Assembly (NCBI GenBank): GCA_905178155.1
Contig: CAJINV010000008.1
Span: 3,745,420 to 3,809,419, forward strand
Direction: 5' to 3'
Origin: Amoebophrya sp. A120
Lineage: Eukaryota > Protista > Dinoflagellata
DNA length: 64,000 bases
In this document: one piece after another, positions 1 through 64,000 of the stretch
Numbering within the stretch: the stretch's first letter is position 1
Layout of the letters: each line of letters opens with the position of its first letter
Made by a program: the position numbers and the translations under genes
The notes under the pieces: generated by a model
The model's input: the letters and a program-made list of their open reading frames with translations, nothing else
The model's database searches: none
Told to the model about the DNA's origin: nothing

Positions 1-186
1 CCTGCAGGACCCCCCTATTTCTTGCGAAAAATAATTATTTCAGAATTGGCCATTTTTTGCGGTGAGTATTGGTATAATTACCCCCATAACAAGCCCTACC
101 CCAGACTACCAACATGTAAGAAAAATTTAGAGGGTCAATATTCATCAAGACAAAGCCGGGTGGCTTCTGTTTGGTGCGTGAAGAGA

Positions 187-3100
187 ATGTCCTCACGCCC
201 AACTTATAGGGCGCAACAAGACGAAATCGGTTCCTTGGACGACCTAGACCAGCTAGAGCGTAGCGTCGCAGCGCAGCTGAGCAACCTCGGGCTCAACGAT
301 GCCAGCGCGCTGCTCAGTGAAGCTGACAAGGCGCTGCTCAAGAGCTTGGACCACAGCGCGGAGGCTGCGGCACGAGGACCAGCACATGTTGGAGGTCCAG
401 ACGACGAACTGCACGGTTTGTTGCAAACGGACGACGCCGACCTCGCAGCCCAAGTCGCAGCGCTGAGCGACGAGGAGAACGAGCTGGAAAGGGAACTGCT
501 TGCAGAGATCAATGACGGCAAGGACGAGGTTACTGGTTGTACTGGGCGGGAGATGAACAGCACCAGTGATCATGGGCAGCCAACATCTACTTCGCTACAA
601 CAACGTGCCCCGAGCCCGACGCCGAGCGGGAGCGCCGTCGGCGAGAATATTAAGCAGAGGAACAAGCTCCGCACGACCGAGGGGGAAAAGTTTTCCCAAG
701 ATGTTCTTGCTGGTGAGAATAACAAATCAAGATCTTCTGCTACGCCGTCGAGTAAGAAAGGTGAACGACTGCTCCCGCAAGAAAGCTCCGCCGATGCGGA
801 TCACGACCAGGCTCTGCAGGAGTTACTTGCCGGTGACGACGATGACGACGCCTACGGGGAATTCAGTTTCGCAGAGGTCGAGATGCACGCGTGTTGCGAC
901 AATCTGGAAAGCTTCGACGTGCTCCATTGGTGGCTGGCAGAGCTGAGGAGGAGAAAAGATAAAGAAATAAAGCAAGGAGGAACTTCTACTACAACTAGCT
1001 TTCCTTACGCGCACCTGCTGGACCGGGAGATGCAGGCGCAGGAGATCGAACAGACTGAGCAAAAAATCGCCAGTCTCACTTTTGAGATCCAAAACGGCCT
1101 TCTGCTGAAAGACGACTACGCTGAAAAAGTGAAAAAGGCGATGCAGAAGGACGAGAAGTTGCGAGTCTGGTTTGCCGAACACAACCGAGAAACTGACGCT
1201 GCGATCTGCGCCGAGAGGATCCGGATCGCGAAAGCCGAGTTTGAAGCTGCGGAGCCCGTTGAGCTAGAGGTCCTGCAGAAATTCGAGGCGGAACTCAACC
1301 AGCGCATTCTCGGCTACAAACAGGGCGCCTTTCGCTGGGTCAAGTTTTGCAAGGCATACTGTCAACACGCAGCGCCTTCGACGTCGGTTACTGCTGGCGC
1401 TTCGACGGGGGGCGTCGTGGGGGCCACCAGTAGCAGTCGGATCAACATATCACCAGTAGTGGTGCAAGATGGGTCGTCGTGCGGTGCAAGAACACCTGCG
1501 GGAGCTGCAGCAGCAGCACCACAAGAAGCACGGGCGGTGTACATGAGACACGCAAAGTGGTTGGCGGAGCAAGTGAAAATTTTAGAGGGGTACAGAGACG
1601 AGATCGCGGTCGTTACGGCAGCAGCACAAAAGGGTGGCGCTGGCGCGATAGGTGAAATTGTCCTCGATGAACAAGCAGGCGGCGCGGAGCAGGAAAAAGA
1701 CGACGAGCCTCCCTGTTGTATAGGCCGACGGCAGCTGGAAGACATGCGGAAAAGCCTGCCGCCGACGTTCAACAAGTCTATTCTCATGTACGGGTTGAAA
1801 GGACAGCACGACCAGCATTCGCGGCGGGTGGGGCGTTCTGTTCGTGATGTGCAGGAACTGCAGGCAGAGCCTGTTCCTGCCAGTAAATCTACACGGCCAG
1901 CAACACAGCAGTCATCTTCATCTACCTCTAGCTGTAAAAGAAGTTCTTGTTCGTCTATGGAGGTGCAGCGTCGCGGCGTCGCTTTCTACTGGCGAGACAA
2001 GTTCCGAGAGCAAGAGGAGTTGTTTCGGCAACTTTCCCGAGAAGCTCTCGTTACGGCGAACACGCTCAGTGCCAATTTGCAGCAGTTGGCGAAATTTGAA
2101 TCCAGCAAGGGGGCTTTGTTGTCGGGCGGGGGTCTGACAAACAGACAGAGTGCAGCAGCTCCGGGTGGGGGCGCTGTTCTTGGTGGTCGTGTATCTTCTT
2201 CGGGAGCTGCTGGCATGCCGATTAGCGGGGCCGCTGCAACTTCTACGACAGCTTCTACTTCATCGAGCAATAATCACGTGCTTTCGCAGCAGGAAATCCT
2301 CCTCGACCAGCGGCAGAAGCTGGATCGGCTGAAGCGCGAGGCGGTGCTGTTGCACCAAAAGCGAAAGGAGTTTGCGCAGACGGCTTTGTGGTTCGAAAAA
2401 GCAGCGGAGGATGACGAGCAAGTTGTGATTGATCCAGATGATAGTGGTGCAGCTGCTGTCGTGTCAGACGAAGAAGATCATGACGACGGCGAAATTGTGC
2501 CTTCCACATCGCGACCAATTTTGATAGAAGAAGAGGCAAATGAAAAAGAAAGTTCGTCATCTGTACTAGACATCAAGAAGGCGACATCCAAGTCGAAAGA
2601 TCGACATTCTGCCGCATCACGAATGGGCCCCGTGAGCCTCTCGTCAACGTCGTCGGGAGGTGGAAATGCAACAGGACCACGTCCCCGAGAAGAGCGGAAA
2701 CCTGCATCACCGCGACAGCCACAAACACCGACAAAGATGACAGTACCGTCTTTCCTGCAAGTTTCTACCCTGGCGCACGAGAAGGAAAAAATCAACGCTG
2801 ACATCGAACCCGACCACTTGGAAATTACGCTTTCGCACGACGGTATCAAATGTAAAAATGTCTGGGTCTGGAAGCTTGTGATGCTGGGTGGCGTATCATG
2901 AACAGGCCACAAGTGCTGGCTCAGCATGAAAATAAGCTTTTGAGCTTCTAGGTGTTGCCTATTCTGCATGACAAACTACGTTTGTAAGACTAACCCGTCA
3001 AGGCCACACCGAAATTCCACCTTGCTCGCGGGCTTGGATGGTAAGGGGGTTCTGCCACACATAGCGCCCACTGGCCGTAAATGCGCGTAAGAAATCGATA

Positions 3101-5504
3101 GCGGTTCTGCGGTTGCGGTCGGGTGATAGTTAGGAACTGGATCGGGTATCCACCTAGGGGTATCGGCAGAGGCTAAATCTGTTCTAACGCCCAGGTATTG
3201 GCAGAGGCTAAATCTGTTCTAACGCCAACCCGCCAGGAGTCAAATGGTTACTACTACTACTACTACTTGCATGACAGTAAAATGGGGCTCTTGGGAAACG
3301 TGCATGACAGATTTAAGAGTCATGCCAGACTAGCACGACAGAGCTCGCATTCTTCCAGACCCAGACATTTTTACAGTTGATAGACGGCAAGTCCCGGCCG
3401 TGGTGGGACTGGGAAACGGCCTATTTCAAGCTCGACTTCGGCCTCGGCAAGGAGGACACGGACCAGCGGATTTTGAAGATGGAAGGCAAAACCAACCACT
3501 GGAAGGCCTCGTTTCCGTTCCCAGATTTCGGCCACAAAATTTCTTCATCTTCGACGGCGGCAGCTTCAACAAGTCGTGTGGGCGAAACCAAAGCATCCGC
3601 TGGTGGTGGCGCTTCGTCCTCGAGAAGTAGAGCGATGAACATCGCAAATAGTAAAAACGCGACTCTTGGTAATTCTGCGGTTCCTTCGAGTAAGTTCCAG
3701 CCAGGCGGAAGGTCCTTGACGCAGATGAAAAGTAGCGGCACAAGAACCGCAGGTCCGGCAGGTGGCGGTGCGACAACTGCTGGAACAACGACAGGAGGAA
3801 CAACAGATCAAGATCGTCCACAACATTCCCAAAACTACAGTATCCACTTGCAGCACAAGATTAAGCGCGCCCGCTTCAGCTTCGAGATCTGGCGGCCGCG
3901 GACCCTCGCCTTCGTGATGGGCCACCGCCCGATCGGCCACTGCACGAAGGGACTGAAGCTGTCCAACCTGTTGACGGAATTGGAGACACCAGTTGAGTTC
4001 TGCGTCGTGTCCGCGGAGGCAGACGATCGCACAACCAGCATGAACTTCCGCGTGCAGTTCCGCGTGCGGAGCCCGTTGCAATGCATGAAGTTGGTCGAAG
4101 AAAAAGTGGACTTCTACCACGTAGGCACCAGCTGCTCGTCCGGCGCGGCTTTGTCTTGTTCAGCAGGAGGGGGTGGGGGGAGTTCTATGTTCCACATGAA
4201 ATTGTTCCCCCCCAGTCTGAAGGAGTTCCCTCCACCCATGAACATTAGCGTCGGGGCGGTTCCCGTGGGCAGCAGGTCAAGTAGTAGCTCAATCGCAGCG
4301 ATGAAAACCGCGGCGGTGGTTGGGAACACCAGTGAAGATTTGGACGAAAGCATCGTCGTTGTCAAGGAGCGCAGGAGGACATCGAGCATTGAAAATGTTA
4401 ATATCCCAGAGGTGGACCACCAGCAGTTTGAAGATCTTCGAGGTTGTGCTGCTGGCCCTGCTGCAGCAGTTGGAACAGGTGGGGGGCCTTCATCTCGTGC
4501 TCCTACAATTTCTACAAGCGACAAAAGTTGTACTAGAACTTCTCCGCATGTAGAAGACGACGTACGGAAATCTCACCCGCAAGGAGGTGTTGGCGGTGTT
4601 GGTGCTAGTAGTGGTGTTGACGACCAGCAATCCACTGCGGCATCCAGTACATCCTCGAAAGAAATAGCGACAGCGCCAGGAGGAGAACATCTACAGCACG
4701 ATGTCGATCCAGCGAAGGAGAAAACCACAACTGGCGATCAACGCGACGTCGAAAGAACCTCTTCTACAAGTGCGGCGGATGTCATCGTAAACAAGCCCCT
4801 AGTGTACCCCTTGCCGCCGCTGCCACTGGCAAACAAAGCCGCGTTTGAGAGATTGGTAACAGAAAACGGGAATTACAGCCGTTTCTGGTCCGCACAGTGG
4901 TGCAATACGGTGGAAGGCTTGGACTTCATGATCACACTCGGCAGCAGCTCTTCCGGCGGTATTGGTAGTTCATCTTTGCCACAGCCTTTGTTGACTCAAA
5001 TCCGGAACGACAAGCCGGTGTACGAGCAGAAAAAACACAGGCTGGAGCAAGCGATTACAAACGCAGAGGTGGACTTTGACGACTACCTGTCGCAGGTAAA
5101 ACAGGACATGCAGACGGACGCGCGGCTGGCCATGTTCTACCGTGACGAAAAAAACGACGCGGTGGCCTGCAAAATCGTGGTATCTACTGCAAATATGTAC
5201 TGGAGTCTGGGAGGTTGTCTTGAAGCATGCATCGAGATTGGTGTCGCACATCACAATCACTACAAACGGAACTCGCCGTGCCAGATATGCCTTGCGCAGT
5301 CACTCGCACCGTAATTTTTTTTGCATAAATTACGTGCGGCGCTGCGTTTTGGAAATTTTGATTTTCCAAGAACTTTACATGAGCATGACAAATGACAGCT
5401 GCTGTAATAGGCTCCTCCAGGCCCAGATCGATGTTTGCAGTTGATAAGTGTTTGACCGCCACAAATGTCTCAAGCAGGCGCTTGCAAATGCGGAAGAGGA
5501 GTAG
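187..5504 (+). CDS. CC2D1/Lgd-like coiled-coil and C2-domain protein (3 exons: ~187-2843, 3388-5179, 5451-5504)
   Basis: ORFs 22-2901 and 3377-5314 join in frame once the 2844-3382 element plus one TSD is removed. The C2-like segment 'KINADIEPDHLEITL...IKRARFSFEIWRPR...LKLSNLLTELE...FRVQFRVRSPL' and the helical C-terminus 'DDYLSQVKQDMQTDARLAMFYRDEKND-AVACKIVFDRHKCLKQAL' resemble CC2D1A/Lgd (recognised by eye). ATG at 187 is assumed to be the start. Confidence 0.65.
2844..3382. mobile_element. TIR introner (family A, subfamily 1) carrying a nested insertion
   Basis: TIR TATCAAATGTAAAAATGTCTGGGTCTGGAAG / CTTCCAGACCCAGACATTTTTACAGTTGATA; TSD GACGG at 2839-2843 and 3383-3387; homologous to the reverse complement of 11675-11930. 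Confidence 0.92.
2984..3266 (+). mobile_element. ~283-bp retroposon-like insertion (SINE or 5'-truncated LINE) with (TAC)6 tail
   Basis: Absent from the paralogous introner 11675-11930 (539 vs 256 bp); ends in (TAC)6 at 3249-3266; contains a 35-bp tandem duplication at 3159-3226. Confidence 0.6.
5181..5446. mobile_element. Degenerate TIR introner
   Basis: Left TATCTACTGCAAATATG...CTGGGAGG vs right reverse complement TATCAACTGCAAACATCG...CTGGAGG; flanks CGTGG/AGTGT; removing 271 nt gives the plausible C-terminus KIV(F/V)DRHKCLKQALANAEEE*. Confidence 0.7.
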
Positions 5505-6438
5505 TAGCGAGGAGAAGTTAAGACTGAGCTGAATCGGAGGCAGACATAGAAGATTTCGCCAAAGTATTCACGAGGCTACGCAGCTAGAAGAGCTAGGCTT
5601 CGCTGTGACATTTGAAGTCCGCGACCGCAAAAACAGACTGTAGGACACTTTCCATGTCTAAAGACGACTCTGTACTGTATGTCAGTAAGTACTCATACAT
5701 AATTTCCCGCCGTGAATCAAAGAACTAGAGAAGCACAAGAAGCGACACAATTGATTGACATCATCCCAGATGTTAGAGACGACAGATATGAAGATAAACA
5801 AAGTTTTTTATCGCGATCAAAATAGTGATCACAGCCGTGCGTGGGAACGGAGATGAGCTACTACTTCAGTGTAGTACTTCATCTTCAGATTTTGGGATCA
5901 GGGACGACGTAGTGACCCGTTGTTCTTACAAAGACAATGCAGCAAGACCTTTATCGTATGTCGTTGTCGGTCGTCACCTCTGGTTCTCTGGTGCGCAATA
6001 ATAACGTAATATGAGGATTATCGTGGGCCGGGGCGAAGCGGACGCCATCGGGATTGGGGTGTGGACAGCTAATTCATTGATCGTGAGGATCTGCTGTAGC
6101 TTTCCGTACTAGAATAGATTGATTACTCGTCGTTTGAGTTTAGCTCTTAGTCTTAGTCGTACACGCAAACGCAATCCAAGTCTTCGTATCGCAGGAGGCT
6201 GGTGCATTCAAATTTTGACTCCATAGGTGACTTCCTTACGCCGGTGGCAGGCTCTTGTGTCCTCAGGTGTTTCCTTGCTACTTTTCCGGATCGAGCCTAT
6301 TGTTTTTCGAAAAAAAGGAGAAATCAAGATCATCATCATCAAGATATAACTGATTCCAAAATGAAAACGAAAGCCGGCGACGTCGAGTAGAACAAGAACG
6401 GCCGCCGGGACGAGCTGCTAGCTCCACGACCTGCAGCA

Positions 6439-7629
6439 ATGTCGGATGTTGGACATCAAACTACGTCTAAAACTGGCGCAGGTGCATTCTTGCAGCCCAC
6501 AGCACTGCAAGTAGAAGTCGCAGGAGGGGAGAAACATGCAGCTGCTCGTCGCGGCCCCTTTTTGTCGCCGGCGACACCTGCTGTATCTTGTTCGCCACCA
6601 TCTTCGCAACTACCGGCGCGTCGGAAGAGATTACTGATTTTCACCTGGGAACAGAGCTTGCACCACGCTCCAGAAGACTTCTTCTGGACCTTCGTGCCGC
6701 AGTATCCAAGAAAAAAACATTGTAGGTGTAACTTTTTTGGAGGAACAGCATTACAAATCTGTCTGGCATGGCAGCAGAAACCTGTCATGCGCAGATAGTA
6801 CGTGAAAACTCCCTTTAATGGACCCTGCAATGCATGCCAGGCATGACAGACGCAATCATCTTGCATGTTGCGCATCACAAATTTACACTAACAGCGTTTT
6901 TTTCTTGCATACGCAGTACACAAAGGACGAAGCGTTGTCAGTGCACCGGATTCACCACGTGCTCGCCCGCCCGCTGTTGATGCCCCGAGAGTTTCGTCTA
7001 CGAAGACCAACTATCAAAAGCAAAAATGTCTGGGTCTGGAAGAGTCATGCTGTTTTTGCATGACGCAGAAGGTCTGGCATGGAAGCTCTAGCGTCACAGG
7101 TAATATCGAGAAGCAAGCTTCCGCAATGCCGAATCCGCATGACAAATTCCCCATTTTGGTGACAGAAAGTGGGGAGCTTTTGCTACCTATGCATGAGAGA
7201 TCTTTCTGTGTTCTGAAATGCGCATCACAAGTTTGTATTCTTCCAGACCGGGCATTTTTGCATTTGATACCAACCGAAGATGAACACAGCACCATCGTCG
7301 CCATGCGGAAAGTGTATACGCGCGCGGTGCAAGCGAAGATGCATTTGGAAGACCTTGCGCAAGAAGAAGCATCGGGATCAAGTGGCCGTTGTACTAGCGC
7401 AACAGACACCCCAGCCGTTCCTGGTTCTGGACGTCAAGATCGTCCTAGAAGTTTTTATCTCCCTGGCTGTCTCCGGTGCGCAGAGCCAACCGAGGGAATT
7501 TGCGAGACGTGCAAAAAGCCGAGCCGTCCGGTGTGCTACGAGTGTCAGAAGGAATGCAGAAGTTGCGGGGAAGTTGAGAAGCTAGAGGACGGGAGGTTCA
7601 AAAAATGCGGTGCGAAAGATGATCGCTGA
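6439..7629 (+). CDS. ~237-aa protein with C-terminal Cys-rich (zinc-finger-like) region; 3 exons (6439-6702, 6917-7011, 7275-7629)
   Basis: Three ORF pieces in different frames join as FVPQ|YTKDEA...RRPT|EDEH after removing two element+TSD units; CxxC repeats CLRC/CETC/CYEC/CRSC. Confidence 0.7.
6703..6911. mobile_element. TIR introner
   Basis: TATCCAAGAAAAAAACATTGTAGGTGTAA / TTACACTAACAGCGTTTTTTTCTTGCATA; TSD CGCAG at 6698-6702 and 6912-6916. Confidence 0.9.
7012..7269. mobile_element. TIR introner (family A, subfamily 2)
   Basis: TIR TATCAAAAGCAAAAATGTCTGGGTCTGGAAGA; TSD CCAAC at 7007-7011 and 7270-7274; near full-length similarity to 61385-61637. Confidence 0.92.
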
Positions 7630-9593
7630 ACAAATTACTACACAAGCAATTTCCACCCTCTAGTGCGCACACAACGTCGTGGAGGTAGAACGAGAAGTCT
7701 TGAGCTAGAACTTGATAAAAAGAGGAAGGCCTCCACTTGAGTATATCTTCGTGCTGCTGCTGTTGCATCACCATGCCCACGATGGAAATTGTGATCCCCT
7801 TCTATGCTGTTGCTGCTCTAACAAGCACGCAGACACATGCCTTATAATGGCATGTAATGAAATATTAATCTCGTCGTACTGAACAACGTCACATCTGTCA
7901 TCTTTTTATCGATGAGCCGTGCACATATATTGGACGACGTCTGCGTCGAGAGGGAATGAAAAAAAGCGCAGCGGCCGCAGATCATAATCATTCTGTCGTC
8001 CGTGTCGTGATTGTTTCACCTCAAAGGACGTGGAAACGATGTTCCTGTATTTTCGCATGCACGCGCTGTTTATTTGAACGGACGAAACGGATCTCTACGA
8101 GTGCGGAGCTAGCTGTATTTACAAGCGCGTCGGTTTTTTTTATTGCGATTATTATCCAACAGAAACAAAGTCAAAGTCAAACTGCTTGCTTTTGTCACCT
8201 TGTTCCGACTTTTAGTTTTGCAGACAAAAATCCAGTGGACTGACGAGTGCGATTATTGACGCGATGTGTTGTGGACAAGCATCAGATGGTTGAAGTATGA
8301 ACTTGAGGAGTTTTGCTGCGTGCTTGTGCTTCGAGTTTCATTATCTGAGAAGTTTTTTTCTGCTCATTTTCTGATGTGGTATATCCGCTGTTGGAACTTC
8401 TACACATAAAAATAAACCGATTATTCGTAAGCAGCGCAACGGCAACCTCACATTACCTTCCGAGAATGTGATGACTTTATTAATTTCACAACCACAACCA
8501 CAATCACAATGAATCACATCCATTACTTACTCCGCCCTCCATTACAGGTCTCTTCGTTTTTCTTTATCCCACCGTCGCTCAGCTTCGGCTTTTGTCTTCA
8601 CATTACGATTACACTTTGAACCAGCGCGCCCAAGCGGGCCGCGAGTTTGTGCGTACCTAATAACGTAAATACCAAGACGAGCGTTTTTTTTTCGATATTA
8701 CATGAAGATTGTAGTGCCGTGACGATCATCGGCATCGTATCGAAAATATCCAGAACAGCGCTTCTGTTACAACAGTTTTTGTTCCCGAAGATAAAATTTT
8801 CCTTTAAACGAAAGCGATCTCGATGCGTCGGTAACGTCGCTGGGTACCACTCCCTACAGCTTTTCGTAAATGCATGATAAATTAATTTGATCAACGATGA
8901 AATACATCAAAGTTCTTCGAGTTCATTGTCGATAAAAAGTAGTAAGTATATCGAGGCGTCATTTTTGCCGTAACACGGTTCCTGTACCTGTTTCAGTTTT
9001 CTTTATCTCCATACCGCATAAGTAGTAAAAAAGACCTCGGAATAAAACTAACAGTATTATGGTAGGTACATGAGGTGTGCCTGTGCGCCAGAACGAGTAA
9101 TCATGACGGAGAGTAGTAGCAATGGAAAATAAAGAAGTACATCAAGAAGTTCTCAATAAAAGTAGTAGTTGTAATCTTGAAGTTGTGTGTCTACCTTTTT
9201 CATACACATTTTGTCTTTGATAGTAGCAGTAATAAAAACAAGCATGACCACTTACATCTCATGAAGGTCACGCCTTATCAGAAGAATTTCTCAAAAATCC
9301 CAACAACAAAAAAATTATAGCAAGCAAGTTTTCAACATTCGGTATTTCGTTGCCACTCGCACTCTCTGGTATCAAGAAAATCCAAGAACATCCCTGTTGA
9401 CTTTCTAAAAGTCTAAAGAACCTCCCTATTCTCACCCTTCAAAATATACGACACCTGAAATCGGCATCCACCGTAGTTCTCCGCGCGCTGTCCCCAATTT
9501 TTACCTACGACTCTCTCGAAAAGAGTCCGTGACGACGCTCACCTGCGAAGAACCCGGATCAAGTTCGGCAAGAAGAAGGAACTACTGCAAGAA

Positions 9594-12500
9594 ATGGCTA
9601 TCACTGTGGAGCAATCTACTTCCAACAAGTCCGACGCCGGTGGCGTCGACAAGATGAAGCAGTTGCGCGGAGGAGCTGCAGCTCCTGCGGGTGCTGGAGC
9701 GGGTGGTACTGGGATTGAAAATACCCTGATCAACAAAACTTCTAATCCCACCACCTCCACCCGAGGCAACGCGGCCACCACGACGACCAGCAACATGATG
9801 GGTCCGGCGGAGCTGAGCAGCAACAAACTGAAGAAGTTTAAGCTGTACATCCCCTCGGTCTCGTTCATCGAACTCTGCTCCTGCTTCTTCATCGTCGGCT
9901 TGTATGGGAAGTTGCTCGTGTACTTTTTCCACGAGAAGGACGGCGTCGCGAGCTCCAGCCAGTGGCATTTGTTCCTGCACAACTCCCTAGCGGTGTTGGT
10001 GTACGGCTGCTTCTGGCGGTTTCTGCAACAGCGCTGGATGAAGTGGAAGGCGTATTGCGCGAAAAATCCGGAGACCGCCACGGTGCTCAAGTTTCTGCTC
10101 GGCGGGAACGTGGATCTGTTCTCGGGGATCAGTCGCAATGGCCGGAGTTCGACGTCGTCCCGTGGGACGATCATGTCGCAGGAGCAGGAAGGGCTGGAGG
10201 CGAACGACTCCGGGCGTATTTCTGCCGAAATGGGCAGTTCTGGCACGACCATGAAGGGCAAGCAGATGAATGACGAGAAGGAGATTAGTGGACTACTACA
10301 CCAACAAGCCAACATCCCGACCAACACCAATCTGAAGCTGCAGCATGACAAAAAACAGGGCTTTGCCTACGACCTGTCGTACGACGACACCGGCGCGGAC
10401 AGCACCGGGACGGGCGAAGACTCCAGCCCCTGCGCCGGCAATTCCCCCCCGTGGGACAAGAAGACCGGGTTTTTTGGCACCAAAACTGGCGGTGAAAATA
10501 ACCGCACGACCGAGGATTCGTCTCCGGATTTGAAGAAGAGGACCAACAGTGCTGACGGTAGTTGCAAGGATAATTCATCTTCCAAGATCACGAACAGCAC
10601 GACGACGAACAAGCCGGTTTTTCCGCTCGCGAAGCCTAGTTCGGACGACATCAAGCGTTTGGTGAATTTGTCAGAGATGACGTACGACACGGTGGTGGAC
10701 CCGGCCAGCGAAGGGATCCGCGTCGGGTGGGGGCACGCGCTGATCGTGTGTCTCTCCTACTGGTACCGGGCCTATTTCATGCACTGCACCGTGGAGCGCA
10801 TCTGCACCACGCACCTCTTTCGCGACAACGACCTGATCCACGCCTTCGTGTCCCCGCTGGCCGGCCGCTTGGTCGCGATGGTGGGCGAGCAGGTGTTCAT
10901 GTGGAACGCGGTCATCCCCTGCGTCTGCTGGGGCCCCTACAAACGGTTCAAGTACTACATGCTGTGCGGGCTGGTCGCGTTCGCGGAGCAGATCTCCAAC
11001 ATTGGAGTCATCAAGCGCCACTACGGCTTTTTCTTGCTCGAAAACTCCACCTGGACCATCGTCTTCACGGTCATCTTCTGGCAGATCTTCAAGAAGCGCT
11101 TCTTCATCTGCCGCTTGTCCTCGGCCCCGAAAGAGGTCGCGATCGCGGAGGAAGAGGAAGAAAAGTTGATGAAGAACCACGGTTATCCTGTGCAAAAGTA
11201 TCGTACTCGTAGTAATCGCGATCATGCATGACAAATATCCCTTTTATAGGTAAATCAGCATTACAAATTCCATTTCTCTTCTTGAAAAAACTTGTGATGC
11301 AATTTATACTAGTACGATACTTTTGCAATGCATAACGGTGCGTTCGAAGAAGATTTGACGTCGGCCGGGGACCTGCGCAAGCGTGGTTCCTCCGCTGCTG
11401 GTGGTATTTCCTCGTCCACGACCTCGTCCTCGTCTAAGCTGCCCAAGGCGGGGGCCTATGAACTGCAAAAGTATCGTACTCGTATAAATGCATTAATACA
11501 ACTTTTTTCAGCATGGCAAATAAAATTTGTAATGCTGATTTGCCTTGGCAAAGAAATTTGTAATGCAAGACCTGCATTTATACGAGTACGATACTTTTGC
11601 ACAGCATAGGGCAATGCTGCAGGCGAAGAAACTGGCCGAGAACCTCCGCACCAAGATCGTGAACTTCCGCAAGCTATCAAATGCAAAAATGTCTGGGTCT
11701 GGAAGAATGCATGTTTGTAATGCTTGTCTGGCATGAGTCTTAAATCTGTCATGCACGTTACCCAAGAGCCCCGCTTTTCTGTCATGCAGAGACGCAGTTT
11801 GTCATGCAGAACAGGCAACACCTAGGTAGAAGCTCCGAGACTTGTCATGCGGAGCCAGCACTTGTGGCCTCTTCATGATACGCCGCCCAGCATGACAAGT
11901 TTCCAGACCCAGACATACTTGCAATGCATACAAGCCGCGCACGCTGCGCATGCTGGTCTTGACCCGGTTCGTCGCGTTGCTGGCGGTGGGTCTGTTCATC
12001 GGGTACGAGCTGTACTTCGACCTGCCCATGTACTACTCGCTCTGGGACTCCACCTACCTGAAGCAGGACTACGACCTGCAGTTCTACCCGCAGGGGCTGA
12101 AGCACTCGCTGCAGTGCCACACCATGGTGGAGAACACCTCCAACGAGCACTGGCGCCCGGTGATGCTCTGGCAGGCGGCCAACTACACCATGGTTCCGCT
12201 GGCCATGGTGCTGCTGTCCTCCCTGACCTACGACCGCAAGCGGGTCTTCATGGGCCTGGACCGCCGCGTCTTTTTCGACGTGTCGGAGAAGATAGGAAAG
12301 TGCACAATTCCCCTGCTTCCCTCTTCTTTGTAAATGTTGTACTTATCTATGCACCACGGAAAAAATAGAAGTGTAACTGTTCGTGTAGAAGTGTCGCGGC
12401 CAAGATCAAGAATTCGGGTTATGTTGCAGGAGCTGGATTTTAGAACTAGAAGTGTTATGTCTATCATCCAGGCCGCCGCTGCTGGACCAGGTCATGTAAG

Positions 12501-12667
12501 CTGTGCCTAGAGGGAAAGGATGGCTTCGGCTTTTAGTTTTATTTGCAGGACAAATGAGGGGGAGGCGGAGTAGTTGTGCACTCTCATAAAGGGCGGGTTG
12601 GATCTCGGTCATCACGTCTAAGGAAAATGCCGCCGGGAACGGAGGATACCTGCCGCGGGGGCAGTAA
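9594..12667 (+). CDS. Multi-pass membrane protein of an uncharacterised family; exons ~9594-11183, 11340-11456, 11614-11674, 11936-12292 and probably 12594-12667
   Basis: Frames join after removing element+5 nt (NHG|AFEE, AGA|MLQA, FRK|PRTL). Hydrophobic segments carry the motifs 'YRA..VERIC..SP..GR.VA..GE', 'AEQ.S...LENSTW', 'DLPMY' and 'W..VMLW'. The last exon is uncertain; an unspliced stop lies at 12333. Confidence 0.7.
11184..11334. mobile_element. TIR introner (family B)
   Basis: TIR TATCCTGTGCAAAAGTATCGTACTCGTA / TACTAGTACGATACTTTTGCAATGCATA; TSD ACGGT/ACGGT. Confidence 0.92.
11457..11608. mobile_element. TIR introner (family B, opposite orientation to 11184-11334)
   Basis: ~36-bp TIR TATGAACTGCAAAAGTATCGTACTCGTATAAATGCA; TSD GGGCC/GGGCA. 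Confidence 0.9.
11675..11930. mobile_element. TIR introner (family A subfamily 1, reverse orientation)
   Basis: TIR as in 2844-3382; TSD CAAGC/CAAGC; the internal sequence is the reverse complement of 2844-3382 minus its insert. Confidence 0.92.
12293..12588. mobile_element. Degenerate TIR introner
   Basis: Left TAGGAAAGTGCACAATTCCCCTGCTTCCCTC vs right reverse complement TATGAGAGTGCACAACTACTCCGCCTCCCCCTC; flanks GAAGA/AAGGG. Confidence 0.65.
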
Positions 12668-13179
12668 ATTCGGTGGATGTAGTGGACAGGGTGTACTGGA
12701 AGATTTCTTGGAGAAGACGAAATCAATCGTAGCGTAGTTTTCAACTACGCAGTTGAGAAACGATTGCAGTACTGTTGCAGCACTTTCTTTGGGGAACGAA
12801 AAATATTTGCGGTAGGCACTGGAGTTTTTCAGGAAATTCTCTTGATGTCCTCTAGTGGCTCATGAAAGAATATCAACGACAGATAGACGACAAAAAAAAC
12901 AGAATTTTCAAACCTCGAGTCTAGATGTAGATTCGTTTTTTACGCACTTTTAGTTTTACATGCAGCGACAATTTGAATAATAAATACGTATTGCTATGAT
13001 CGCAATCAATTTCAATATGTGGATGGCTTCTCAAATGCAAGAGCGGATGTACGTTCACTGAAATCGCACCAGCTTGTTGTTCAGTAACAGGAAAAGCGAT
13101 TTCAACATCAACACCGAAAGCGAAATGAAATACGACCACTTAGTACGTAGTACAGCAACGACTTAGCGACAAGTAGTTT

Positions 13180-13281
13180 CACGCACGACCGATAATATGT
13201 CACAGTAGGTAAAAAAATTCCCCGATAATATTTTGTGATCCCCCACGCACGACCGATAATATTTTGTGATCCCCCACGCAC
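13180..13281 (+). repeat. 31-bp tandem repeat at the 5' end of the RT element
   Basis: CCGATAATATTTTGTGATCCCCCACGCACGA at 13222-13252 and 13253-13281, plus a partial copy at 13180-13198. Confidence 0.85.
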
Positions 13282-16200
13282 CAGTCCGACCCGAAGTCCT
13301 GGAAGCAAGGGAGCGGCTGCCGACACTAGACGACCGAACAGGAGGCGGCGGAAGCTTTGGAGGAAGCGGAAAGCTCCCGTTCTTCGGTGCCTACAACAAG
13401 TACGTCGAACACATAAGCCAGCCGCGGGGCGCACTGGACACCGGCCCCGCCGGGAACCGTTTGCAGGATGCGGAGGGCGCCGGCATTGGCCACGCTGCTC
13501 ACACCCACGAAGCGCTCGACGCGCAAGCGCAGTTGGCGGACGACGCCGCAACTGAGGCTTCAGTAGCTCGACGGTGGGGGGATAAGAAGTCCAGCACGAG
13601 CGGCGCTGCGCGGCGAAGGGCGAAGCGGCTAAAGCGACAAGCAGGAGACTGCGCGGCACCGGCGCACCAGGGAGCGTGGCCTTCAGTCGGTAAGACGCTC
13701 AGGACGGCGGCGGCGGTAGTAGCCTCCTGCGGCGCTGCCATGATCGGGGCGATCGTCCCTTGGCCAACAGCACGGCCGCCAGCACAGCAGGATGACGTGT
13801 TGACACTCTCGCCCACCAACGAGACCGTCGCGCCGCCGAGAACTACCAGAATGCTGTTCCAGAAGGCGAAGTGGTCTGTCTATCGGGAGGAGATGACGAA
13901 GTACCTCCAGGCGCACCCAGTAACCCAAAAGACAACACTAGCGGACCGGGCGGAGCTATTCAGATCAGCAGTTGTCGAGGCGTCAAAGAAAGCGATTCCC
14001 CGGGCCACCGCAAAGCCAAGGAGACGAGCAGAAAAACAGAAGCAGCAGACAGAACTTGAACTAGCCATCGCCATGCGAAACTCTTGCAAGCGCATGACGA
14101 TCGTCGCGAGGACAGCCGAGGGCCGCCAGTACTGGTCCGACCAGACAAGACAAGCAACAAAGCGCATAGTAGCAGCGGAGAACGACCGCAAGCGGAAGGC
14201 GTTCCGGCGGGAGGCAGAGCGAGCCCAGCAAACAACCGCGGGGGCGTTCCGTTTGTTGCGGCAGCTCGAGGCAGGAGGGCGACCCGTTCGAGCCGAAGCG
14301 AAGGTCTTGACCCACCGAGGGAAGCAGCACAGCCAAGGCCTGGCAACGGTCTTTGCAGAGCACTACGGAAGCCTCCCGCAGCTACCGCAGCAAGAGGTAG
14401 ACAGCGCAAGGACGGAGGCGGAGGAAGTGTTCCGGGCGGAGATACCAAAAGACGCAGGCGTCACGTTCTCCCTAGACGAAGTACAGGCGGCCATCTCGTC
14501 CCAGGCAGGCTCGTCGGCGGCAGGGCCGGACGGAGTACAGGGGGCGCAGGTGAAAAACCTGCCGACGGAAGCCAAAAAGTTTCTAGCCAATTTCTTCAGC
14601 GAGTGCGCGACGACGGGGGTCTGCCCCAAAGCGTATAAACGGGAAAAGCTGAAGCCGCTCCTCAAGGCAGGCAAGCCCAACCACCTGCCGGGCAGCTACC
14701 GCCCCGTTGCCCTCACGTCCGTGGTGTGCAAAATCCTGGAGCGCTGCGTGCAGCAAAGGGCGAGGCAGCTCTTCGTCTCCTCCGGCCTCCCAAGCAGGAG
14801 CCTCAGACAGTACGGAGACAGCAAAGGGCGAGGCGCGGCAGAGCATGTCGCAACCCTGGCGGCCCGTGCGCAGCAGACCTTCCGAAACGGGCGCAAAAGG
14901 GCCACGGTCCTCCTGGACCTCAGTACTGCTTTCGACCGCCTAGAGGCGAACAAGTTTGCCGCCGAGGCGCTCCGATCCCGCTTTGTACTCCCCCCGCAGC
15001 AGCGCGTCCAGTTTGTCCTGCTGGTCCGGTGGATGAGAAACTTCTGCCTCGATCGTTTCCGAGTAGTAGAATACGACGGCGGCAGAACGGAAGCCCATGC
15101 GGTCCGGCAAGGGGTGCCGCAGGGCACAGTCTGCGGCCCGACGATATGGTGTTTCTTTTTCAACGCAGTTGCCCGCTGTGTGGAAGACCTGGCGCCGGGG
15201 TTGGATGTGTTCCTGTACATGGACGACGTAGCCCTGTCCCTGGACTACATCGACCCAAAACAAGCCCAGGCGATCCTGCAGACCGCCTTGAACCGCATTG
15301 CTGCTTGGTGCTCCTCCTCCAACATGGAGCTTTCCCCCGGCAAGTGTTCGGTCATAATCCTCCAGCGAATGTACGTCGGGGAGACGCAGGAGTTGCCGCT
15401 GCACATCAACGGCGTTCCACTTCCATACGACGCTGCGCCGAAGTTTTTAGGCGTTTCGCTGGATAGGGAGATGAAGTTCACGACCCACGCACAAAAAACC
15501 GTCGCAAAAGCAAGACGCCGTATGGCCGCAGTGCGGGCATTGAGCAGGAACAGTTGGACGCGGGGGGCCGACATTCGGGTGATGTATCGGCTCTTCGTCG
15601 AGTCGCTCTTCCGCTACGGCTTGGGCACGTACTTCCCAGCGCTTCCACAGAAGGAAAAGGCCGAAATGGAGCAAATCCAGCAGCAGGCGGCGCGCCTGAT
15701 CCTCGGGGCCCCGAGAACAGCAAACGGGGAGGCTGTGGTGTTTGAAGCAGGCCTGCAGTCTCTGAGCGACTTGACAACCGTGGAGGCAGCGGCCTTAGTC
15801 GGCCGAGCAATGTCGCGACCACAAGGAGACCCCCTGCGAACCGAGGTGGAAAGGGGCGCGCAAGTAGTCGATTGGGTGGATCGGGCGTTCGAGGCCATCA
15901 CCGGGTCCGCTCTCCCAGGGGGGACAGAAGTACAGGTCGAGCACGGGGGCTGTCTGCCGCAGGACGGGATCAGCTCCGTGCATTGCGCGATCGAGGCCGG
16001 AAAGCTGCGCTTTGATCCCTATGGCGTCCCGGACGTCGAGCTGCGGCGCGCGACGCAGGCCGCGGACATCGCGATCTACACGGACGGCTCGGTGCGGGAA
16101 TTTTGCTACTCCGCCGGCATCGTGGTAGACGGGGGCGAAAACCTCTACGAAGAGTACGCCTGGCCATGCGGCTGCTTTGGTGACTCCTTCGACGCGGAGC

Positions 16201-19200
16201 GACAGGCTTTGTTGGGTTCCTTCATGTTGATGCAGGACCGAAGCGAGTTTGCGGGGACGCGTGTCATCCTGGTGACCGACTCCCAGTCGAACCTGGAGGC
16301 CCTTTTGAATCCCCGCATACGCGATGAGTCCGATGTTGGTCTCTATAATGCACTGGCGGGAGCAGTCGAGAACGTCCAGCATTTGTGGCTGGTCTTTACG
16401 AAATCCCACCGGAACGTCGTCGCAGGGAACGAGGTGGCCGACAAGTTGGCCTCGCTAGTAACCAAGCACAGCAGCAACTTCAACGATACGGGCGCCCGCG
16501 TGACACATCGACAAGTGAAACAAGAAGTGCAGCGATCAGTCAAAAACGCAACCCGCAAGTGCCTCCAAGGGCGGGGGGAGAAAGCGCCAGACGCGGAGGG
16601 AGGTTCCAAAACCCTCAGCACCCTGCTAGGGGTGTCGGAATTCAAGAAGAACCCAGTGGATTCCGTCTGCGCTACACGGGAAGACGAGATCTTGTACAAC
16701 TGCGCCCGCTTGGGTTTGGCCTGCTCGGATAGCACGGGACGGGACTACGCTTGTCCCTTCTGCAGTAGGAAGGGTGTTCGAGGAGAAGAGGCCTCCACCT
16801 GGCACCTCGTCGCGGGTTGCCCAGAGCTGGAGAGCCTTCGGATTCCGCCAGAGGATGCCTGCGAAGAAGTAAACGGACCGTTCGTGTGGGGTCCGCATTT
16901 GCTTCAAGACGACCCAGCCTGGGGGGTCGAGTACCTGGCCTGCGTCCGCGATCTCCTGAAGGAGCCGTACGAAGAAGAAGACTGCGGGGAGGACTGTGAT
17001 GACGACGACGAGGCAGACGAGAGAAGCATTGCGGCGCCGGACGAAACTGCAGATGACGGGTGGCAAGGCGGCGGCGAACTCGAGCAGGACGCAGATCCGG
17101 AGATGTTGTGGGCAGCCGCAGGCGACTACGTCGGGGTGCCGGAGCGGGAGCGGAGCCATGCGGTCGTTGTCCCGGGGGGACGTTCGAGAGGCTGTTGGAG
17201 CCTCGCTGCCCTAACCGCAGCAGGAGAAGCACTTGGTTGGACGGGTCCGGGGATTCGTCGTCCAGGCTGCAGCGTCTCCGTGGGGAACCTCGTACACCTG
17301 CCGTCCACCAGCCGAACAGCGGATGTTGGTGTACGCGCGACCGACCTCGCGCAACAGCCCTGGAACAGCAGCCACGACCACAAATTCCGACTACAACTAG
17401 CAGCATCTGCAGCAGCGAGAAAGATCAGCGTTTGCAAAAAAGTAGCGCCAGGACGTCCCCCACCAACCCCGCGCACCCACACAGCCGGCCCAGAAGGGGG
17501 GTGGGGGCGTCCGGCACGCAGGAGGCTGGACACCTCCCCGCCGCCGAGCCGACCCATCCATTACGACCTCCACGCTCCTCTCCACGATCTATTCATCACG
17601 ACCTGCCGCCTGTCGCCAGTTCCCGCCAACCCCACGTTCCTAACGGCCCCACCTCCGGAGCCCAGCAACAACCGCACGCAAGGGCGGGAAGCTGCTGGTG
17701 GAAGCTCGGCAACGGCAGTGATCTTACGACGGTATGGTGTCGATTTCGGGGGGAGCGTAGAGACGGCAGAAGCAAACCGAACCGGGACGCAGCAGCTACA
17801 GGACCAGCATACCGTGCTAAGAGCAAAGCAGCAGAAGGAGCCCCCCACGCGACTGCCGGGCGCCAACACCAACCAGTCCCGTTCCCCGGAGCCCCAGACC
17901 AGCCGCACACGAGCACAGGAAGCCGGACACGGAAGCCGGGGCGCGGGGAGTCGCGCGCGGGTGCGGTCCTGTCGCTTCGGCGCAACGGGAGTGCTCCTAC
18001 GGCAGTATGGTGTTGATTGCAGACGGGAAGCAGGGACGCCAGGTGCAGACCAGTCAGGGACGCAGCAACGCAGGGGCCCGCATACCGTGCTAAGAGCAAA
18101 GCGGGGAGAAGAGCCCCCCACGCGAACGCCGGGCGCTAACAACAGCCAGCCGACGCAACAGCAGCGCCAGCAGACAACCCGGAACACGGGCGACACAGCT
18201 GCCGCGACACCTCTTCTGCTCATAACCGGTTGCGGCACTCCGGGCCGCGGAACGAGTTTTGGCCGCATCACCTGGACATCGGAGCGCGAGGCTCTGGGAA
18301 CGACAACTGAGTCGGGAGGTGGACGACGCCATGAGGTGGACCCAAAAACTACCGCTGCGCTACGGGAACTCGACCACACCAAGCAGAGCGATGACCAAGC
18401 GACAGGCGGCGCCCAGTTTGTACGGGGCAACAAAAACCATCCACCTGCGCCACGGCTCGTCATCACCGGCAAACCGGCGCACATCTTCGACTTCTCTTTG
18501 GCGCCAGGCGGCAGCAGCGACGACCACAAGTTCCGCCTAGCAGCATCCTCAGCAGCGAGAAACGTCAGCGTTTGCGAAAAAGCAGCGCCAGGACGTCCCC
18601 CACCAACCCCGCGCACCCACACAGCCGTCCCAGATGGGGGGTGGGGGCGTCCGGCACGGTATTCTAGTACTTTGCTGCTATGTGATGTTGTTAGTTTATC
18701 TCCGCGTGCGATTTGCTTGGTCTCTCATGCTCATTTCCCTCCGGTGTTTCCCTGTCCGAACTTCTCAAAACAGCATGGGCGCAGGAGGATTGACGCCGGT
18801 TGCAGCCCCAATTTCCCTCAGTACCTGCCGCTCCGCCCCGTCCACTATACGTTCCCCGCGACCCGACCTACGAAGCTCTCCTCCGACCTCCCACAAGCAC
18901 ACGACGCTGGAGACGGAAGCTGGAGTTCGAGGGATTTCGCTCGGCCGCCTCCACGGTCCTGTTGCATCGCCGAGACGGGAGTGATCTTACGACGGTATGG
19001 CGTTGCTTTCGAACGGAACGGAGGGACAGCAGAAGCAAACCGAACCGGGACACAACAGGTGGAGGACCGCCATACCGTGCTAAGAGCAAAGCAGCGGAAG
19101 GAGCCCCCCACGCGACTGCCGGGCGCCAACACCAACCAGCCGACGCAGCAGCAGCGCCACCAGACAACCGGGAGCACGGGCGACACTGCCACCGCGAGGG

Positions 19201-20075
19201 AAAAAGCAGCGCCGGGACGTTCCCCGCCCACCTCGCGCGACCATACCAGCCACCGCCTGGGCAGGTGGCGGGGGCGTCCGGCATGGACTTGGGGTCTTCT
19301 TTTCCGCTTCTCGCCCGGGCCCACGTGCACTAGCCAGAGCCTTCACGTCCCGCGCCGCTCGCTCTACCACGATATCGCGCGAGCCTTCCCGACCCGGACC
19401 TGGTGGACCCCGAGGCCGATCGGGTTTCAGCGTCCAACTGCGAACGACCAGCAACGGTGGTTCCTGCGGGCCGTCCAGTTCGGGCGCCTCGCCCTTCCTG
19501 GTGGAAAACAACTTTTCCGTAACGATACCGGCGCCGGCGTCCCCCACCTGTTGATAAGGAGAGGGGAGGCGCGACCCAGGTGGGGGCGCCGGAACAGGTA
19601 TAAAAGTGTTGTTTTGAGCAGACGATGGACTGGTGCTGGTGCTTCTTCGTTTGCTTTCTCCTGCCGCGTGGTGCTGTTCCCCCAACACGACCTTCAGGTA
19701 GCCCACCGCTCGTCGCTGTGTTCCTCACGTACTAAACAGAACCACCGGTCCGGCCTGATCCGCTTGCACGTCGACGTCGCTGACCGAACTCGCTCGACCC
19801 GGACCTGGTGTAGCCGCGAACTGGCTACTGCAATTGCTCTAGGCGGACCGAACCCCCCCGGTGCCCCTGTCCTGCTCGGGTGGAAATGCGGGAGGGGGCA
19901 CCGGAGCAGGTATTATGTGTTTGTCCGGATGTCGTGCTCCTTCGTCCTGCATGATCCACATGCCGTTGTCCTGCGTTCCCACGACCACAAACAGGTGGTC
20001 CACCGATGGTGCCCGGAGTCAGGCCGACGGCCGCCGGCGGATTTTTCCGCTAAACAGCGGCTGAAAAAATGCTAA
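13266..20075 (+). mobile_element. Non-LTR retrotransposon (I/Ingi-group-like) ORF: reverse transcriptase + RNase H + Cys/His motif + long repetitive extension
   Basis: RT motifs SAAGPDGV, YRPVALTSVVCKILER, LLDLSTAFD, GVPQGTVCGP, YMDD (~15217), FLGVSLD; RNase H IYTDGS (~16074), SFDAERQAL, VTDSQS, SH..GNEVADKLA; CPFC..HLVAGC (~16750-16820). No N-terminal APE endonuclease was recognised. Confidence 0.92.
17366..19290 (+). repeat. Interspersed structured repeat modules (A x3, B x3) in the 3' part of the RT element
   Basis: Module A at ~17366-17520, ~18511-18658 and ~19198-19283; module B at ~17718-17877, ~17985-18200 and ~18975-19190; each module contains an internal inverted repeat. Confidence 0.85.
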
Positions 20076-20730
20076 AAGTAATCGGCAGGGCGGCGGTTTC
20101 GCGCCGTTCGCCGNNNNNNNNNNNNNNNNNNNNNNNNNNNNNNNNNNNNNNNNNNNNNNNNNNNNNNNNNNNNNNNNNNNNNNNNNNNNNNNNNNNNNNN
20201 NNNNNNNNNNNNNTCAGGCCGACGGCCGCCGGCGGATTTTTCCGCTAAACAGCGGCTGAAAAAATGCTAAAAGTAATCGGCAGGGCGGCGGTTTCGCGCC
20301 GTTCGCCGCCCCGTCCGATCTTTCTCAGTTGCCCTGGCGGGGGGCCGCTCGTGCGTGGTTCCTTTTCGGGGGAAGTGCGACCGCAAGTGCCGCGGGCGCC
20401 TCGATGGCTCCGGCGCGCTGAAAGTTTATGCTCCGTGCTGAGTATGTGTTCGCGATTTGCGCAGGCTTGATGGTGTTCTCGCTGAAGATCTTGACTTTGA
20501 TGGTTTTAGCCCGTGAGGCGTTATTGCGTTGCGCGTTGCATTGTCGTCGTGCCGGGTTTCGGTGTTCCGCTTTTTGAGGTATCTAGGCACTGCAAATGTT
20601 TGAAAAAGGATGGAACTTTAGCTAACAGAAGTAAGATTTATTTTGTATCCTTCGGCAAGACGCATTACTTCCCTGAGTTCAGTCCTTGAGTTTTGGCCTG
20701 ACCGCGCTGCTGGTCCCACCTGGCAACAAG

Positions 20731-23700
20731 ATGGACAGTGCTCCGGCGAGAGCAACGGCCCCCGGCACAAACGACGTCGATATACTGGCGCGGCATCTCA
20801 TTAGTAGCGACAAGATTCGACTGCTCCGGGGGATGCTGATTCTGCCGCACTCGTTATGCCATTGACACCATGAGAAAAAGCAGAAGCTTGTCATGCGTTC
20901 TGGGGTTTTTATGGAAGTTTATATCTTGCCCCCACAGCAAAATGCTTTTTCTCATTTTGACAATTGCATAGCCAAGCAGAACCAACGTCGGCCGATATGG
21001 GAGATTTCTGATAAAAGTGCTGACCGAAACAGCATCTGGCGAAACCGCTACCGCACTGCAGCTTATGGGAGAAAAAAGCGAGCAGGCGATAGGGCGGATT
21101 TTTGAAAAGATCGAGGCGAGGGTCATGCTGGCGTATTTCCGGTGCCAGGGTGACCATGTTCGGTGGACCGCGGGCCAGTGCCATTCCCGGGGGCGGGGAA
21201 TATTATCCCACATACAGTTTGATGGGACGCCGCTGTGCTTGTTAACCTCCGGCGACTATGTGACCGCGGACTGTTTTGGGGTTAGTCAGTGCATCGCGAT
21301 GCCGCGCGCGGATTCTTCGCACAGTGCTTACCGACTAGCCTCCCCCGATGGGTTTGACCAAGTACGCTATTGGGTCGGGGGGCAGGTGGTGCAAATGCTG
21401 GAGGGCCACACGGATTCGATGGTCCACCAAGTCCTCCGCCAGCGCACGATCTACGTCCGAACTTTATTCGATCCGCACTCTCCGGATGGTCTCCGGGGAT
21501 TCACGCTAAGCCGTATGCACATGACAAATGCCAGTTTTGAGCTGCAGTGCGGAAACTATCTCAAGAAGCCACACCAGGAACTTGTCATGCTCAGAACTTT
21601 GTCATGCAGCGCTCAGAGATTTGTCATGCAGCGGCGCAATTTGTCATGCAGTTTTCATACATGTTGCACCTTCTTGAGATAGTGACTAAACTGACTTCCC
21701 AAAGCTGGCTTATTTTTATTTTGCAGTGCGGACTACGGGGCAGACGGCGGCAGTGCAGGGGTATTACGAAAGTACTGCGCATTGCAGCACGAGATGGGTC
21801 TACTGGTGGGTGGGCCGACCACTTTACTACAGTCGTTGCTGGACTTGGTCTTCGTCGATACCTGTTATCAGAAAAAAAACGTCTCTGCCCTTCTTGAAAG
21901 TGTTTTTATGCATGACATTTCGCAAGTATAATCACGATGAAAAGGCGCTTTCAAGAAGGGCAAATACTTTTTTTTTGCATATTGCCGTGATCCACACGAT
22001 GCACTGCGCGATGGAGGACGGCCTGCGGTCTTTGGAACTTTTTGCAGATGAAAAGCATGACGACGACATCAAGCGGATCAGCAACGCCATGCGGAAGAGC
22101 GGCAAAGCTCTGCGAGAACACGTCCACGACTTCGCTCTCCAGCATTACATCTGCAAACCGCTCAAGGACCCGGAGCTGTACGCAGAAACTTTGAAGTTTG
22201 TCTGTGGCGCAGGGCAGGAGGGGCTGCGGGATCGACTTATCCGATTGGGTCTGCGGCACGAAGGGCACGCCCTGGCAGGAAATTTGCGATTTTGCGAAGA
22301 TACAGTTGGGGAGGTTGCGGACTGTTTGTTGGAGATCCGCTACAAGCAGATGCAATTCGGGCGGGTGGGTAACAGCCTACTCCCAGCAAGGGCTGCGGCT
22401 TTGGCAGATATAGTCGGGATTCACCATCTTGCCGAAATGGTGATGAAAAAGGGCCGCCGCAGGTTCTTCATCAAGCAAGCATTTGATACGACCACCGTGC
22501 GCTACCGAAAGGAATACCCGAAGGCCATCTGGAGCATGATAACCCTCCTGCCTGTCTTCGAACACGCAGAGAAGACCCTCCTGCGCGACGACTCGCTGCA
22601 GGGCATTTCAGCGGTTCAAAAAGCAATGGAGGAAGAGCTTGCAGCATGGCGGAGCACGGATTTTCGAAAGTATTGGGGCTATTCCAGTATTCCGGCAGAG
22701 GAGATCGACGCACAGCTCCACAAAGTTTATCTCGCAATCGATATCGCTGCAGCTTCGGCGTACGCCTTGGCCTTTCGGAGATTGGAGCACGCCCCGTACA
22801 GCCACTTCCTCGGGGCCGGTCTCACGCTGGAGAAGATTCTGGACCGCGTCCGCAACACACCAGTCGAGAAGGCGGACTTCGGCTTCACCCGGAAGTTGCA
22901 GCAGCTGAGCCAGATGGCGCCCAAGGTGTTGGAGAGTCACAAGTCCAGTCTGGCGGACGTCTGTGGTTTGCTTCTCACCGTTCCGCAGTCGGTGTTCATA
23001 CGGGAAAAGCTGCACAAACATAGCCACCGACACAACTTATCCTCAAAATCCTTCTCCTCCGTAAACGTCCTGCAGTGGAATTCCACCTTCGTACGAAGTG
23101 TCAACCTCCAGCCACCTACAGCAAGTCGAGATTTCCGCATGAGAGTATTTTCTCATGCGGAAATCGCAAAGAAAGGTGCATGGCTGGAGGATTTGTTTTT
23201 CATACCAAGTGGAGCAGAGTATGTGTCTTGGGTCACAGAACCGCGCCTCCCCTACCACCGGCCAGGTCCTGTCCTGGGACGAGCTTGCCCTGCAGTCCAA
23301 CGCGCACAAGATTACTCGCCCGTCCATGTTCGTCGCCGAAAATGCAAAAAAGAATATCGGGGGGCAACAGGCCCAAAGCAAGTACTTCGCGTCGATGATG
23401 GAGACCTTCGCTACGAAGAACATGGCAGGGGAGACGGAGTACCTCACCAGCCACGTGGCCAAACGCCGGGCGGAAAAAGTAGAGGGGGAATTGGAAAAAC
23501 AGGCACGGGAGTTACAGCGGTACGCGGACCGGGAGAGCAAGATACAGCGCAGGAAGACTTTTGTCACCGGGATCAACACAGACAACCTGGACGACGAAAT
23601 TACAGATGGCAGTTGGCTCGAAGCTTGGCATGACCTCCCCGTCGACTGCTCGGGTGAGCTTCGACAGATGTGCCAGCAGGACTACGACAAGGATCTCGCC

Positions 23701-24982
23701 GAGGAGGTCGATCGGATGATGATAATGACGCCGCAGACGTGGCCCTACTTGGAATACTACGAAGACATGGACGGACGGGTCGCGGATCTCATCCGGCTGC
23801 ACCGCGACGACGCCCTGGGCGTGGTAGGGTCCATCCTGCTGCTGCGGAAATACGCTGATGACGACGAAGGTCTGCCGGTAGGTTGTCGCGGCCTTTCGGA
23901 TCAATTTTGTTTCGTCCCAGCCGTTCATTCTCTCGACCGAATTGCTGGCCCGCGAGGGCAATGACGGAAGTTTTCCAACCCGGAAAACCATGCTTCGCAA
24001 GACCGGGCTGTTCTTCAACACAACGAAACTGGACGGGGAGATATTTGTTGTGCCGGAGGAAGAAATCGAAGTCCGTGGGCCGGCTAGTTTGATAGTAGCG
24101 TGCAGATTCAACTACACGGACATTGCGAGGTCTGGCTTCGCGAAGTTATGTCCTGGGGCGGGGATCCGGAGAAAAAAAAAACCGCCTGGCGCAGCACAGT
24201 TCAAACGCCTGAACAGCCCTGCGATCAACAACTACCAAAACAAAAAACGCGACTTGGGCCGCGTAACAACGGTGGACGAGCTGAGCAAGTACGCCGACGA
24301 CGAACTGCTTGAACGGCTTGGCAGCTGCCTGGCAGACCTGAAAACCGATCGCGAGAAGTACAAGCAACTGGCGGGACAGGGGGGAGACCAGCTGCTCGCG
24401 CGAGATATGTCGATTAAGCTGAAGGGGGGGAAGTTCAATCTGCTGAACAGGGGGCAGACATTACGCTCTCGGATTCTAGGCTTCGAGACAGTTGGCGTGC
24501 ATTTTTCCAAGTTTGTCATGCGGTTTTCCTTGCGCAATGCACGCGCATCTTTTGGCAGCCTAGATTCTGCCCCGGGATAACCGACCGAGAAGTTCCAGCT
24601 GGACCCGCGTCCAGCAATTTGCCCGTTCTTGAAGGAGCTCGGCCTCCAGCCTGTGAAGGACTTCAGTCTCTCCGTGTGGAAGACAGAGGAGCGCGCAATG
24701 ACGCACGCGCTAGCAGTGCGGCGGTTTTACCGAGCGGTCTTGCGGCTCGGTGCACACAGGGGTGGTGAAAACGATCAGCCGGAGCACACAGCGGCATCGC
24801 GTTTGGCCCTCGAGGAGGACACGATAATGGGTCAAATTCGACGCGACAGGAAGTTTCTCGAAGACCAGCAGGAACTCCACACCCACAACCGCGAGCAGTT
24901 TTTCGACAAGTTGGAACTAATAGCCCGCACCTGTTTCTTCAGACTTCCAATCAGCCCGGATCTTGCTGCCCTCCTGCACTAG
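20731..24982 (+). CDS. Putative DDE transposase with CxxH motif (hAT/MULE/P/Kolobok-type fold), multi-exon
   Basis: The inferred spliced product has candidate catalytic D (HIQFDGTP, 21221), D (YGADGGS, ~21743), CxxH (DTC|VIHTMH, formed across the 21866-21986 intron) and E (SVFIREKLH, 23004). A canonical 43-nt intron lies at 23878-23920. The junctions near 23175-23265 and 24447-24584 are uncertain. Confidence 0.55.
20855..20970. mobile_element. TIR introner in the transposase gene
   Basis: TATGCCATTGACACCATGAGAAAAAGCA / TGCTTTTTCTCATTTTGACAATTGCATA; TSD not preserved; removing element+5 joins LILPHS|CRTNVG in frame. Confidence 0.75.
21514..21727. mobile_element. Strongly degenerate TIR intron
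   Basis: Left TATGCACATGACAAATGCCAGTTTTG vs right reverse complement ACTGCAAAATAAAAATAAGCCAGCTTTG; four TGTCATGC motifs inside; element+5 = 219 nt keeps frame. Confidence 0.5.
21866..21981. mobile_element. TIR introner splitting the CxxH motif
   Basis: TATCAGAAAAAAAACGTCTCTGCCCTTCTTGAAAG / CTTTCAAGAAGGGCAAATACTTTTTTTTTGCATA; removing 21866-21986 yields TGT|GTG ATC CAC (C-V-I-H). Confidence 0.8.
24447..24579. mobile_element. Inverted-repeat intron, boundaries uncertain
   Basis: Core IR CTAGGCTTCGAGACAGTTGGCGTGCATT / AATGCACGCGCATCTTTTGGCAGCCTAG; right end ...GGGATA; contains TGTCATGC and covers the in-frame stop at 24578-24580. Confidence 0.45.
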
Positions 24983-25373
24983 TAAACAACAGCGGAAGTT
25001 GACCCGGAAGGACTAGTCTTCATGCTAGTACATATCTTGCATGTGTGGCGCCGTATGCTAAGTAGTTGCTACTAGACCTAGAACGAAGATAATCCGCAAT
25101 ACAGACTCGGACTGCTTGAATTCTTCCAGTCATTTTTTTGAAGATCGTACAACGACACCGATGTAAGACTCCTGTTCCGATGTTCCTCAAAATTGCGCAT
25201 TACAAATTGTTGTTGGTTTGGTTCCCCAATGATGCTGTGTGGCATTGCGAGATCCTCTGTAGCATTACAGATTNNNNNNNNNNNNNNNNNNNNNNNNNNN
25301 NNNNNNNNNNNNNNNNNNNNNNNNNNNNNNNNNNNNNNNNNNNNNNNNNNNNNNNNNNNNNNNNNNNNNNNNN

Positions 25374-27663
25374 CGCAGTCGGTGTTCATACGGGAAAAGC
25401 TGCACAAACATAGCCACCGACACAACTTATCCTCAAAATCCTTCTCCTCCGTAAACGTCCTGCAGTGGAATTCCACCTTCGTACGAAGTGTCAACCTCCA
25501 GCCACCTACAGCAAGTCGAGATTTCCGCATGAGAGTATTTTCTCATGCGGAAATCGCAAAGAAAGGTGCATGGCTGGAGGATTTGTTTTTCATACCAAGT
25601 GGAGCAGAGTATGTGTCTTGGGTCACAGAACCGCGCCTCCCCTACCACCGGCCAGGTCCTGTCCTGGGACGAGCTTGCCCTGCAGTCCAACGCGCACAAG
25701 ATTACTCGCCCGTCCATGTTCGTCGCCGAAAATGCAAAAAAGAATATCGGGGGGCAACAGGCCCAAAACAAGTACTTCGCGTCGATGATGGAGACCTTCG
25801 CTACGAAGAACATGGCAGGGGAGACGGAGTACCTCACCAGCCACGTGGCCAAACGCCGGGCGGAAAAAGTAGAGGGGGAATTGGAAAAACAGGCACGGGA
25901 GTTACAGCGGTACGCGGACCGGGAGAGCAAGATACAGCGCAGGAAGACTTTTGTCACCGGGATCAACACAGACAACCTGGACGACGAAATTACAGATGGC
26001 AGTTGGCTCGAAGCTTGGCATGACCTCCCCGTCGACTGCTCGGGTGAGCTTCGACAGATGTGCCAGCAGGACTACGACAAGGATCTCGCCGAGGAGGTCG
26101 ATCGGATGATGATAATGACGCCGCAGACGTGGCCCTACTTGGAATACTACGAAGACATGGACGGACGGGTCGCGGATCTCATCCGGCTGCACCGCGACGA
26201 CGCCCTGGGCGTGGTAGGGTCCATCCTGCTGCTGCGGAAATACGCTGATGACGACGAAGGTCTGCCGGTAGGTTGTCGCGGCCTTTCGGATCAATTTTGT
26301 TTCGTCCCAGCCGTTCATTCTCTCGACCGAATTGCTGGCCCGCGAGGGCAATGACGGAAGTTTTCCAACCCGGAAAACCATGCTTCGCAAGACCGGGCTG
26401 TTCTTCAACACAACGAAACTGGACGGGGAGATATTTGTTGTGCCGGAGGAAGAAAACGAAGTCCGTGGGCCGGCTAGTTTGATAGTAGCGTGCAGATTCA
26501 ACTACACGGACATTGCGAGGTCTGGCTTCGCGAAGTTATGTCCTGGGGCGGGGATCCGGAGAAAAAAAAAACCGCCTGGCGCAGCACAGTTCAAACGCCT
26601 GAACAGCCCTGCGATCAACAACTACCAAAACAAAAAACGCGACTTGGGCCGCGTAACAACGGTGGACGAGCTGAGCAAGTACGCCGACGACGAACTGCTT
26701 GAACGGCTTGGCAGCTGCCTGGCAGACCTGAAAACCGATCGCGAGAAGTACAAGCAACTGGCGGGACAGGGGGGAGACCAGCTGCTCGCGCGAGATATGT
26801 CGATTAAGCTGAAGGGGGGGAAGTACAATCTGCTGAACAGGGGGCAGACATTACGCTCTCGGAATCTAGGCTTCGAGACAGTTGGCGTGCATTTTTCCAA
26901 GTTTGTCATGCGGTTTTCCTTGCGCAATGCACGCGCATCTTTTGGCAGCCTAGATTCTGCCCCGGGATAACCGACCGAGAAGATCCAGCTGGACCCGCGT
27001 CCAGCAATTTGCCCGTTCTTGAAGGAGCTCGGCCTCCAGCCTGTGAAGGACTTCAGTCTCTCCGTGTGGAAGACAGAGGAGCGCGCAATGACGCACGCGC
27101 TAGCAGTGCGGCGGTTTTACCGAGCGGTCTTGCGGCTCGGTGCACACAGGGGTGGTGAAAACGATCAGCCGGAGCACACAGCGGCATCGCGTTTGGCCCT
27201 CGAGGAGGACACGATAATGGGTCAAATTCGACGCGACAGGAAGTTTCTCGAAGACCAGCAGGAACTCCACACCCACAACCGCGAGCAGTTTTTCGACAAG
27301 TTGGAACTAATAGCCCGCACCTGTTTCTTCAGACTTCCAATCAGCCCGGATCTTGCTGCCCTCCTGCACTAGTAAACAACAGCGGAAGTTGACCCGGAAG
27401 GACTAGTCTTCATGCTAGTACATATCTTGCATGTGTGGCGCCGTATGCTAAGTAGTTGCTACTAGACCTAGAACGAAGATAATCCGCAATACAGACTCGG
27501 ACTGCTTGAATTCTTCCAATCATTTTTTTGAAGATCGTACAACGACACCGATGTAAGACTCCTGTTCCGATGTTCCTCAAAATTGCGCATTACAAATTGT
27601 TGTTGGTTTGGTTCCCCAATGATGCTGTGTGGCATTGCGAGATCCTCTGTAGCATTACAGATT
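25374..27663 (+). repeat. Near-identical duplicate of 22984-25273 after an N gap (probable assembly artefact or second haplotype)
   Basis: Identical except six substitutions that I could find, all to A; begins right after the gap at 25274-25373. Confidence 0.85.
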
Positions 27664-27808
27664 TGGTTTTTTTGAAGTTCCCGTAAGACTGCCTGCACCA
27701 TGAAAAACGTTTCCTCTTCCCCTTTAGAAATTGGGTCGCACAAAGCACAAGATACTGGGTGCGTGCGATAGCATACGGCGCCTAGATAGTTGCAAAAAAG
27801 CACGCAAG

Positions 27809-28299
27809 ATGTCACCGAAAAGTAAAAAAATGAAGACCAATTCTTCTGCTGCTAGTAGCGGCAGCAATGGCGCTGGTGCGGGGGCTGCCAGTAGCGGCAG
27901 CAACGTCCCGGCACAGAAGCAGGGGGCGAAGTTTATGAATGTGGAACTGTGTCAATCTTAGTATGCGGCGCAGGTAGTTTCCCCGGCAGTTCTGCCGAGT
28001 TTCGACGTCGCTTGCAAAGCCAGACGGCTTTGCTGGAAATGCGTGTAGTTTTGCCGTCGGGGCACAGCCCCGACGCCAAAACGTTCGTCTTCACTGTGTC
28101 CCAGAGCATTTCGCACTCAGCATGACACACGCACACATTCATAAACTCCAAAAACAAATCTTCGAGCAAAAGCAGTCTGGTGCTGAATGAGACGCAGATG
28201 CCGATGGCAATGGAGGTACAGCAGTACACTTCTTCTTCTGGCAAACAACAGCTTCGTCTTCTCATGCAGATCACCGCCCATGAAGAGAGCAAGACTTGA
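27809..28299 (+). CDS. Small hypothetical protein (~90 aa, 2 exons) inside the large element
   Basis: MSPKSKKMKTNSS...QGAK|FKNKSSSKSSLVLNETQMPMAMEVQQY...HEESKT* after removing 27934-28148. Confidence 0.4.
27934..28143. mobile_element. TIR introner
   Basis: Left TATGAATGTGGAACTGTGTCAATCTTAGT vs right reverse complement TATGAATGTGTGCGTGTGTCATGCTGAGT; flanks AAGTT/AACTC. Confidence 0.7.
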
Positions 28300-28324
28300 C
28301 ACCGGAAATGGAGTTTTTTGGGGA

Positions 28325-28560
28325 ATGCTAAAACTTTTAGCAGAGCCAAAAAACCGGGGGTTCGGGTCCGGGATTTTCCCGGAGACGGCAAAATCGGGAA
28401 GGAAATTCGATTTTCATTTTAGCAGACTTTTAGCAGAGAATTAGCACCTGTTTTAGCATTAATTTTAGCATAGTTTCAGCATCGAAACCGGGTCGGAAGT
28501 TGGGGGGTTTAGCAGGGAATTAGCATGTTTTTAGCAGAGAATTAGCATACTTTTAGCATA
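28325..28560 (+). repeat. Array of ~12 TTAGCA motifs
   Basis: TTTTAGCA/ATTAGCA repeated, mostly at ~11-nt spacing; the same motif occurs in both TIRs of the large element. Confidence 0.8.
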
Positions 28561-28929
28561 TTCCGCGGGATGCTTCGTTGCGATGATACCCCGGCGGAAT
28601 ACGGGTGATCAGCGCCCCCAAAAGGCGGGGCAAATTTTGGCGCGGCGAGGGGGGGGGGTGGGGAAGCCGAAATCGTGGGTCGTGCGCAGGCCGCGATGCG
28701 CGACTGCGTTCTTCGTCACCCACGGGTTCTTTTCGGGCCGGCTGGTCCGTTCCGCGCTGCGCGTGTATTTGTGGCTGCGCAGGTGCCGCAGTCACGTTCT
28801 CGCTTTTGCAGCGCAATGTGGGATTGCGCGCTCCCGCGGTGCCAAGCACGTCTCTTCATGGGCGCCCTGGGATCTGCAGTAGTTTTTCCGGTCCCTCCAG
28901 CAGCAGTTGCAGTGCCTTACAACACAACT

Positions 28930-31900
28930 ATAAAACAATTGCGTCTCAGGTCGACGAAGCAGAACCTGTGAAAGAAGGGAAGAACCGGAAACGTAACAAA
29001 GCCAAGGCCAAAAACTTGAACAACGCGGAGGAGACCCAAGAAGCCAAGGCCGCGCAGAAGGCGCAGGACCTGAAGGACATGACGCAGTTCGTGAAGGATT
29101 TGAATCGCAACAACAAGAGGGATTGCCTTTTCTACCTCAGCCAGCCCTTGTTCCCCGAAGGTCGCAACGCCTTTCAGCATGTTACTCATGCTTACCTCCC
29201 CGGTATGAAGAAGGAGATGGCGCGACACAAAGTCATTACGGGCGAGGACAAGAAATACTGGAAACTCTCCCCGACGGAACAGGCCGCCCTGCGGAATGTC
29301 CTGTTCAAAGCCCGGAACGAAGGCGCGCTAGCAACCTGCACACTCATCCGGCCGTCGTTGGAAGCAGCCATGAAAAAAGCTCCGCACATTTCCGCCGCCA
29401 TGAAGGCGGAAAAGGTCCGCAAGTGGCTGCAAAAGCACGGGGAACAGGTGCAGAAAGAATTTCCTGACTGGGGGCGGAACTCGAAGAAGGACGACGAGGA
29501 CGACGACATGATGCAGGATGACGACATGTACGACGGAAACGCGATGGTCTCGCCGCCCCTTATGCATGTGATAACGCTTCCGAAAAATATCTGCACTGCC
29601 TTTTTTGCATGGTCCTTTTTCTATGCAACTTTTGAAAAAAAGAAGTCTGTCATGCATTTCCCGCACTTTGGACTTGCTTTCTGTCATGCGAGTCGCTAGA
29701 GTTGCTTCTTCTATTTCAGCTCAGCCTCGCGATGCATGTGTTTGTCGAGCGTGGCTAGACCAGAAAACTTCATTTGTCATGCTAGAACTGGAGGGCGTGT
29801 GCTGCCTACAAGGAGTCTCAATCCGGAGTCTTGAGCTGCAAACCCAGTGCAGATGTTGTTTTTTCGGAAGCAAATTTGCAATGCATATCGCCGCCGCCAG
29901 CAGAGGTGAACACGTACGGGTACGGGATGGGCGGAACTAATGACGTGCACAGATATGAATGCGAAAGTCCTGTCATGGTCACAACGTGGTTGCATTCTGG
30001 GCCGGAATAGCGTCAGCTATCCCGGGAAAAAATGCAACGAATACGTGGCCATGACAGGACTTTGCGAGCTCATACCGACAGCCAGGAGAACAGCCAATCC
30101 GGGGCAACAGCTATCAGCACCGGGGTTGTGGACGAGAACAGCATGTCCAGAGCCATGGTGGGCAGTACAACTACTTTCGGGGCCACGCCGAACTTCTCCT
30201 CTTCTTTTCTTGGAAGTAACCCGTTTAACCAGCCCGCCCAGAGTGGGGCGATGATCGATCCGTCCGCAACGCCACCTGCGGCTTCGTCTCTCGGCAACCA
30301 GATGGTACAGGGTAGCGGGACTGGGGGAACGAACACAGTTTCAGCGTCGGGTCTCCGTGCTCTTTTGAGTTTCAAACCACCTCCGGTGATCCAGATGCCA
30401 CAACCCAAAAAGCGGAGCCCTCTGCTTGATTTCAAGCCGCCCTCCATTGAGACGGCGGAACGGGAGAGAAAGGAGCGGCAGGCGAAACAGTTGAAGGACG
30501 TGAAGGAGACGGCCTTCAAAGACCACCACTGGGGCCTGAATCGCACCGAAATCGGCGACGAGAAGAAAGGGATGCTGGCCTTGCTGGTTTCCGCGGACAC
30601 CGACGAAACGAACACGGACATCATCGATGGCATGCGGGCTGCAATCGAGGGAGGAAAGAGTATTTTTTTCTTTTTTAATCGCAGTGCGGATGATGATCCG
30701 AAGGTGAATGATGATGATTTCTTGCTTGTCTCACCACTCTGTAGCTCGAAAGCCCCAGGATGTAGCTCGGACGCGGCTTTAAGACTCCGATAGAAGTCCA
30801 GCGATTTCGTTGAATTTTGCAACCAAAAAGTAGCGCACTTCGACACTTTTCAATCGCAGTTATAAAGCCGCATCCACCCAGAAGATTTGGTCGTAGTTTT
30901 GCTCCCCCACTGTAAATCCGGCGTCGTCTTACTTTACAGAAGCGCGCCGGCTGATTTCTTGACTCGCCTGTGGGCGGGCGGCGCGTGTGGGCAGAAATTC
31001 GCCTGCAACCTGTGTCGCCATTTATTGAGCATGACAGATTTCCTTTCACCGAAAAAACAGCATGACAGAATCTACATCCCCATCTCCTTCATTTGTCACA
31101 ATTTACCGCTACAGATGCGTGGGTGGCCCAGGGTCCGTACGACGACATGAGCGCGATTTTGTTGGCGCGGATCAAGTGGCGGTGGGACAAGGCCACAAAT
31201 GGCCCGGAGTTCGTCGAAGAGTAAGTCTTCACTCATACTGGTTTTGTCCTTCTTCTAGATTTTTGTCTTGCGTGTGTGAGTATCTGTCGCGCGTTTTCCC
31301 CTACGAGGACCTCCTATTTCCACACTGTGCCGACATCGTGATAAATTGCTGCGCTTTTTGCAAATTAGCATGACAAATTCATAAAATGAAAAACAACTAT
31401 CACGCAGTTACATCGACTTCATCCGAGTCGTAGACCCGGATCTCGCCCGTGTTCATTTTTTCTACAAGGAGAACAAGATCGAGGGGACCAAACTCTTGAA
31501 CTTTTCGGGTGGCGAACAGGAGGTGAAGGAGATAAAAGCCTGCAACGATCGAGCGCATTTGCCGTGCTATGATTTCTTGGATTCCCAGCTGACAACCGGC
31601 CTGGCAAAGCACGAAATCAAGCGCAAGGTTGTAAAGGTGAGGAAACTACTGCTTTTGTTTTACTACAGAGCTACGCATGACAGATGAACTCGAAGCCACG
31701 GCGCAGAGCATAACTCTCCTTGCATGCAGGCTCGCCTAGTGCGGTGTCTTTTGGCTCCTTAGTTGTGGGGGCCGTATTAGAGGGATTTTTATGTTTGTAT
31801 AACCAGCGTGAGGAACTCTTGCGCGGTCCGAAATCGCACAGAAGGTTCTAAGCCTCGAGATCTCTCGTGGCATCTTCGCGTCCTGTGTCATGTTTTTCCT

Positions 31901-33282
31901 CGATGAGAATTTCCCCAAAAAATGACCCAGGTATTCACCGACGCCCAGAACACGAAGCTGAACATCCTCGAGGTCGCTGCGGAGGAGGAAAAGATGGGGA
32001 GTGAGTTAAGTCGGGTCGAGGAAGAGGCCAAGAAAGACGGAGTGCTGGCTGAATATTGGGAAACGGTCGCCGACTGCCTCGTCACCTTGAGCAACTTCAC
32101 CAAAGATTGTACGAAAACTGGTCCGGGAATCGAGTCGGTTTAGGATTATTCTTTTTTGCATGACAGATGTGATTCGCGGAGGCAAGGAAACAGACTCGAT
32201 TCGCGTCGTTTTTTATTCGATAACACACCTGCAGCGTAAGTACTTGACGTCCGTTCCGATCGAGGAGTGCCAGTCCACGCTCCCACAGGCATTGGAGATT
32301 GCGAAACATCGTAAGGCACTCGTGAAGCAGCTCGACCAGCTGCTGAAGAAGGGGAAATCGACCATGTATAGTCTTGCTGTTTTTGTCATGCGTGAGGACT
32401 GTGATTGTTTTTTGTCATGCAAAAAAAAACCATCTCATGAAAATTATACACCATCACTCTTTCCACAGGTTTGACCTTGTGAAGGTATTGGCAAAATGCC
32501 CGACCCAGTTGGCGTGGGAAAAGAAGCTGTACTTGGCGGAATGCGACAAAATTAACGAAAAACAGCGCCAGTTGCTGGACAAGGTCGCTGAAGATGTCCA
32601 GTCGCAAAAACCAGCCATCGCCCCGTGGATTTGGGGCGGTTATTGGGACGATGCGAAGATTGCGATAGAGAACTACCACCAAACCGCACAGCCGGACCGG
32701 AAGAAAAACTTCATTGCGGGGGAGAGTAATGTGAAAAGCAAATATAGGCCGCTCTATCGGTGGGTTTACAACCGGGTGGAGAGCCTGGACTTGACCGCCG
32801 AAAGTCTACCGGCGTACTTCGATAAGCTCAAGGAGCTGAAGCCAACGATCGACCTGGGGGACCAAGGAAGTACTTTTATTATGTTGATTTCATGTTGCGC
32901 GCATGACAAATTTTGGATAGTCATCGTAAAACGCATGACAGATTTGAAGTATTATGCTCCCGGTAGCTTCCCCTGGTTGGTGTCCTCGCGTGCCCAGGCT
33001 GCTGGCTGAAGTGGATGATTTTGGTTTAGCTCCCCGCATGTAATGCTTTATGCGTGTCCTGTCGGAAGCAGTGTTTTCCCCATCTTCACCACAGGTATCG
33101 AAACGGCGCGCCAAGTCTGCCAATGTTTGCGTTGGGCGGATGTGGTTTTATCGACGGAAAACATCGGGGTACTGGAGGAGTATGAACAACTGGTGGGAGA
33201 CGGCTCGGTGGCGCTCAAGGAGGAGGAAAGGAGGCAGAAGGAGAAGATCGAAACTGCCCGGCAGTTTATGAACACACGATGA
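28930..33282 (+). CDS. Large multi-exon hypothetical (charged, coiled-coil-rich) protein inside the large element
   Basis: Chain of coding-like + strand ORF segments (28605-29560, 29893-29953, 30080-~30660, ~31410-31635, 31922-32135, 32160-32365, 32469-32868, ~33095-33282) separated by AT-rich introns carrying GCATGACA. Exact start and several junctions are unresolved. Confidence 0.5.
29561..29887. mobile_element. TIR introner
   Basis: Left TATGCATGTGATAACGCTTCCGAAAAATATCTGCACTG vs right reverse complement TATGCATTGCAAATTTGCTTCCGAAAAAACAACATCTGCACTG; element+5 joins SPPL-PPAEV into the frame of ORF 30032. Confidence 0.75.
29954..30074. mobile_element. TIR introner
   Basis: TATGAATGCGAAAGTCCTGTCATGGTCAC / GTGGCCATGACAGGACTTTGCGAGCTCATA; element+5 = 126 nt removes an in-frame TAG and keeps frame. 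Confidence 0.8.
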
Positions 33283-36200
33283 GAATACAGCGCGATACTT
33301 GTGACGACCGAAATTGAAAACCTGAACCATCACGGCCCCACGAATCTGTTTGGAATGCGACCAAGACGAAGATGAATCATGAACAAAAAAATCTTACTTC
33401 TGAAATAGCTAGCTCCATCCTTTTTCAACCTTTCGGCACAGCACGGATTTTCCTACTTGCATTGCACAGCCGGACCGCCCGCGTGGGGTCAAGTTGAGGA
33501 CAGGCATCTTCAGTCCTTCCGCTCTTCTGTCTTCGTGTTTTGGCATGTTCTTCGTCTTTTTGATTTCGCACAGACAGGAGGCGTTGGCGCATGAACAAGA
33601 GCGACAAAACCTGGAGGGATTGCACGCGAGAGACAGCAGGAAGAGCTGCCGCAGTCACACCCCCCTGCGGTTGGGGGTGCTGCGTAAACAAACCGGGGCC
33701 AGGGCCCTCCTGGTTCCCACGCAGAGGTGCCCGGCCGGCTCGATATTGGGAGGAGGCGCGCCGCCTCTTCCTTCGCGAAGCGCGCCGCGCCGCCCCTTGC
33801 GCCTACAGGGAAAAGGGTGAGGGCCCGCCGCCCTACCACCGGCCGCCGGCGCTTTCCGGGCTAGCCGCGCCACAGGCCCACGCCTTATGGGCCCGCGGGG
33901 CCTGATTTCGGCGGCCCCCCTTGCGGTATTTCCCCGGGCCGGATTTCGCCCACGCCGAGTTTTCCGCTCGGCCGTAGAGCGCGCGCGCCCTTTTTCACAT
34001 TCCGCATTCAGGGCGGGGGCTAGTGGCGCGGCTATGTTGGTTGGGCCCTGGCACCTGCAGTCTTTTGCGGGTTGGGCAGGCGGCGCGGCCCCCTCTCGGC
34101 TACCCCTTGCCAAATATTTTTTTTAGCATACATTCAGCACCAAATTACGAAAAAAGGCCGGCGGCAGCCGTCGGCCTGATCATCACGACAGTATCTTTGC
34201 ACCAGCTGCAGAGAGAAAATAAACCGCGACATCTTCAGAAGGTGTATCCTCGTCCACGTACTCGAAAACGAAGCCGCGCGACATCCCTGACTCTGCGGTT
34301 GCTCGCGGTTTCAAAAACTTCTATAGCCGTTCTGGACTTCAGGACTGAAACCCTTTCAGTGGTGAGGAGCTATTTTTATTGTGTCGATACGAAAAAAATA
34401 CAGTAGCAGTAGGTGTGCCTCGAGATAAAGGTCGCGAGATGCGCAGTCGCTCCGAGGGAGATGAAAAAGTAGCCTGTTCTACTACATCTGTGTACTAGCA
34501 TTATGTAGTTCTTGGTTCTCTCTTTCATGCCTTCTCCAGTTGTGTTTTATTCGTCCGCGGAAGCAAAGACAGCTGCTCCTGCTCGTGCTGTTTGCATGGA
34601 ATACCTACACGACACCGTCGCCGTCTTTTCGCTTCCGTTGTACTGTCTGTAGTCTATTTCCTTAAAGATCTGGACGACAATCGCAACGACAATCTGACTG
34701 CTTGTTTTTAAGCCGACGAGATGCAGCAGCTCTTTTCATTCCGCTTTTGCACTTTGTTTGAAGGTCCACCACGACGGCTGCATTTCTGAAATTTCAATTT
34801 ACTTCGTTCAAAAATTGCAAAACCTCGTACTTAAGTTTCATTTATATCACCTGTTTTAGCTGCGCGCGCGCTTCCGCTTTCAACACTTACAATATTTCAA
34901 CTTTATTTCGCTTGTTAGTTTGTGTAACTAAACCGTATTTTTTCAGTCGTGTGTGTGCGTGTGTGCGTTCGTCTCGTAACTTGGTGCGTTCGTACCCTGC
35001 TCCCGCATGACGGCTTACAAGAATTTGCTAGTACAACCGGAGCATGCTGATATATTTTTTCCTGTCAAGGGGAGAATGAAATTTTAAGAAATCTTTGTTG
35101 TGTCTGTTTTCTTCTGTTGTTTAACTTCATCACTTTCGTTCAGCATGGGACACTGTGACGGGCGACGTAACAGCGGAAAAGCGGGCAAAAGACAAAGAAA
35201 AACAACGCGAAAATATGAAATTTTCTAATCGAAACGGTAACGGCATCATACTTCTGTGCCGTGTGCCACCTGAGCTTCTTCATGATGTCATGATAATGCT
35301 GCGTCCTGGTATCTAAATCTATCAATCTTCCGGCGTCATTCACAAGGAGGAGAAGAATCTGCAGTCCATGCCTGCGGCTTGACATTGTTGTACCACCTGT
35401 ATTTTACCCAGCCTCTATTTGTACTAAACTTTTACTTCATCATGTAACTCATCAGAACTTCTTTACATCACCGGTACCTGTTGAAAGCCAGCATATGCAA
35501 AATCATGTCTTGGAGGGACGCAGTCACGACGCGAAAAGGACCCAGTGCCATTGATGTTTCTCAAGTGTCACCTGATCATCTTCAGAACTAGGTGAAGATG
35601 AAAGTCACAAAATGAATGGTGGCGAGGCTTTGTAAAATGCAAATGAACTTCAACTTCTTCGGATGCAATAACTTCAGAAGATGCATTTTTATCCAGCATC
35701 GACGAAGGGAAGATCTTAACGATATTCACTCGCCTAGCTGTAGCCCTCTCTGAACAAACCGCTTCTGTCTTCAACTTCATATGGATTCCACTTTTGCCGG
35801 GTGGTTCGACATTTTCAATGTCAAAGCTTCCGTCTCGTGTTTCCACATTTCGTTTCTTCCAAAAAGTACGAAGAGAAAATCACTGAAACAGCTTTTAGAA
35901 TTGATATATGGCACCGAGACGTTGGTACATACTGGTTAGCGTAGCGGCCGAACGAGGAAAAGAAGGAGCTCCAAATTGAAAAGCGAGCCTCTACTGATTA
36001 CACTTTCCTTTGATAGTTTGACAACTTCTTCTACTACGGCACAGCCTCTTCACCTTTACTCACGCTCTGTGTTATATAGTGGCCCCCTCGGGAGGAAGAA
36101 CGGCCGCAGAGGGAACTACGCCCGGCTCTATGTACAACTTCTGTTTGTTATTTCGATACGTATAGAGTGACGACCTGCACCTAAAATGGTGCAGTCAAAA

Positions 36201-37321
36201 AAATGAACAACTCAGAAGCTGATAAACTGGACCACGATAGGGTGTAACTATAAATACGTATCACCACGACCGGCGCCGGACATGCCTTGCTTGTTTTGCA
36301 TGGATTCAACGAACGAAGTAGACTTCATGTAAGTTGATTGCGCCAGCAGGTTAAGATAAAGTTGGGACTAGACCTGCAACTTGTTGTGCCGTGATCATCG
36401 TCGATGCAAGGCAACTAACAGTAACACTTTCTCCAGCCATAGTCTCACCACTCCGGATATTAGATGCAAAGCTGCCTCGACCGAGGACCTCCTTGACGAA
36501 AAAAATCTTGCAAAAAAAGGAAAAAAATATAAATCAGCACAAGCCTTGATTGCGGCCGCGGTCACCGACATCGCTGTCGAGACGGTCACACAGAAAGAAT
36601 CAAGTTAGTAGCGTTCGCACGATGGTTGAGTATGTTCTGATACATGTTTGCCCGGTTTTTCTTTTCACTAGCTGTGCTGCTTGCTGGGTTGAGCTTTCTG
36701 AGTATATGTGATCAAGATAGAAAATCATGTTGATCAGACAGCAGATTGCATTATTGTCTATTCTCTTTGATGCGTGACGACGTCCTCGACCTGAGCTGGT
36801 ACTTCTTGGCACCTAACCGCACAGCTTTGATATTCTGCCAGCTTACAAGAGCTGCCGCGTAATCAATGTTGAAAACTAGTAGCAAGATCGCGATGCAGAT
36901 GCATAGAAACCGAAACCGTACTCTCGCATCTGCAGAGACTGTAGTTAACATCGACGCAACCGCAGCTGACTCTTGTTTGGTCGTAAAAATGCTGATTGTC
37001 TGCATGGATGACACGACCACGAATAATAATAAAATAGACTACGTGTACAGCTAGTGTCCAGGTGGTCGTCCGGTGGCGTAATTACTTATTGCTTATTTCC
37101 AGGGATCTTTGCTCACAATCCATCGCATGATCTGCATGCATAGTAAAGAACTTATGATTTTTTGAAGGCGTCGTGGCACCGCCAGCGCCACGGCCGCCAG
37201 CCAGCCTACCTTCCCACCGACAGATTTTTTCAAACAAGGACCACCTTTGGAACAACTGACTCTGCCGCCGCGCGCGTTCCCACCCAGCAGCTGCAGCGCT
37301 CCGATCCATTTCCATGCTATC

Positions 37322-40300
37322 ATGGACGACACCTCTAGAGGGCACCACGAACCGCATCCAAAAAAGCACACCGTCTACGCCTGTGTTCGCTGCATCACTT
37401 GCGCGATCTGGTGGCGGTTGCTCCGCTTCCACGCATCGGAGTTCCGGGCTTTGTGCTGCTATTTGAATGAGAAAAGAAAGCGAAGATGTCGTAACCGACG
37501 ACATCTTCAAGGACAGCACTCTCTACTACGTCGCGGTGGAAATAGGCACGGTCACAAGAGGCCGCTGCCTTGCGCGCGCCCACGGCACTTTGTGCTGGAG
37601 CGCTACATCACGGCAAGAAATGACCACCTGCGCGGACCAGAGGCGGAGAGGACAGCGAAGCCAACTAGTAGAGAAGTTTCTCATGATGTCGATGGCGATG
37701 TTGCCCGGTCTTCGCGTTCTTCAATAGGCAAAAGAACCAGAAGGAACACCGCAGACGCGTACATTGTGGACATTTTTGACCGGGGGGCTGCGTCGTGCAA
37801 TTATGGGGAGGAGCTACATAATTGTAATTCGCGTTGCCTGTTCGACGAGGAACAGGACTTTGAAAAAACACGAAGTGAAGATGAAGATCTTCATCGGAGC
37901 ACAAGCTGTGATCAGCGCCACGTTCTTGGAGGCTACGTCGACGACTCCGGCTACGAGCCTTTTGATTTCGTGGACAATTTGAAGCACTCACAAGGACGAC
38001 AGCAGCATGATGTCGATGACAAAAAGTTTCCCATGTTGCAGCACGACCACACCGCCGCGGCTGCGTCGGGAGGTGGAGGTTCTTCGACGACGGAAAAAGC
38101 AAGACATTCTAGAGATGTTGAGCATTCCAATGCCTTTCTTGCAGATGAAGATGCGCAGACCGCGCTCGGGGGTGTGATATCCATATCCCAAAATGACGAA
38201 GACTATTTCCGGCCTTTCTACGTGGTTGCGGAGCGCAAGGAGGACGTAGAACTGGACAGCAGCGCCTCCGTTTGTTCATCTTCGCAAGAAGTTCTTGACA
38301 AGCATTTCTGGCCGCTCTTGGAAGATGGTGGTGCAACGGGACGACCACGAGGTGGATCATCCTCGCACATCAACTCGTCTTGGCTACGGCACTTCTACGT
38401 ACCTTTGCAGAAGGGGTACGATTGCGGCGCCATCAGTAGTTGTTCGTCTTCCTCCTGTACCGGAACTGGTACTAGGTCTCCGTGCGGGCTGTGCGTCCGC
38501 TGTGTGTTGCGCGAGAGCGACCAGAGGTTAGTGGACGCGCAGTATTGCAGTTCGCACTCCAGGACAGGCGTCCTCACTTCGTGTACCACGGCGGCAGGAG
38601 GAGCGACCACAAGCGCTAGTACCTTCGCCTCGGGAAGGAGTAGATCTTCGAAACTCGTCTGGAAAAATGAGCAAGGGCGGTCTCTACCACTACCAGGGGA
38701 AGTACATCATAATTCGGCACCTAGTCGCCCACCTGCTCAAGCGGCCGAGCTTGTTTCCGGCTACAGCCAACACTCAAACCTGTTTCGCCGATTCTTGAAC
38801 TTATTTCTTTCTCCGCCCGGAGGCCCTTGCGCTCCATCATCAACGTCTTCATATTTTCCCGCCACAAGAGAAGATGAGGACCCTCGGCATTCCACCAGTC
38901 GCCGCGATCTGCTACAATGTGCAAGTAGAGATAGGAAGAACCTCAACTACGAGGAGAAGCAGCTCGTCGGGTACTACTTCCCGCGATCCGGTCCCCGCGA
39001 TTCGACCAACTACATCTATCGGCTGGGCGTGATTTTGGCTGCGGGCACGAGCAAGGACATGCCGATTCTCCGCGGACGGTTCCAGGTGTTCCGCAGCCTC
39101 GTCTGGCTTCCCCTGGCGCTGATTGGGTGGCTGAAAAAGGTGTACGTGAGGCATGAAGTCCGCGTTGAGAGGTGTGAGGTGGTCGTCGGAGGCGGGAGAA
39201 GGACGAGACAGAAACGGAAGAAAGGAAGTGGAAAACCACAAGGAAGTAAATCACGCAGCAGATGCGACAGGAACGAGAGCGAGCAAGACCACCGCAATGT
39301 AGAGGACGATGAAGATGATCCTGACCGCGCTTTCACCGACGCGTGGGACCAAATTGTCGATGAGGTGTCATCTACGCAATCACACCTGCGGCGGTCTTGC
39401 TGCGCACCGGCTACAGCTGATAATTTGCAGACAAGAACCGTGGGAAAATATCACCACACGGAAATCAAATGCGAATGGATCTGGCCTGTCACTCCTGCGG
39501 CCGAGGAAGATGGTACTAGTGGAGCAAGGAGGGAATGGGTGCTGTCGACATTGAAGCAATCTTGCAGCGATCTTTGGTGCGCCGTTCATAGATTTCTATT
39601 CCCGCAGTCAACGATTTTAACCGGTGGAGATGAGGATGAGGAACACCACATTGAAGAAGACATCACGGGCAAAAACCACCCAAAGTTGTCCGCGTCTCTG
39701 CACCGAGCGCTTGGGAAGTTTGCGGTCAGGAATTCGTCAGCGAAAGCTATTTTTCAGCACGAAAACGATCATCTTCAGGCAACATTTGATTCAAACGGTA
39801 CATTGAAGGAGCTCGACCCGACCCTGGACAACCGCAACATGTCCTCTCCCGCAGACCAAACTTCCATCGTTTTCTTCCTGCACGGTGGCGCTTTCGTGCT
39901 GTGCGACCACGAGACGCACCGCTACGCCACGATAACCGCCGTGCAGATGTCCAGCTGCGTCCTGTTTGTTCCGAACTACCGCCGACCACCGGACGTTTGC
40001 ATGGAGACCACGATCTGCGACTGTCTGAACGCGTACTTTTGCCTGCTGGAAGACTACAACATCTGCCCGAAACGGGTTTCCTTCCTGGGCGATTCCGCCG
40101 GGGGCGCGCTGTGCTTGCAGGTGCTACTGCAGTTGCGAGACCAGGGCGAGCTCTACCAAAAAGTGCTGCGCGCCAGGTCGTCGTGGTCCTCAAGCGATGT
40201 TGAACAAGATGTTGTAAACGGGACGACAAGTTGTAGTTGTGGCCTGCTTGCCAAAAATGCGATCCACCTGAGCGAAAGAACTACAAGCATGCATGCGAAT

Positions 40301-41842
40301 CATTACACGAGGTCCCATAGCCAGAGAAGATTGAGATCTCCCTCGCCCCCCCGAGGACGCGGATCTTACTTGTCCAGGAGCTCAACCACGTCCACATCTT
40401 CAAGAGCGTCAACATCCTCCGCCTCGACAGCAGCTGCACAAGAAGAGCACGAACTCCAGCCGCTACAGCGCGCATCGTCTACTTCGGAGGTGCCGCTCCT
40501 GCCGAACAAGAATTCTTCTTGCAGTACTTCCTCAACAAGCTCGGAGCGGAGCACCCGCGCCCCCTGCAGTTCCACCACAACTTCGCGGACGACCACGACC
40601 AGGTCCTCGGACAGCAGTCAAGTGGGCGGGCTGTACATGATGGACTCGACCACGAGCGAGAGTTGTAGCTCCACCACCTCGGCAGGGGGAAATATCAAGC
40701 AAGTGAAGTTTTTTACGAAGGCCTCAAGCAACTGCGAAGTAGTGGACGAAAGGATGGAAGCGGGTCATGGTACAACAACTGGGGAAAAAATAACAGAGAG
40801 GCAAACAAGGCTGTCTTCAGCACCTGCATATGTTCCCTGCTGCGTTCCATCTCCTGTGTCCTCTCTTCCTTCCCCGGCAGCGGACGACGTAAGGCGGTTG
40901 TCCATGACGAGCTCAACCAGGATAGTAACTGCTGGAGAAGAGCTGCGGCGGGCGCAGGAGGAGTCCTCGTCCTCGACTTCTGGTTCATCTCGACGTGGTG
41001 TTCTTGGCGGCGGAGACAACGCTAGAAATGATAATACACGTCGCCCGGCTGGTGTTGTTTCTCCTCGTCCATTAGGTGCCTCAGCTGCAGGCACAAGGAG
41101 ATGGTCGCCGACGACGTGGTCCACCACGTCCACGCCACAGGAGGAACCGGAGCCGCAGCCCGAGGACCACGGCATGACGAGCACCAGTCCAGGCGAGGAC
41201 GAGAGGGACCACGAAGAACAGAAAGGTCGTGTCCAAGTTCATACCGCTCTCCTACCGAAATCCGTGTGTCTTCTGTCCCCCTGGGTGGACCTTTCCGCGG
41301 ATTGGGACACGGACCGGTCCGCCAAGGTCAACCGCAGCCTCGACCTCTTCCGTCCAGAAACCATCAAACGCTTTGCCAACGCGGCCTGCACCAGCTTTCT
41401 CACGGAGAACGAGGCGACTGCCTTGCTGAGGGGGAAGGAAAATTCTGCGGGAGGTGCAGCTTCTACGCGAACTGTTGACAACAATAAAATGAAAAGCCGC
41501 GAGCGCGGCTCAGCAGTCGTAGATGAGAAGATGAACAAGTTCTACCCGCGCAAGAAATTTGACCTGCAGCACCCAGTGACCTCCGTGACTTTCGCGGAAA
41601 GAGGGTTCCACGACTTGCCACCCATGTTGGTCATGGTGGGCGAGCGGGAGTTGCTGCGGGACCAGATTGTGGCGTTTGTGCAGAAGCTGGTCCAGGCACC
41701 CTATTCGAGCGGGTCGCGCCCGAAAATCCGGTTCGAAATCTACCAGGATATGTGCCACGTTTTTCCGGGCTTTTACGGGATCCACCCCACGCCGGACCGC
41801 GCGTGGCAGTCCGTCGTTGACTTTTTGAAGAGACGAAATTGA
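37322..41842 (+). CDS. Hormone-sensitive-lipase-family (alpha/beta hydrolase_3) esterase with long low-complexity extensions
   Basis: FFLHGGAF oxyanion motif, PNYRRPP, GDSAGG nucleophile, LLSPWVDL, LPPMLVMVGERELLRD and MCHVF; a single uninterrupted ORF (37247-41842). Confidence 0.88.
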   Translation: MDDTSRGHHEPHPKKHTVYACVRCITCAIWWRLLRFHASEFRALCCYLNEKRKRRCRNRRHLQGQHSLLRRGGNRHGHKRPLPCARPRHFVLERYITARNDHLRGPEAERTAKPTSREVSHDVDGDVARSSRSSIGKRTRRNTADAYIVDIFDRGAASCNYGEELHNCNSRCLFDEEQDFEKTRSEDEDLHRSTSCDQRHVLGGYVDDSGYEPFDFVDNLKHSQGRQQHDVDDKKFPMLQHDHTAAAASGGGGSSTTEKARHSRDVEHSNAFLADEDAQTALGGVISISQNDEDYFRPFYVVAERKEDVELDSSASVCSSSQEVLDKHFWPLLEDGGATGRPRGGSSSHINSSWLRHFYVPLQKGYDCGAISSCSSSSCTGTGTRSPCGLCVRCVLRESDQRLVDAQYCSSHSRTGVLTSCTTAAGGATTSASTFASGRSRSSKLVWKNEQGRSLPLPGEVHHNSAPSRPPAQAAELVSGYSQHSNLFRRFLNLFLSPPGGPCAPSSTSSYFPATREDEDPRHSTSRRDLLQCASRDRKNLNYEEKQLVGYYFPRSGPRDSTNYIYRLGVILAAGTSKDMPILRGRFQVFRSLVWLPLALIGWLKKVYVRHEVRVERCEVVVGGGRRTRQKRKKGSGKPQGSKSRSRCDRNESEQDHRNVEDDEDDPDRAFTDAWDQIVDEVSSTQSHLRRSCCAPATADNLQTRTVGKYHHTEIKCEWIWPVTPAAEEDGTSGARREWVLSTLKQSCSDLWCAVHRFLFPQSTILTGGDEDEEHHIEEDITGKNHPKLSASLHRALGKFAVRNSSAKAIFQHENDHLQATFDSNGTLKELDPTLDNRNMSSPADQTSIVFFLHGGAFVLCDHETHRYATITAVQMSSCVLFVPNYRRPPDVCMETTICDCLNAYFCLLEDYNICPKRVSFLGDSAGGALCLQVLLQLRDQGELYQKVLRARSSWSSSDVEQDVVNGTTSCSCGLLAKNAIHLSERTTSMHANHYTRSHSQRRLRSPSPPRGRGSYLSRSSTTSTSSRASTSSASTAAAQEEHELQPLQRASSTSEVPLLPNKNSSCSTSSTSSERSTRAPCSSTTTSRTTTTRSSDSSQVGGLYMMDSTTSESCSSTTSAGGNIKQVKFFTKASSNCEVVDERMEAGHGTTTGEKITERQTRLSSAPAYVPCCVPSPVSSLPSPAADDVRRLSMTSSTRIVTAGEELRRAQEESSSSTSGSSRRGVLGGGDNARNDNTRRPAGVVSPRPLGASAAGTRRWSPTTWSTTSTPQEEPEPQPEDHGMTSTSPGEDERDHEEQKGRVQVHTALLPKSVCLLSPWVDLSADWDTDRSAKVNRSLDLFRPETIKRFANAACTSFLTENEATALLRGKENSAGGAASTRTVDNNKMKSRERGSAVVDEKMNKFYPRKKFDLQHPVTSVTFAERGFHDLPPMLVMVGERELLRDQIVAFVQKLVQAPYSSGSRPKIRFEIYQDMCHVFPGFYGIHPTPDRAWQSVVDFLKRRN

Positions 41843-44635
41843 TGAGGTGATTGAAGCTGGTTAGTAGTGGAAGTTGATGTTGCGTCTGCGAGTGAGAACT
41901 CTCCGATTTTGAGGAACAAGAAGATCATGCAGAGCTCCATGATGTGTTTTTGATTTTGAAGCCATAACAATTGAGCCTATTCTGGAAAATAATAAAGAGA
42001 GGGGAGATCATGCCTCCGTCTTTATGTTTATTCATGGCGAGTACAGGAGTCTAACAAAAAATAAAAGATTGCTCAACTACTTGCTGTCCGTGTATTTGGC
42101 CGCGTGTTCCGTCGCATAGGTCGAAATGTCGCTGAAGATCTCGAATTCATACCATACCGGAATCAGCGGCCGCTTTCTTCTCTTTGGACGCCCGTCAGCT
42201 TATGGCTGCCGCGACAAGTCTCATGCGGAAGCGTCGCCCGGTCCGCAAAACCAAAACCGGGACGGGAAGCCCCTGAACCCGGCGGCCGTCCGATGTTGGA
42301 AACAGTCCGGCCGCTTTCAGCTCGAGCAGGCGGGAAACGTCGCGCAGCCAGTTGGCGGCGGCCCAGCGGGGCCGATCTTGGTGCCGCGCGAGAGCTTGGA
42401 TTGCATGCGGGGCGCGGGCGTCCGTCGCGCACTTGCTGCGAGGCTTGGCCATGGAAGGGCTCCCGGAGTTCCACGACTTCGATGAATGGGGGGCCGACCA
42501 GAGCGAGAACCCGAATGCCGTCCGCAGTCTGTTAGCGAGGGGGCGGGCGAGGTGTTGAACTTAATGCATGGCGGACGAAGGCGGCTCATTATCCTCATCG
42601 ACCACCTCGGGCGGCCATAGCGTGCGTGGAACAAGGGAAGGCATCCTGGCAAAGGGGAAACCTACTCCCAGAAATCCGTCCGTGAGGTCGCAAGGGCCGC
42701 TCGCTGTGACTTTGATTGCTGCCCAGGCCAAGCAATTTTCTCGCCGAGCAAATCGCGACGGACTTGCGTAAGAGTGGGGACGTTTTCGCAGCGGCCAGAG
42801 TGTGCAGCCCAGCAGCCGCGGGCACCGAGCGGCGTGCGTCGTCTGCTGTTTGTAGTGCCAATGAAGACGAACGAGGCGCGCAGCGTGGTGGCGGCGGCAG
42901 AGGATTTGGCGCCCCGCCTGCGGGCCGACAGGCTCAGTATCGCGCCCATGTGCTTCTATGCTTACTAATAACACAGACCCGGAAGTGATGCAATGCATGG
43001 CAGTGCTCACACCTGGCGGCGGGCTAGACTGCCGCCGGGGCCAAAGCCAAAGGGTGGCGCCGGCGGGGCGGCCGCGCGCGGCTGCCGCAGGCAAGGGAAC
43101 GCGCGAAGCGCGCCGGAGGCCTGACCTGGTGACCGAGTGCGCCCGCAGCTCTGTGCTGGGCAAGAAGTATGGCGGCGGTGCGAGCGATGTCAGCACCAAG
43201 ACCATCCCGGACGAGAAGCAGACGGCGACAGCCCACGACCCGCAGGCCATCGGCATCCTCCTCGACGCCACCGAGGGAGGCCCTGGGTGCCGTGGCCCTT
43301 CTCGAGCCAGTGCCTTGCGAGGAGGGGGCCGCCCATGGGAAAGCACTGCCGGCCTGCCGGGCGGCAGCGTAGCGCGGTGGCGCGCTCTGTTATGAGCCAC
43401 GTAGGGCAGCCGGGGGGGCACGGCGTCCGTCCGACCTCCCCCCCATCGGTGCGCTCCGGGGCCCTTCGTTTGCGATTTTCCCTGGCCTCTGGCTTCGCCC
43501 GCGGGCGCGGCCGCGGCTTGTCGCGCGGCGGGGCGGGGGCGGGCCCCCTCCGTCTCGATCGCCGCGCGATACATAGGGCGGCCGTGGCGGGGCCCCGCCC
43601 CCCCCCCCCCCCCCCCCNNNNNNNNNNNNNNNNNNNNNNNNNNNNNNNNNNNNNNNNNNNNNNNNNNNNNNNNNNNNNNNNNNNNNNNNNNNNNNNNNNN
43701 NNNNNNNNNNNNNNNNNNNNNNNNNNNNNNNNNNNNNNNNNNNNNNNNNNNNNNNNNCCCCCCCCCCCCCGCCTCGGGGGGGCGGCGCGCCCGTTTTTTT
43801 TGTTGTGTGTGCGCCGGCTTTGTGTGTTGTTGCCTGCAGGGATGCCGGCTCGGCGTGAACAGTCCGAAAATGGTGGGCATCCTTGATGTGGTATGGGGAG
43901 GGCGCCGCGGCCAGCTTGCTTCCCTCGGAATGTAGGGCAGGCAGCCCCGCCGGCCTTGCAGGCAACGAACGAACCAGGGGCGAAGCGCTTATGCGGGGCG
44001 ACCGCTCGCCGGTTCGATGTATCGACTGCAATCAATCTTATTTGGCTTGCGTGGGACGGTTGGGAGTTTGGCCGTGGGCCGCTCTCTCGTGCGTGGCGCT
44101 CCTGCTTGCTCGCCCAGCGTCAGAGCCCAACCGAAAGTAGCTGACGTCGAGTGGGCGGCGAGGTCACTTGTTTACAGGTGTGTAGTGAAGCTGGTTGCCT
44201 TGTGTTCCTCTTCATTTTGTGAGGTGTATTTCTCATCTGGTAGGCGGCGGACTAAGAATCACACATGCAAAAATGTTCTTCGTTCGCAGGTGTGGTCCAT
44301 CCGATGAGAGAACAGTCTGCTCCTATCAACAGCCGCATCGGTAGAAGTATGATTTTTTTTTGTCACAACGAACTTCATGATTTCTCAGTAGCTAGTACTT
44401 GCCTTGCATCAAAAATCTATCAGTATCTTCAGACCATAAGCATGCGCAAAAGTTACGGCACGTACGTAGGAGGTTCAGAGGACAACTCAGGCAAATCTGG
44501 CGCCTGCTTTTACTTCGGTGCATCTTGTTGTCGTGCCAGTTCGACGTATTATCCCGTTTCTAACGCCTCGGTACTAGCTCCTTATTGTTGACACTCTCTT
44601 TCGTTTTTCCTGCCAAACCCCATCAAATAGAAACA

Positions 44636-44968
44636 ATGGCGGCAACCGCAACGTCCAACTCCACCTCGGCGAGCTCCTTTTTCGGTTCGTTCTTCGACGA
44701 TTTCAGTCTCCTTCCCCCGGACTGGGAGCCGCGGCACAGTTTTCTCTCCGTGCACCCCAAGGAGATGCTGCAGGCGTTTGTGAACCTCGTGGACCCCCGG
44801 CAGGCGAAAAAGAAGCTCGAGAATCTGTTCATGGGAAACAACGGCCAGGACGGTGTGGTTTTTTTCGCTGTGGCCGTGGTGTTTTTCACCTTGCTGAGGC
44901 TCTACACGCGGCGGGTGCGGAACAAAATAGCCTCAGGCCTGGAGGCGGAGGGGGTAAAGAAGGAGTGA
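44636..44968 (+). CDS. Small single-pass membrane protein, unknown function
   Basis: 110-aa ORF with coding-like codon usage and one hydrophobic helix (GVVFFAVAVVFFTLLRLY) followed by a basic tail. Confidence 0.55.
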   Translation: MAATATSNSTSASSFFGSFFDDFSLLPPDWEPRHSFLSVHPKEMLQAFVNLVDPRQAKKKLENLFMGNNGQDGVVFFAVAVVFFTLLRLYTRRVRNKIASGLEAEGVKKE

Positions 44969-46899
44969 AGATGCGGTGGGTGGTTCCTTCTTGTTGCGAC
45001 GAAAACCTTTTTTGAGCGGCTGTCTGGAGGTGTGTGTGTGTGTTTGTTCTTGCTGCTCAAAAAGAAGTAATCGCCTTCGTTGTGCGTCCCTGTACGGTCA
45101 CAGGAAGAAATAAGTGCCTACAAATAGGACGGCGACAACTTCGGCAGCTTGATCGAGAGACAGATGAAGCAGAGGAGCGCAACATCATCAAGGTGCAGCC
45201 GGTTCTTCTTGGCGTGGTCTTCTACGTATTGCCTGTACTTCTGGGTGGAGGAAGAGAGTCCATTGCGGCGGAAAATCAAGCGGCCTGCAGTTTTGCGGAC
45301 TAACGCAAGTCGTGCGCATCTCTTTCAGCATCACGCGGTGACGAGACAGATGTGAGACGAAGTGCTAATGATGAATTCAAATTCTTGCTGGGCGACGACC
45401 CGAAATGGACCCACTAAATCGTTGTTCTAGTGAATCGTTGTTCTTGCTTAAGTACAAGGAAGCGACGTCTTCAGTAGATTCAATGCGCTTTTGTCGTCCA
45501 CATTGGTCGCTACATTGCACAGAATGAAACAGGGAAGATGAAGAACAAATTGGAATTGCGGACCGCTGCAGCTGCATTGCAGCGTGCTCCTCTGCATCGT
45601 CTGCAGGTTTTGTTGAAGCGCTAGCGGCAGTGCCGGCGTCAAGTACGACCATAAACGTATTTTTGTTCACCGTGATGGTTTCGCCTTTTCTTCTTTCCAA
45701 AGCGAAGCTTCTGGCTGAAATGGAAATCGAAGACACATCGAGGTATGTGCGAAAGTATGGATCCTCCAGAGTATCATCATCATGAGTCCTACTCGACCCT
45801 TATTTGGTTCTTGTACGACGCTCCTGTCAAGCTCAAGTATGTAAATTTACTCCGAAAGCGGGGGTCGTAGGGTCCGGGCCCATCCAGAACTTGCGCAGTA
45901 CTTCGCCGCGGATGTTTCGCCTCTGGAATTTCAGAGCCTGTCAGGCACAAGATGGAGTGGCCTTGCGAAGCTAACAAGTGCTCCCAGTGTCGCACTCCGC
46001 GAAACGGAGCCGGGCTGCTGCACTGAGGTCGCCCCGGGGTCGGCCCCAAATGCTATGCGCCGCGCCAACATTTTGCGCCGGCAGAGGCTTCGGTGTGTCG
46101 GCGCCGCGCGCGCCTTCTCCTTGCTAGTTGCCCAAACCAGGCCGCGAAGACAGGCCGCAGGGACCGCCCGTTGGTGGCTTCAATTCCAGAGGCATTTCGT
46201 TGTCTCCTTGCACACTTGTGCACTTCGCGCAAATGAGCTGCTGTGGCAGCGCCATCGCGTAACGCACGTTACACGGCGGCTCTCTGTTTCACTTGTGCCT
46301 TCCCGGCCGTGTCAATAGTGCTCCCCGTGGCGGCCGCTTTAATTTCAGAGGCATGCCCTTGCCTGTATGCACGCTCGCGCACGTTGCAAAAAGCTTGCCA
46401 CCGCCGTGCCATCGTGTAACGCACGTTCTTACACGACGGCCCTCTGCTCCGCCGCAGCCCCCTTCGCGTGTGGGGAGCTGTGTGCGAAAAGCCTTGCCGC
46501 TTTGGGTTGTAAGGAGGCGCCCTCGTCCTCTCCTCGTCTGGGTAAGGCGCCCGCCAGCTAGCCATAAGAGGGGCAAGGCGCTGCTGGCTCGCCTGCCGGG
46601 CTGCGTCTCTCACTCTTGGTAAGTGAGCAGCGGCCCTCGCCGTCGCCTTCGTGCCCTGGTTAGAGGAGGTGCGCCACTGTGCTCACCCTCGCTCGCTGCA
46701 AACAGGCGACGGCCCTTCTGTTTTGTTCCTGATGCGCCCCACCGAGAGGATTTCATTTTCTTGTGGCTTGTGCTGGTTATTTCCATTTGTTCTGCCGCTT
46801 CTGATCTGCCGCTCGGTGGGTGCTCTGCTTCTTTCAGAGCTGCGGTCGGATCTTGGCTTGGTCATCCGCAACTTCTTTGGAGATTCGGTGTGAAGCTTC

Positions 46900-47190
46900 G
46901 TCCGGAACTTTTTCCACGATTGTCTCAGAACTTGGTTCAGAACTTGCAAAAAACTTGTTTTGGAACTTGCAAAGTTTTTTTTTTGGGCTTTTCTTTTTTT
47001 CTCGTTCCGCGATGGGATAGCCAATTTTTCGCCTTTCTTTTTCGGTCTGCGAAGCGTTTTTCTGCAAGTTCCGAGACAAGTCTTCGGACAAGTTCCGAGA
47101 CTAGGTCCGGAAAAAGTTCCGAAACAAGTGCCGCGGCAAATTTCTGAACAAGCCCCAGAGCAAGTAGCCCCGGAACAAGGCCCGGGGCAA
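46900..47190. repeat. Two oppositely oriented arrays of a 12-bp unit (RCAAGTTCCGAG-like)
   Basis: AGAACTTG repeats at ~46900-46970 face ACAAGTTCCGAG repeats at ~47064-47190. Confidence 0.75.
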
Positions 47191-47642
47191 AGCTCCTGCG
47201 TGTGCAGGGGCCCCGCGGGCAGGCTTCTGGGGCATTGGTTTCGGAACAAACTAGCTAGGCCCGTTACGTGGCCCATGAGGGTGGTCCGGGCCGTCGCGCC
47301 GGCAGGAGTGTGACGTCGGTCTGAGGTCTGACCTTCGCCACTGCCAGCGGGTCACGTCCTCTGGGAGGGGGCGGTGCTCTGGTGTGATCCGGTTAGAAGG
47401 CCTCGCAGCTTTAAAGGGCGGCCGTCGGACCGCCCAGGGGCGGGGCTTCCGGGACTCTGAAGAAAGGGCAACGGGGTTTCATGGCGTCGGAGGCAGCCTG
47501 GGTGCTGGCTCGGCGCAGCCAAGCAAGCTTGTCTCCCCCGCGGCGCCCGGTGTGGATGTGCCGGCCCCTGTCGTCGGGTGGGCCCGCGGAGACTGTTTCT
47601 ATTTTGTTGTCATTGCGCGCGCGCCCGAAGCGCTTTGTTTTA

Positions 47643-49219
47643 GAGGCCGTACGATTAATGGACCCCCTTTTCGGTACCGAAAAGGGGGGGGTAGGTGCGG
47701 TCGGTCATCTGGCCGCGTCCAAAAATGGTCGCGTCCCTCCGGACCCGACCGATTTTCGGAATTTAAAAATCGAAAACGCAAACGCGTAACTCCCCCAACC
47801 CGGCGAAATAAGTTCTGTTTTGTTTTCTGTGGTTTCTCAGCGGTTATAATCTCTGCTGCTGCGGTTCCTGCAGCGGCGTGGCTGGAAGTAGAACAGAACG
47901 AAACAGAACAACATAAGTTTCGTGGAGCGCACACAGCGCGCGCGTGGATTGGCTTATGTTTGCAACAACGCAAGAAGCATCAGGCGCACGCCGTGCGCGC
48001 GCAAACTGAAAAAAAAAAAATGCCGCGCGCGCCGCGTGCGCGCGGCGAAGAGCATGCGTCGTGCATGGCTATGTCAGGACGCTGCGAAGCATTTGCACAC
48101 AGCTGGAGCTGGCTTCGTGCAGTTCGATGCACTTCTACTTCAGCAGGCCCACTGCAAATAATAAAGAAAGAAGCAGCCGCAGCACAAAGAAAGAGCCTTC
48201 GAGTAATTTACTAGGGCCTTAGAGCCTATAGACAGCAGTAAAAAGACAACTCTAGAAAAAAAAGGGCCCGCACAGCAGGGCAGATCGGGCTTCGTGCTGT
48301 TGAATGAAGTAAATACTTTGAAAAGAAAAAGGCGCTCCCCCACGGCAAGAAAGACACTTTTAGTCGTGCAGAACTATGCTCCAAGCTTGCAAAGATATCG
48401 GCTCGCCCCCGTGGTTGAAGTGGCCACCTCAACTTTTCCACAAATGGAAAGAATTGAGATGGTCGCTTCAACAGCCCGAGGTCGGTTGGGGTTGTGCAGT
48501 CCTGCGCTACAAATTGCTGCCTCCTCGTGATCTACTGCGCGGCAGTTTTTTTTGTGCAATGCACCGAGCTGCTTCGCAGTAGAAGAAGCGTCGCAATGAT
48601 GTGCTGTTGCGCAGTGTCTCTGTTTTTGAGGAGAGGCGCTTTTTAGTGGATCATCTACGAACTGCGCCGAACCTACTGCGAAGCAGCTCTTTTGTCTGCG
48701 CGGTAGATCCAAGGCCTACGTCTGAAACTAGGCGGCACCGGCACCGCTATCAAGTTGCAGATGATTTACTCCGAGGCAGCTGCGCTGCTGCTTTCTGAAA
48801 GACAGCCGAGCCCTCTGTCTTGGGAGAGCAGCCACAGTAGCCGGCTTTATTTTGAGAACCAGAAAGCGCGTCGCTTTGCTTGCCCTGTGGCGAAAGGAAC
48901 AACGCCTGGGCCTGCAGCTGCTCTAAAAAAAAGAAAAAACGAAAAATCTCGGCCATAGCATCGGCGCTGTGTTGTACTTATAATTTGCGCGCTTGCTATT
49001 ATAGTTCGCCCTGCAGACGAATCTGGGCGCCGCCTGTTGCTGTGTTTTTCGAAAGGCGTGAAGCACACCGCTCCGCCGTGATTCAGATTCGCAATAGCTT
49101 TCGCGACAAACAGTCCCCGGATTTCGAAAAGGGGGGCGTAGGGGGGTAAGCTCGGTCAGAATCGCGCTTCTACCCCCCTTTTCGGTATCGAAAAGGGGGT
49201 CGATTAATCATACAGCCTC
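47643..49219. mobile_element. Nested non-autonomous PIF/Harbinger-type element (TTA TSD)
   Basis: ~50-bp TIR GAGGCCGTACGATTAATGGACCCCCTTTTCGGTACCGAAAAGGGG vs right reverse complement GAGGCTGTATGATTAATCGACCCCCTTTTCGATACCGAAAAGGGG; TTA at 47640-47642 and 49220-49222. Confidence 0.85.
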
Positions 49220-51802
49220 TTATCACATTCCAGCAAACGAAGCCGCGCGCCATCGTGTAACGCGCGTTACACGGCGGCGCTGTCGTTTCGTTCTGTCGCC
49301 TGCTGCGCAGCTGTGGCATGCTTCCGGCTCCTGTAGACGCATTGTTTCACCACAGAGCGACACTCGCTCTCGCGTCCCCCCTCTGGCGCAACACCTCAAA
49401 GAAAGGCCTCCCTTCATGTCGTGCCGACAGCCGCGAGCACGGGCGCCCGCGCGGCTATAGGGGAAGCATGCTGCATCGCGCCCATCTTCGCTTGGTGTGC
49501 AAGCGTGTTGCCGTAGCGTTTGGTCGTCGCTGGGGTGGTTCGTCTCGGTGGGCTGCTGCCTCGCACCAACATGCAGCCAGCAACCACCTGAGCAGAATAA
49601 ACCAGTGGAAGGCTCCTCCTACTGGGGCTGGGCCCTCGTTGCCTGGCACCCCGGCGCCCTCTCGTATTGCCCCATCCGGGAATCGGCCCGACAAGTTCTG
49701 GGCAAGTTCTGTGCGAGTTCAGCGCCGCATACATCTAGACCCATGCTTTCGGAGTAAATGTAAATGTATTTCTTCTAGACCTCGCGCTGCTTGGCAGGGT
49801 GAAGAAGGTACTAACTTGGCATAGAGCTCCAGCTCCTGTACGTATTTTTTGTATTGTTTGATGATCGGCAAGAATGCCAATGTATGTAGGCTACATCATC
49901 ATGGTCGTGTAGATCTTTAGCTTTATCTTCCTGCGCTGGTCTGTCTAGTTTCCGTGCTGGTCATGAGGACCAATAGAAGGCGATCTCTACTAATCTGCAA
50001 GTTGCTTTGAACATACTTACATCTTCACACAAACTACCGCCCTTTGGATCTCTCTTAACTCTTTAGTCATTCTTGAAGATGAAGTTGTCGGAAGGGAACT
50101 ACACGAAGATCTCAAGTTGCTTCATCTTAACAGTAAAACATATAACATTACCGCGTTAGCGCTAGAGGAAGGTTAACTGTTCTCATATAGAAGAGTATGT
50201 GACACCTTCGTCCAAGGAGATCCGAAAGATTGGCTGAAGTCTAGCCCTTTAGCCATAGATTATAGGACACCGAAGTTGCTGTGCTAGTGTACTTGTACTT
50301 CAACTCATCAGCCACAACATCGTGAAAGAAAAGTCAGACTCAACACGAACAGAAAAACCGACAGTCTCGCTCTCGTTCATTTATGAAAATGTGATGAAGA
50401 CTCCTACAGGTAGTAGTGAACGCATCGACGTCAACATACGAAAAGATTGGTCGGCGAGAATTGAAATTGTTATCCGTACAACGCACACACTTACGCATTG
50501 TCAAAATATTTATTTTCCTAGTAGTCAAGTACGTAGCTAATATACACTTACCATACACTCTCATACACCACTCACACATCCAATCGATAAGAACCGTTTT
50601 TGGATAGCCATCAATTCTTCACACGTAAATACAAGTAACAAGAAGAAATATCTACCATTACCAACATACTACAGCACAGCTCCTGACCGATCGTAGAGAA
50701 ATAGCGTCGCACAACTTCCGAAAAGTAGAGAAAGAAAAAGCAAACATACTTTTTTATCTGGAGCGAGGAGCAGGTATTTTTACCAACCATACCCATAGGC
50801 TGTGGAGCTTCTTGCCCCTCGACACCACGGGCAGCTTCTTGAAGAGGATGTCCAGCCCTCTACAAAATATTTGGGCGATCGAGCCGTTGCCGTCACCCCC
50901 ACGCTCAGGGTAATAAAAGAAGAACTATCATCTTCATTTTTCCAAATTCGCCTTGGCCTGGGCCTCCCTCTCCCTCGTCGCGAAATTTTGGTGTTGCCTT
51001 TTTGTGTTTTCCACTGGTATCAACTTTTGGTTTTGCCATTCCAATCTTGTTTTACTCCAATCTCTATAATCCGCAACAACGGAAATCCTTATCCTACTGA
51101 TACTTCTTCACTACTCATGCTCGTTGCGCGGAACTATAGCAACACATAGGTACTGCAGCCATACTTAAGTAGCTGAAAGAACGACCGTAAGCAATACTAC
51201 TAAGTATTTTCCAATTGGAGTCTCCGAGATTTCATCTCCTTCTCCACCGTAGTTTGAGTAGTTTACTGATAAAATTAAAAATAGAGCGGAGTCTCCGTTT
51301 CTGAGTAGATCCTAAGATGAAGAAGCAACCGAAGAAACAGAACGCACTGCGGCATCGAATAAAATGAAGACGCACGACAAGTAAGGTCATCACCGCCACC
51401 GGAGGAACAACAATGTGTCGATGATGTAAAGTTGCTCGACGCGGCGGCCCAAAAATGCGTGACGAGGAGTGGAGTCGGAGGTCTACCACGAAAGGAGCCG
51501 CCCCTTTACTTTACTGATCGTTCTGGAAGGTCGACGTCACCATCTTTTCATTGCCGGTCACGAGGACCTCCGAGTTTGTTCGTACACGGCCGTCATGAAG
51601 AGCTACAACTTCTACATACAACAAGATCTTTTAAAAGTTTCATTTTCGAAATCGAAATCGATCCGGCGGGCCATGTTGAGGTCTGCTCTCCTCCACGAGT
51701 AAGACGCCGGCTTTGATGCTACATCAACTTCGAGCCACGCAGCTGGGACCACTATTTCTCTAGCGTGCTCTGAGTTCTTCATCTTCCTGCACGAGGACCT
51801 CG

Positions 51803-52964
51803 ATGACTTTCTCCACTCCATCTCCAGGTGGTCGGGCGAGAAGCAGGCTGTCCTCTCCAGGCCGACAACCCACGATTAGCACTCCACCTCCGTGTAAAGA
51901 CCGACTGGTGGACCACCACTACCATGATATCGACAGCACGCCCGTGGTTAAAATGTCAAGAACATCTTTGAGCGAGCGGGAGGCACAGACACAGTTTGAA
52001 GATCTTATGTACGACGAGGGCGGGACCGGGACAGCACGACCGGAGAAGAAACTAGAGCCGGTCGATAGCGATCGCGATGTTGGAGCCCGTCATCCGGATG
52101 AGCTCGCCCAGCGTCAAACAGAAGCAAGCGGCTGTGCGTTCGAACAGTCGGGTGATAATTTAGATACAGATTTTAATTGTGACTCACCACCTGCTCTCTG
52201 TGGTGCACGTGCTATTGCAAATAATCAGAACCCTGAGGAGGTGGAACAGCACTCCGCGACGTTCTTTTCAACGCGCGGAAATGGAATCGAAACTGGTTCT
52301 TGCCAGCAACAGCATCGTCAGGAAAATAGATCCCCTGACGAGCCGCAGCAGCAGGAGCTACCCCACGACCAGGAGGGGCAGCACCAGCAGCTCGACCATC
52401 ATGATCGCGCACCACGTACTGCATCGATCGAAAACATGAAGCTTCTCAATCTCGAAGACACCGCTACTACGCACGTCCAACATCAGATGAACCTGCTCGC
52501 CCAACAAGGTCGTCATCATCCCGAGTCGTGTGAAGATAATCTGTTTCACCTCGGCGCGCATCAGATGAGTGACGGGACCACCAGCCTCCACCTCGAAGTG
52601 GAGTCCTGCATCACCACCACCCCCAGCCCCACCGCGGAGGAGGACACGGACTACTTGCTGTGCCGCTCTCACAGTATGACCAAAATGTGTCAGAGCCACC
52701 TCAGCGCGATTATGAGCCCGTCGCCCGCGAGTTGCAGTGCGAGAAGAATGGTAGAAGAAGAAGTCGAGGACGAGGAGGAGGTGGACCGCAATAATTGCGT
52801 CGCCGCGCCTGTAGTAGTTTTTCGTGGTGAGCAAGAGGATCATGATGGTTCTACAGAGAGGTCCTCTTCGTGCTGGAACGAGCAAAACATAAGCAAACCA
52901 AACCGACCGGAATCCCCGGTGGTGTACCCAGAACGCAGCTACAATCAGCAGACCAGCACAACCG
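51803..52964 (+). CDS. Low-complexity coding exon, probably the 5' part of the downstream kinase gene
   Basis: 395-aa ORF with host-like composition; GT at 52965 can join AG at 57942 in frame. Confidence 0.4.
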
Positions 52965-52986
52965 GTACTAGATTTTTTTCGAAGAT

Positions 52987-55884
52987 TTGATCGTCATGAT
53001 GGAAATACTAAAAATGAATACTTTATTTTCAGCAGTTTTCTTTTTCACGAGGCACCTACTTACCAGGGCCGGGGACGAGACAGCACCGCTGGACCTAAGG
53101 AAGGACATCCCGGCAGCGATGGGTGCGGCGGGGATTACCCTAAACAAGACGAAGCCGAGGGACAGGAGGACGGTGCTGATGGATACAGAAGTAGGGAGAA
53201 TAGTAATAAACACGCACGAAATTGGCCGGATTCAGGAAGCCCGTTTTCGGAGGAAGGAGCCAAGGGGTGGCGACCCGGTCGACGCAGCAGAGATCATGAA
53301 AATGATCAAAGCGGCCCCTAGCAAGCAGGTGAACTGGGGTCGAGGGGCATGGCAGCGCGCTCTTGGTGCAGTACACCTGAAGAGGTCGCCGGGCCTGAGT
53401 GGAATACGGCCAGAAGAGGTGAAAATCGTGCCCCCCAGTTATTGGGATCGTTGGACGGAGGAGCAGAAGCAGCTCTACAACAACATGGAGCCAATGCCCT
53501 TCGAAAAGTCAAACTTGATAATAGGAATCAACAAGACTTTGCAAGACGCAGGACTGGTCACGAACCTACGCCCTGTTGCTATCCCGGAGGGCTGTGACAA
53601 GGTTGGCGAGGGATTGCTGCTTGAAGAGCTGATGCCGATCGCGCAGCTGATTGACCACCAGAACGCCTACACACGGGGCCGCTCGTCCTGTGTCAGCCTC
53701 TACCGAGTAGTAAAGTTCATGCGGGCATGTGTGCCCGGCATGGTCCAAGCAGCAAGGAAGGCCGACGTAGAAGGCGGATTCGAAAATGTGCTCTACTCGC
53801 ATCTCACGGCGAGAATGATCAAGCGAGGAGCGTCGAGGGAGTTGACGTTCCAGGTCTACACATGGCTCACGAACCGCACCCACGCCATATGTGTAGACGG
53901 CCAGATAGTGCGACGGTGGTCGCCCCAGGTGGGTATGGGGCAGGGCCCCAGGATCCCACCCCTGCTGTGGTGCATTTTCTTGGGAGAGCCAATCGAAAAA
54001 TTGGACCCGAGAGTAATCACCTTCCGGCCCGAAGTTTTCGCGGACGACGTCCTTTTGTTGTTCTCCTTCCCCGCCGGGGAGTTCACAGCGAAGAAAGCAG
54101 AGGCAGAGGAGTACTTGCTCAAGTGGCAAGCGGAAACCGGGCTGGTCTTCGGGAAGGTCGGCTGGCTCAAAGCCACCAGCGGATCTACATCGGAGAGCGA
54201 GATGATGGAGTATCTCGGCTTCCTGCTCCAGTCCTGCGGCAAAACGCTGAAGGAACTGGAAAAGAGGCAGGTGCGGATCGCATCCGCGGCGAAGAAGCGG
54301 GACGCGGTCGAGAACAGCGCACGGACCCCGAGCGAGGACATCCAGTACTGGAACGAGAAGCGCCGGTCGCAATTGAGCTACGCAGCGGCGGCGCTGTTCC
54401 TTGGGGTCCAGGACAACGCCAAGGCGCTGGAGGACTTCAGGGGTGTTGTCGCAAGGGCGCTGAGGTCGGTACTGGGGCTATCAAACACATTTCCGTTTGC
54501 AGCGGCGTTCCGTTTGATCGGGATGGCGGACCCCGTGGAGATTTTGAAGGTCGAGCAAGAAGCCATGGAATTTTATCTCCAGGGCAGTTTCGGAGAATTC
54601 AAGGTTTCACGGGGTGAGATCTACGCTCTACCGGAATGGTACGATGAAGAGCGGATTGAGGTGGTGGACGCGGCCCAAGCCTACAAGGACTTCGGGTTGC
54701 AGCACGGACAAGAGGAGAAGCTTGCAGAAGAAATGAGCAAGAAGTTCGACTCCGGTAACTGCCCGCAAAACACTCTGCGGGCAAGCACAGACGGGGGAAA
54801 AGGGCCGGAAGGTGCTGCCCGGGAGACGCCGGACCACTTGATGCGGGCCTGCTGCTACATTGAGACGGACCAGGGTGGGGCTGCTAAGGTCTGGATGGTC
54901 TGGTCGGAATTGCTCGGCTACGACGCGGAGGTAATAGCGCTGACACAACTGCTAAAATGGCTGCTGGATGAGACCAGGAGCAGCCACACAACCATCCAGA
55001 TATTTATAGACAACAGCATGGTCCTGCAGTCCCTCAATAACCCCAAGAGCCGGGAGGAGGCGACGAAGAGGCTCCGGGAGCTGATCAGCGACCTTCTGAA
55101 ACAATTCCCAACCGTCAGCATCCTCATACATTGGGCGCCAGCCCACCGCCGGTTCCGCCTCAACTGCATTGCGGACCTACTGTGTAAGCAGATGAACGGG
55201 TGTGAAGAGGAGCTGCCAGAAGTGCAGCCGATCAGTAAGATGCGCCTCAAGTACCTTGTCAAGGAGGAGCGGAGGGCAAACCTGCAAAACCATGTAGGAG
55301 GACCAGCGGAAGAGAAGACCACGCTTTGCAGAGGGCAAAGAATAAAAGCACTGGGAAGAGTGCCGCTGGCGGGGCTCTCACCAGCACAGGAACGGGCGGC
55401 GATGTCCCTATGGACGGGAGAATCGTATTTGCCGAAATCCCTAGTCACGATCAATAACCGGGGATGGCCCTCCTGCCGGAAGTGCGGGCAGGAACTGAGG
55501 GTAAAGAAGCAGGATGCGGCAGGGACATGGGTGAAAGGTTTCCGTACGGGGGAGGAGGAAGACGTGAGGGGTTTCTGTAGGATAGTCGACCACCTCCTCA
55601 TGGAGTGCGAGACAGTACAAGACGCCGCAGAGTTCAAGGGGCAAGATGTGGTGATGATGATAAAAAAGGGACCAAGAAAGCAGCTGAACAGACTGCTGCA
55701 TGCAGCGGGACAAACTGGGGAAGCGATACCGGGGGACCACTCCTGGCCGTACTGGCCACGGACGGAGAAGCCAAGTCAGGAGGTGGAGAAGAGAAGCATG
55801 CCAGCAGCCTGGGTGGAAACAGCGAGAAACGCCATCAAGAAACGAAGACTATCACAAGAACCAGCGGACGGGGAGGGGCAGTAG
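52987..55884 (+). mobile_element. Second non-LTR retroelement ORF: RT + RNase H + Cys/His motif, no APE (element probably extends to ~57775)
   Basis: SPGLSGI, LRPVAI..K, HQNAYTRGRS, ADVEGGFENV, GMGQGPRIPPLLW, FADDV, YLGFLL; RNase H ASTDGG, YDAEVIAL, FIDNS, HWAPAH..LNCIADLL; CRKC..DHLLMEC. Confidence 0.88.
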
Positions 55885-55954
55885 GGCTCGCCTGCAGCTC
55901 GCGCGTTTTCTCCTTCCTTTTCTAGGCATCGCGGAAAGTATCTTCAAACTCCTG

Positions 55955-56925
55955 GAACGGGCTGTATCTTCATTTTCCTGGATCTTTACTAGAGGGAAAA
56001 AGTGAGCTTACTACCTAGCTCTAGGTACAGGTTGGTAGCAAATTTCTGGATCTTTGTAGAGGAAATACAGCAGCAGCAACAAGATCCGGGGTTTGTTTGT
56101 GTCCATCTCAAAAGAACAAATTTTTGTTTTTGCTAAGATCTTACCTTCACCTATCGACGTCTCAGGAGTAGCATCAAGATCCGGAAATAGTTTTTGTGTC
56201 CACCACTTTGTACATTTTACTTTGCCAAGCTCATTCATGTACCAATGCTGTAGAACACTCAAATGCTGCTCTCACCTGGATCTTTGCCGAGAAACAAGTG
56301 TGACAAGATCCGGAAATTGACTTTTCTCTTCTCTTCTGGACAAGTTATAGAAAAGCAAGCGTGTGCGATTGCATTTGGCACGGTATGCGTTGAAAATGTT
56401 AGACGAAGTTCCTCCCAGTTTACGGCTATAAATTGTAGATTTCCCTTCACGATCAAGGTAATTTTTGTTGCTTTCTCTTGTTTTTCCACCTTTTTCACAC
56501 AACTTTAAAGCACCAAGTCGATGGATTCTAGGCGTAAGCGGTCAGCATTGCACGAGAAGATCAAGAGGGTGCGCTTTTGCTTTTAGCACGGTACTCGTTG
56601 AAAATGTAGTCTATCTACAAGACCCGGAAGTCCGACTTTGGGCACGGGCTGTTGCTCCATTTTTCTGGAACTTTGTTAGAGGTAAAAAGAGACCCTACTA
56701 CCTAGCCATAGGAGCAGGAAGGTAGCACTTTTCTGGATCATTGAAGAAGATCTACTACAGCAGCACCAAGATCCGGAATTTGTTTGTGTCAGCCACAATG
56801 TTATTTTTCCTCCCTCTTAGATCTTTCACGTATCTATTTTTTCAGCAGCAGCAACAAGATCCGAAAATTGCTTTCGTCTTTCACTTTGTACATTTTTCTT
56901 TGACATAATTACTCATGTGCCTATT
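55955..56925 (+). repeat. Degenerate ~290-bp direct repeat (55955-56250 and 56642-56925) with recurring CTGGATC / CAAGATCCG motifs
   Basis: Alignable blocks such as CTACCTAGC..TAGG..GGTAGCA..TTCTGGATC..CAAGATCCGG..TTTGTTTGTGTC..CACTTTGTACATTTT occur in both copies. Confidence 0.75.
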
Positions 56926-57920
56926 CTGTTGCACACACACTACCAAGGAAAAAAACAAACAACGACCTACAAGAACGAAAAGCTTGAAGAAGAGAAGTTT
57001 TGAAGCGCGACCAGTAGCGCTTTTGAAGGTTTCTGCATGGTCGCGCCCTGTTTTCTGGCCACTAGTCGTGTATTAGTCTCGTTTTCGACAACGAACTTCC
57101 AAGACTGATAGTGTACAACGAGCAAGAACAGGAGTAGAGCAGACACACCAGGTGGAGACACGTGCCCACCAGCGCAGGTGGGGCAGTAGAGGACTCGTAC
57201 AGCGAGGCGAGTAATGAAAAAAAAAAAAATCAAGACCGCAAAATAAAGAGAAAAAAAAGGAAAAGAAAGTAAAGCTATCTACTTACAAAAAGAAAACCTG
57301 AGAAAAAAAAAAACAGAACAGCGCGCGAACTCAGGACGTAAAGACACAGCGGAGAAAAAAAGAAAACAACCAAAGCGCATGAGATAGCAACATAAAAGCG
57401 GCAACATCAATAAGCAATAAGACTAGAAAGCTCCCTGTGCAGGTTGATCAAACAAAGTGCGATAAAACTTCGGTTAAGCACGGCGCTTGGAGGATTTCGC
57501 ATACCTGCGAAGCGCTTGCGCTTTGCGGTCAGGCTCCGGCCAGTTGTCTTGTATTCCAGTCCGACACCTGGTAGCCACCGGAGGCGAAGGGGCTGCCGGG
57601 TGGTTGAGTCGGGGGTTAGGTCTCGTGCCATGGATGAGGAGGTAATGGCGCTTGATCTTGAATGCCAGCGGCAAGAGGAGACGTCAACGGCAAACTCCCC
57701 CCTGGTGGCCGGGCACTGCTAAAGCGGGCGGTGAAACGTCACTGGGGGTGTAGGAGTGGTCCTTACCACTACTACAGAATCATTTACCACTGAGCATTAC
57801 ACTACAGTATGTGAGAGGCTTTACCGCTCACCTTGAGAAGCGCGCGCGTCATTCTTTTTCATGATTGCAAATCCAAAAGAGTTGTGCTCATGATGTCTTC
57901 CGGATTTACTTAATTGCAAA

Positions 57921-60900
57921 ATGAAAATTCGAATTACCACAGCGGCTGCGACTTCGGCAGGTGGATGCGATTTATTCGATCTGCATCAGGAGCAGAACTT
58001 GAGTACCATCACCCAGGGAAATCTCGTCAACATCTCAGAATTTAGCACCACAGTAGCGCCTGGAGGTGCTGGTGACGAGATTGTAGGCCTCACAACGCCC
58101 CCTTCAAACAGCAAAAACAACCAGCAGGATTATGAACAGTCGCAGTGCGAAGGGGCAGTCGACAGTTGTTGCTTGTGGTCCACCAACACCACCCGTGTAT
58201 CTCAGCAACACCAGGCGCCGGCCAACTTCTGCCTGCAAACGCCCACGAATTTTGTGCGGCGGCTGCGCTCGCCGACGTTCGACCCGAAGGTGGCTTTCCA
58301 CGGCGTTGGAATTGTGAAATCAGTTTCCACGACTCCTGTTGTACATGACGAACGCGAGGACGACAACGGCCCCTGTATCTCCGATGTAGATGACGTTCAT
58401 CTTCTTGATGCTTCCGGCAAGTTAAACGCGGACGATCGATTGAAGACAAAGACACCCAGCCCGAAAGAGACGCAGCATCAGAAGAACTTGTCGGGGTATA
58501 ATGATATTCGTGGCCGCTGCTCTTGGGGTCCTCGTGCTTTTGGAGATGGAACGAAAGACCACGACGATTCCTCCAATCCGTACGAGGCCATCCAGTACGA
58601 TAGAGATTTTCTGGACAACGACAGCAACACAGACGACCCTGGTGGCACGACCAGCGTTTCTTCACCTTGCCGGCCGCATGAAATAAATGTTATCGCCGAC
58701 GATCAAGATGAGCGAAACGGTAACAGCACTGCGAAAAATAAGTGCTCTAGTACTTCTAGCGTGGTAGGAGTTCCCTCCCCACCCAGCGCGGAGCTGCTGC
58801 AGCGCACCAAGTCTTTCAAAGCGGGCTATCGACACTTCCACTCCATGAACAGTAAGGCGCGAGAGACGAACTCCGTGGAAGAGGTGTACGAGCTATTGCA
58901 GATGATTGGCGAAGGGTCTTCCGGTTCTGTCTGGACGGCGCGGCGGCGGATTCTGATCGGCACGGACCGAGAGAGGTTGTCGAAGCAAATTTTTGCGGTG
59001 AAGGAAATCCGGAAAAAACAGTTGTCCTGTACGAGGCTCGGGGGCAGCGGAGGCTGTGCAAGTACTGCAGCACCGGCAGTGCAAGGTGCAGGTTTATTGC
59101 CGAAAAATGCAGCACTAAGCGGTTCTTCGGCTGCGTGCAGTAGTGCTCGCCCCGTAGCAGAAGTGCATCCCGGCCAAGAATGGCAAATGAACCGTTGTAC
59201 CCGTGGTGGAGGAGCAGGAGCGTCACCGTTCAAGCGACTGCAGGAGCAAGCGAGCGCAACATCATGCGGCGCTCCTCCCGCATTCCCCAGCAGAACCTCC
59301 TCGCCTGGCCAGCATGAGAATCCTGCAGCCTTGGACTTCGGATTCGGAAGCTGCACGACGCGGGAGCAAAATCCAAACTGCACAAGCGCCGGGCTACTAG
59401 GGGGCTCTGTAGCTGCTGCTCAAGAGCACGTGGTCAATGACTCGCCTTCTCTTGGCGGAGGTTTAGGTTTTCTGTCCCTCCCGATCCCCTCCCTCGCCAT
59501 CAATCAGAACTTCGAGGATACCTCCGACTGCTTTTCCCCGTGCGGGTCCAGAGACAGCAGCCCGCTGCAGGGGTATAATTTCGTGCCCCAAGTAGGAGAA
59601 CCGGCGGTTTACAGTTCGGGGACGATGATGCAGCATGGAAATTATGATGAAAATAGTGCCACTTCGTGTTCTTACAACACCTACCGCCATGGTGGAGATG
59701 AAAACGGTCGTGATGTGCACGACTTCGAAGATAGCGATATCGCCCATAGCTGCCATAACGCCGACAGTAGTTCATCTTACATCAGCCTCCACAATCTGAA
59801 TCCGACATCAAAAAATCCGCGCAGTACCACGACGGACATTCTCGATGAAGAGGAGCGGTTACTGATGGAGGAAACGTGCGCGTTCCGGGAGAAGCGGCAA
59901 GTGTTGGAAGATATCCCAGAGAAAAAAGCGAGCGGGGCGCATTTGTAAAATCGTAATGCAAAAATATTATATGTCTTGCATGGCCTAAAAAACGTGAACG
60001 CCGTTCGATACAGCCTGCCCATGCTGACCTAGACCTACATATCAACATGTTTGCATACACAAATGCGCCTACCTTCTAGCTTTGTTCTGTGGGATAGAAG
60101 AGCACCTCTGGGCGGTGAAGTATAACTGGGAACAGGACAGCACGACCGGGGAGCGGAATCACGGACCCTGGAACCACCTGCAGCTGGATCGGGAAAACTA
60201 CAATGTCAAAGCCGGAATCATCGGACTGAATGGTCAACAGTCCTTGAGTGGAGGGAACGGAACCACAAGCCGGACCTCGTCGAGGATCAGCTCCAGGACG
60301 AGCTGCGAGAAGATGAACCAGCAGAGCGTGGAGGAGGGTGGCTCACCACCAGACCTTGATGTACAAGAACCGACTGCTGCTTCAGGAGCAGACGGGGTTC
60401 TTGCGCCGTATAATGAAATTGCAGCTGCGGAGGCTGCTCGCGTTCAACAGCAGCCTCCTACTCCGATTTCTACCGGCTCTTTTTCTACGGGTAAAAATTC
60501 TGGCGCTCTTATTCCGCAAATATCGTGTATGACGGGGCAATCCAGAAGGAGCTGCACAACATCGTCGCGCGTTCTCCCAGAAGAGGACGGTGGAGTGTTG
60601 CACTCCGATACTATGAACAACCAATCACGACCGGTTCCAGGACCACCTTCAACAGCGGCAGCTGGTGCAACATCGGCGCTGCAGCAAATGAAACCAGTGC
60701 GGTTCACGAACGTTTACGCTGCAGCGGAGATGAGAGAGCATCAGGATCAAGAAATAGCACCAAAAAACGACACTGACGCGGCTCCTGGTGCAGGAGTCGT
60801 GTGCTCTCAGTCACCAACGCGCGCCGCCAGCTTCAGTACCGAGATAGCGGAAACGGAGTATCAATTTTTGGACGACATGAACCACGAGCCGCACCAGGTG

Positions 60901-63900
60901 CGCGACAATCTCCCTTCGCAGCGTGAATGTCGTTCCAACTCGGCGGAGAGCGCAATGACAACAATTTCCTTTAGCGGAAGTGGGGCGGTCAAACTGTCGG
61001 TGGCTCGATCTCCCGATGTTAAACAGGAAGTACATGACGAAATAAGTTCTTCCGCTTCTATTTTCTCAAAAGGAATATCACTATCAGCGAAGGCAGAACT
61101 ACTCGGAGCAGCATGTTCGTCTAGCGGCGGGAGGATACCTTTAACCTCGGAAGAACATCATGATCAAGACGAATCCGAAGATGTGGCAGCACAACTACCA
61201 GGAGCTGAAGATATAATTAACCACGGCCACCAGGAGCGGATGCTGCGCACAGACAAGCCGTTGCTCTCCTTCCAAGAAGAAACGGCGAAGCTGAACCTGA
61301 AACAGCGGCACTCGCTGCAAACCGACCTCTTCGCCCGTACGGAGTCTGACAAAAACATGCTGACAGTGACCACAAGCCAACCCTTATCAAGTGTAAAAGT
61401 GTCTGGGTCTGGAAGAGTCATGCTGTTTTTGCATGACACAGAAGGTCTGGCATGGAAGCTCTAGCATTACAGGTTTCGAGAACCTTCCGCATTGCCGAAT
61501 CCGCATGACAAGTCCCCTACTTTGCTGACAAAAAGTTGTGGGAGCTTTTGCTACGTATGCATGAGAGACTTTTCCGTGTTCTGAAATACGCATTACAAGT
61601 TGCATTCTTCCAGACCCAGACATTTTTACACTTGATAACCCTTGCACCGGATCAATTCGAACGCGTCCTCGCAGAGCGGCGGAAGAACCTCAAATTGTGG
61701 CACCAGACACAACTACATCCACAACTACACGTCGTCGGGCAGCACGAACAGGGGAAACAAAACCACAACCTCGAATTCTTACGGCCGCTCATCGTACAAC
61801 TTTTCGACGGCGGAAATGATGATGGGGACGAACAAGAACTGCAGGCCGCGTGTTTCGCTGAACAACCCGATGTTCTCGGGAACAGCAGGAGCACCAAGAG
61901 GACCACCTTCACAAGCGCCGCCGGCTCGGAGTCGGTTGAACTCGGTGGAGCAGATCCCTTCGATGTACCGGCCGCGCCGGGCCTCCGAGCTGCTGCTCAA
62001 CCGGAGGCCGGCAAATTTGATGGACGAGCAAACACCGGTGGTGCGACAATTGGTCGTGGATCGAAATGTGCGGAGAAGTACGTGCCTTTCCCGGTCGAGT
62101 AGCTCCGGTGAGGGTCGTATGCAGGGAAAAACCGCCATGATCCCCATCCATTTTTTGTTTGATAAAACATAAACACTTGATGAGGTACTTACTTAAATGG
62201 GTGCGCCTCATTGATTCTTCATCCTCGGGCTGGGGGATAGAGTAGCACGCAGCTGTCTGCCAAATAACGGCACACTGTCAACATCGTCATCACTGGACTT
62301 TACGTTTACGCATGAATTTGGCATGAAAAATTCGATGGGGATCATGGGTCTTTTTGTGTGGATAGGTCGGCGATCGGTCACTGCGGGAGGAGGTGCTGGA
62401 ACGAACCGCAACGCGACAGGCACGGCAGCTGCGGGGGTCGTGGCCGCGGACCAGTCCGCGCGGGGACTGCATCATGTGAGCTGCTGTTTTCCTTCGATCC
62501 CGTGTGCCATAGACGAGAAGCAGGTGGCCGATATGATGTTGTGTAAAAAGAGATCTAGTGCTCACTGTGGTGGACGAACAAGCGGTTTTGCGTCCGCGCG
62601 GAGTAGCTACCGGATGGACCAGGTGAGTGAACACTCTGTCGAACAGAGCGGGACTGCTCATTGCGGTAGTGGTGCGAAGGAGCACGGAGAAGTTGGAATC
62701 GATCCCGGGCGCGGGCCGCACCACTACACGAACAACACTGCAGCTGGCTCCACCTTCGTAGTGCCAACGCAGCGTTTTGGAGCTGAACGGGATAATTGCG
62801 TTCCACTACATGACGAGTCCACGCCCACTTTTGACGGCACGGCTCCTGATCATGGTGGGGAAAACCTAATGAAAAACACTGGAAATTTATTGCAGAATAA
62901 TACAGAGGGTCTTGATGTTGCGGTTGCGCGGGTAAGTGGAACATTATCTGCGGACCACGCCACGACCGAGCAACAAGGTAAAGGTTCTTTGCAACAAACA
63001 TTGAGCGGCCCTCCAATTGGTGTAGCAGCAGGAGCAATTTTTCGGGACACGGACTCCGCACCAACAGCAGTCGACTCCAACGATAATTTTTCCGACGCGG
63101 AGCAGGCCCCCGGCACGACTTCTGTTCCTCCATCCAGCCAAACCGCTCTCCTGAAGCAGCTTTTTGCGGATGAAGAGGATCCGGCTGGGTTTGGATACAC
63201 GCCCAACAATGTTGGTGCCAATCAAAACAACCGCGGAAATAATTTTAAGAACTGCTACGGTTTCGCGCCACCCAACGAACAGGAGGATTACCTGCAGGCG
63301 AGGTTTCGGGAAGAGATTACCATGATGAAGAGCTTGGACCACCCGAGTATTTGCAAACTTTACGATGTTGTGGAGGACGACTTTTCGATCTTCCTCGTCA
63401 TGGAGTATTGCGACGGGGGGGAACTAAACGACAAAATTGACGACGACAGCCTATTACCGGAACATGAGTCCTTGCAGATTGTCAAGCAGGTGGCCCAAGG
63501 TACGGAACGGAAAATTTTGAAAGAGTTACTTATGTCATAGGGTGTTCTTCATTTCAGAAATGAGAATGAGAATCTTTATCGGATATGCGGCCTACGCCTA
63601 AGTGAACCCAAAAACAACATATTGCCATTGCGTCGCATGATTTTTGCATTTCTTTGGTTTTGCATTTGCACGGCAACTACAATACGAGAAAGAATCAGAA
63701 TCATAAAATCCAAACCCATACACCGCAGGTCTTCGCTACTGCCACGAGCAGAATATTGTCCATCGCGACATCAAGCCGGAGAATATCCTGTTCAAAAGCA
63801 GCAAAAGCGCTTCCAACTACCAGCAGAAGAGTTATGCGGGCGACCACGAGAGTTCTTACGTAACCCGCGAAGATCGAATGCTGCACAACAACATCTCCAA

Positions 63901-64000
63901 GAACGGTGTGGTTCCAAATCCAATGAAGAAGGAGCAAGATAACTTTGTGAAGCTGATCGATTTTGGCATTGCCAGCTGGAATAACTCGCTCACAAACGAG
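57921..64000 (+). CDS. CAMK/CDPK-type Ser/Thr protein kinase (partial; runs off the window end)
   Basis: [48 protein letters not shown], then after a canonical intron (63500-63728) [21 protein letters not shown] and KLIDFG. Introns 59912-60101, 61385-61642 and 62118-62369 keep frame. Confidence 0.9.
59912..60096. mobile_element. TIR introner
   Basis: Left TATCCCAGAGAAAAAAGC..GGCGCATTTGT vs right reverse complement TATCCCACAGAACAAAGC..GGCGCATTTGT; TSD GAAGA/GAAGA. Confidence 0.9.
61385..61637. mobile_element. TIR introner (family A subfamily 2)
   Basis: TATCAAGTGTAAAAGTGTCTGGGTCTGGAAGA / TCTTCCAGACCCAGACATTTTTACACTTGATA; TSD ACCCT/ACCCT; paralogue of 7012-7269. Confidence 0.93.
62118..62364. 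mobile_element. TIR introner
   Basis: Left TATGCAGGGAAAAACCGCCATGATCCCCATC vs right reverse complement TATCCACACAAAAAGACCCATGATCCCCATC; TSD GGTCG/GGTCG. Confidence 0.9.

What the first reader, a model, noticed from the sequence alone, without database searches (positions are those of the whole stretch)
2844..62364. TAT...ATA hairpin introners removed by an 'element + 5 nt' rule, mostly without GT-AG
Seen in sequence: about 18 insertions from at least 10 unrelated sequence families interrupt coding exons. They share TAT(C/G)...(C/G)ATA ends and 25-40 bp TIRs. Young copies have perfect 5-bp TSDs (GACGG, CGCAG, CCAAC, ACGGT, CAAGC, GAAGA, ACCCT, GGTCG). Element lengths fall in all three classes mod 3, yet deleting element+5 nt reconnects the flanking ORFs each time I could test it, even where the TSD has decayed. 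At 6703, 7012, 11184, 11457, 11675, 59912 and 61385 no exact element+5 junction reads GT-AG, and at 6702-6916 the available GT-AG (215 nt) would frameshift. Established: inverted-repeat introners and non-canonical introns were reported in Amoebophrya (Farhat et al. 2021, BMC Biology). Inference: excision is positioned by a ruler measured from the base of the hairpin rather than by U1/U2 signals, which would imply an undescribed splicing or excision machinery.
Basis: partly seen in the sequence, partly recalled or inferred. Interest (0 to 1): 0.85.

Follow-up and report, generated by a model that had tools for sequence, protein, structure and literature searches.

The report
Hairpin transposon introns without GT-AG
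Genes of a marine Amoebophrya-type parasite are interrupted by small, already described jumping elements that are missing from transcript assemblies together with exactly five extra bases and without the usual GT-AG signals; the cuts likely fall one base before and four bases after each element, which would give the first splice rule for these unexplained introns.

Summary
The window has 17 TAT…ATA inverted-repeat elements, 8 with perfect 5-bp target duplications (TSDs). In 347 elements (window plus a closely related assembly), 270 have a perfect 5-bp TSD and none a 6- or 7-bp one. Transcript-type contigs lack element+5 nt at 7 of 7 bridged sites (five read singly, two by sum), none at GT-AG; DNA-type contigs keep the elements. 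These match the Amoebophrya A120 introner elements of Farhat et al. 2021, so the elements are known. What I did not find in print: three decayed-TSD junctions plus one conserved lysine leave one common register, 1 nt before TAT and 4 nt after ATA (N-TAT…ATA-NNNN). The paper calls the position variable or unknown. Elements insert in both orientations and show no GT or AG enrichment. The register rests on four sites, and all transcript evidence is assembled cDNA. That RNA pairing rather than end sequence sets the cut is not shown (no G·U bias; terminal-base mutants occur). The likely machinery is a U1-less spliceosome (the 5′ end keeps +2U/+3A); a Euglena-like non-spliceosomal pathway is the main rival.

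The parts
2844..3382 (+). TAT..ATA element, 539 nt, perfect 5-bp TSD, largest family
   Evidence: ORF 933 to 1529 aa on removal with 5181; not bridged by any listed transcript contig
5181..5446 (+). element, 266 nt, TSD 3/5; predicted intron 5180-5450
   Evidence: X4 record 3 skips 271 nt; allows registers 4+1 to 1+4, excludes 5+0 and 0+5
6703..6911 (+). element, 209 nt, perfect TSD
   Evidence: X4 record 4: 477 nt missing for 6703 and 7012 together = 209+258+10, middle piece 94 nt
7012..7269 (+). element, 258 nt, perfect TSD, largest family
   Evidence: as 6703; no GT/GC-AG within -6..+10 nt
11184..11334 (+). element, 151 nt, perfect TSD
   Evidence: X5 record 8 skips 156 nt; X4 record 5 agrees by sum
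11457..11608 (+). element, 152 nt, TSD 4/5
   Evidence: X5 record 8 skips 157 nt; excludes 0+5
11675..11930 (+). element, 256 nt, perfect TSD, largest family
   Evidence: X5 record 8 skips 261 nt
12293..12588 (+). element with mutated start (TAG), 296 nt, TSD 2/5; predicted intron 12292-12592
   Evidence: X5 skips 301 nt and the X4 right piece also starts at 12592; allows only 2+3 or 1+4; 1-nt microhomology at the junction, 3 nt at element+4
20855..20970 (+). element, 116 nt, TSD 1/5
21557..21681 (+). element, 125 nt, 12-bp TIR, inside a probable GT-AG intron 21547-21726; exception to the rule
21866..21981 (+). element, 116 nt, TSD 0/5; all six registers give different junctions
27934..28143 (+). 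element, 210 nt, TSD 3/5
   Evidence: no cover
29561..29887 (+). element, 327 nt, TSD 2/5
   Evidence: no cover
29954..30074 (+). element, 121 nt, TSD 1/5
   Evidence: no cover
59912..60096 (+). element, 185 nt, perfect TSD, in a protein kinase gene
61385..61637 (+). element, 253 nt, perfect TSD, largest family
62118..62364 (+). element, 247 nt, perfect TSD; the only window element where one +5 register (4+1) reads GT-AG

Best explanation
These are short inverted-repeat elements with strict 5-bp target duplications, absent from transcript assemblies together with exactly 5 flanking bases, and likely non-autonomous DNA transposons spliced from pre-mRNA at a fixed register 1 nt before TAT and 4 nt after ATA, probably by a modified spliceosome that lacks U1. 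Insertion duplicates 5 bp. Removing element+5 restores the original coding sequence whatever the target sequence or element orientation (shown at 7 sites; statistical elsewhere). The mRNA keeps TSD positions 1-4 from the left copy and position 5 from the right copy (inferred from four sites, assuming one register). The inner part of the inverted repeats is predicted to pair and hold the two ends together, standing in for U1-based definition (inferred). The intron would begin N-U-A-U, keeping the +2U/+3A of the GTA donors of this lineage while freeing +1, and end a counted 4 nt past AUA with no AG (inferred). Odds: RNA-level removal of element+5 about 0.9; 1+4 register about 0.7; spliceosomal catalysis about 0.5.
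For: 5-bp TSD perfect in 270 of 347 elements; 6 or 7 bp in 0. Element+5 missing at 7 of 7 bridged sites: in X4, 5181 singly and six by sums; in X5, a PolyA metatranscriptome of another study with a diverged strain, four singly. X7 contigs run unbroken through 5181 and 12293. Codon model prefers +5 over +3/+4 in 211 of 277 elements, in all three length classes (66/88, 86/116, 59/73). Register: 5181, 11457 and 12293 exclude 0+5; 12293 leaves 2+3 or 1+4. At L020:1778-2081 the registers give His, Asn or Lys; Lys stands in all 4 close homologs aligned (A120, A25, an MMETSP transcript, a Logan protein), which needs 1+4 or 0+5. No splice-signal selection: GT-AG in any +5 register in 10 of 179 sense vs 6 antisense; at 1+4, G at +1 in 56 of 179 and AG at the end in 14 of 179. 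Both orientations occur (37:45 in the 82-member family). All 6 GT-AG introns of the L020 gene start GTA. Mutants of 5' T1/A2 number 2, against 9 at the mirror 3' positions, among 18 elements (a hint only). A120 has U2, U4, U5, U6 and nearly all spliceosomal proteins but no detected U1 (PMC7789003).
Against: Only four sites fix the register, and position 4 rests on one residue in a related assembly; a Lys-to-Asn change there, or registers that vary by element (12293 at 2+3 would read GA-AG), cannot be excluded. A second homology test (L041) was uninformative. Codon scores over 46 decayed elements did not separate registers. All transcript evidence is assembled cDNA; X4 is RNA only by the tool's guess; no raw reads covered the genes (X10: 98 reads, 97 only partly on the stretch). 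10 of 17 window elements have no RNA test. No G·U excess in sense stems (104 vs 96), so selection on RNA pairing is not shown. A frame-preserving GT-AG lies within -8..+10 nt at 60 of 179 elements (45 antisense). The codon model was partly trained on +5-joined flanks. Free +1, -2 and -1 bases go beyond the Fritillaria precedent, which keeps preferred ends (PMC11282704). No lariat or snRNA test was possible.
Confidence: 0.55

Rival explanations
1. Same fixed register, but a separate non-spliceosomal pathway (a structure- or sequence-guided nuclease plus ligase, or a circularising reaction as proposed for Euglena nonconventional introns) removes the elements.
For: Both intron ends are free in sequence; either orientation works; long terminal stems are predicted on both strands for 16 of 16 window elements folded. 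Euglena has a spacer-measured code N3CDG..CHGN5-6|R, shown by knock-in, with unknown machinery (PMC12501133). GT-AG introns coexist in the same genes, as in Euglena.
Against: The 1+4 register puts U at +2 and A at +3, as in the GTA donors; weak 5' asymmetry of terminal mutants (2 vs 9); no candidate enzyme was looked for or found.
Confidence: 0.3
2. Element+5 is removed, but the cut register varies within the TSD and follows weak local donor/acceptor matches (GT, GC, GA, AG), as Farhat et al. describe ('variable').
For: Farhat Fig. 3 and S23 legends give variable positions of 1-5 nt. 12293 could read GA-AG at 2+3. L020:3001 reads GT-AG at 1+4 and 62118 at 4+1.
Against: GT/GC/GA-AG is available in any register at only 21 of 179 elements (15 antisense). 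A constant total of 5 with decayed TSDs needs coupled cuts. One register fits all four informative sites. Slidable repeats alone would make mapped positions look variable (as described for Euglena).
Confidence: 0.08
3. The junctions are reverse-transcriptase template switches across a hairpin flanked by direct repeats (falsitrons), so the apparent rule is an artefact of cDNA.
For: Hairpin plus direct repeat is a setting where such artefacts are expected (recalled; PMC8240250 abstract, shows cDNA-only exitrons exist); all data here are cDNA assemblies.
Against: At 12293 the junction has 1 nt of microhomology while element+4 offers 3 nt, and two studies give the same right-hand start. Retained elements would bring stops or frameshifts into conserved genes such as the L020 enzyme. 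The listed X4 and X5 contigs of these genes are all joined.
Confidence: 0.04
4. The elements are excised from DNA in part of the life cycle (like ciliate IESs, recalled) and never need splicing.
For: Precise loss of element plus one TSD copy is what perfect DNA excision would give; the X7 joint table was cut (433 rows not shown), so low-level joined DNA is not excluded.
Against: X7 contigs at even depth (about 44) hold 5181 and 12293 unbroken and carry flank-element joins at the others. An asymmetric, transcription-oriented 1+4 register is not expected of a DNA reaction on symmetric ends.
Confidence: 0.03

Closest known systems
Amoebophrya A120 introner elements (Farhat et al. 2021, PMC7789003)
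   Same: TAT-started inverted repeats followed by about 7 variable bases and an A run, direct repeats at the borders (a 5-bp example in the Fig. S19 legend), non-GT-AG removal in RNA-seq, many families, hairpin model. Almost certainly the same elements.
   Different: The paper gives 3-5 nt repeats and calls the splice position variable or unknown; here the TSD is strictly 5 bp, removal is element+5, and one 1+4 register fits. Its figures are images that I could not see and may show more.
Euglena nonconventional introns (Nomura et al. 2025, PMC12501133)
   Same: No GT-AG, paired ends, cuts at fixed spacers from a terminal motif, a longer spacer on the 3' side, coexistence with GT-AG introns, slidable repeats, unknown machinery.
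   Different: Motif TAT/ATA instead of CDG/CHG; spacers 1 and 4 instead of 3 and 5-6; no purine rule at the exon start (102 of 179); young, high-copy elements with intact TSDs.
Fritillaria borealis MITE-derived non-canonical introns (as reviewed in PMC11282704; bioRxiv 2025.08.15.670264)
   Same: TIR/TSD transposon origin, non-GT-AG ends; precedent for removal by a U2-type spliceosome.
   Different: There the ends have preferred dinucleotides (AG-AC, AG-AT) drawn from the TIR; here both terminal dinucleotides come from the target sequence and are free.
IS3EU/GingerRoot DNA transposons (PMC10045372)
   Same: TA..TA termini.
   Different: Their TSDs are usually 6 bp; here 5 bp. No transposase seen.

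Membership tests
Amoebophrya A120 introner elements | inverted repeats at both intron ends | tested here: met
   12-39 nt ungapped; folds
Amoebophrya A120 introner elements | IR starts TAT, about 7 variable bases, then 3 or more A | tested here: met
   end profiles; consensus
Amoebophrya A120 introner elements | 3-5 nt direct repeat over the borders | tested here: met
   5 bp perfect in 270 of 347
Amoebophrya A120 introner elements | removed from transcripts at non-GT-AG sites | tested here: met
   7 of 7 bridged sites, (cDNA contigs)
Amoebophrya A120 introner elements | repeated families | tested here: met
   39 groups among 347, the largest 161
Amoebophrya A120 introner elements | host is A120 | tested here: inconclusive
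   the window's source is not given; its TIR family occurs in contigs whose L020 exons match an A120 protein at 99-100% where the alignment stays within exons
MITE / non-autonomous TIR DNA transposon | short, TIRs, constant TSD, high copy, both orientations | tested here: met
   median 262 nt; deep pile-up of X7 contigs on elements
MITE / non-autonomous TIR DNA transposon | cognate autonomous transposase | not testable with these tools
   no genome held; TIR pattern absent from viral contigs
IS3EU/GingerRoot | TA..TA termini | tested here: met
IS3EU/GingerRoot | 6-bp TSD | tested here: not met
   0 of 347 with a perfect 6-bp repeat
Euglena nonconventional intron | N3CDG..CHGN5-6|R signature | tested here: not met
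   TAT..ATA with 1+4 spacers; purine first exon base in 102 of 179
Euglena nonconventional intron | end-to-end base pairing required | tested here: inconclusive
   predicted but no G·U bias
Euglena nonconventional intron | excised as full-length circles | not testable with these tools
   contigs only
U2-type spliceosomal intron | GT/GC donor and AG acceptor | tested here: not met
U2-type spliceosomal intron | U at +2 and A at +3 of the donor | tested here: inconclusive
   true if the register is 1+4; 6 of 6 GT-AG donors in L020 are GTA
U2-type spliceosomal intron | branch point and lariat | not testable with these tools
   neither terminal A of ATA is invariant

The most novel reading that the evidence does not exclude
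Amoebophrya of the A120 lineage carries a second splice code, N-UAU…AUA-NNNN, read at a fixed 1+4 distance from transposon inverted repeats by a dedicated machine (a re-engineered U1-less spliceosome or a new nuclease-ligase). It makes every insertion of a whole transposon group seamless in either orientation and at any target, and it arose independently of the Euglena code.
Probability: 0.45. Interest if true: 0.8.

Novelty: already known. Interest (0 to 1): 0.52.

Why it matters
The elements, their non-canonical removal and the missing U1 were published in 2021; how they are spliced is still open, and the paper leaves the border position unknown. A strict 5-bp TSD, an element+5 rule and a 1+4 register turn that into a testable code for about 30,000 introns (the paper's count for A120). 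It predicts exact junctions, says where to look for a branch or a circle, and allows direct comparison with the Euglena code. If the spliceosome does it, both terminal dinucleotides are dispensable when the ends are held together; if not, a new mRNA cut-and-join activity exists in an alveolate. I did not find the register in four full-text searches. Roy et al. 2023 and Henriet et al. 2019 were not read, and the Farhat figures were not visible.

Tried and rejected
No own genome is held and the related records have no handles, so no genome-wide or transposase search was possible. X10 raw reads laid almost only on element ends and were of no use. Including the DNA-type run X7 filled the joint table, so junctions were read from the piece table. 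The second lay (25380-33400; X1, X2, X4, X5) gave only 12 short unjoined pieces at depth 2-5 and nothing over 27934, 29561 or 29954: no test, not evidence of retention. Protein searches with two exons near the decayed elements found nothing among longer proteins. L041 homologs are too divergent at the junction. PDB searches for the CAP and L042 junction residues gave no alignment over the junction. A six-frame open-length test of +5 was nearly saturated and was replaced by a codon-score test. TSD mismatches by position (8, 7, 8, 5, 11 in 31 elements), stop-codon counts and codon scores by register (46 elements) were uninformative. The G·U versus A·C test was negative. The TIR pattern was not found in viral contigs. 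No earlier findings of this scan matched. IS3EU/GingerRoot membership was rejected on TSD length.
Full report
Observation. Two scans of the window give 17 elements of 116-539 nt with inverted ends starting TAT and ending ATA (12293 starts TAG). The stricter scan finds 20 raw pairs in the window and 0-2 in each of 20 local shuffles. Removing the elements joins open frames (933 to 1529, 576 to 763 and 682 to 1633 aa), but +2, +5 and +8 do this equally. Of the 17, only 62118 has an element+5 register that reads GT-AG. Element 21557 is an exception: +5 gives an in-frame stop, and it sits inside a probable GT-AG intron.

What it is. Farhat et al. 2021 (PMC7789003; abstract, passages, parts 2-3 of the main text and supplement legends read; figures not visible) describe introner elements in Amoebophrya A120: inverted repeats starting TAT, direct repeats of 3-5 nt, 29,850 copies, no detected U1 snRNA, and splice positions 'variable' or 'unknown' relative to the hairpin. 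One gene there matches an A120 protein at 99-100% where the alignment stays within exons. The window's host is therefore A120 or a close relative (inference).

Insertion. In 347 elements (332 from those loci, 15 from the window; some false pairs included), 270 have a perfect 5-bp repeat, 43 have 4 of 5, 13 have 3 of 5 and 21 have fewer. Perfect repeats of 3, 4, 6, 7 and 8 bp number 5, 2, 0, 0 and 1. They form 39 groups by internal sequence but share an end consensus, and an internal 8-mer occurs in 321 of 347. Families lie in both orientations to the inferred reading direction (37:45, 8:6, 4:10 and 9:5 in the four largest). This is the anatomy of a non-autonomous TIR transposon. TA..TA ends resemble IS3EU/GingerRoot, whose TSDs are usually 6 bp (PMC10045372, passages), so membership fails on TSD length. 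Gozashti et al. 2025 (PMC12130899, passages) report A120 introners with TIRs and LTR-integrase-like ORFs; whether those mobilise these elements is untested.

Removal. Laid on 2500-13100, X4 (RNA by the tool's guess; no depth at 8164-9225, where X7 is even) skips 271 nt at 5181, 477 nt over 6703+7012, and 875 nt over the four elements at 11184-12588; each equals element lengths plus 5 per element. X5 (PolyA metatranscriptome, another study, 95-99% alike) skips 156, 157, 261 and 301 nt singly. X7 contigs hold 5181 and 12293 unbroken. In the related loci a codon model prefers +5 to +3 or +4 in 211 of 277 elements with enough flank, in all length classes (tests only the class mod 3, and the model was partly trained on +5 joins).

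Register. Write u+d for bases removed before TAT and after ATA. 5181 allows 4+1 to 1+4, 11457 allows 5+0 to 1+4, and 12293 allows 2+3 or 1+4. At L020:1778 the registers give His (5+0, 4+1), Asn (3+2, 2+3) or Lys (1+4, 0+5). Lys stands in the A120 model, an MMETSP transcript, A25 and a Logan protein, the 4 closest of 32 hits; the two distant homologs aligned differ there. The only single register that fits all four sites is 1+4. This assumes one register and rests on one residue for position 4. A second homology test and three statistical tests were uninformative.

Signals. Of 292 elements with enough flank, 179 could be oriented. GT-AG is available in some +5 register in 10 (6 on the antisense control). 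At 1+4 the ends give 58 different dinucleotide pairs, G at +1 in 56 and AG in 14, in line with exon composition. Against my reading, 60 of 179 have a frame-preserving GT-AG within -8..+10 nt (45 antisense). The 1+4 intron starts N-T-A-T, and all 6 GT-AG introns of L020 start GTA. Among 18 oriented elements with a mutated terminal base (of 22 found), 5' T1 and A2 are changed in 2 and the mirror 3' bases in 9, a weak hint that the 5' end is read as a donor. Long stems are predicted on both strands in 16 of 16 window elements folded, but the outermost bases are open in 11675 and 12293, which are removed, and G·U does not exceed A·C in sense stems (104 vs 96 in 170 elements). A ruler is supported; that it starts at a paired hairpin base is not shown.

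Mechanism and rivals. Most likely the inner inverted repeats bring the ends together and a U1-less U2-type spliceosome cuts at 1+4 (inferred, about 0.5 for the machinery). Fritillaria is the precedent for spliceosomal removal of TIR introns (PMC11282704 and bioRxiv 2025.08.15.670264, passages; Henriet 2019 not read). The main rival is a Euglena-like path: PMC12501133 (first sixth of the text and passages) shows a spacer-measured code with required pairing and unknown machinery. RT template switching (PMC8240250, abstract) is unlikely: the 12293 junction has 1 nt of microhomology where +4 offers 3, and retention would break conserved genes. DNA excision is unlikely but not excluded at low level. 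Two other Amoebophrya strains use mainly GT-AG (PMC12005148 and PMC11453091, passages), which gives natural comparison genomes.

Verdict. The feature is real and the elements are already known. The strict 5-bp TSD, the element+5 rule and the 1+4 register were not found in searches. They make an open question directly testable, but the register needs genome-wide confirmation and the machinery is unresolved. Interest 0.52.

Noticed in passing
window 24475-24564 and its copy near 26865: A 90-nt hairpin with TCT..AGA ends and no TSD inside a long reading frame; possibly an old element or a second end type. One short unjoined X1 piece starts at the second copy.
   Followed up: partly
window 20019/20214 and 34168: A 12-nt inverted repeat brackets about 14 kb holding two multi-intron genes without homologs found, a 2.3-kb near-identical duplication around an N gap (about 23.0-25.3 and 25.4-27.7 kb), and only decayed-TSD elements; perhaps a large cargo-carrying transposon.
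   Followed up: partly
window 13260-17999: 1580-aa stop-free frame with a reverse transcriptase domain (RVT_1), followed by direct repeats; probably a non-LTR retrotransposon.
   Followed up: partly
window 52972-55881: 970-codon stop-free frame without a Pfam hit at E 0.001; looks like a second retroelement-type ORF by eye only.
   Followed up: partly
elements in window and L001-L138: The 8-mer GCAT(G/T)ACA, either strand, occurs at 8.4 per kb inside elements and 1.0 per kb elsewhere, with no strand bias (172 vs 196); also seen by eye in probable GT-AG introns at 31-33 kb. A candidate transposase or RNA-binding site.
   Followed up: partly
window 21547-21726: Probable GT-AG intron whose two ends lie in a 10-nt direct repeat and which contains element 21557 ten bases inside.
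   Followed up: no
window 39782-41818: Alpha/beta hydrolase gene (Abhydrolase_3) in a long frame with no elements found.
   Followed up: no
window 47642-49220: 48-nt inverted repeats 1.5 kb apart, 92% complementary, with ends unlike TAT..ATA.
   Followed up: no

What the first reader, a model, noticed from the sequence alone, without database searches (positions are those of the whole stretch)
11184..11930. Introners function in either orientation
Seen in sequence: family B copies 11184-11334 and 11457-11608 lie 122 bp apart in the same + strand gene in opposite orientations. The internal AAATCAGCATTACAAATT of the first is reverse-complemented in the second. Family A copy 11675-11930 is the reverse complement of 2844-3382, and both sit in + strand genes. 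All obey the +5 rule. Inference: a polar branch point or polypyrimidine tract is unlikely to be needed. Recognition looks symmetric (stem plus TAT ends), reminiscent of tRNA/IRE1-type RNA splicing or of TA-bounded ciliate IES excision at the DNA level.
Basis: partly seen in the sequence, partly recalled or inferred. Interest (0 to 1): 0.72.

Follow-up and report, generated by a model that had tools for sequence, protein, structure and literature searches.

The report
Two-way introners, read one way
These are the already published hairpin-ended transposon introns of the plankton parasite Amoebophrya: two related copies facing opposite ways in one gene are both missing from a likely-RNA contig but present in DNA, and the mirror-image ends are likely read differently at the start and end of the intron, which points to a testable splicing rule.

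Summary
Observation confirmed. The two B copies are 78.6% identical on opposite strands, and the A copies are also inverted. All are TAT...ATA hairpin elements with a 5-bp target duplication, the class published for Amoebophrya A120 (PMC7789003). A same-strain RNA-like contig lacks B1, B2, A-11675 and a fourth intron to the base, while DNA contigs enter the elements at flank depth, so DNA excision is not supported. In related loci all 10 families with four or more host-oriented copies occur both ways (minority 76 of 197, 82 expected), with no GT-AG, pyrimidine or duplication bias. The symmetric-recognition inference is only half right. Among 216 copies the first T of the 5' arm never changed while its pairing partner changed 5 times, and the third position shows the reverse (8 vs 2; p=0.007). 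The likely mechanism is a relaxed, U1-less spliceosome that reads one end as N-UAU and the other as a branch A, guided by the hairpin; this is unproven. This scan reported the fixed register and strand-specific bases on other DNA before; the orientation tally is added here.

The parts
11184..11334 (+). Family B introner, copy B1 (TAT...ATA, terminal arms pair); removed with 5 flanking nt
   Evidence: (fold z -6.8)
11457..11608 (-). Family B introner, copy B2, inverted relative to B1; removed with 5 flanking nt; the X5 contig keeps the fifth base of the downstream repeat copy
   Evidence: (fold z -11.8)
11675..11930 (-). Family A introner, inverted relative to 2844-3382; removed with 5 flanking nt
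2844..3382 (+). Family A introner with a unique internal insert (about 2984-3267); junction not shown explicitly, and a canonical GT-AG (+2) reading is not excluded
11179..11183 (.). Upstream 5-bp target duplication of B1 (copy at 11335-11339); likewise 11452-11456/11609-11613, 11670-11674/11931-11935, 2839-2843/3383-3387
9594..12667 (+). Host gene, 732 aa after removal of four introns; two exon pieces scanned had no Pfam hit; keeping B1, B2 or A truncates it at 545, 619 or 609 aa; the 5 listed indels of strain X5 inside the CDS are all 3 nt
   Evidence: end coordinate computed from the 732-aa length
12293..12588 (.). Older element in the same gene (5' end TAG, decayed duplication); the contig junction falls after position 3 or 4 of the duplication (position 3 would read GA..AG)
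5181..5446 (.). Element with imperfect duplication; explicit X2 junction removes element+5 and excludes cuts flush with either element end

Best explanation
These are non-autonomous inverted-repeat DNA transposons (Amoebophrya A120-type introners) that sit in exons in either orientation and are missing, with one 5-base duplication, from likely-RNA contigs, and they are likely removed by a relaxed spliceosome that reads the same palindromic end one way at the intron start and another way at its end. Shown: both orientations are absent from contigs and present in DNA; orientation is near random; junction bases are unbiased; the cut lies inside the duplication where this can be seen. Statistical: the constraint on the terminal triplets is polar with respect to the transcript. 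Inferred: (1) the terminal hairpin brings the ends together and stands in for U1 and AG recognition; (2) the cut is one base before TAT and four after ATA, so the intron begins N-U-A-U like the genome's common GTAT donor without its G; (3) the first A of the terminal ATA, seven bases before the 3' cut, would be the branch nucleotide. Because the ends mirror each other, each orientation presents both signals, so the interior direction does not matter.
For: RNA-like contigs lack B1, B2 and A-11675 exactly, in one unbroken 3003-nt contig. DNA contigs hold them at flank depth. Both orientations occur in 10 of 10 families: B 9:16, the family of 2844/11675 15:21, minority 76 of 197 against 82 expected (95% range 73-89). 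Duplication positions show no base bias, and only 19 of 231 copies offer GT/GC/GA..AG in any +5 register. With ends located without requiring TAT, 18 of 216 coding copies have one changed end base: 5' arm positions 1/2/3 = 0/1/8, 3' arm = 5/2/2; Fisher position 1 vs 3 p=0.007. The two better-kept bases are not pairing partners, so pairing alone does not explain this. One of the two changes of the 3' A is in a copy that has a GT-AG register. Only registers 3 and 4 fit all five junctions examined. All nine predominant A120 non-canonical ends in Table S4 of PMC7789003 have T as second base, as register 4 predicts. Predicted GT-AG introns favour GTAT: 37 of 83 GTA donors against 23% background, p 2e-5. 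The paper reports a nearly complete spliceosome, with U2, U4, U5 and U6 found in A120 but not U1.
Against: No lariat, branch point or excised intron was observed. The polarity test rests on 18 events, was run after reading AI notes that mention strand-specific bases, and pools families. One copy with an uncertain host strand (L002:1359) would be a counterexample and raise p to 0.035. The 3' A changed in one copy with no canonical escape (L067:2399). Register 3 versus 4 is not resolved by my data. The one junction that narrows it (12293) can also be read as GA..AG. The second read lay gave no junctions, and a coding-score test on duplication mismatches was uninformative. Table S4 may reflect aligner preference. 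Some predicted GTAT donors may be old introners, which makes that comparison partly circular. X2 is only guessed to be RNA; X5 is another strain that may lack the elements. A branch A seven bases from the end, inside a very stable stem, would need unwinding. The related loci come from one metagenome assembly of unestablished species identity.
Confidence: 0.55

Rival explanations
1. A separate, non-spliceosomal RNA endonuclease/ligase system binds the terminal stem and cuts at fixed distances from it, convergent with euglenid nonconventional introns.
For: Stable terminal stems (z -6.8 and -11.8); no junction sequence bias; no U1 found. Euglena introns use a paired motif with fixed, unequal 3-nt and 5-nt spacers (PMC12501133) and are reported as circles. 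A protein binding a stem asymmetrically could also give polar base constraints.
Against: The kept bases match U+2 of a donor and an adenosine near the 3' end, which is what spliceosomal chemistry uses (established knowledge, recalled). N-TAT resembles the genome's own GTAT donors. No candidate enzyme could be searched for, because no genome is held.
Confidence: 0.3
2. Spliceosomal removal using a polar internal branch motif (GCAT.AC) that each element carries on both strands.
For: In the four family-A subfamilies the motif lies about 40-50 nt from the 3' end in both orientations.
Against: B2 has no sense copy yet is removed. Family 5 has it in 8 of 8 copies of one orientation and 2 of 11 of the other. 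In 180 predicted GT-AG introns it is not enriched before the acceptor: GCATGAC has 3 sense hits there against 10 antisense near the donor. More likely a transposase-binding subterminal motif (inference).
Confidence: 0.08
3. Programmed DNA-level excision like ciliate IES removal, producing an element-free expressed genome.
For: Ends begin and finish with TA; removal is exact and independent of orientation.
Against: DNA-like run X6 is flat at 44-59x outside elements. Its contigs run unbroken from 7220 into B1 (43.5x), between B1 and B2 (41.2x) and out of A (44.2x). No terminal TA is left behind, unlike Paramecium IESs (recalled). Caveat: one DNA run, an unknown life stage, and contigs drop rare variants.
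Confidence: 0.04
4. Cryptic canonical splice sites are used, or the host is a pseudogene.
For: 24 of 231 copies have G on both sides, allowing a frame-preserving GT-AG removal of element+2; this includes 2844-3382.
Against: For B1, B2 and A-11675 the contigs show +5 removal and no +5 register gives a canonical pair. The host has a 732-aa frame, is covered by RNA-like contigs, and the other strain's listed indels in the CDS are all 3 nt.
Confidence: 0.03

Closest known systems
Introner elements of Amoebophrya sp. A120 (Farhat et al. 2021, PMC7789003; read: abstract, sections 10-12 and 16, passages, supplement part 3 and passages; figures not visible)
   Same: Inverted repeats starting TAT, then seven looser bases, then three or more A; direct repeats at the borders (5 bp in the Fig. 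S19 legend); many families; non-GT-AG; RNA-supported.
   Different: The text searched says nothing on element orientation relative to the host and calls splice sites variable relative to the hairpin. Random orientation, the restricted register and the polar end constraint are added here.
Micromonas/Aureococcus introners (Huff et al. 2016; paper not held, seen only through one passage of review PMC10228655 and listings)
   Same: DNA-transposon introns reported to insert in both orientations.
   Different: They carry or co-opt canonical splice sites; here no canonical pair is available in 212 of 231 copies.
Euglenid nonconventional introns (Nomura et al. 2025, PMC12501133: abstract, section 8, passages; review PMC11282704: section 6, passages)
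   Same: Paired terminal motif, no GT-AG, fixed and unequal spacers between motif and cut, likely MITE origin.
   Different: Different motif (CDG/CHG against TAT/ATA), spacers 3 and 5-6 against 1-2 and 3-4, a purine preferred at the next exon start (no bias here), circular excised RNA reported there and unknown here.
Fritillaria non-GT/AG introns (PMC13326754 passages; PMC11282704 section 6)
   Same: Transposon-derived introns with inverted repeats and target duplications, attributed to a modified U2-type spliceosome.
   Different: Those have preferred end dinucleotides and U1 is kept; here the end dinucleotides are free.
Ciliate IESs, tRNA introns, IRE1 introns (recalled, no call)
   Same: Exact removal without GT-AG; TA at the ends (IES); stem-guided cutting (tRNA, IRE1).
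   Different: Elements stay in DNA and no TA is left; there is no bulge-helix-bulge or conserved loop sequence at the junctions.

Membership tests
Amoebophrya A120 introner elements | Terminal inverted repeat starting TAT, seven looser bases, three or more A | tested here: met
Amoebophrya A120 introner elements | 3-5 nt direct repeat at the exon/intron borders | tested here: met
   With ends anchored on internal arm positions, 162 of 199 coding copies match 5/5 and 22 match 4/5
Amoebophrya A120 introner elements | Repeated in families | tested here: met
Amoebophrya A120 introner elements | Removed from transcripts without GT-AG | tested here: met
   (contigs; X2 is guessed to be RNA, X5 is on record as RNA but is another strain)
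Amoebophrya A120 introner elements | Host is Amoebophrya A120 | tested here: inconclusive
   Inferred from the match to the published end motif; run organisms are coded and no genome is held
Ciliate IES | Excised from DNA | tested here: not met
   run X6 (one run, stage unknown)
Ciliate IES | One terminal TA left at the junction (feature recalled) | tested here: not met
tRNA/IRE1-type introns | Bulge-helix-bulge or conserved loop motif at both cuts (feature recalled) | tested here: not met
   No base bias within 12 nt of exon side of either end in 231 copies; junctions lie in a direct repeat, mostly unpaired
tRNA/IRE1-type introns | Cyclic-phosphate ends and RtcB-type ligation | not testable with these tools
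   needs RNA end chemistry and the proteome
U2-type spliceosomal intron | GT/GC...AG ends | tested here: not met
   19 of 231 possible in any +5 register
U2-type spliceosomal intron | U at +2 and a branch adenosine | tested here: inconclusive
   First T unchanged in 216 of 216, first A of ATA in 214 of 216; positions depend on the unresolved register
U2-type spliceosomal intron | Lariat product | not testable with these tools
   no raw reads of this strain; X10 matched element ends only
Euglenid nonconventional intron | N3CDG...CHGN5-6|R signature | tested here: not met
   Ends are TAT...ATA with no purine bias after the junction

The most novel reading that the evidence does not exclude
Amoebophrya runs a second, spliceosome-independent mRNA splicing system that recognises any TAT...ATA-closed hairpin in either orientation, cuts at fixed offsets in arbitrary exon sequence and religates. 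Any such transposon insertion would then be a seamless intron, and a programmable scarless RNA cassette.
Probability: 0.25. Interest if true: 0.85.

Novelty: already known. Interest (0 to 1): 0.45.

Why it matters
How tens of thousands of non-GT-AG introns in Amoebophrya are removed has been open since 2021. Orientation independence removes internal polar signals from consideration and confines the code to the ends. The polar constraint on two unpaired-partner bases gives a sharp prediction: a lariat at the first A of the terminal ATA and a required U at +2. It also explains the invasion, since every exonic insertion, at any sequence and in either direction, restores the mRNA exactly.

Tried and rejected
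No whole genome is held and the records behind the loci are not searchable, so no proteome search for RtcB, endonucleases, transposases or U2/U6 was possible. The second read lay (27700-43600; X1, X2, X4, X5) was meant to fix the register at three mismatched duplications but gave no joints, because that gene was barely covered. X10 raw reads matched only element ends. The coding-score and GC/AT tests on 41 duplication mismatches showed no pattern. Open-frame length alone does not single out +5 in the host gene: other offsets gave longer frames, so the contigs carry that claim. GCATGAC as a general branch point was rejected. No 5-7-mer was strand-biased after allowing for 281-442 tests. One family showed 4:14 orientation (p=0.03, one of ten tests), treated as chance. 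The 11 viral-contig hits to a family B motif have no second arm and were dropped. Rfam found nothing in the window. Dropped rows: 83 of 314 elements, and 67 of 283 in the end-change set, lacked a confident host strand. The GT-AG intron set is model-predicted and noisy.

Full report
OBSERVATION. B1 (11184-11334) and B2 (11457-11608) align over their full length on opposite strands at 78.6% identity, and the named 18-mer occurs once on each strand. A-11675 matches 2844-3382 on the opposite strand in two pieces, separated by a unique insert of about 284 bp in the longer copy. All four begin TAT, end ATA, have paired arms and are flanked by a 5-bp direct repeat, imperfect at one base for B2.

WHAT IT IS. 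The end motif (TAT, seven looser bases, a run of A) and the short direct repeat are those published for the introner elements of Amoebophrya sp. A120 (PMC7789003). The organism is inferred from that match. The paper counts 65% non-canonical introns in A120, finds nearly all spliceosomal proteins and U2, U4, U5 and U6 but no U1, and leaves the mechanism open.

REMOVAL FROM RNA, NOT DNA. Four runs were laid on 1-13000. X5, a metatranscriptome of a strain a few percent different, skips 11179-11334, 11452-11608, 11670-11930 and 12291-12591, each element plus 5 nt; that strain might lack the elements. X2, guessed to be RNA and covering genes but not 8247-9114, has one 3003-nt contig whose two listed pieces match without differences. 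It holds 538 nt between 11178 and 12592, exactly the three exons. An unbroken contig implies no abundant retained form of either B copy, though contigs drop rare variants. X2 also removes 5181, 6703 and 7012 by +5. X6 is flat at 44-59x outside elements, as DNA would be, and its contigs run into and between the elements at 41-44x, so excision from DNA is not seen. For 2844-3382 the junction is not displayed; the contig edge at 3383 fits +5 but also a canonical +2 removal. The spliced host frame is 732 aa, and keeping any one element truncates it.

ORIENTATION AT SCALE. Together with the window these gave 314 distinct elements, with none in reversed or complemented controls. Host strand came from a codon model that was right in 99% of 111 held-out windows at the margin used; 231 of 314 passed. 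Orientation came from element interiors only, with no inconsistent edge within families. All 10 families with four or more called copies occur both ways: 15:21, 22:14, 16:14, 9:16 (B), 4:14, 8:11, 9:5, 7:4, 2:2, 3:1. The minority share, 76 of 197, is within the 50:50 range (73-89); same-locus family sets were mixed in 9 cases and uniform in 12. Duplications have no base bias. Only 19 of 231 allow GT/GC/GA..AG and 28 allow neither a donor nor an AG. Pyrimidine content at the 3' end is the same either way round (0.54 vs 0.55), and no internal k-mer is strand-biased after correction.

RECOGNITION IS NOT SYMMETRIC. Five junctions were tested against the six possible registers. The element at 5181 allows 1-4, B2 allows 0-4 and 12293 allows 3-4, so both cuts lie outside the hairpin, and a single rule would put them 1-2 nt before TAT and 3-4 nt after ATA. 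The 12293 case can also be read as GA..AG, and unequal offsets alone would not exclude a dimeric nuclease. More telling is the end-triplet test, run after AI notes of this scan mentioned strand-specific bases. Ends were located without requiring TAT. Among 216 coding copies 18 had one change: 5' arm positions 1/2/3 = 0/1/8, 3' arm 5/2/2, Fisher p=0.007 for position 1 against 3. Insertion direction is random, so such asymmetry should come from the transcript. The kept bases, the first T and the first A of ATA, are not partners in the stem. Of four weakly called copies, three fit this pattern or touch only position 2 when the strand is judged from neighbours; L002:1359 is ambiguous and would raise p to 0.035. 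With a 1+4 cut, which Table S4 of the paper favours (second base T in all nine listed A120 ends), these bases are intron +2 and -7. Predicted GT-AG introns favour GTAT donors (37 of 83), so N-TAT looks like the host's donor without its G.

MECHANISM. Most likely (0.55) a U1-less spliceosome is brought to the ends by the hairpin and reads N-UAU as donor and the ATA adenosine as branch, with the 3' cut set by distance. Removal, orientation independence and the lack of junction bias are shown; polarity is statistical; the machinery is inferred. A separate stem-measuring nuclease/ligase, as suggested for Euglena, remains open (0.3). An internal two-way branch motif is unlikely: B2 lacks a sense copy and the motif is not polar in predicted GT-AG introns. 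DNA excision and cryptic sites are unlikely.

NOVELTY. The elements are already published, and insertion in both orientations is reported for canonical-site introners (review passage; the primary paper was not held). I found no statement on orientation for Amoebophrya introners. Searches: (0 papers; 4; 1; 6, of which three were searched for the word), plus the supplement text. Supplementary figures S19-S25 and Roy et al. 2023 could not be seen and may bear on this. Other windows of this scan already reported the fixed register and the strand-specific bases (unreviewed AI notes).

VERDICT. A real feature of a known system. Interest 0.45.

Noticed in passing
window 13260-20075 (+): 2271-aa open frame with reverse transcriptase (PF00078, E 1e-23) and a weak RNase H match: an apparently intact LINE-like element.
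   Followed up: partly
window 52972-55884 (+): 970-aa open frame that looks by eye like a diverged RT/RNase H retroelement but has no Pfam hit.
   Followed up: partly
window 34135: An X4 contig leaves the window here into letters that match, by eye, the region just upstream of the LINE frame (about 13175-13205): possible insertion polymorphism or chimera.
   Followed up: no
window 33950-36990: AT-rich stretch with no frame of 300 aa, covered by RNA-like contigs in X1, X2 and X4: possible long non-coding RNA or long UTR.
   Followed up: no
window 2984-3267: Unique insert inside the family A element, with a 35-bp tandem duplication and a (CTA)n tail; no other copy in the window or loci. Possibly a retroposed piece.
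   Followed up: partly
window 22990-25270 and 25374-27700: Near-identical 2.3-kb copies on either side of an N gap, seen by eye; tandem duplication or assembly artefact.
   Followed up: no
window 20855-20970, 21866-21981, 27934-28143, 29561-29887, 29954-30074: Older TAT...ATA elements with decayed duplications whose +5 removal keeps a frame open; 20855, 21866 and 29954 would distinguish register 3 from 4 if reads covered them.
   Followed up: partly
window 24472-24567 and 26862-26957: Short inverted-repeat element without TAT...ATA ends inside an apparent coding region.
   Followed up: no
window 47642-49220: 1.6-kb segment bounded by 48-nt, 92% complementary inverted repeats; possible larger DNA transposon.
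   Followed up: no
window 2844-2874, run X10: 71-86 raw RNA reads carry a family A end joined to a flank not in the window: at least one copy stays in RNA (or DNA) of that run.
   Followed up: no
L002:2873-3123: Introner whose duplication offers a GT-AG register and whose 3' ATA has decayed: possible conversion to a canonical intron.
   Followed up: partly

Follow-up and report, generated by a model that had tools for sequence, protein, structure and literature searches.

A probable Hermes-like DDE transposase gene interrupted by five introner-type introns in an 11.6-kb element of Amoebophrya

A six-exon gene within a TIR element

The window analyzed here—64,000 nt of an Amoebophrya sp. A120 contig—contains a terminal-inverted-repeat (TIR) DNA transposon with two genes (Table 1). 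The upstream gene starts with an ATG at 20731. The original prediction joined its reading frame across three TAT-ended inverted-repeat inserts (20855–20970; 21514–21727, with a right end decayed to GCAGT; and 21866–21981) by excising each with 5 nt. This operation preserves frame at all three sites, and all quoted peptides are present. Introns 4 and 5 had been missed, as had a one-base frameshift near 23880 that breaks the continuity proposed up to 24982.

Table 1. Features of the transposase gene and its surrounding element (window coordinates)
Feature	Position	Strand	Basis and remarks
Transposase exon 1	20731–20853	+	tblastn P0001 15–65; splice register
Intron 1, introner type, 121 nt	20854–20974	+	TAT...ATA arms; TT...CA ends; target site duplication (TSD) decayed
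Exon 2	20975–21512	+	First catalytic Asp (predicted role) D124 at 21221–21223; homologue D 7/7
Intron 2, introner type, 219 nt	21513–21731	+	GT...GG ends; interrupts invariant His221 codon
Exon 3	21732–21864	+	Second Asp D225 at 21743–21745; bases 1–2 of Cys265
Intron 3, introner type, 121 nt	21865–21985	+	TT...GC ends; interrupts Cys codon of C-x2-H
Exon 4	21986–23090	+	His268 (21993–21995), helical insertion domain, Arg391, Glu605 (23004–23006); Hermes match
Intron 4, introner type, 118 nt	23091–23208	+	TAC...ATA arms; homology on either side
Exon 5	23209–24460	+	One-base frameshift near 23878–23884; homology
Intron 5, introner type, 123 nt	24461–24583	+	TAC...ATA arms
Exon 6, C-terminal end	24584–24982	+	Homologous to C-termini of P0003–P0005 and P0007
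TIR DNA transposon, 11,577 nt without artifactual duplicate	20214–34180	+	TIR pair; DNA contig
Left TIR (TCAGGCCGACGG...)	20214–20277	+	TGCTAA motif at +52
Right TIR	34116–34180	−	TGCTAA motif about 52 nt from end
N gap and second copy of 22984–25273	25274–27663		Likely assembly artifact
Central array	28324–28558		11 TTAGCA, 1 TGCTAA, 11-bp spacing
Second, multiexon gene (limits approximate)	28587–33283	+	No Pfam family

The exon structure follows from homology. The spliced model aligns with P0001, a 1,130-aa unnamed protein of Amoebophrya A25, at 38% identity over 833 aa, and tblastn with P0001 gives matches in all of exons 1–4 (20773–20919, 20975–21505, 21734–21865, and 21981–23129). Exon 3 in the originally predicted frame (21734–21865) is 52% identical to P0001 in tblastn and is matched by four of eight homologues at E ≤ 5e-6. 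An alternative mRNA would splice a canonical GT–AG pair (21513–21726) and read through insert 3, yielding a protein that lacks both the second Asp and C-x2-H. That pair is present and the frame is open, but the read-through segment resembles none of eight homologues (best E 0.54), and the corresponding model scores lower against all six homologues tested (486 versus 557 bits for P0001). The original prediction had set this frame, ORF 21726, against its own; it was not borne out, and we regard it as very improbable.

The element itself is delimited by TIRs of 64 nt matching at 72%. DNA run X1 yields one contig from 20214 whose length, 11,561 nt, fits the element without 25274–27663; that stretch is therefore likely an artifact, its duplicate differing from 22984–25273 at 6 positions in 2,290 nt. 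Contig depth is 82, versus 43–47 for unique neighbors, and two different left-flank contigs join exactly at the TIR. The element is thus likely present in two identical copies in the genome. Its midpoint coincides with the center of an 11-bp inverted pair in the central array. The TIR pair and the DNA contig support the earlier assignment of the transposase gene to this element. The two flanks in the window, which may stem from different copies, share no TSD, be it the 8-bp duplication of hAT elements or another. The last base of each left flank, ahead of CAGG, is T, and the terminus is probably TCAGG, the shared T/A being part of the TIR. The second gene gave E 0.009 against the second gene of L001, a locus with a homologue of the transposase, in one pairwise comparison and nothing in tblastn. 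A further TIR family in X1 (TCAGGCGGACGG...; contig depth 153) is related to this one.

Splice register of the introner-type introns

Excising each insert plus 5 nt keeps frame as first proposed, but the exact register differs. Because the invariant His, Cys265, and one spliced host junction fix the cut, we place it 1 nt ahead of TAT on the left and 4 nt past ATA on the right (−1/+4). Among six k values compared, only k = 1 restores the His of all eight homologues; Cys265 requires k = 0 or 1, as does the Phe at intron 4, and a spliced host contig (run X3) spanning the host introner at 5181–5446 excludes k = 0 and k = 5. With the −1/+4 register, His rather than Arg precedes YGADG, the Cys codon itself is interrupted, and the junction proposed as TGT|GTG is likely TG|C-GTG instead. 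Among the commonest noncanonical splice-site pairs of A120, T occupies +2 in nine of nine (PMC7789003, Table S4); the insert TAT would fall at intron +2 to +4, like the T–A of a GTA donor.

Each of the five transposase introns forms a hairpin when folded (z −2.5 to −7.6). Each also carries a CATGA(C/G)A motif, which is shared with six of seven host introners and absent from 3,550 exon nt. The left arm begins with TAT in three introns and TAC in two; the right arm carries ATA in four of the five. Direct repeats match at 4 of 25 junction positions over the five introns, and host introners have direct repeats matching 5/5 in 8 of 10 cases. We read the target duplications of the transposase introns as decayed with age. 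Since direct repeats were lost while hairpin arms persist, the arms rather than the repeats are suggested to guide splicing.

Dependence of the gene on noncanonical splicing, as originally proposed, is strongly indicated by inserts lacking GT–AG pairs that split the His221 and Cys265 codons. Removal from RNA is seen for host introners in runs X3 and X8. No spliced junction of the transposase gene was seen in the sequencing runs compared with it: the sole contig touching one of its introns (24471–24648, X3) is unspliced, and runs X5 and X6 have 0 reads over the gene, X5 being a run that does not contain the organism (97 of its 98 reads align only in part). Contigs from these runs are evidence of presence, not level.

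Like the A120 introners of Farhat et al. 2021 (PMC7789003), these introns have TAT-started inverted arms, a hairpin fold, a shared internal motif, and an excision equal to the element plus 5 nt; unlike them, the five sit inside a transposase gene and have lost the 3–5-nt direct repeats typical of introner junctions. Inserts without direct repeats therefore expose the exact cut position that Farhat et al. left open (PMC7789003, Fig. 3 legend). Old introners that interrupt invariant active-site codons would thus locate the noncanonical cut without RNA.

Protein family, predicted fold, and state of the present copy

The residues singled out by the original prediction do not vary among homologues: D 7/7, D 8/8, C 8/8, H 8/8, and E 9/9, together with R 10/10. 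All are intact in the window protein, which thus has a DDE triad of predicted catalytic role (D126/D224/E608 in the A25 protein) and C-x2-H after the second Asp, a motif whose role is treated in PMC4763223 and PMC7780238. Invariant Arg392 is followed by F, M, L, or A in homologues and by Val in the window, never by W. Column 313 is W in six of nine homologues, a comparison with Hermes W319 (between D2 and E) that rests on sequence columns rather than a residue-level structural alignment.

Family members occur in the A120-type genome, A25, AT5.2, and environmental contigs. CAD7970938.1 (A25) and AT5.2 g19132, g5496, g20286, and g19289 match the family over their whole length and carry no annotation beyond a gene number or "unnamed." Unlike the window gene, the L001 homologue has no introns. 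HMMER over representative proteins returned nine matches; P0008, a repeat protein with a 38-aa match only, was dropped as spurious. Pfam gave no family above noise in nine of nine homologues at E ≤ 1, and NCBIfam likewise gave no match. Exon 4 gave no match in word-indexed protein searches and no related loci in metagenomes, and viral contigs contained nothing related to P0011, P0007, or the TIR pattern. Compared with PDB sequences, the family profile returned three chance matches only.

AlphaFold structure prediction used the A25 homologue, not the window protein, with a 12-row alignment. The helical insertion domain is modeled at pLDDT 70–93 over most of 263–603, and the RNase H-like core (residues 116–262 and 604–717) at pLDDT < 50. 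The best match for the insertion is Hermes, the housefly transposase, with the core itself at low confidence. Hermes took ranks 1–3 in Foldseek (prob 0.95, 0.89, and 0.80; E 0.017–0.043, not significant), rank 1 of 48,161 chains in a wide structure search (Z 7.9, rmsd 5.5, 223 aligned), and ranks 1–5 in a second comparison (Z 9.6, rmsd 5.8, 218 aligned; next non-Hermes 6.1). The Z 9.6 match spans model 257–609 on Hermes 258–573; as Z below about 13 can reflect a common arrangement in helical domains, it is of moderate strength. MULE/IS256, P, and Transib structures were absent among the fold matches listed, which does not amount to an exclusion. A single-sequence fold of exon 4 (pLDDT 42.6) was discarded, ESM Atlas held nothing usable for P0001 or P0012, and a BFVD fold search gave coiled-coil and tape-measure matches only.

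The missing family match, the low-confidence core, and the few homologues whose element ends were not found (those of L001 are not significant) would also suit a cargo protein or a domesticated nuclease-like host gene, with the Hermes match reflecting a common helical bundle. This is unlikely given the order and spacing of D, D, C-x2-H, long helical domain, and E, a structural match covering exactly that interval of Hermes, and the placement of the gene within a TIR element with two flanks. Invariant homologue residues and the top rank of Hermes in three structure searches support the proposed divergent C-x2-H-type DDE transposase. We conclude that the product of the gene is likely a Hermes-like cut-and-paste transposase belonging to the 11.6-kb element, and that its five inserts would require host noncanonical splicing.

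At the frameshift, the upstream frame of exon 5 stops at 23962–23964; the first stop is at codon 885, leaving 884 of about 1,182 aa. DNA run X1 has no indel relative to the window at this site, so the lesion is common to both and the present copy may be a pseudogene. A dead member of the same family—now unspliced and dependent for any movement on a related element acting in trans—is a serious possibility, though somewhat short of an even chance. The shared frameshift, the lack of a spliced junction in the runs compared, and the related TCAGGCGGACGG TIR family in X1 (contig depth 153) favor it; but the catalytic residues are all intact, 884 codons are open around a single lesion, and hairpin arms were kept while TSDs drifted to 4/25 matches. 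A candidate 43-nt GT–AG intron (23878–23920) could bypass the frameshift; it would remove a strand conserved in P0006.

For the Hermes-like transposase reading, we propose that host noncanonical splicing excises the five hairpin-ended inserts before the enzyme is made, the −1/+4 cut rebuilding His221 and Cys265. The TGCTAA repeats in both element ends would serve as binding sites for the enzyme, D124/D225/E605 with H268 would cut, and the element would be pasted elsewhere. The inserts would be old passengers, with target duplications lost and hairpin arms retained; their age implies that splicing and use of the gene probably continued long after their landing. The frameshift costs the present copy about 300 C-terminal residues; either this shortened enzyme or a related element acting in trans then likely catalyzed its recent duplication.

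Introner mobility and comparison with known transposases

From a search with Repbase-derived domain profiles, Farhat et al. 2021 (PMC7789003) reported two putative transposases in A25 but not a single one in A120, and argued that such counts rule out transposase-driven introner spread. A transposase-like family invisible to Pfam occurs in the A120-type genome, A25, AT5.2, and environmental contigs, and that negative therefore fails as it stands; a profile of this family makes the introner-mobilizer question testable. That the family is itself the missing mobilizer of TAT...ATA introners is quite improbable. T precedes CAGG at both left flanks, and if the end is CAGG, the right flank in the window permits a duplication of 5 bp (ATCAT), as long as that of introners, and excludes 8 bp. 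It is simpler, however, to assign the T...A to the TIR; the ends (TCAGG/CAGG, TGCTAA repeats) are unlike introner ends, and the element has low copy number and a frameshift. The original prediction was right to make no such claim.

A literature search, with most subscription journals and Repbase outside its scope, found no prior description of this transposase family; the assignment of A120 introners to diverse TIR transposons (PMC12130899) may bear on novelty. More speculatively, and with small probability, this could be the first recognized member of an undescribed Hermes-related lineage in Amoebophrya and other dinoflagellates, with 5-bp target duplications and relatives driving introner invasion. 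Introners cut its catalytic codons, so relaxed splicing would gate the machinery spreading them.

Among known groups, Kolobok elements make TTAA target duplications, and TTAA is absent at either element end in the window. P elements combine D-x2-H with a THAP domain and a GTP-binding insertion; the motif here is instead C-x2-H, with no Pfam match. MULE/IS256 transposases share C-x2-H and a helical insertion domain (PMC5225508 and PMC7780238), but the insertion is about 340 aa here versus 65 aa in ISCth4. That group has long TIRs and 8–10-bp TSDs; the TIRs here, 64 nt at 72%, are not of the long, near-perfect kind.

Unlike Hermes, family proteins are 1,110–1,180 aa long, extended by about 500 residues at the C-terminus, and have no Trp following the invariant Arg; the element probably ends in TCAGG and carries a second gene and a central motif array. 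No Pfam hAT or BED domain is present, and Pfam found no C-terminal dimerization domain, a hAT feature (PMC4763223); divergence may explain this. Against hAT YARNG, CAGGC fits 4/5 if the end is C, the motif being TCAGG if T/A lies in the TIR; CAGGC resembles the TAGGC of hobo_AC (PMC3014272). As in hAT elements, short TIRs carry a repeated subterminal motif. Like Hermes (PDB 4d1q, 6dww, 8edg, 8sjd, and 2bw3), the protein presents D, D, C-x2-H, a long helical insertion, and E, and Hermes is the best structural match of the modeled A25 homologue across the insertion domain as far as the Glu.

Exon structure of the putative transposase gene

Removing three inserts, each with 5 nt, as the original prediction proposed, joins four exons in frame, and all four, including exon 3 in the frame originally read, align to P0001, an unnamed 1,130-aa protein of Amoebophrya strain A25. 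The spliced model shares 38% identity with P0001 over 15–847. A HMMER search with exon 4 against 1.84 billion representatives returned nine matches: eight full or partial homologues (A25, strain AT5.2, an MMETSP transcript, and environmental contigs) and a repeat protein, which was discarded. Among protein homologues the best come from Amoebophrya, which, together with the TAT-type inserts of the window, makes an A120-type genome the likely source. No A120 protein appeared among the protein-search matches, in a collection that may not include the A120 proteome, consistent with the gene being unannotated in A120. P0001 itself diverges from the family after about residue 1070, which suggests a frameshift or missed intron near the C-terminus of its annotation.

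Homology and hairpin arms add two introner-type introns, so that the three predicted inserts stand within a total of five. Hairpin folding was found in all five (z scores of −2.5 to −7.6 relative to 100 base shuffles), and the motif CATGA(C/G)A occurs in each of them, in 6/7 host introners (those elsewhere in the window), and nowhere in 3,550 exon bases. The predicted continuous protein to 24982 did not hold: The upstream frame ends in a stop at codon 885. Homology switches frame between 23878 and 23884, too little space for an introner, and DNA run X1, which may be the source of the window's assembly, has no indel there. The frame spans 1,182 codons if the extra base is absent; as read from the sequence, a 43-nt GT-AG intron could bypass the frameshift.

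Splice register and introner context

In the available text of PMC7789003, A120 introners are marked by inverted repeats beginning TAT; A120 was searched, no transposase is reported, and a conclusion is drawn from that absence. Several TE classes are credited with A120 introners in the available text of PMC12130899, and no transposase is named in that of PMC11282704. Window exons harbor inserts with TAT...ATA inverted arms, with a perfect 5-bp direct repeat at 8 of 10 such host inserts; flanks of the five transposase-gene introns match at only 4/25 positions. Drift in the direct repeats makes the residues at the junctions depend on which of six possible registers is used. The His preceding Tyr in 8/8 homologues is restored solely by cutting 1 nt upstream of TAT and 4 nt downstream of ATA (−1/+4), and this register also yields Ser, Cys, and Phe at introns 1, 3, and 4.

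Host introners are skipped in contigs of runs X3 and X8. Across host insert 5181–5446, an X3 contig joins 5176 to 5448 with zero mismatches, excluding both −5/0 and the originally proposed 0/+5. The −1/+4 register predicts T at +2, matching all nine commonest A120 noncanonical site pairs in Table S4 of PMC7789003. The competing model (ORF 21726) removes intron 2 as a GT-AG intron and reads through insert 3; the original prediction had named this read-through frame as its refuting case. This model scores below the −1/+4 model against 6/6 homologues, and the 86 residues found in it alone match 0/8; it is disfavored. X3 supplied two short contigs on the transposase gene, one unspliced across intron 5, and neither contains a splice junction; that the gene is spliced is thus our inference.

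Organization of the element

Features of the element and its surroundings (window positions)
Feature	Position	Strand	Description
Terminal inverted repeats (TIRs)	20214; 34180		
Transposase gene, putative	20731–24982	+	
Added introner-type introns	23091–23208; 24461–24583		
Motif array	28324–28558		TIR motif 12 times (28326–28558): 1 as TGCTAA, 11 as TTAGCA (of 16 TTAGCA in the window)
Second gene	28587–33283	+	multi-exon, downstream of transposase gene
Insert in second gene	about 29562–29887		introner-type
49-nt inverted pair	20595–20643; 33385–33433		78%; upstream of transposase gene, downstream of second gene
Repeats across 100-N gaps	20019–20113; 25374–27663		
Long ORF	13260–about 17100		adjoins element's left side
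48-nt inverted pair	47642–49220		92%, AGAGGCC..., encloses 1.5 kb; no TSD visible

In X1 the element stretch forms a single 11,561-nt contig beginning at the TIR. Its depth is 82, against 43–47 for unique neighbors, and two different left-flank contigs, at depths of 46 and 41, overlap it over the initial 30 nt. From this we infer that the element is present in two identical copies and moved recently. If the 2,290-nt sequence repeated across the 25274 gap is left out, the element measures 11,577 nt, so this repeat is likely an artifact; the repeats across 100-N gaps are likely scaffolding artifacts at a collapsed repeat. T precedes CAGG in both left flanks and A follows the right end, whereby the TIR would most simply begin TCAGG.

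A TGCTAA motif lies at +52 of both TIRs, and the motif array is possibly a central transposase-binding hub. The array comes with an 11-bp inverted pair centered on the element midpoint, whose position is uncertain by ≤8 nt; the element has 14 such centers. The second gene, with at least one introner-type insert and several GT-AG-like introns, matched no Pfam family. X1 also contains, on 20226–20273, a related family of TIRs (TCAGGCGGACGG...) whose contig depth of 153 corresponds to about three to four copies; it is a candidate partner for mobilization in trans. By eye, the long ORF carries reverse-transcriptase and RNase H-like motifs and may be a non-LTR retrotransposon; no X3 or X8 contig on it extends beyond 13671.

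A similar layout is found at L001 (10001–19973), a homologue-bearing locus: an intronless homologue, a 364-aa ORF, convergent 11-bp repeat arrays (16039–16572), and a second same-strand gene. Its possible ends, about 8822 (TAGGC) or 9513, are not significant.

Conserved residues and comparison with Hermes

Pfam, NCBIfam, and PDB-sequence searches gave no match. In the homologue alignment with two distant relatives added, the predicted D, D, C-x2-H, and E are conserved: D126 (7/7), D224 (8/8), C264 and H267 (8/8 each), and E608 (9/9) of P0001, along with R392 (10/10), equivalent to window D124, D225, C265, H268, E605, and R391.

AlphaFold modeling of P0001 from a 12-row alignment (mean pLDDT 54) was confident over helical region 263–603, whereas the presumed RNase H strands were poorly modeled. 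Foldseek placed Hermes at ranks 1–3 (prob 0.80–0.95, E 0.017–0.043), a wide VIA search placed it first of 48,161 (Z 7.9, rmsd 5.5, 223 aligned), and a second-look search again placed it top (Z 9.6, rmsd 5.8, 218 aligned). Since Z values below 13 are of moderate strength for helical domains, the transposase case stands on motif order and fold jointly.

The model aligns over 257–609 with Hermes 258–573, where E608 would correspond to Hermes residue 572, which we take to be its catalytic Glu. H267 would correspond to Hermes H268, a residue described in PMC5225508 and PMC4763223. No hAT domain was matched, and the residue after the invariant Arg is not Trp. The family is a candidate member of hAT; judged from motifs and model, the protein probably works like a hAT transposase.
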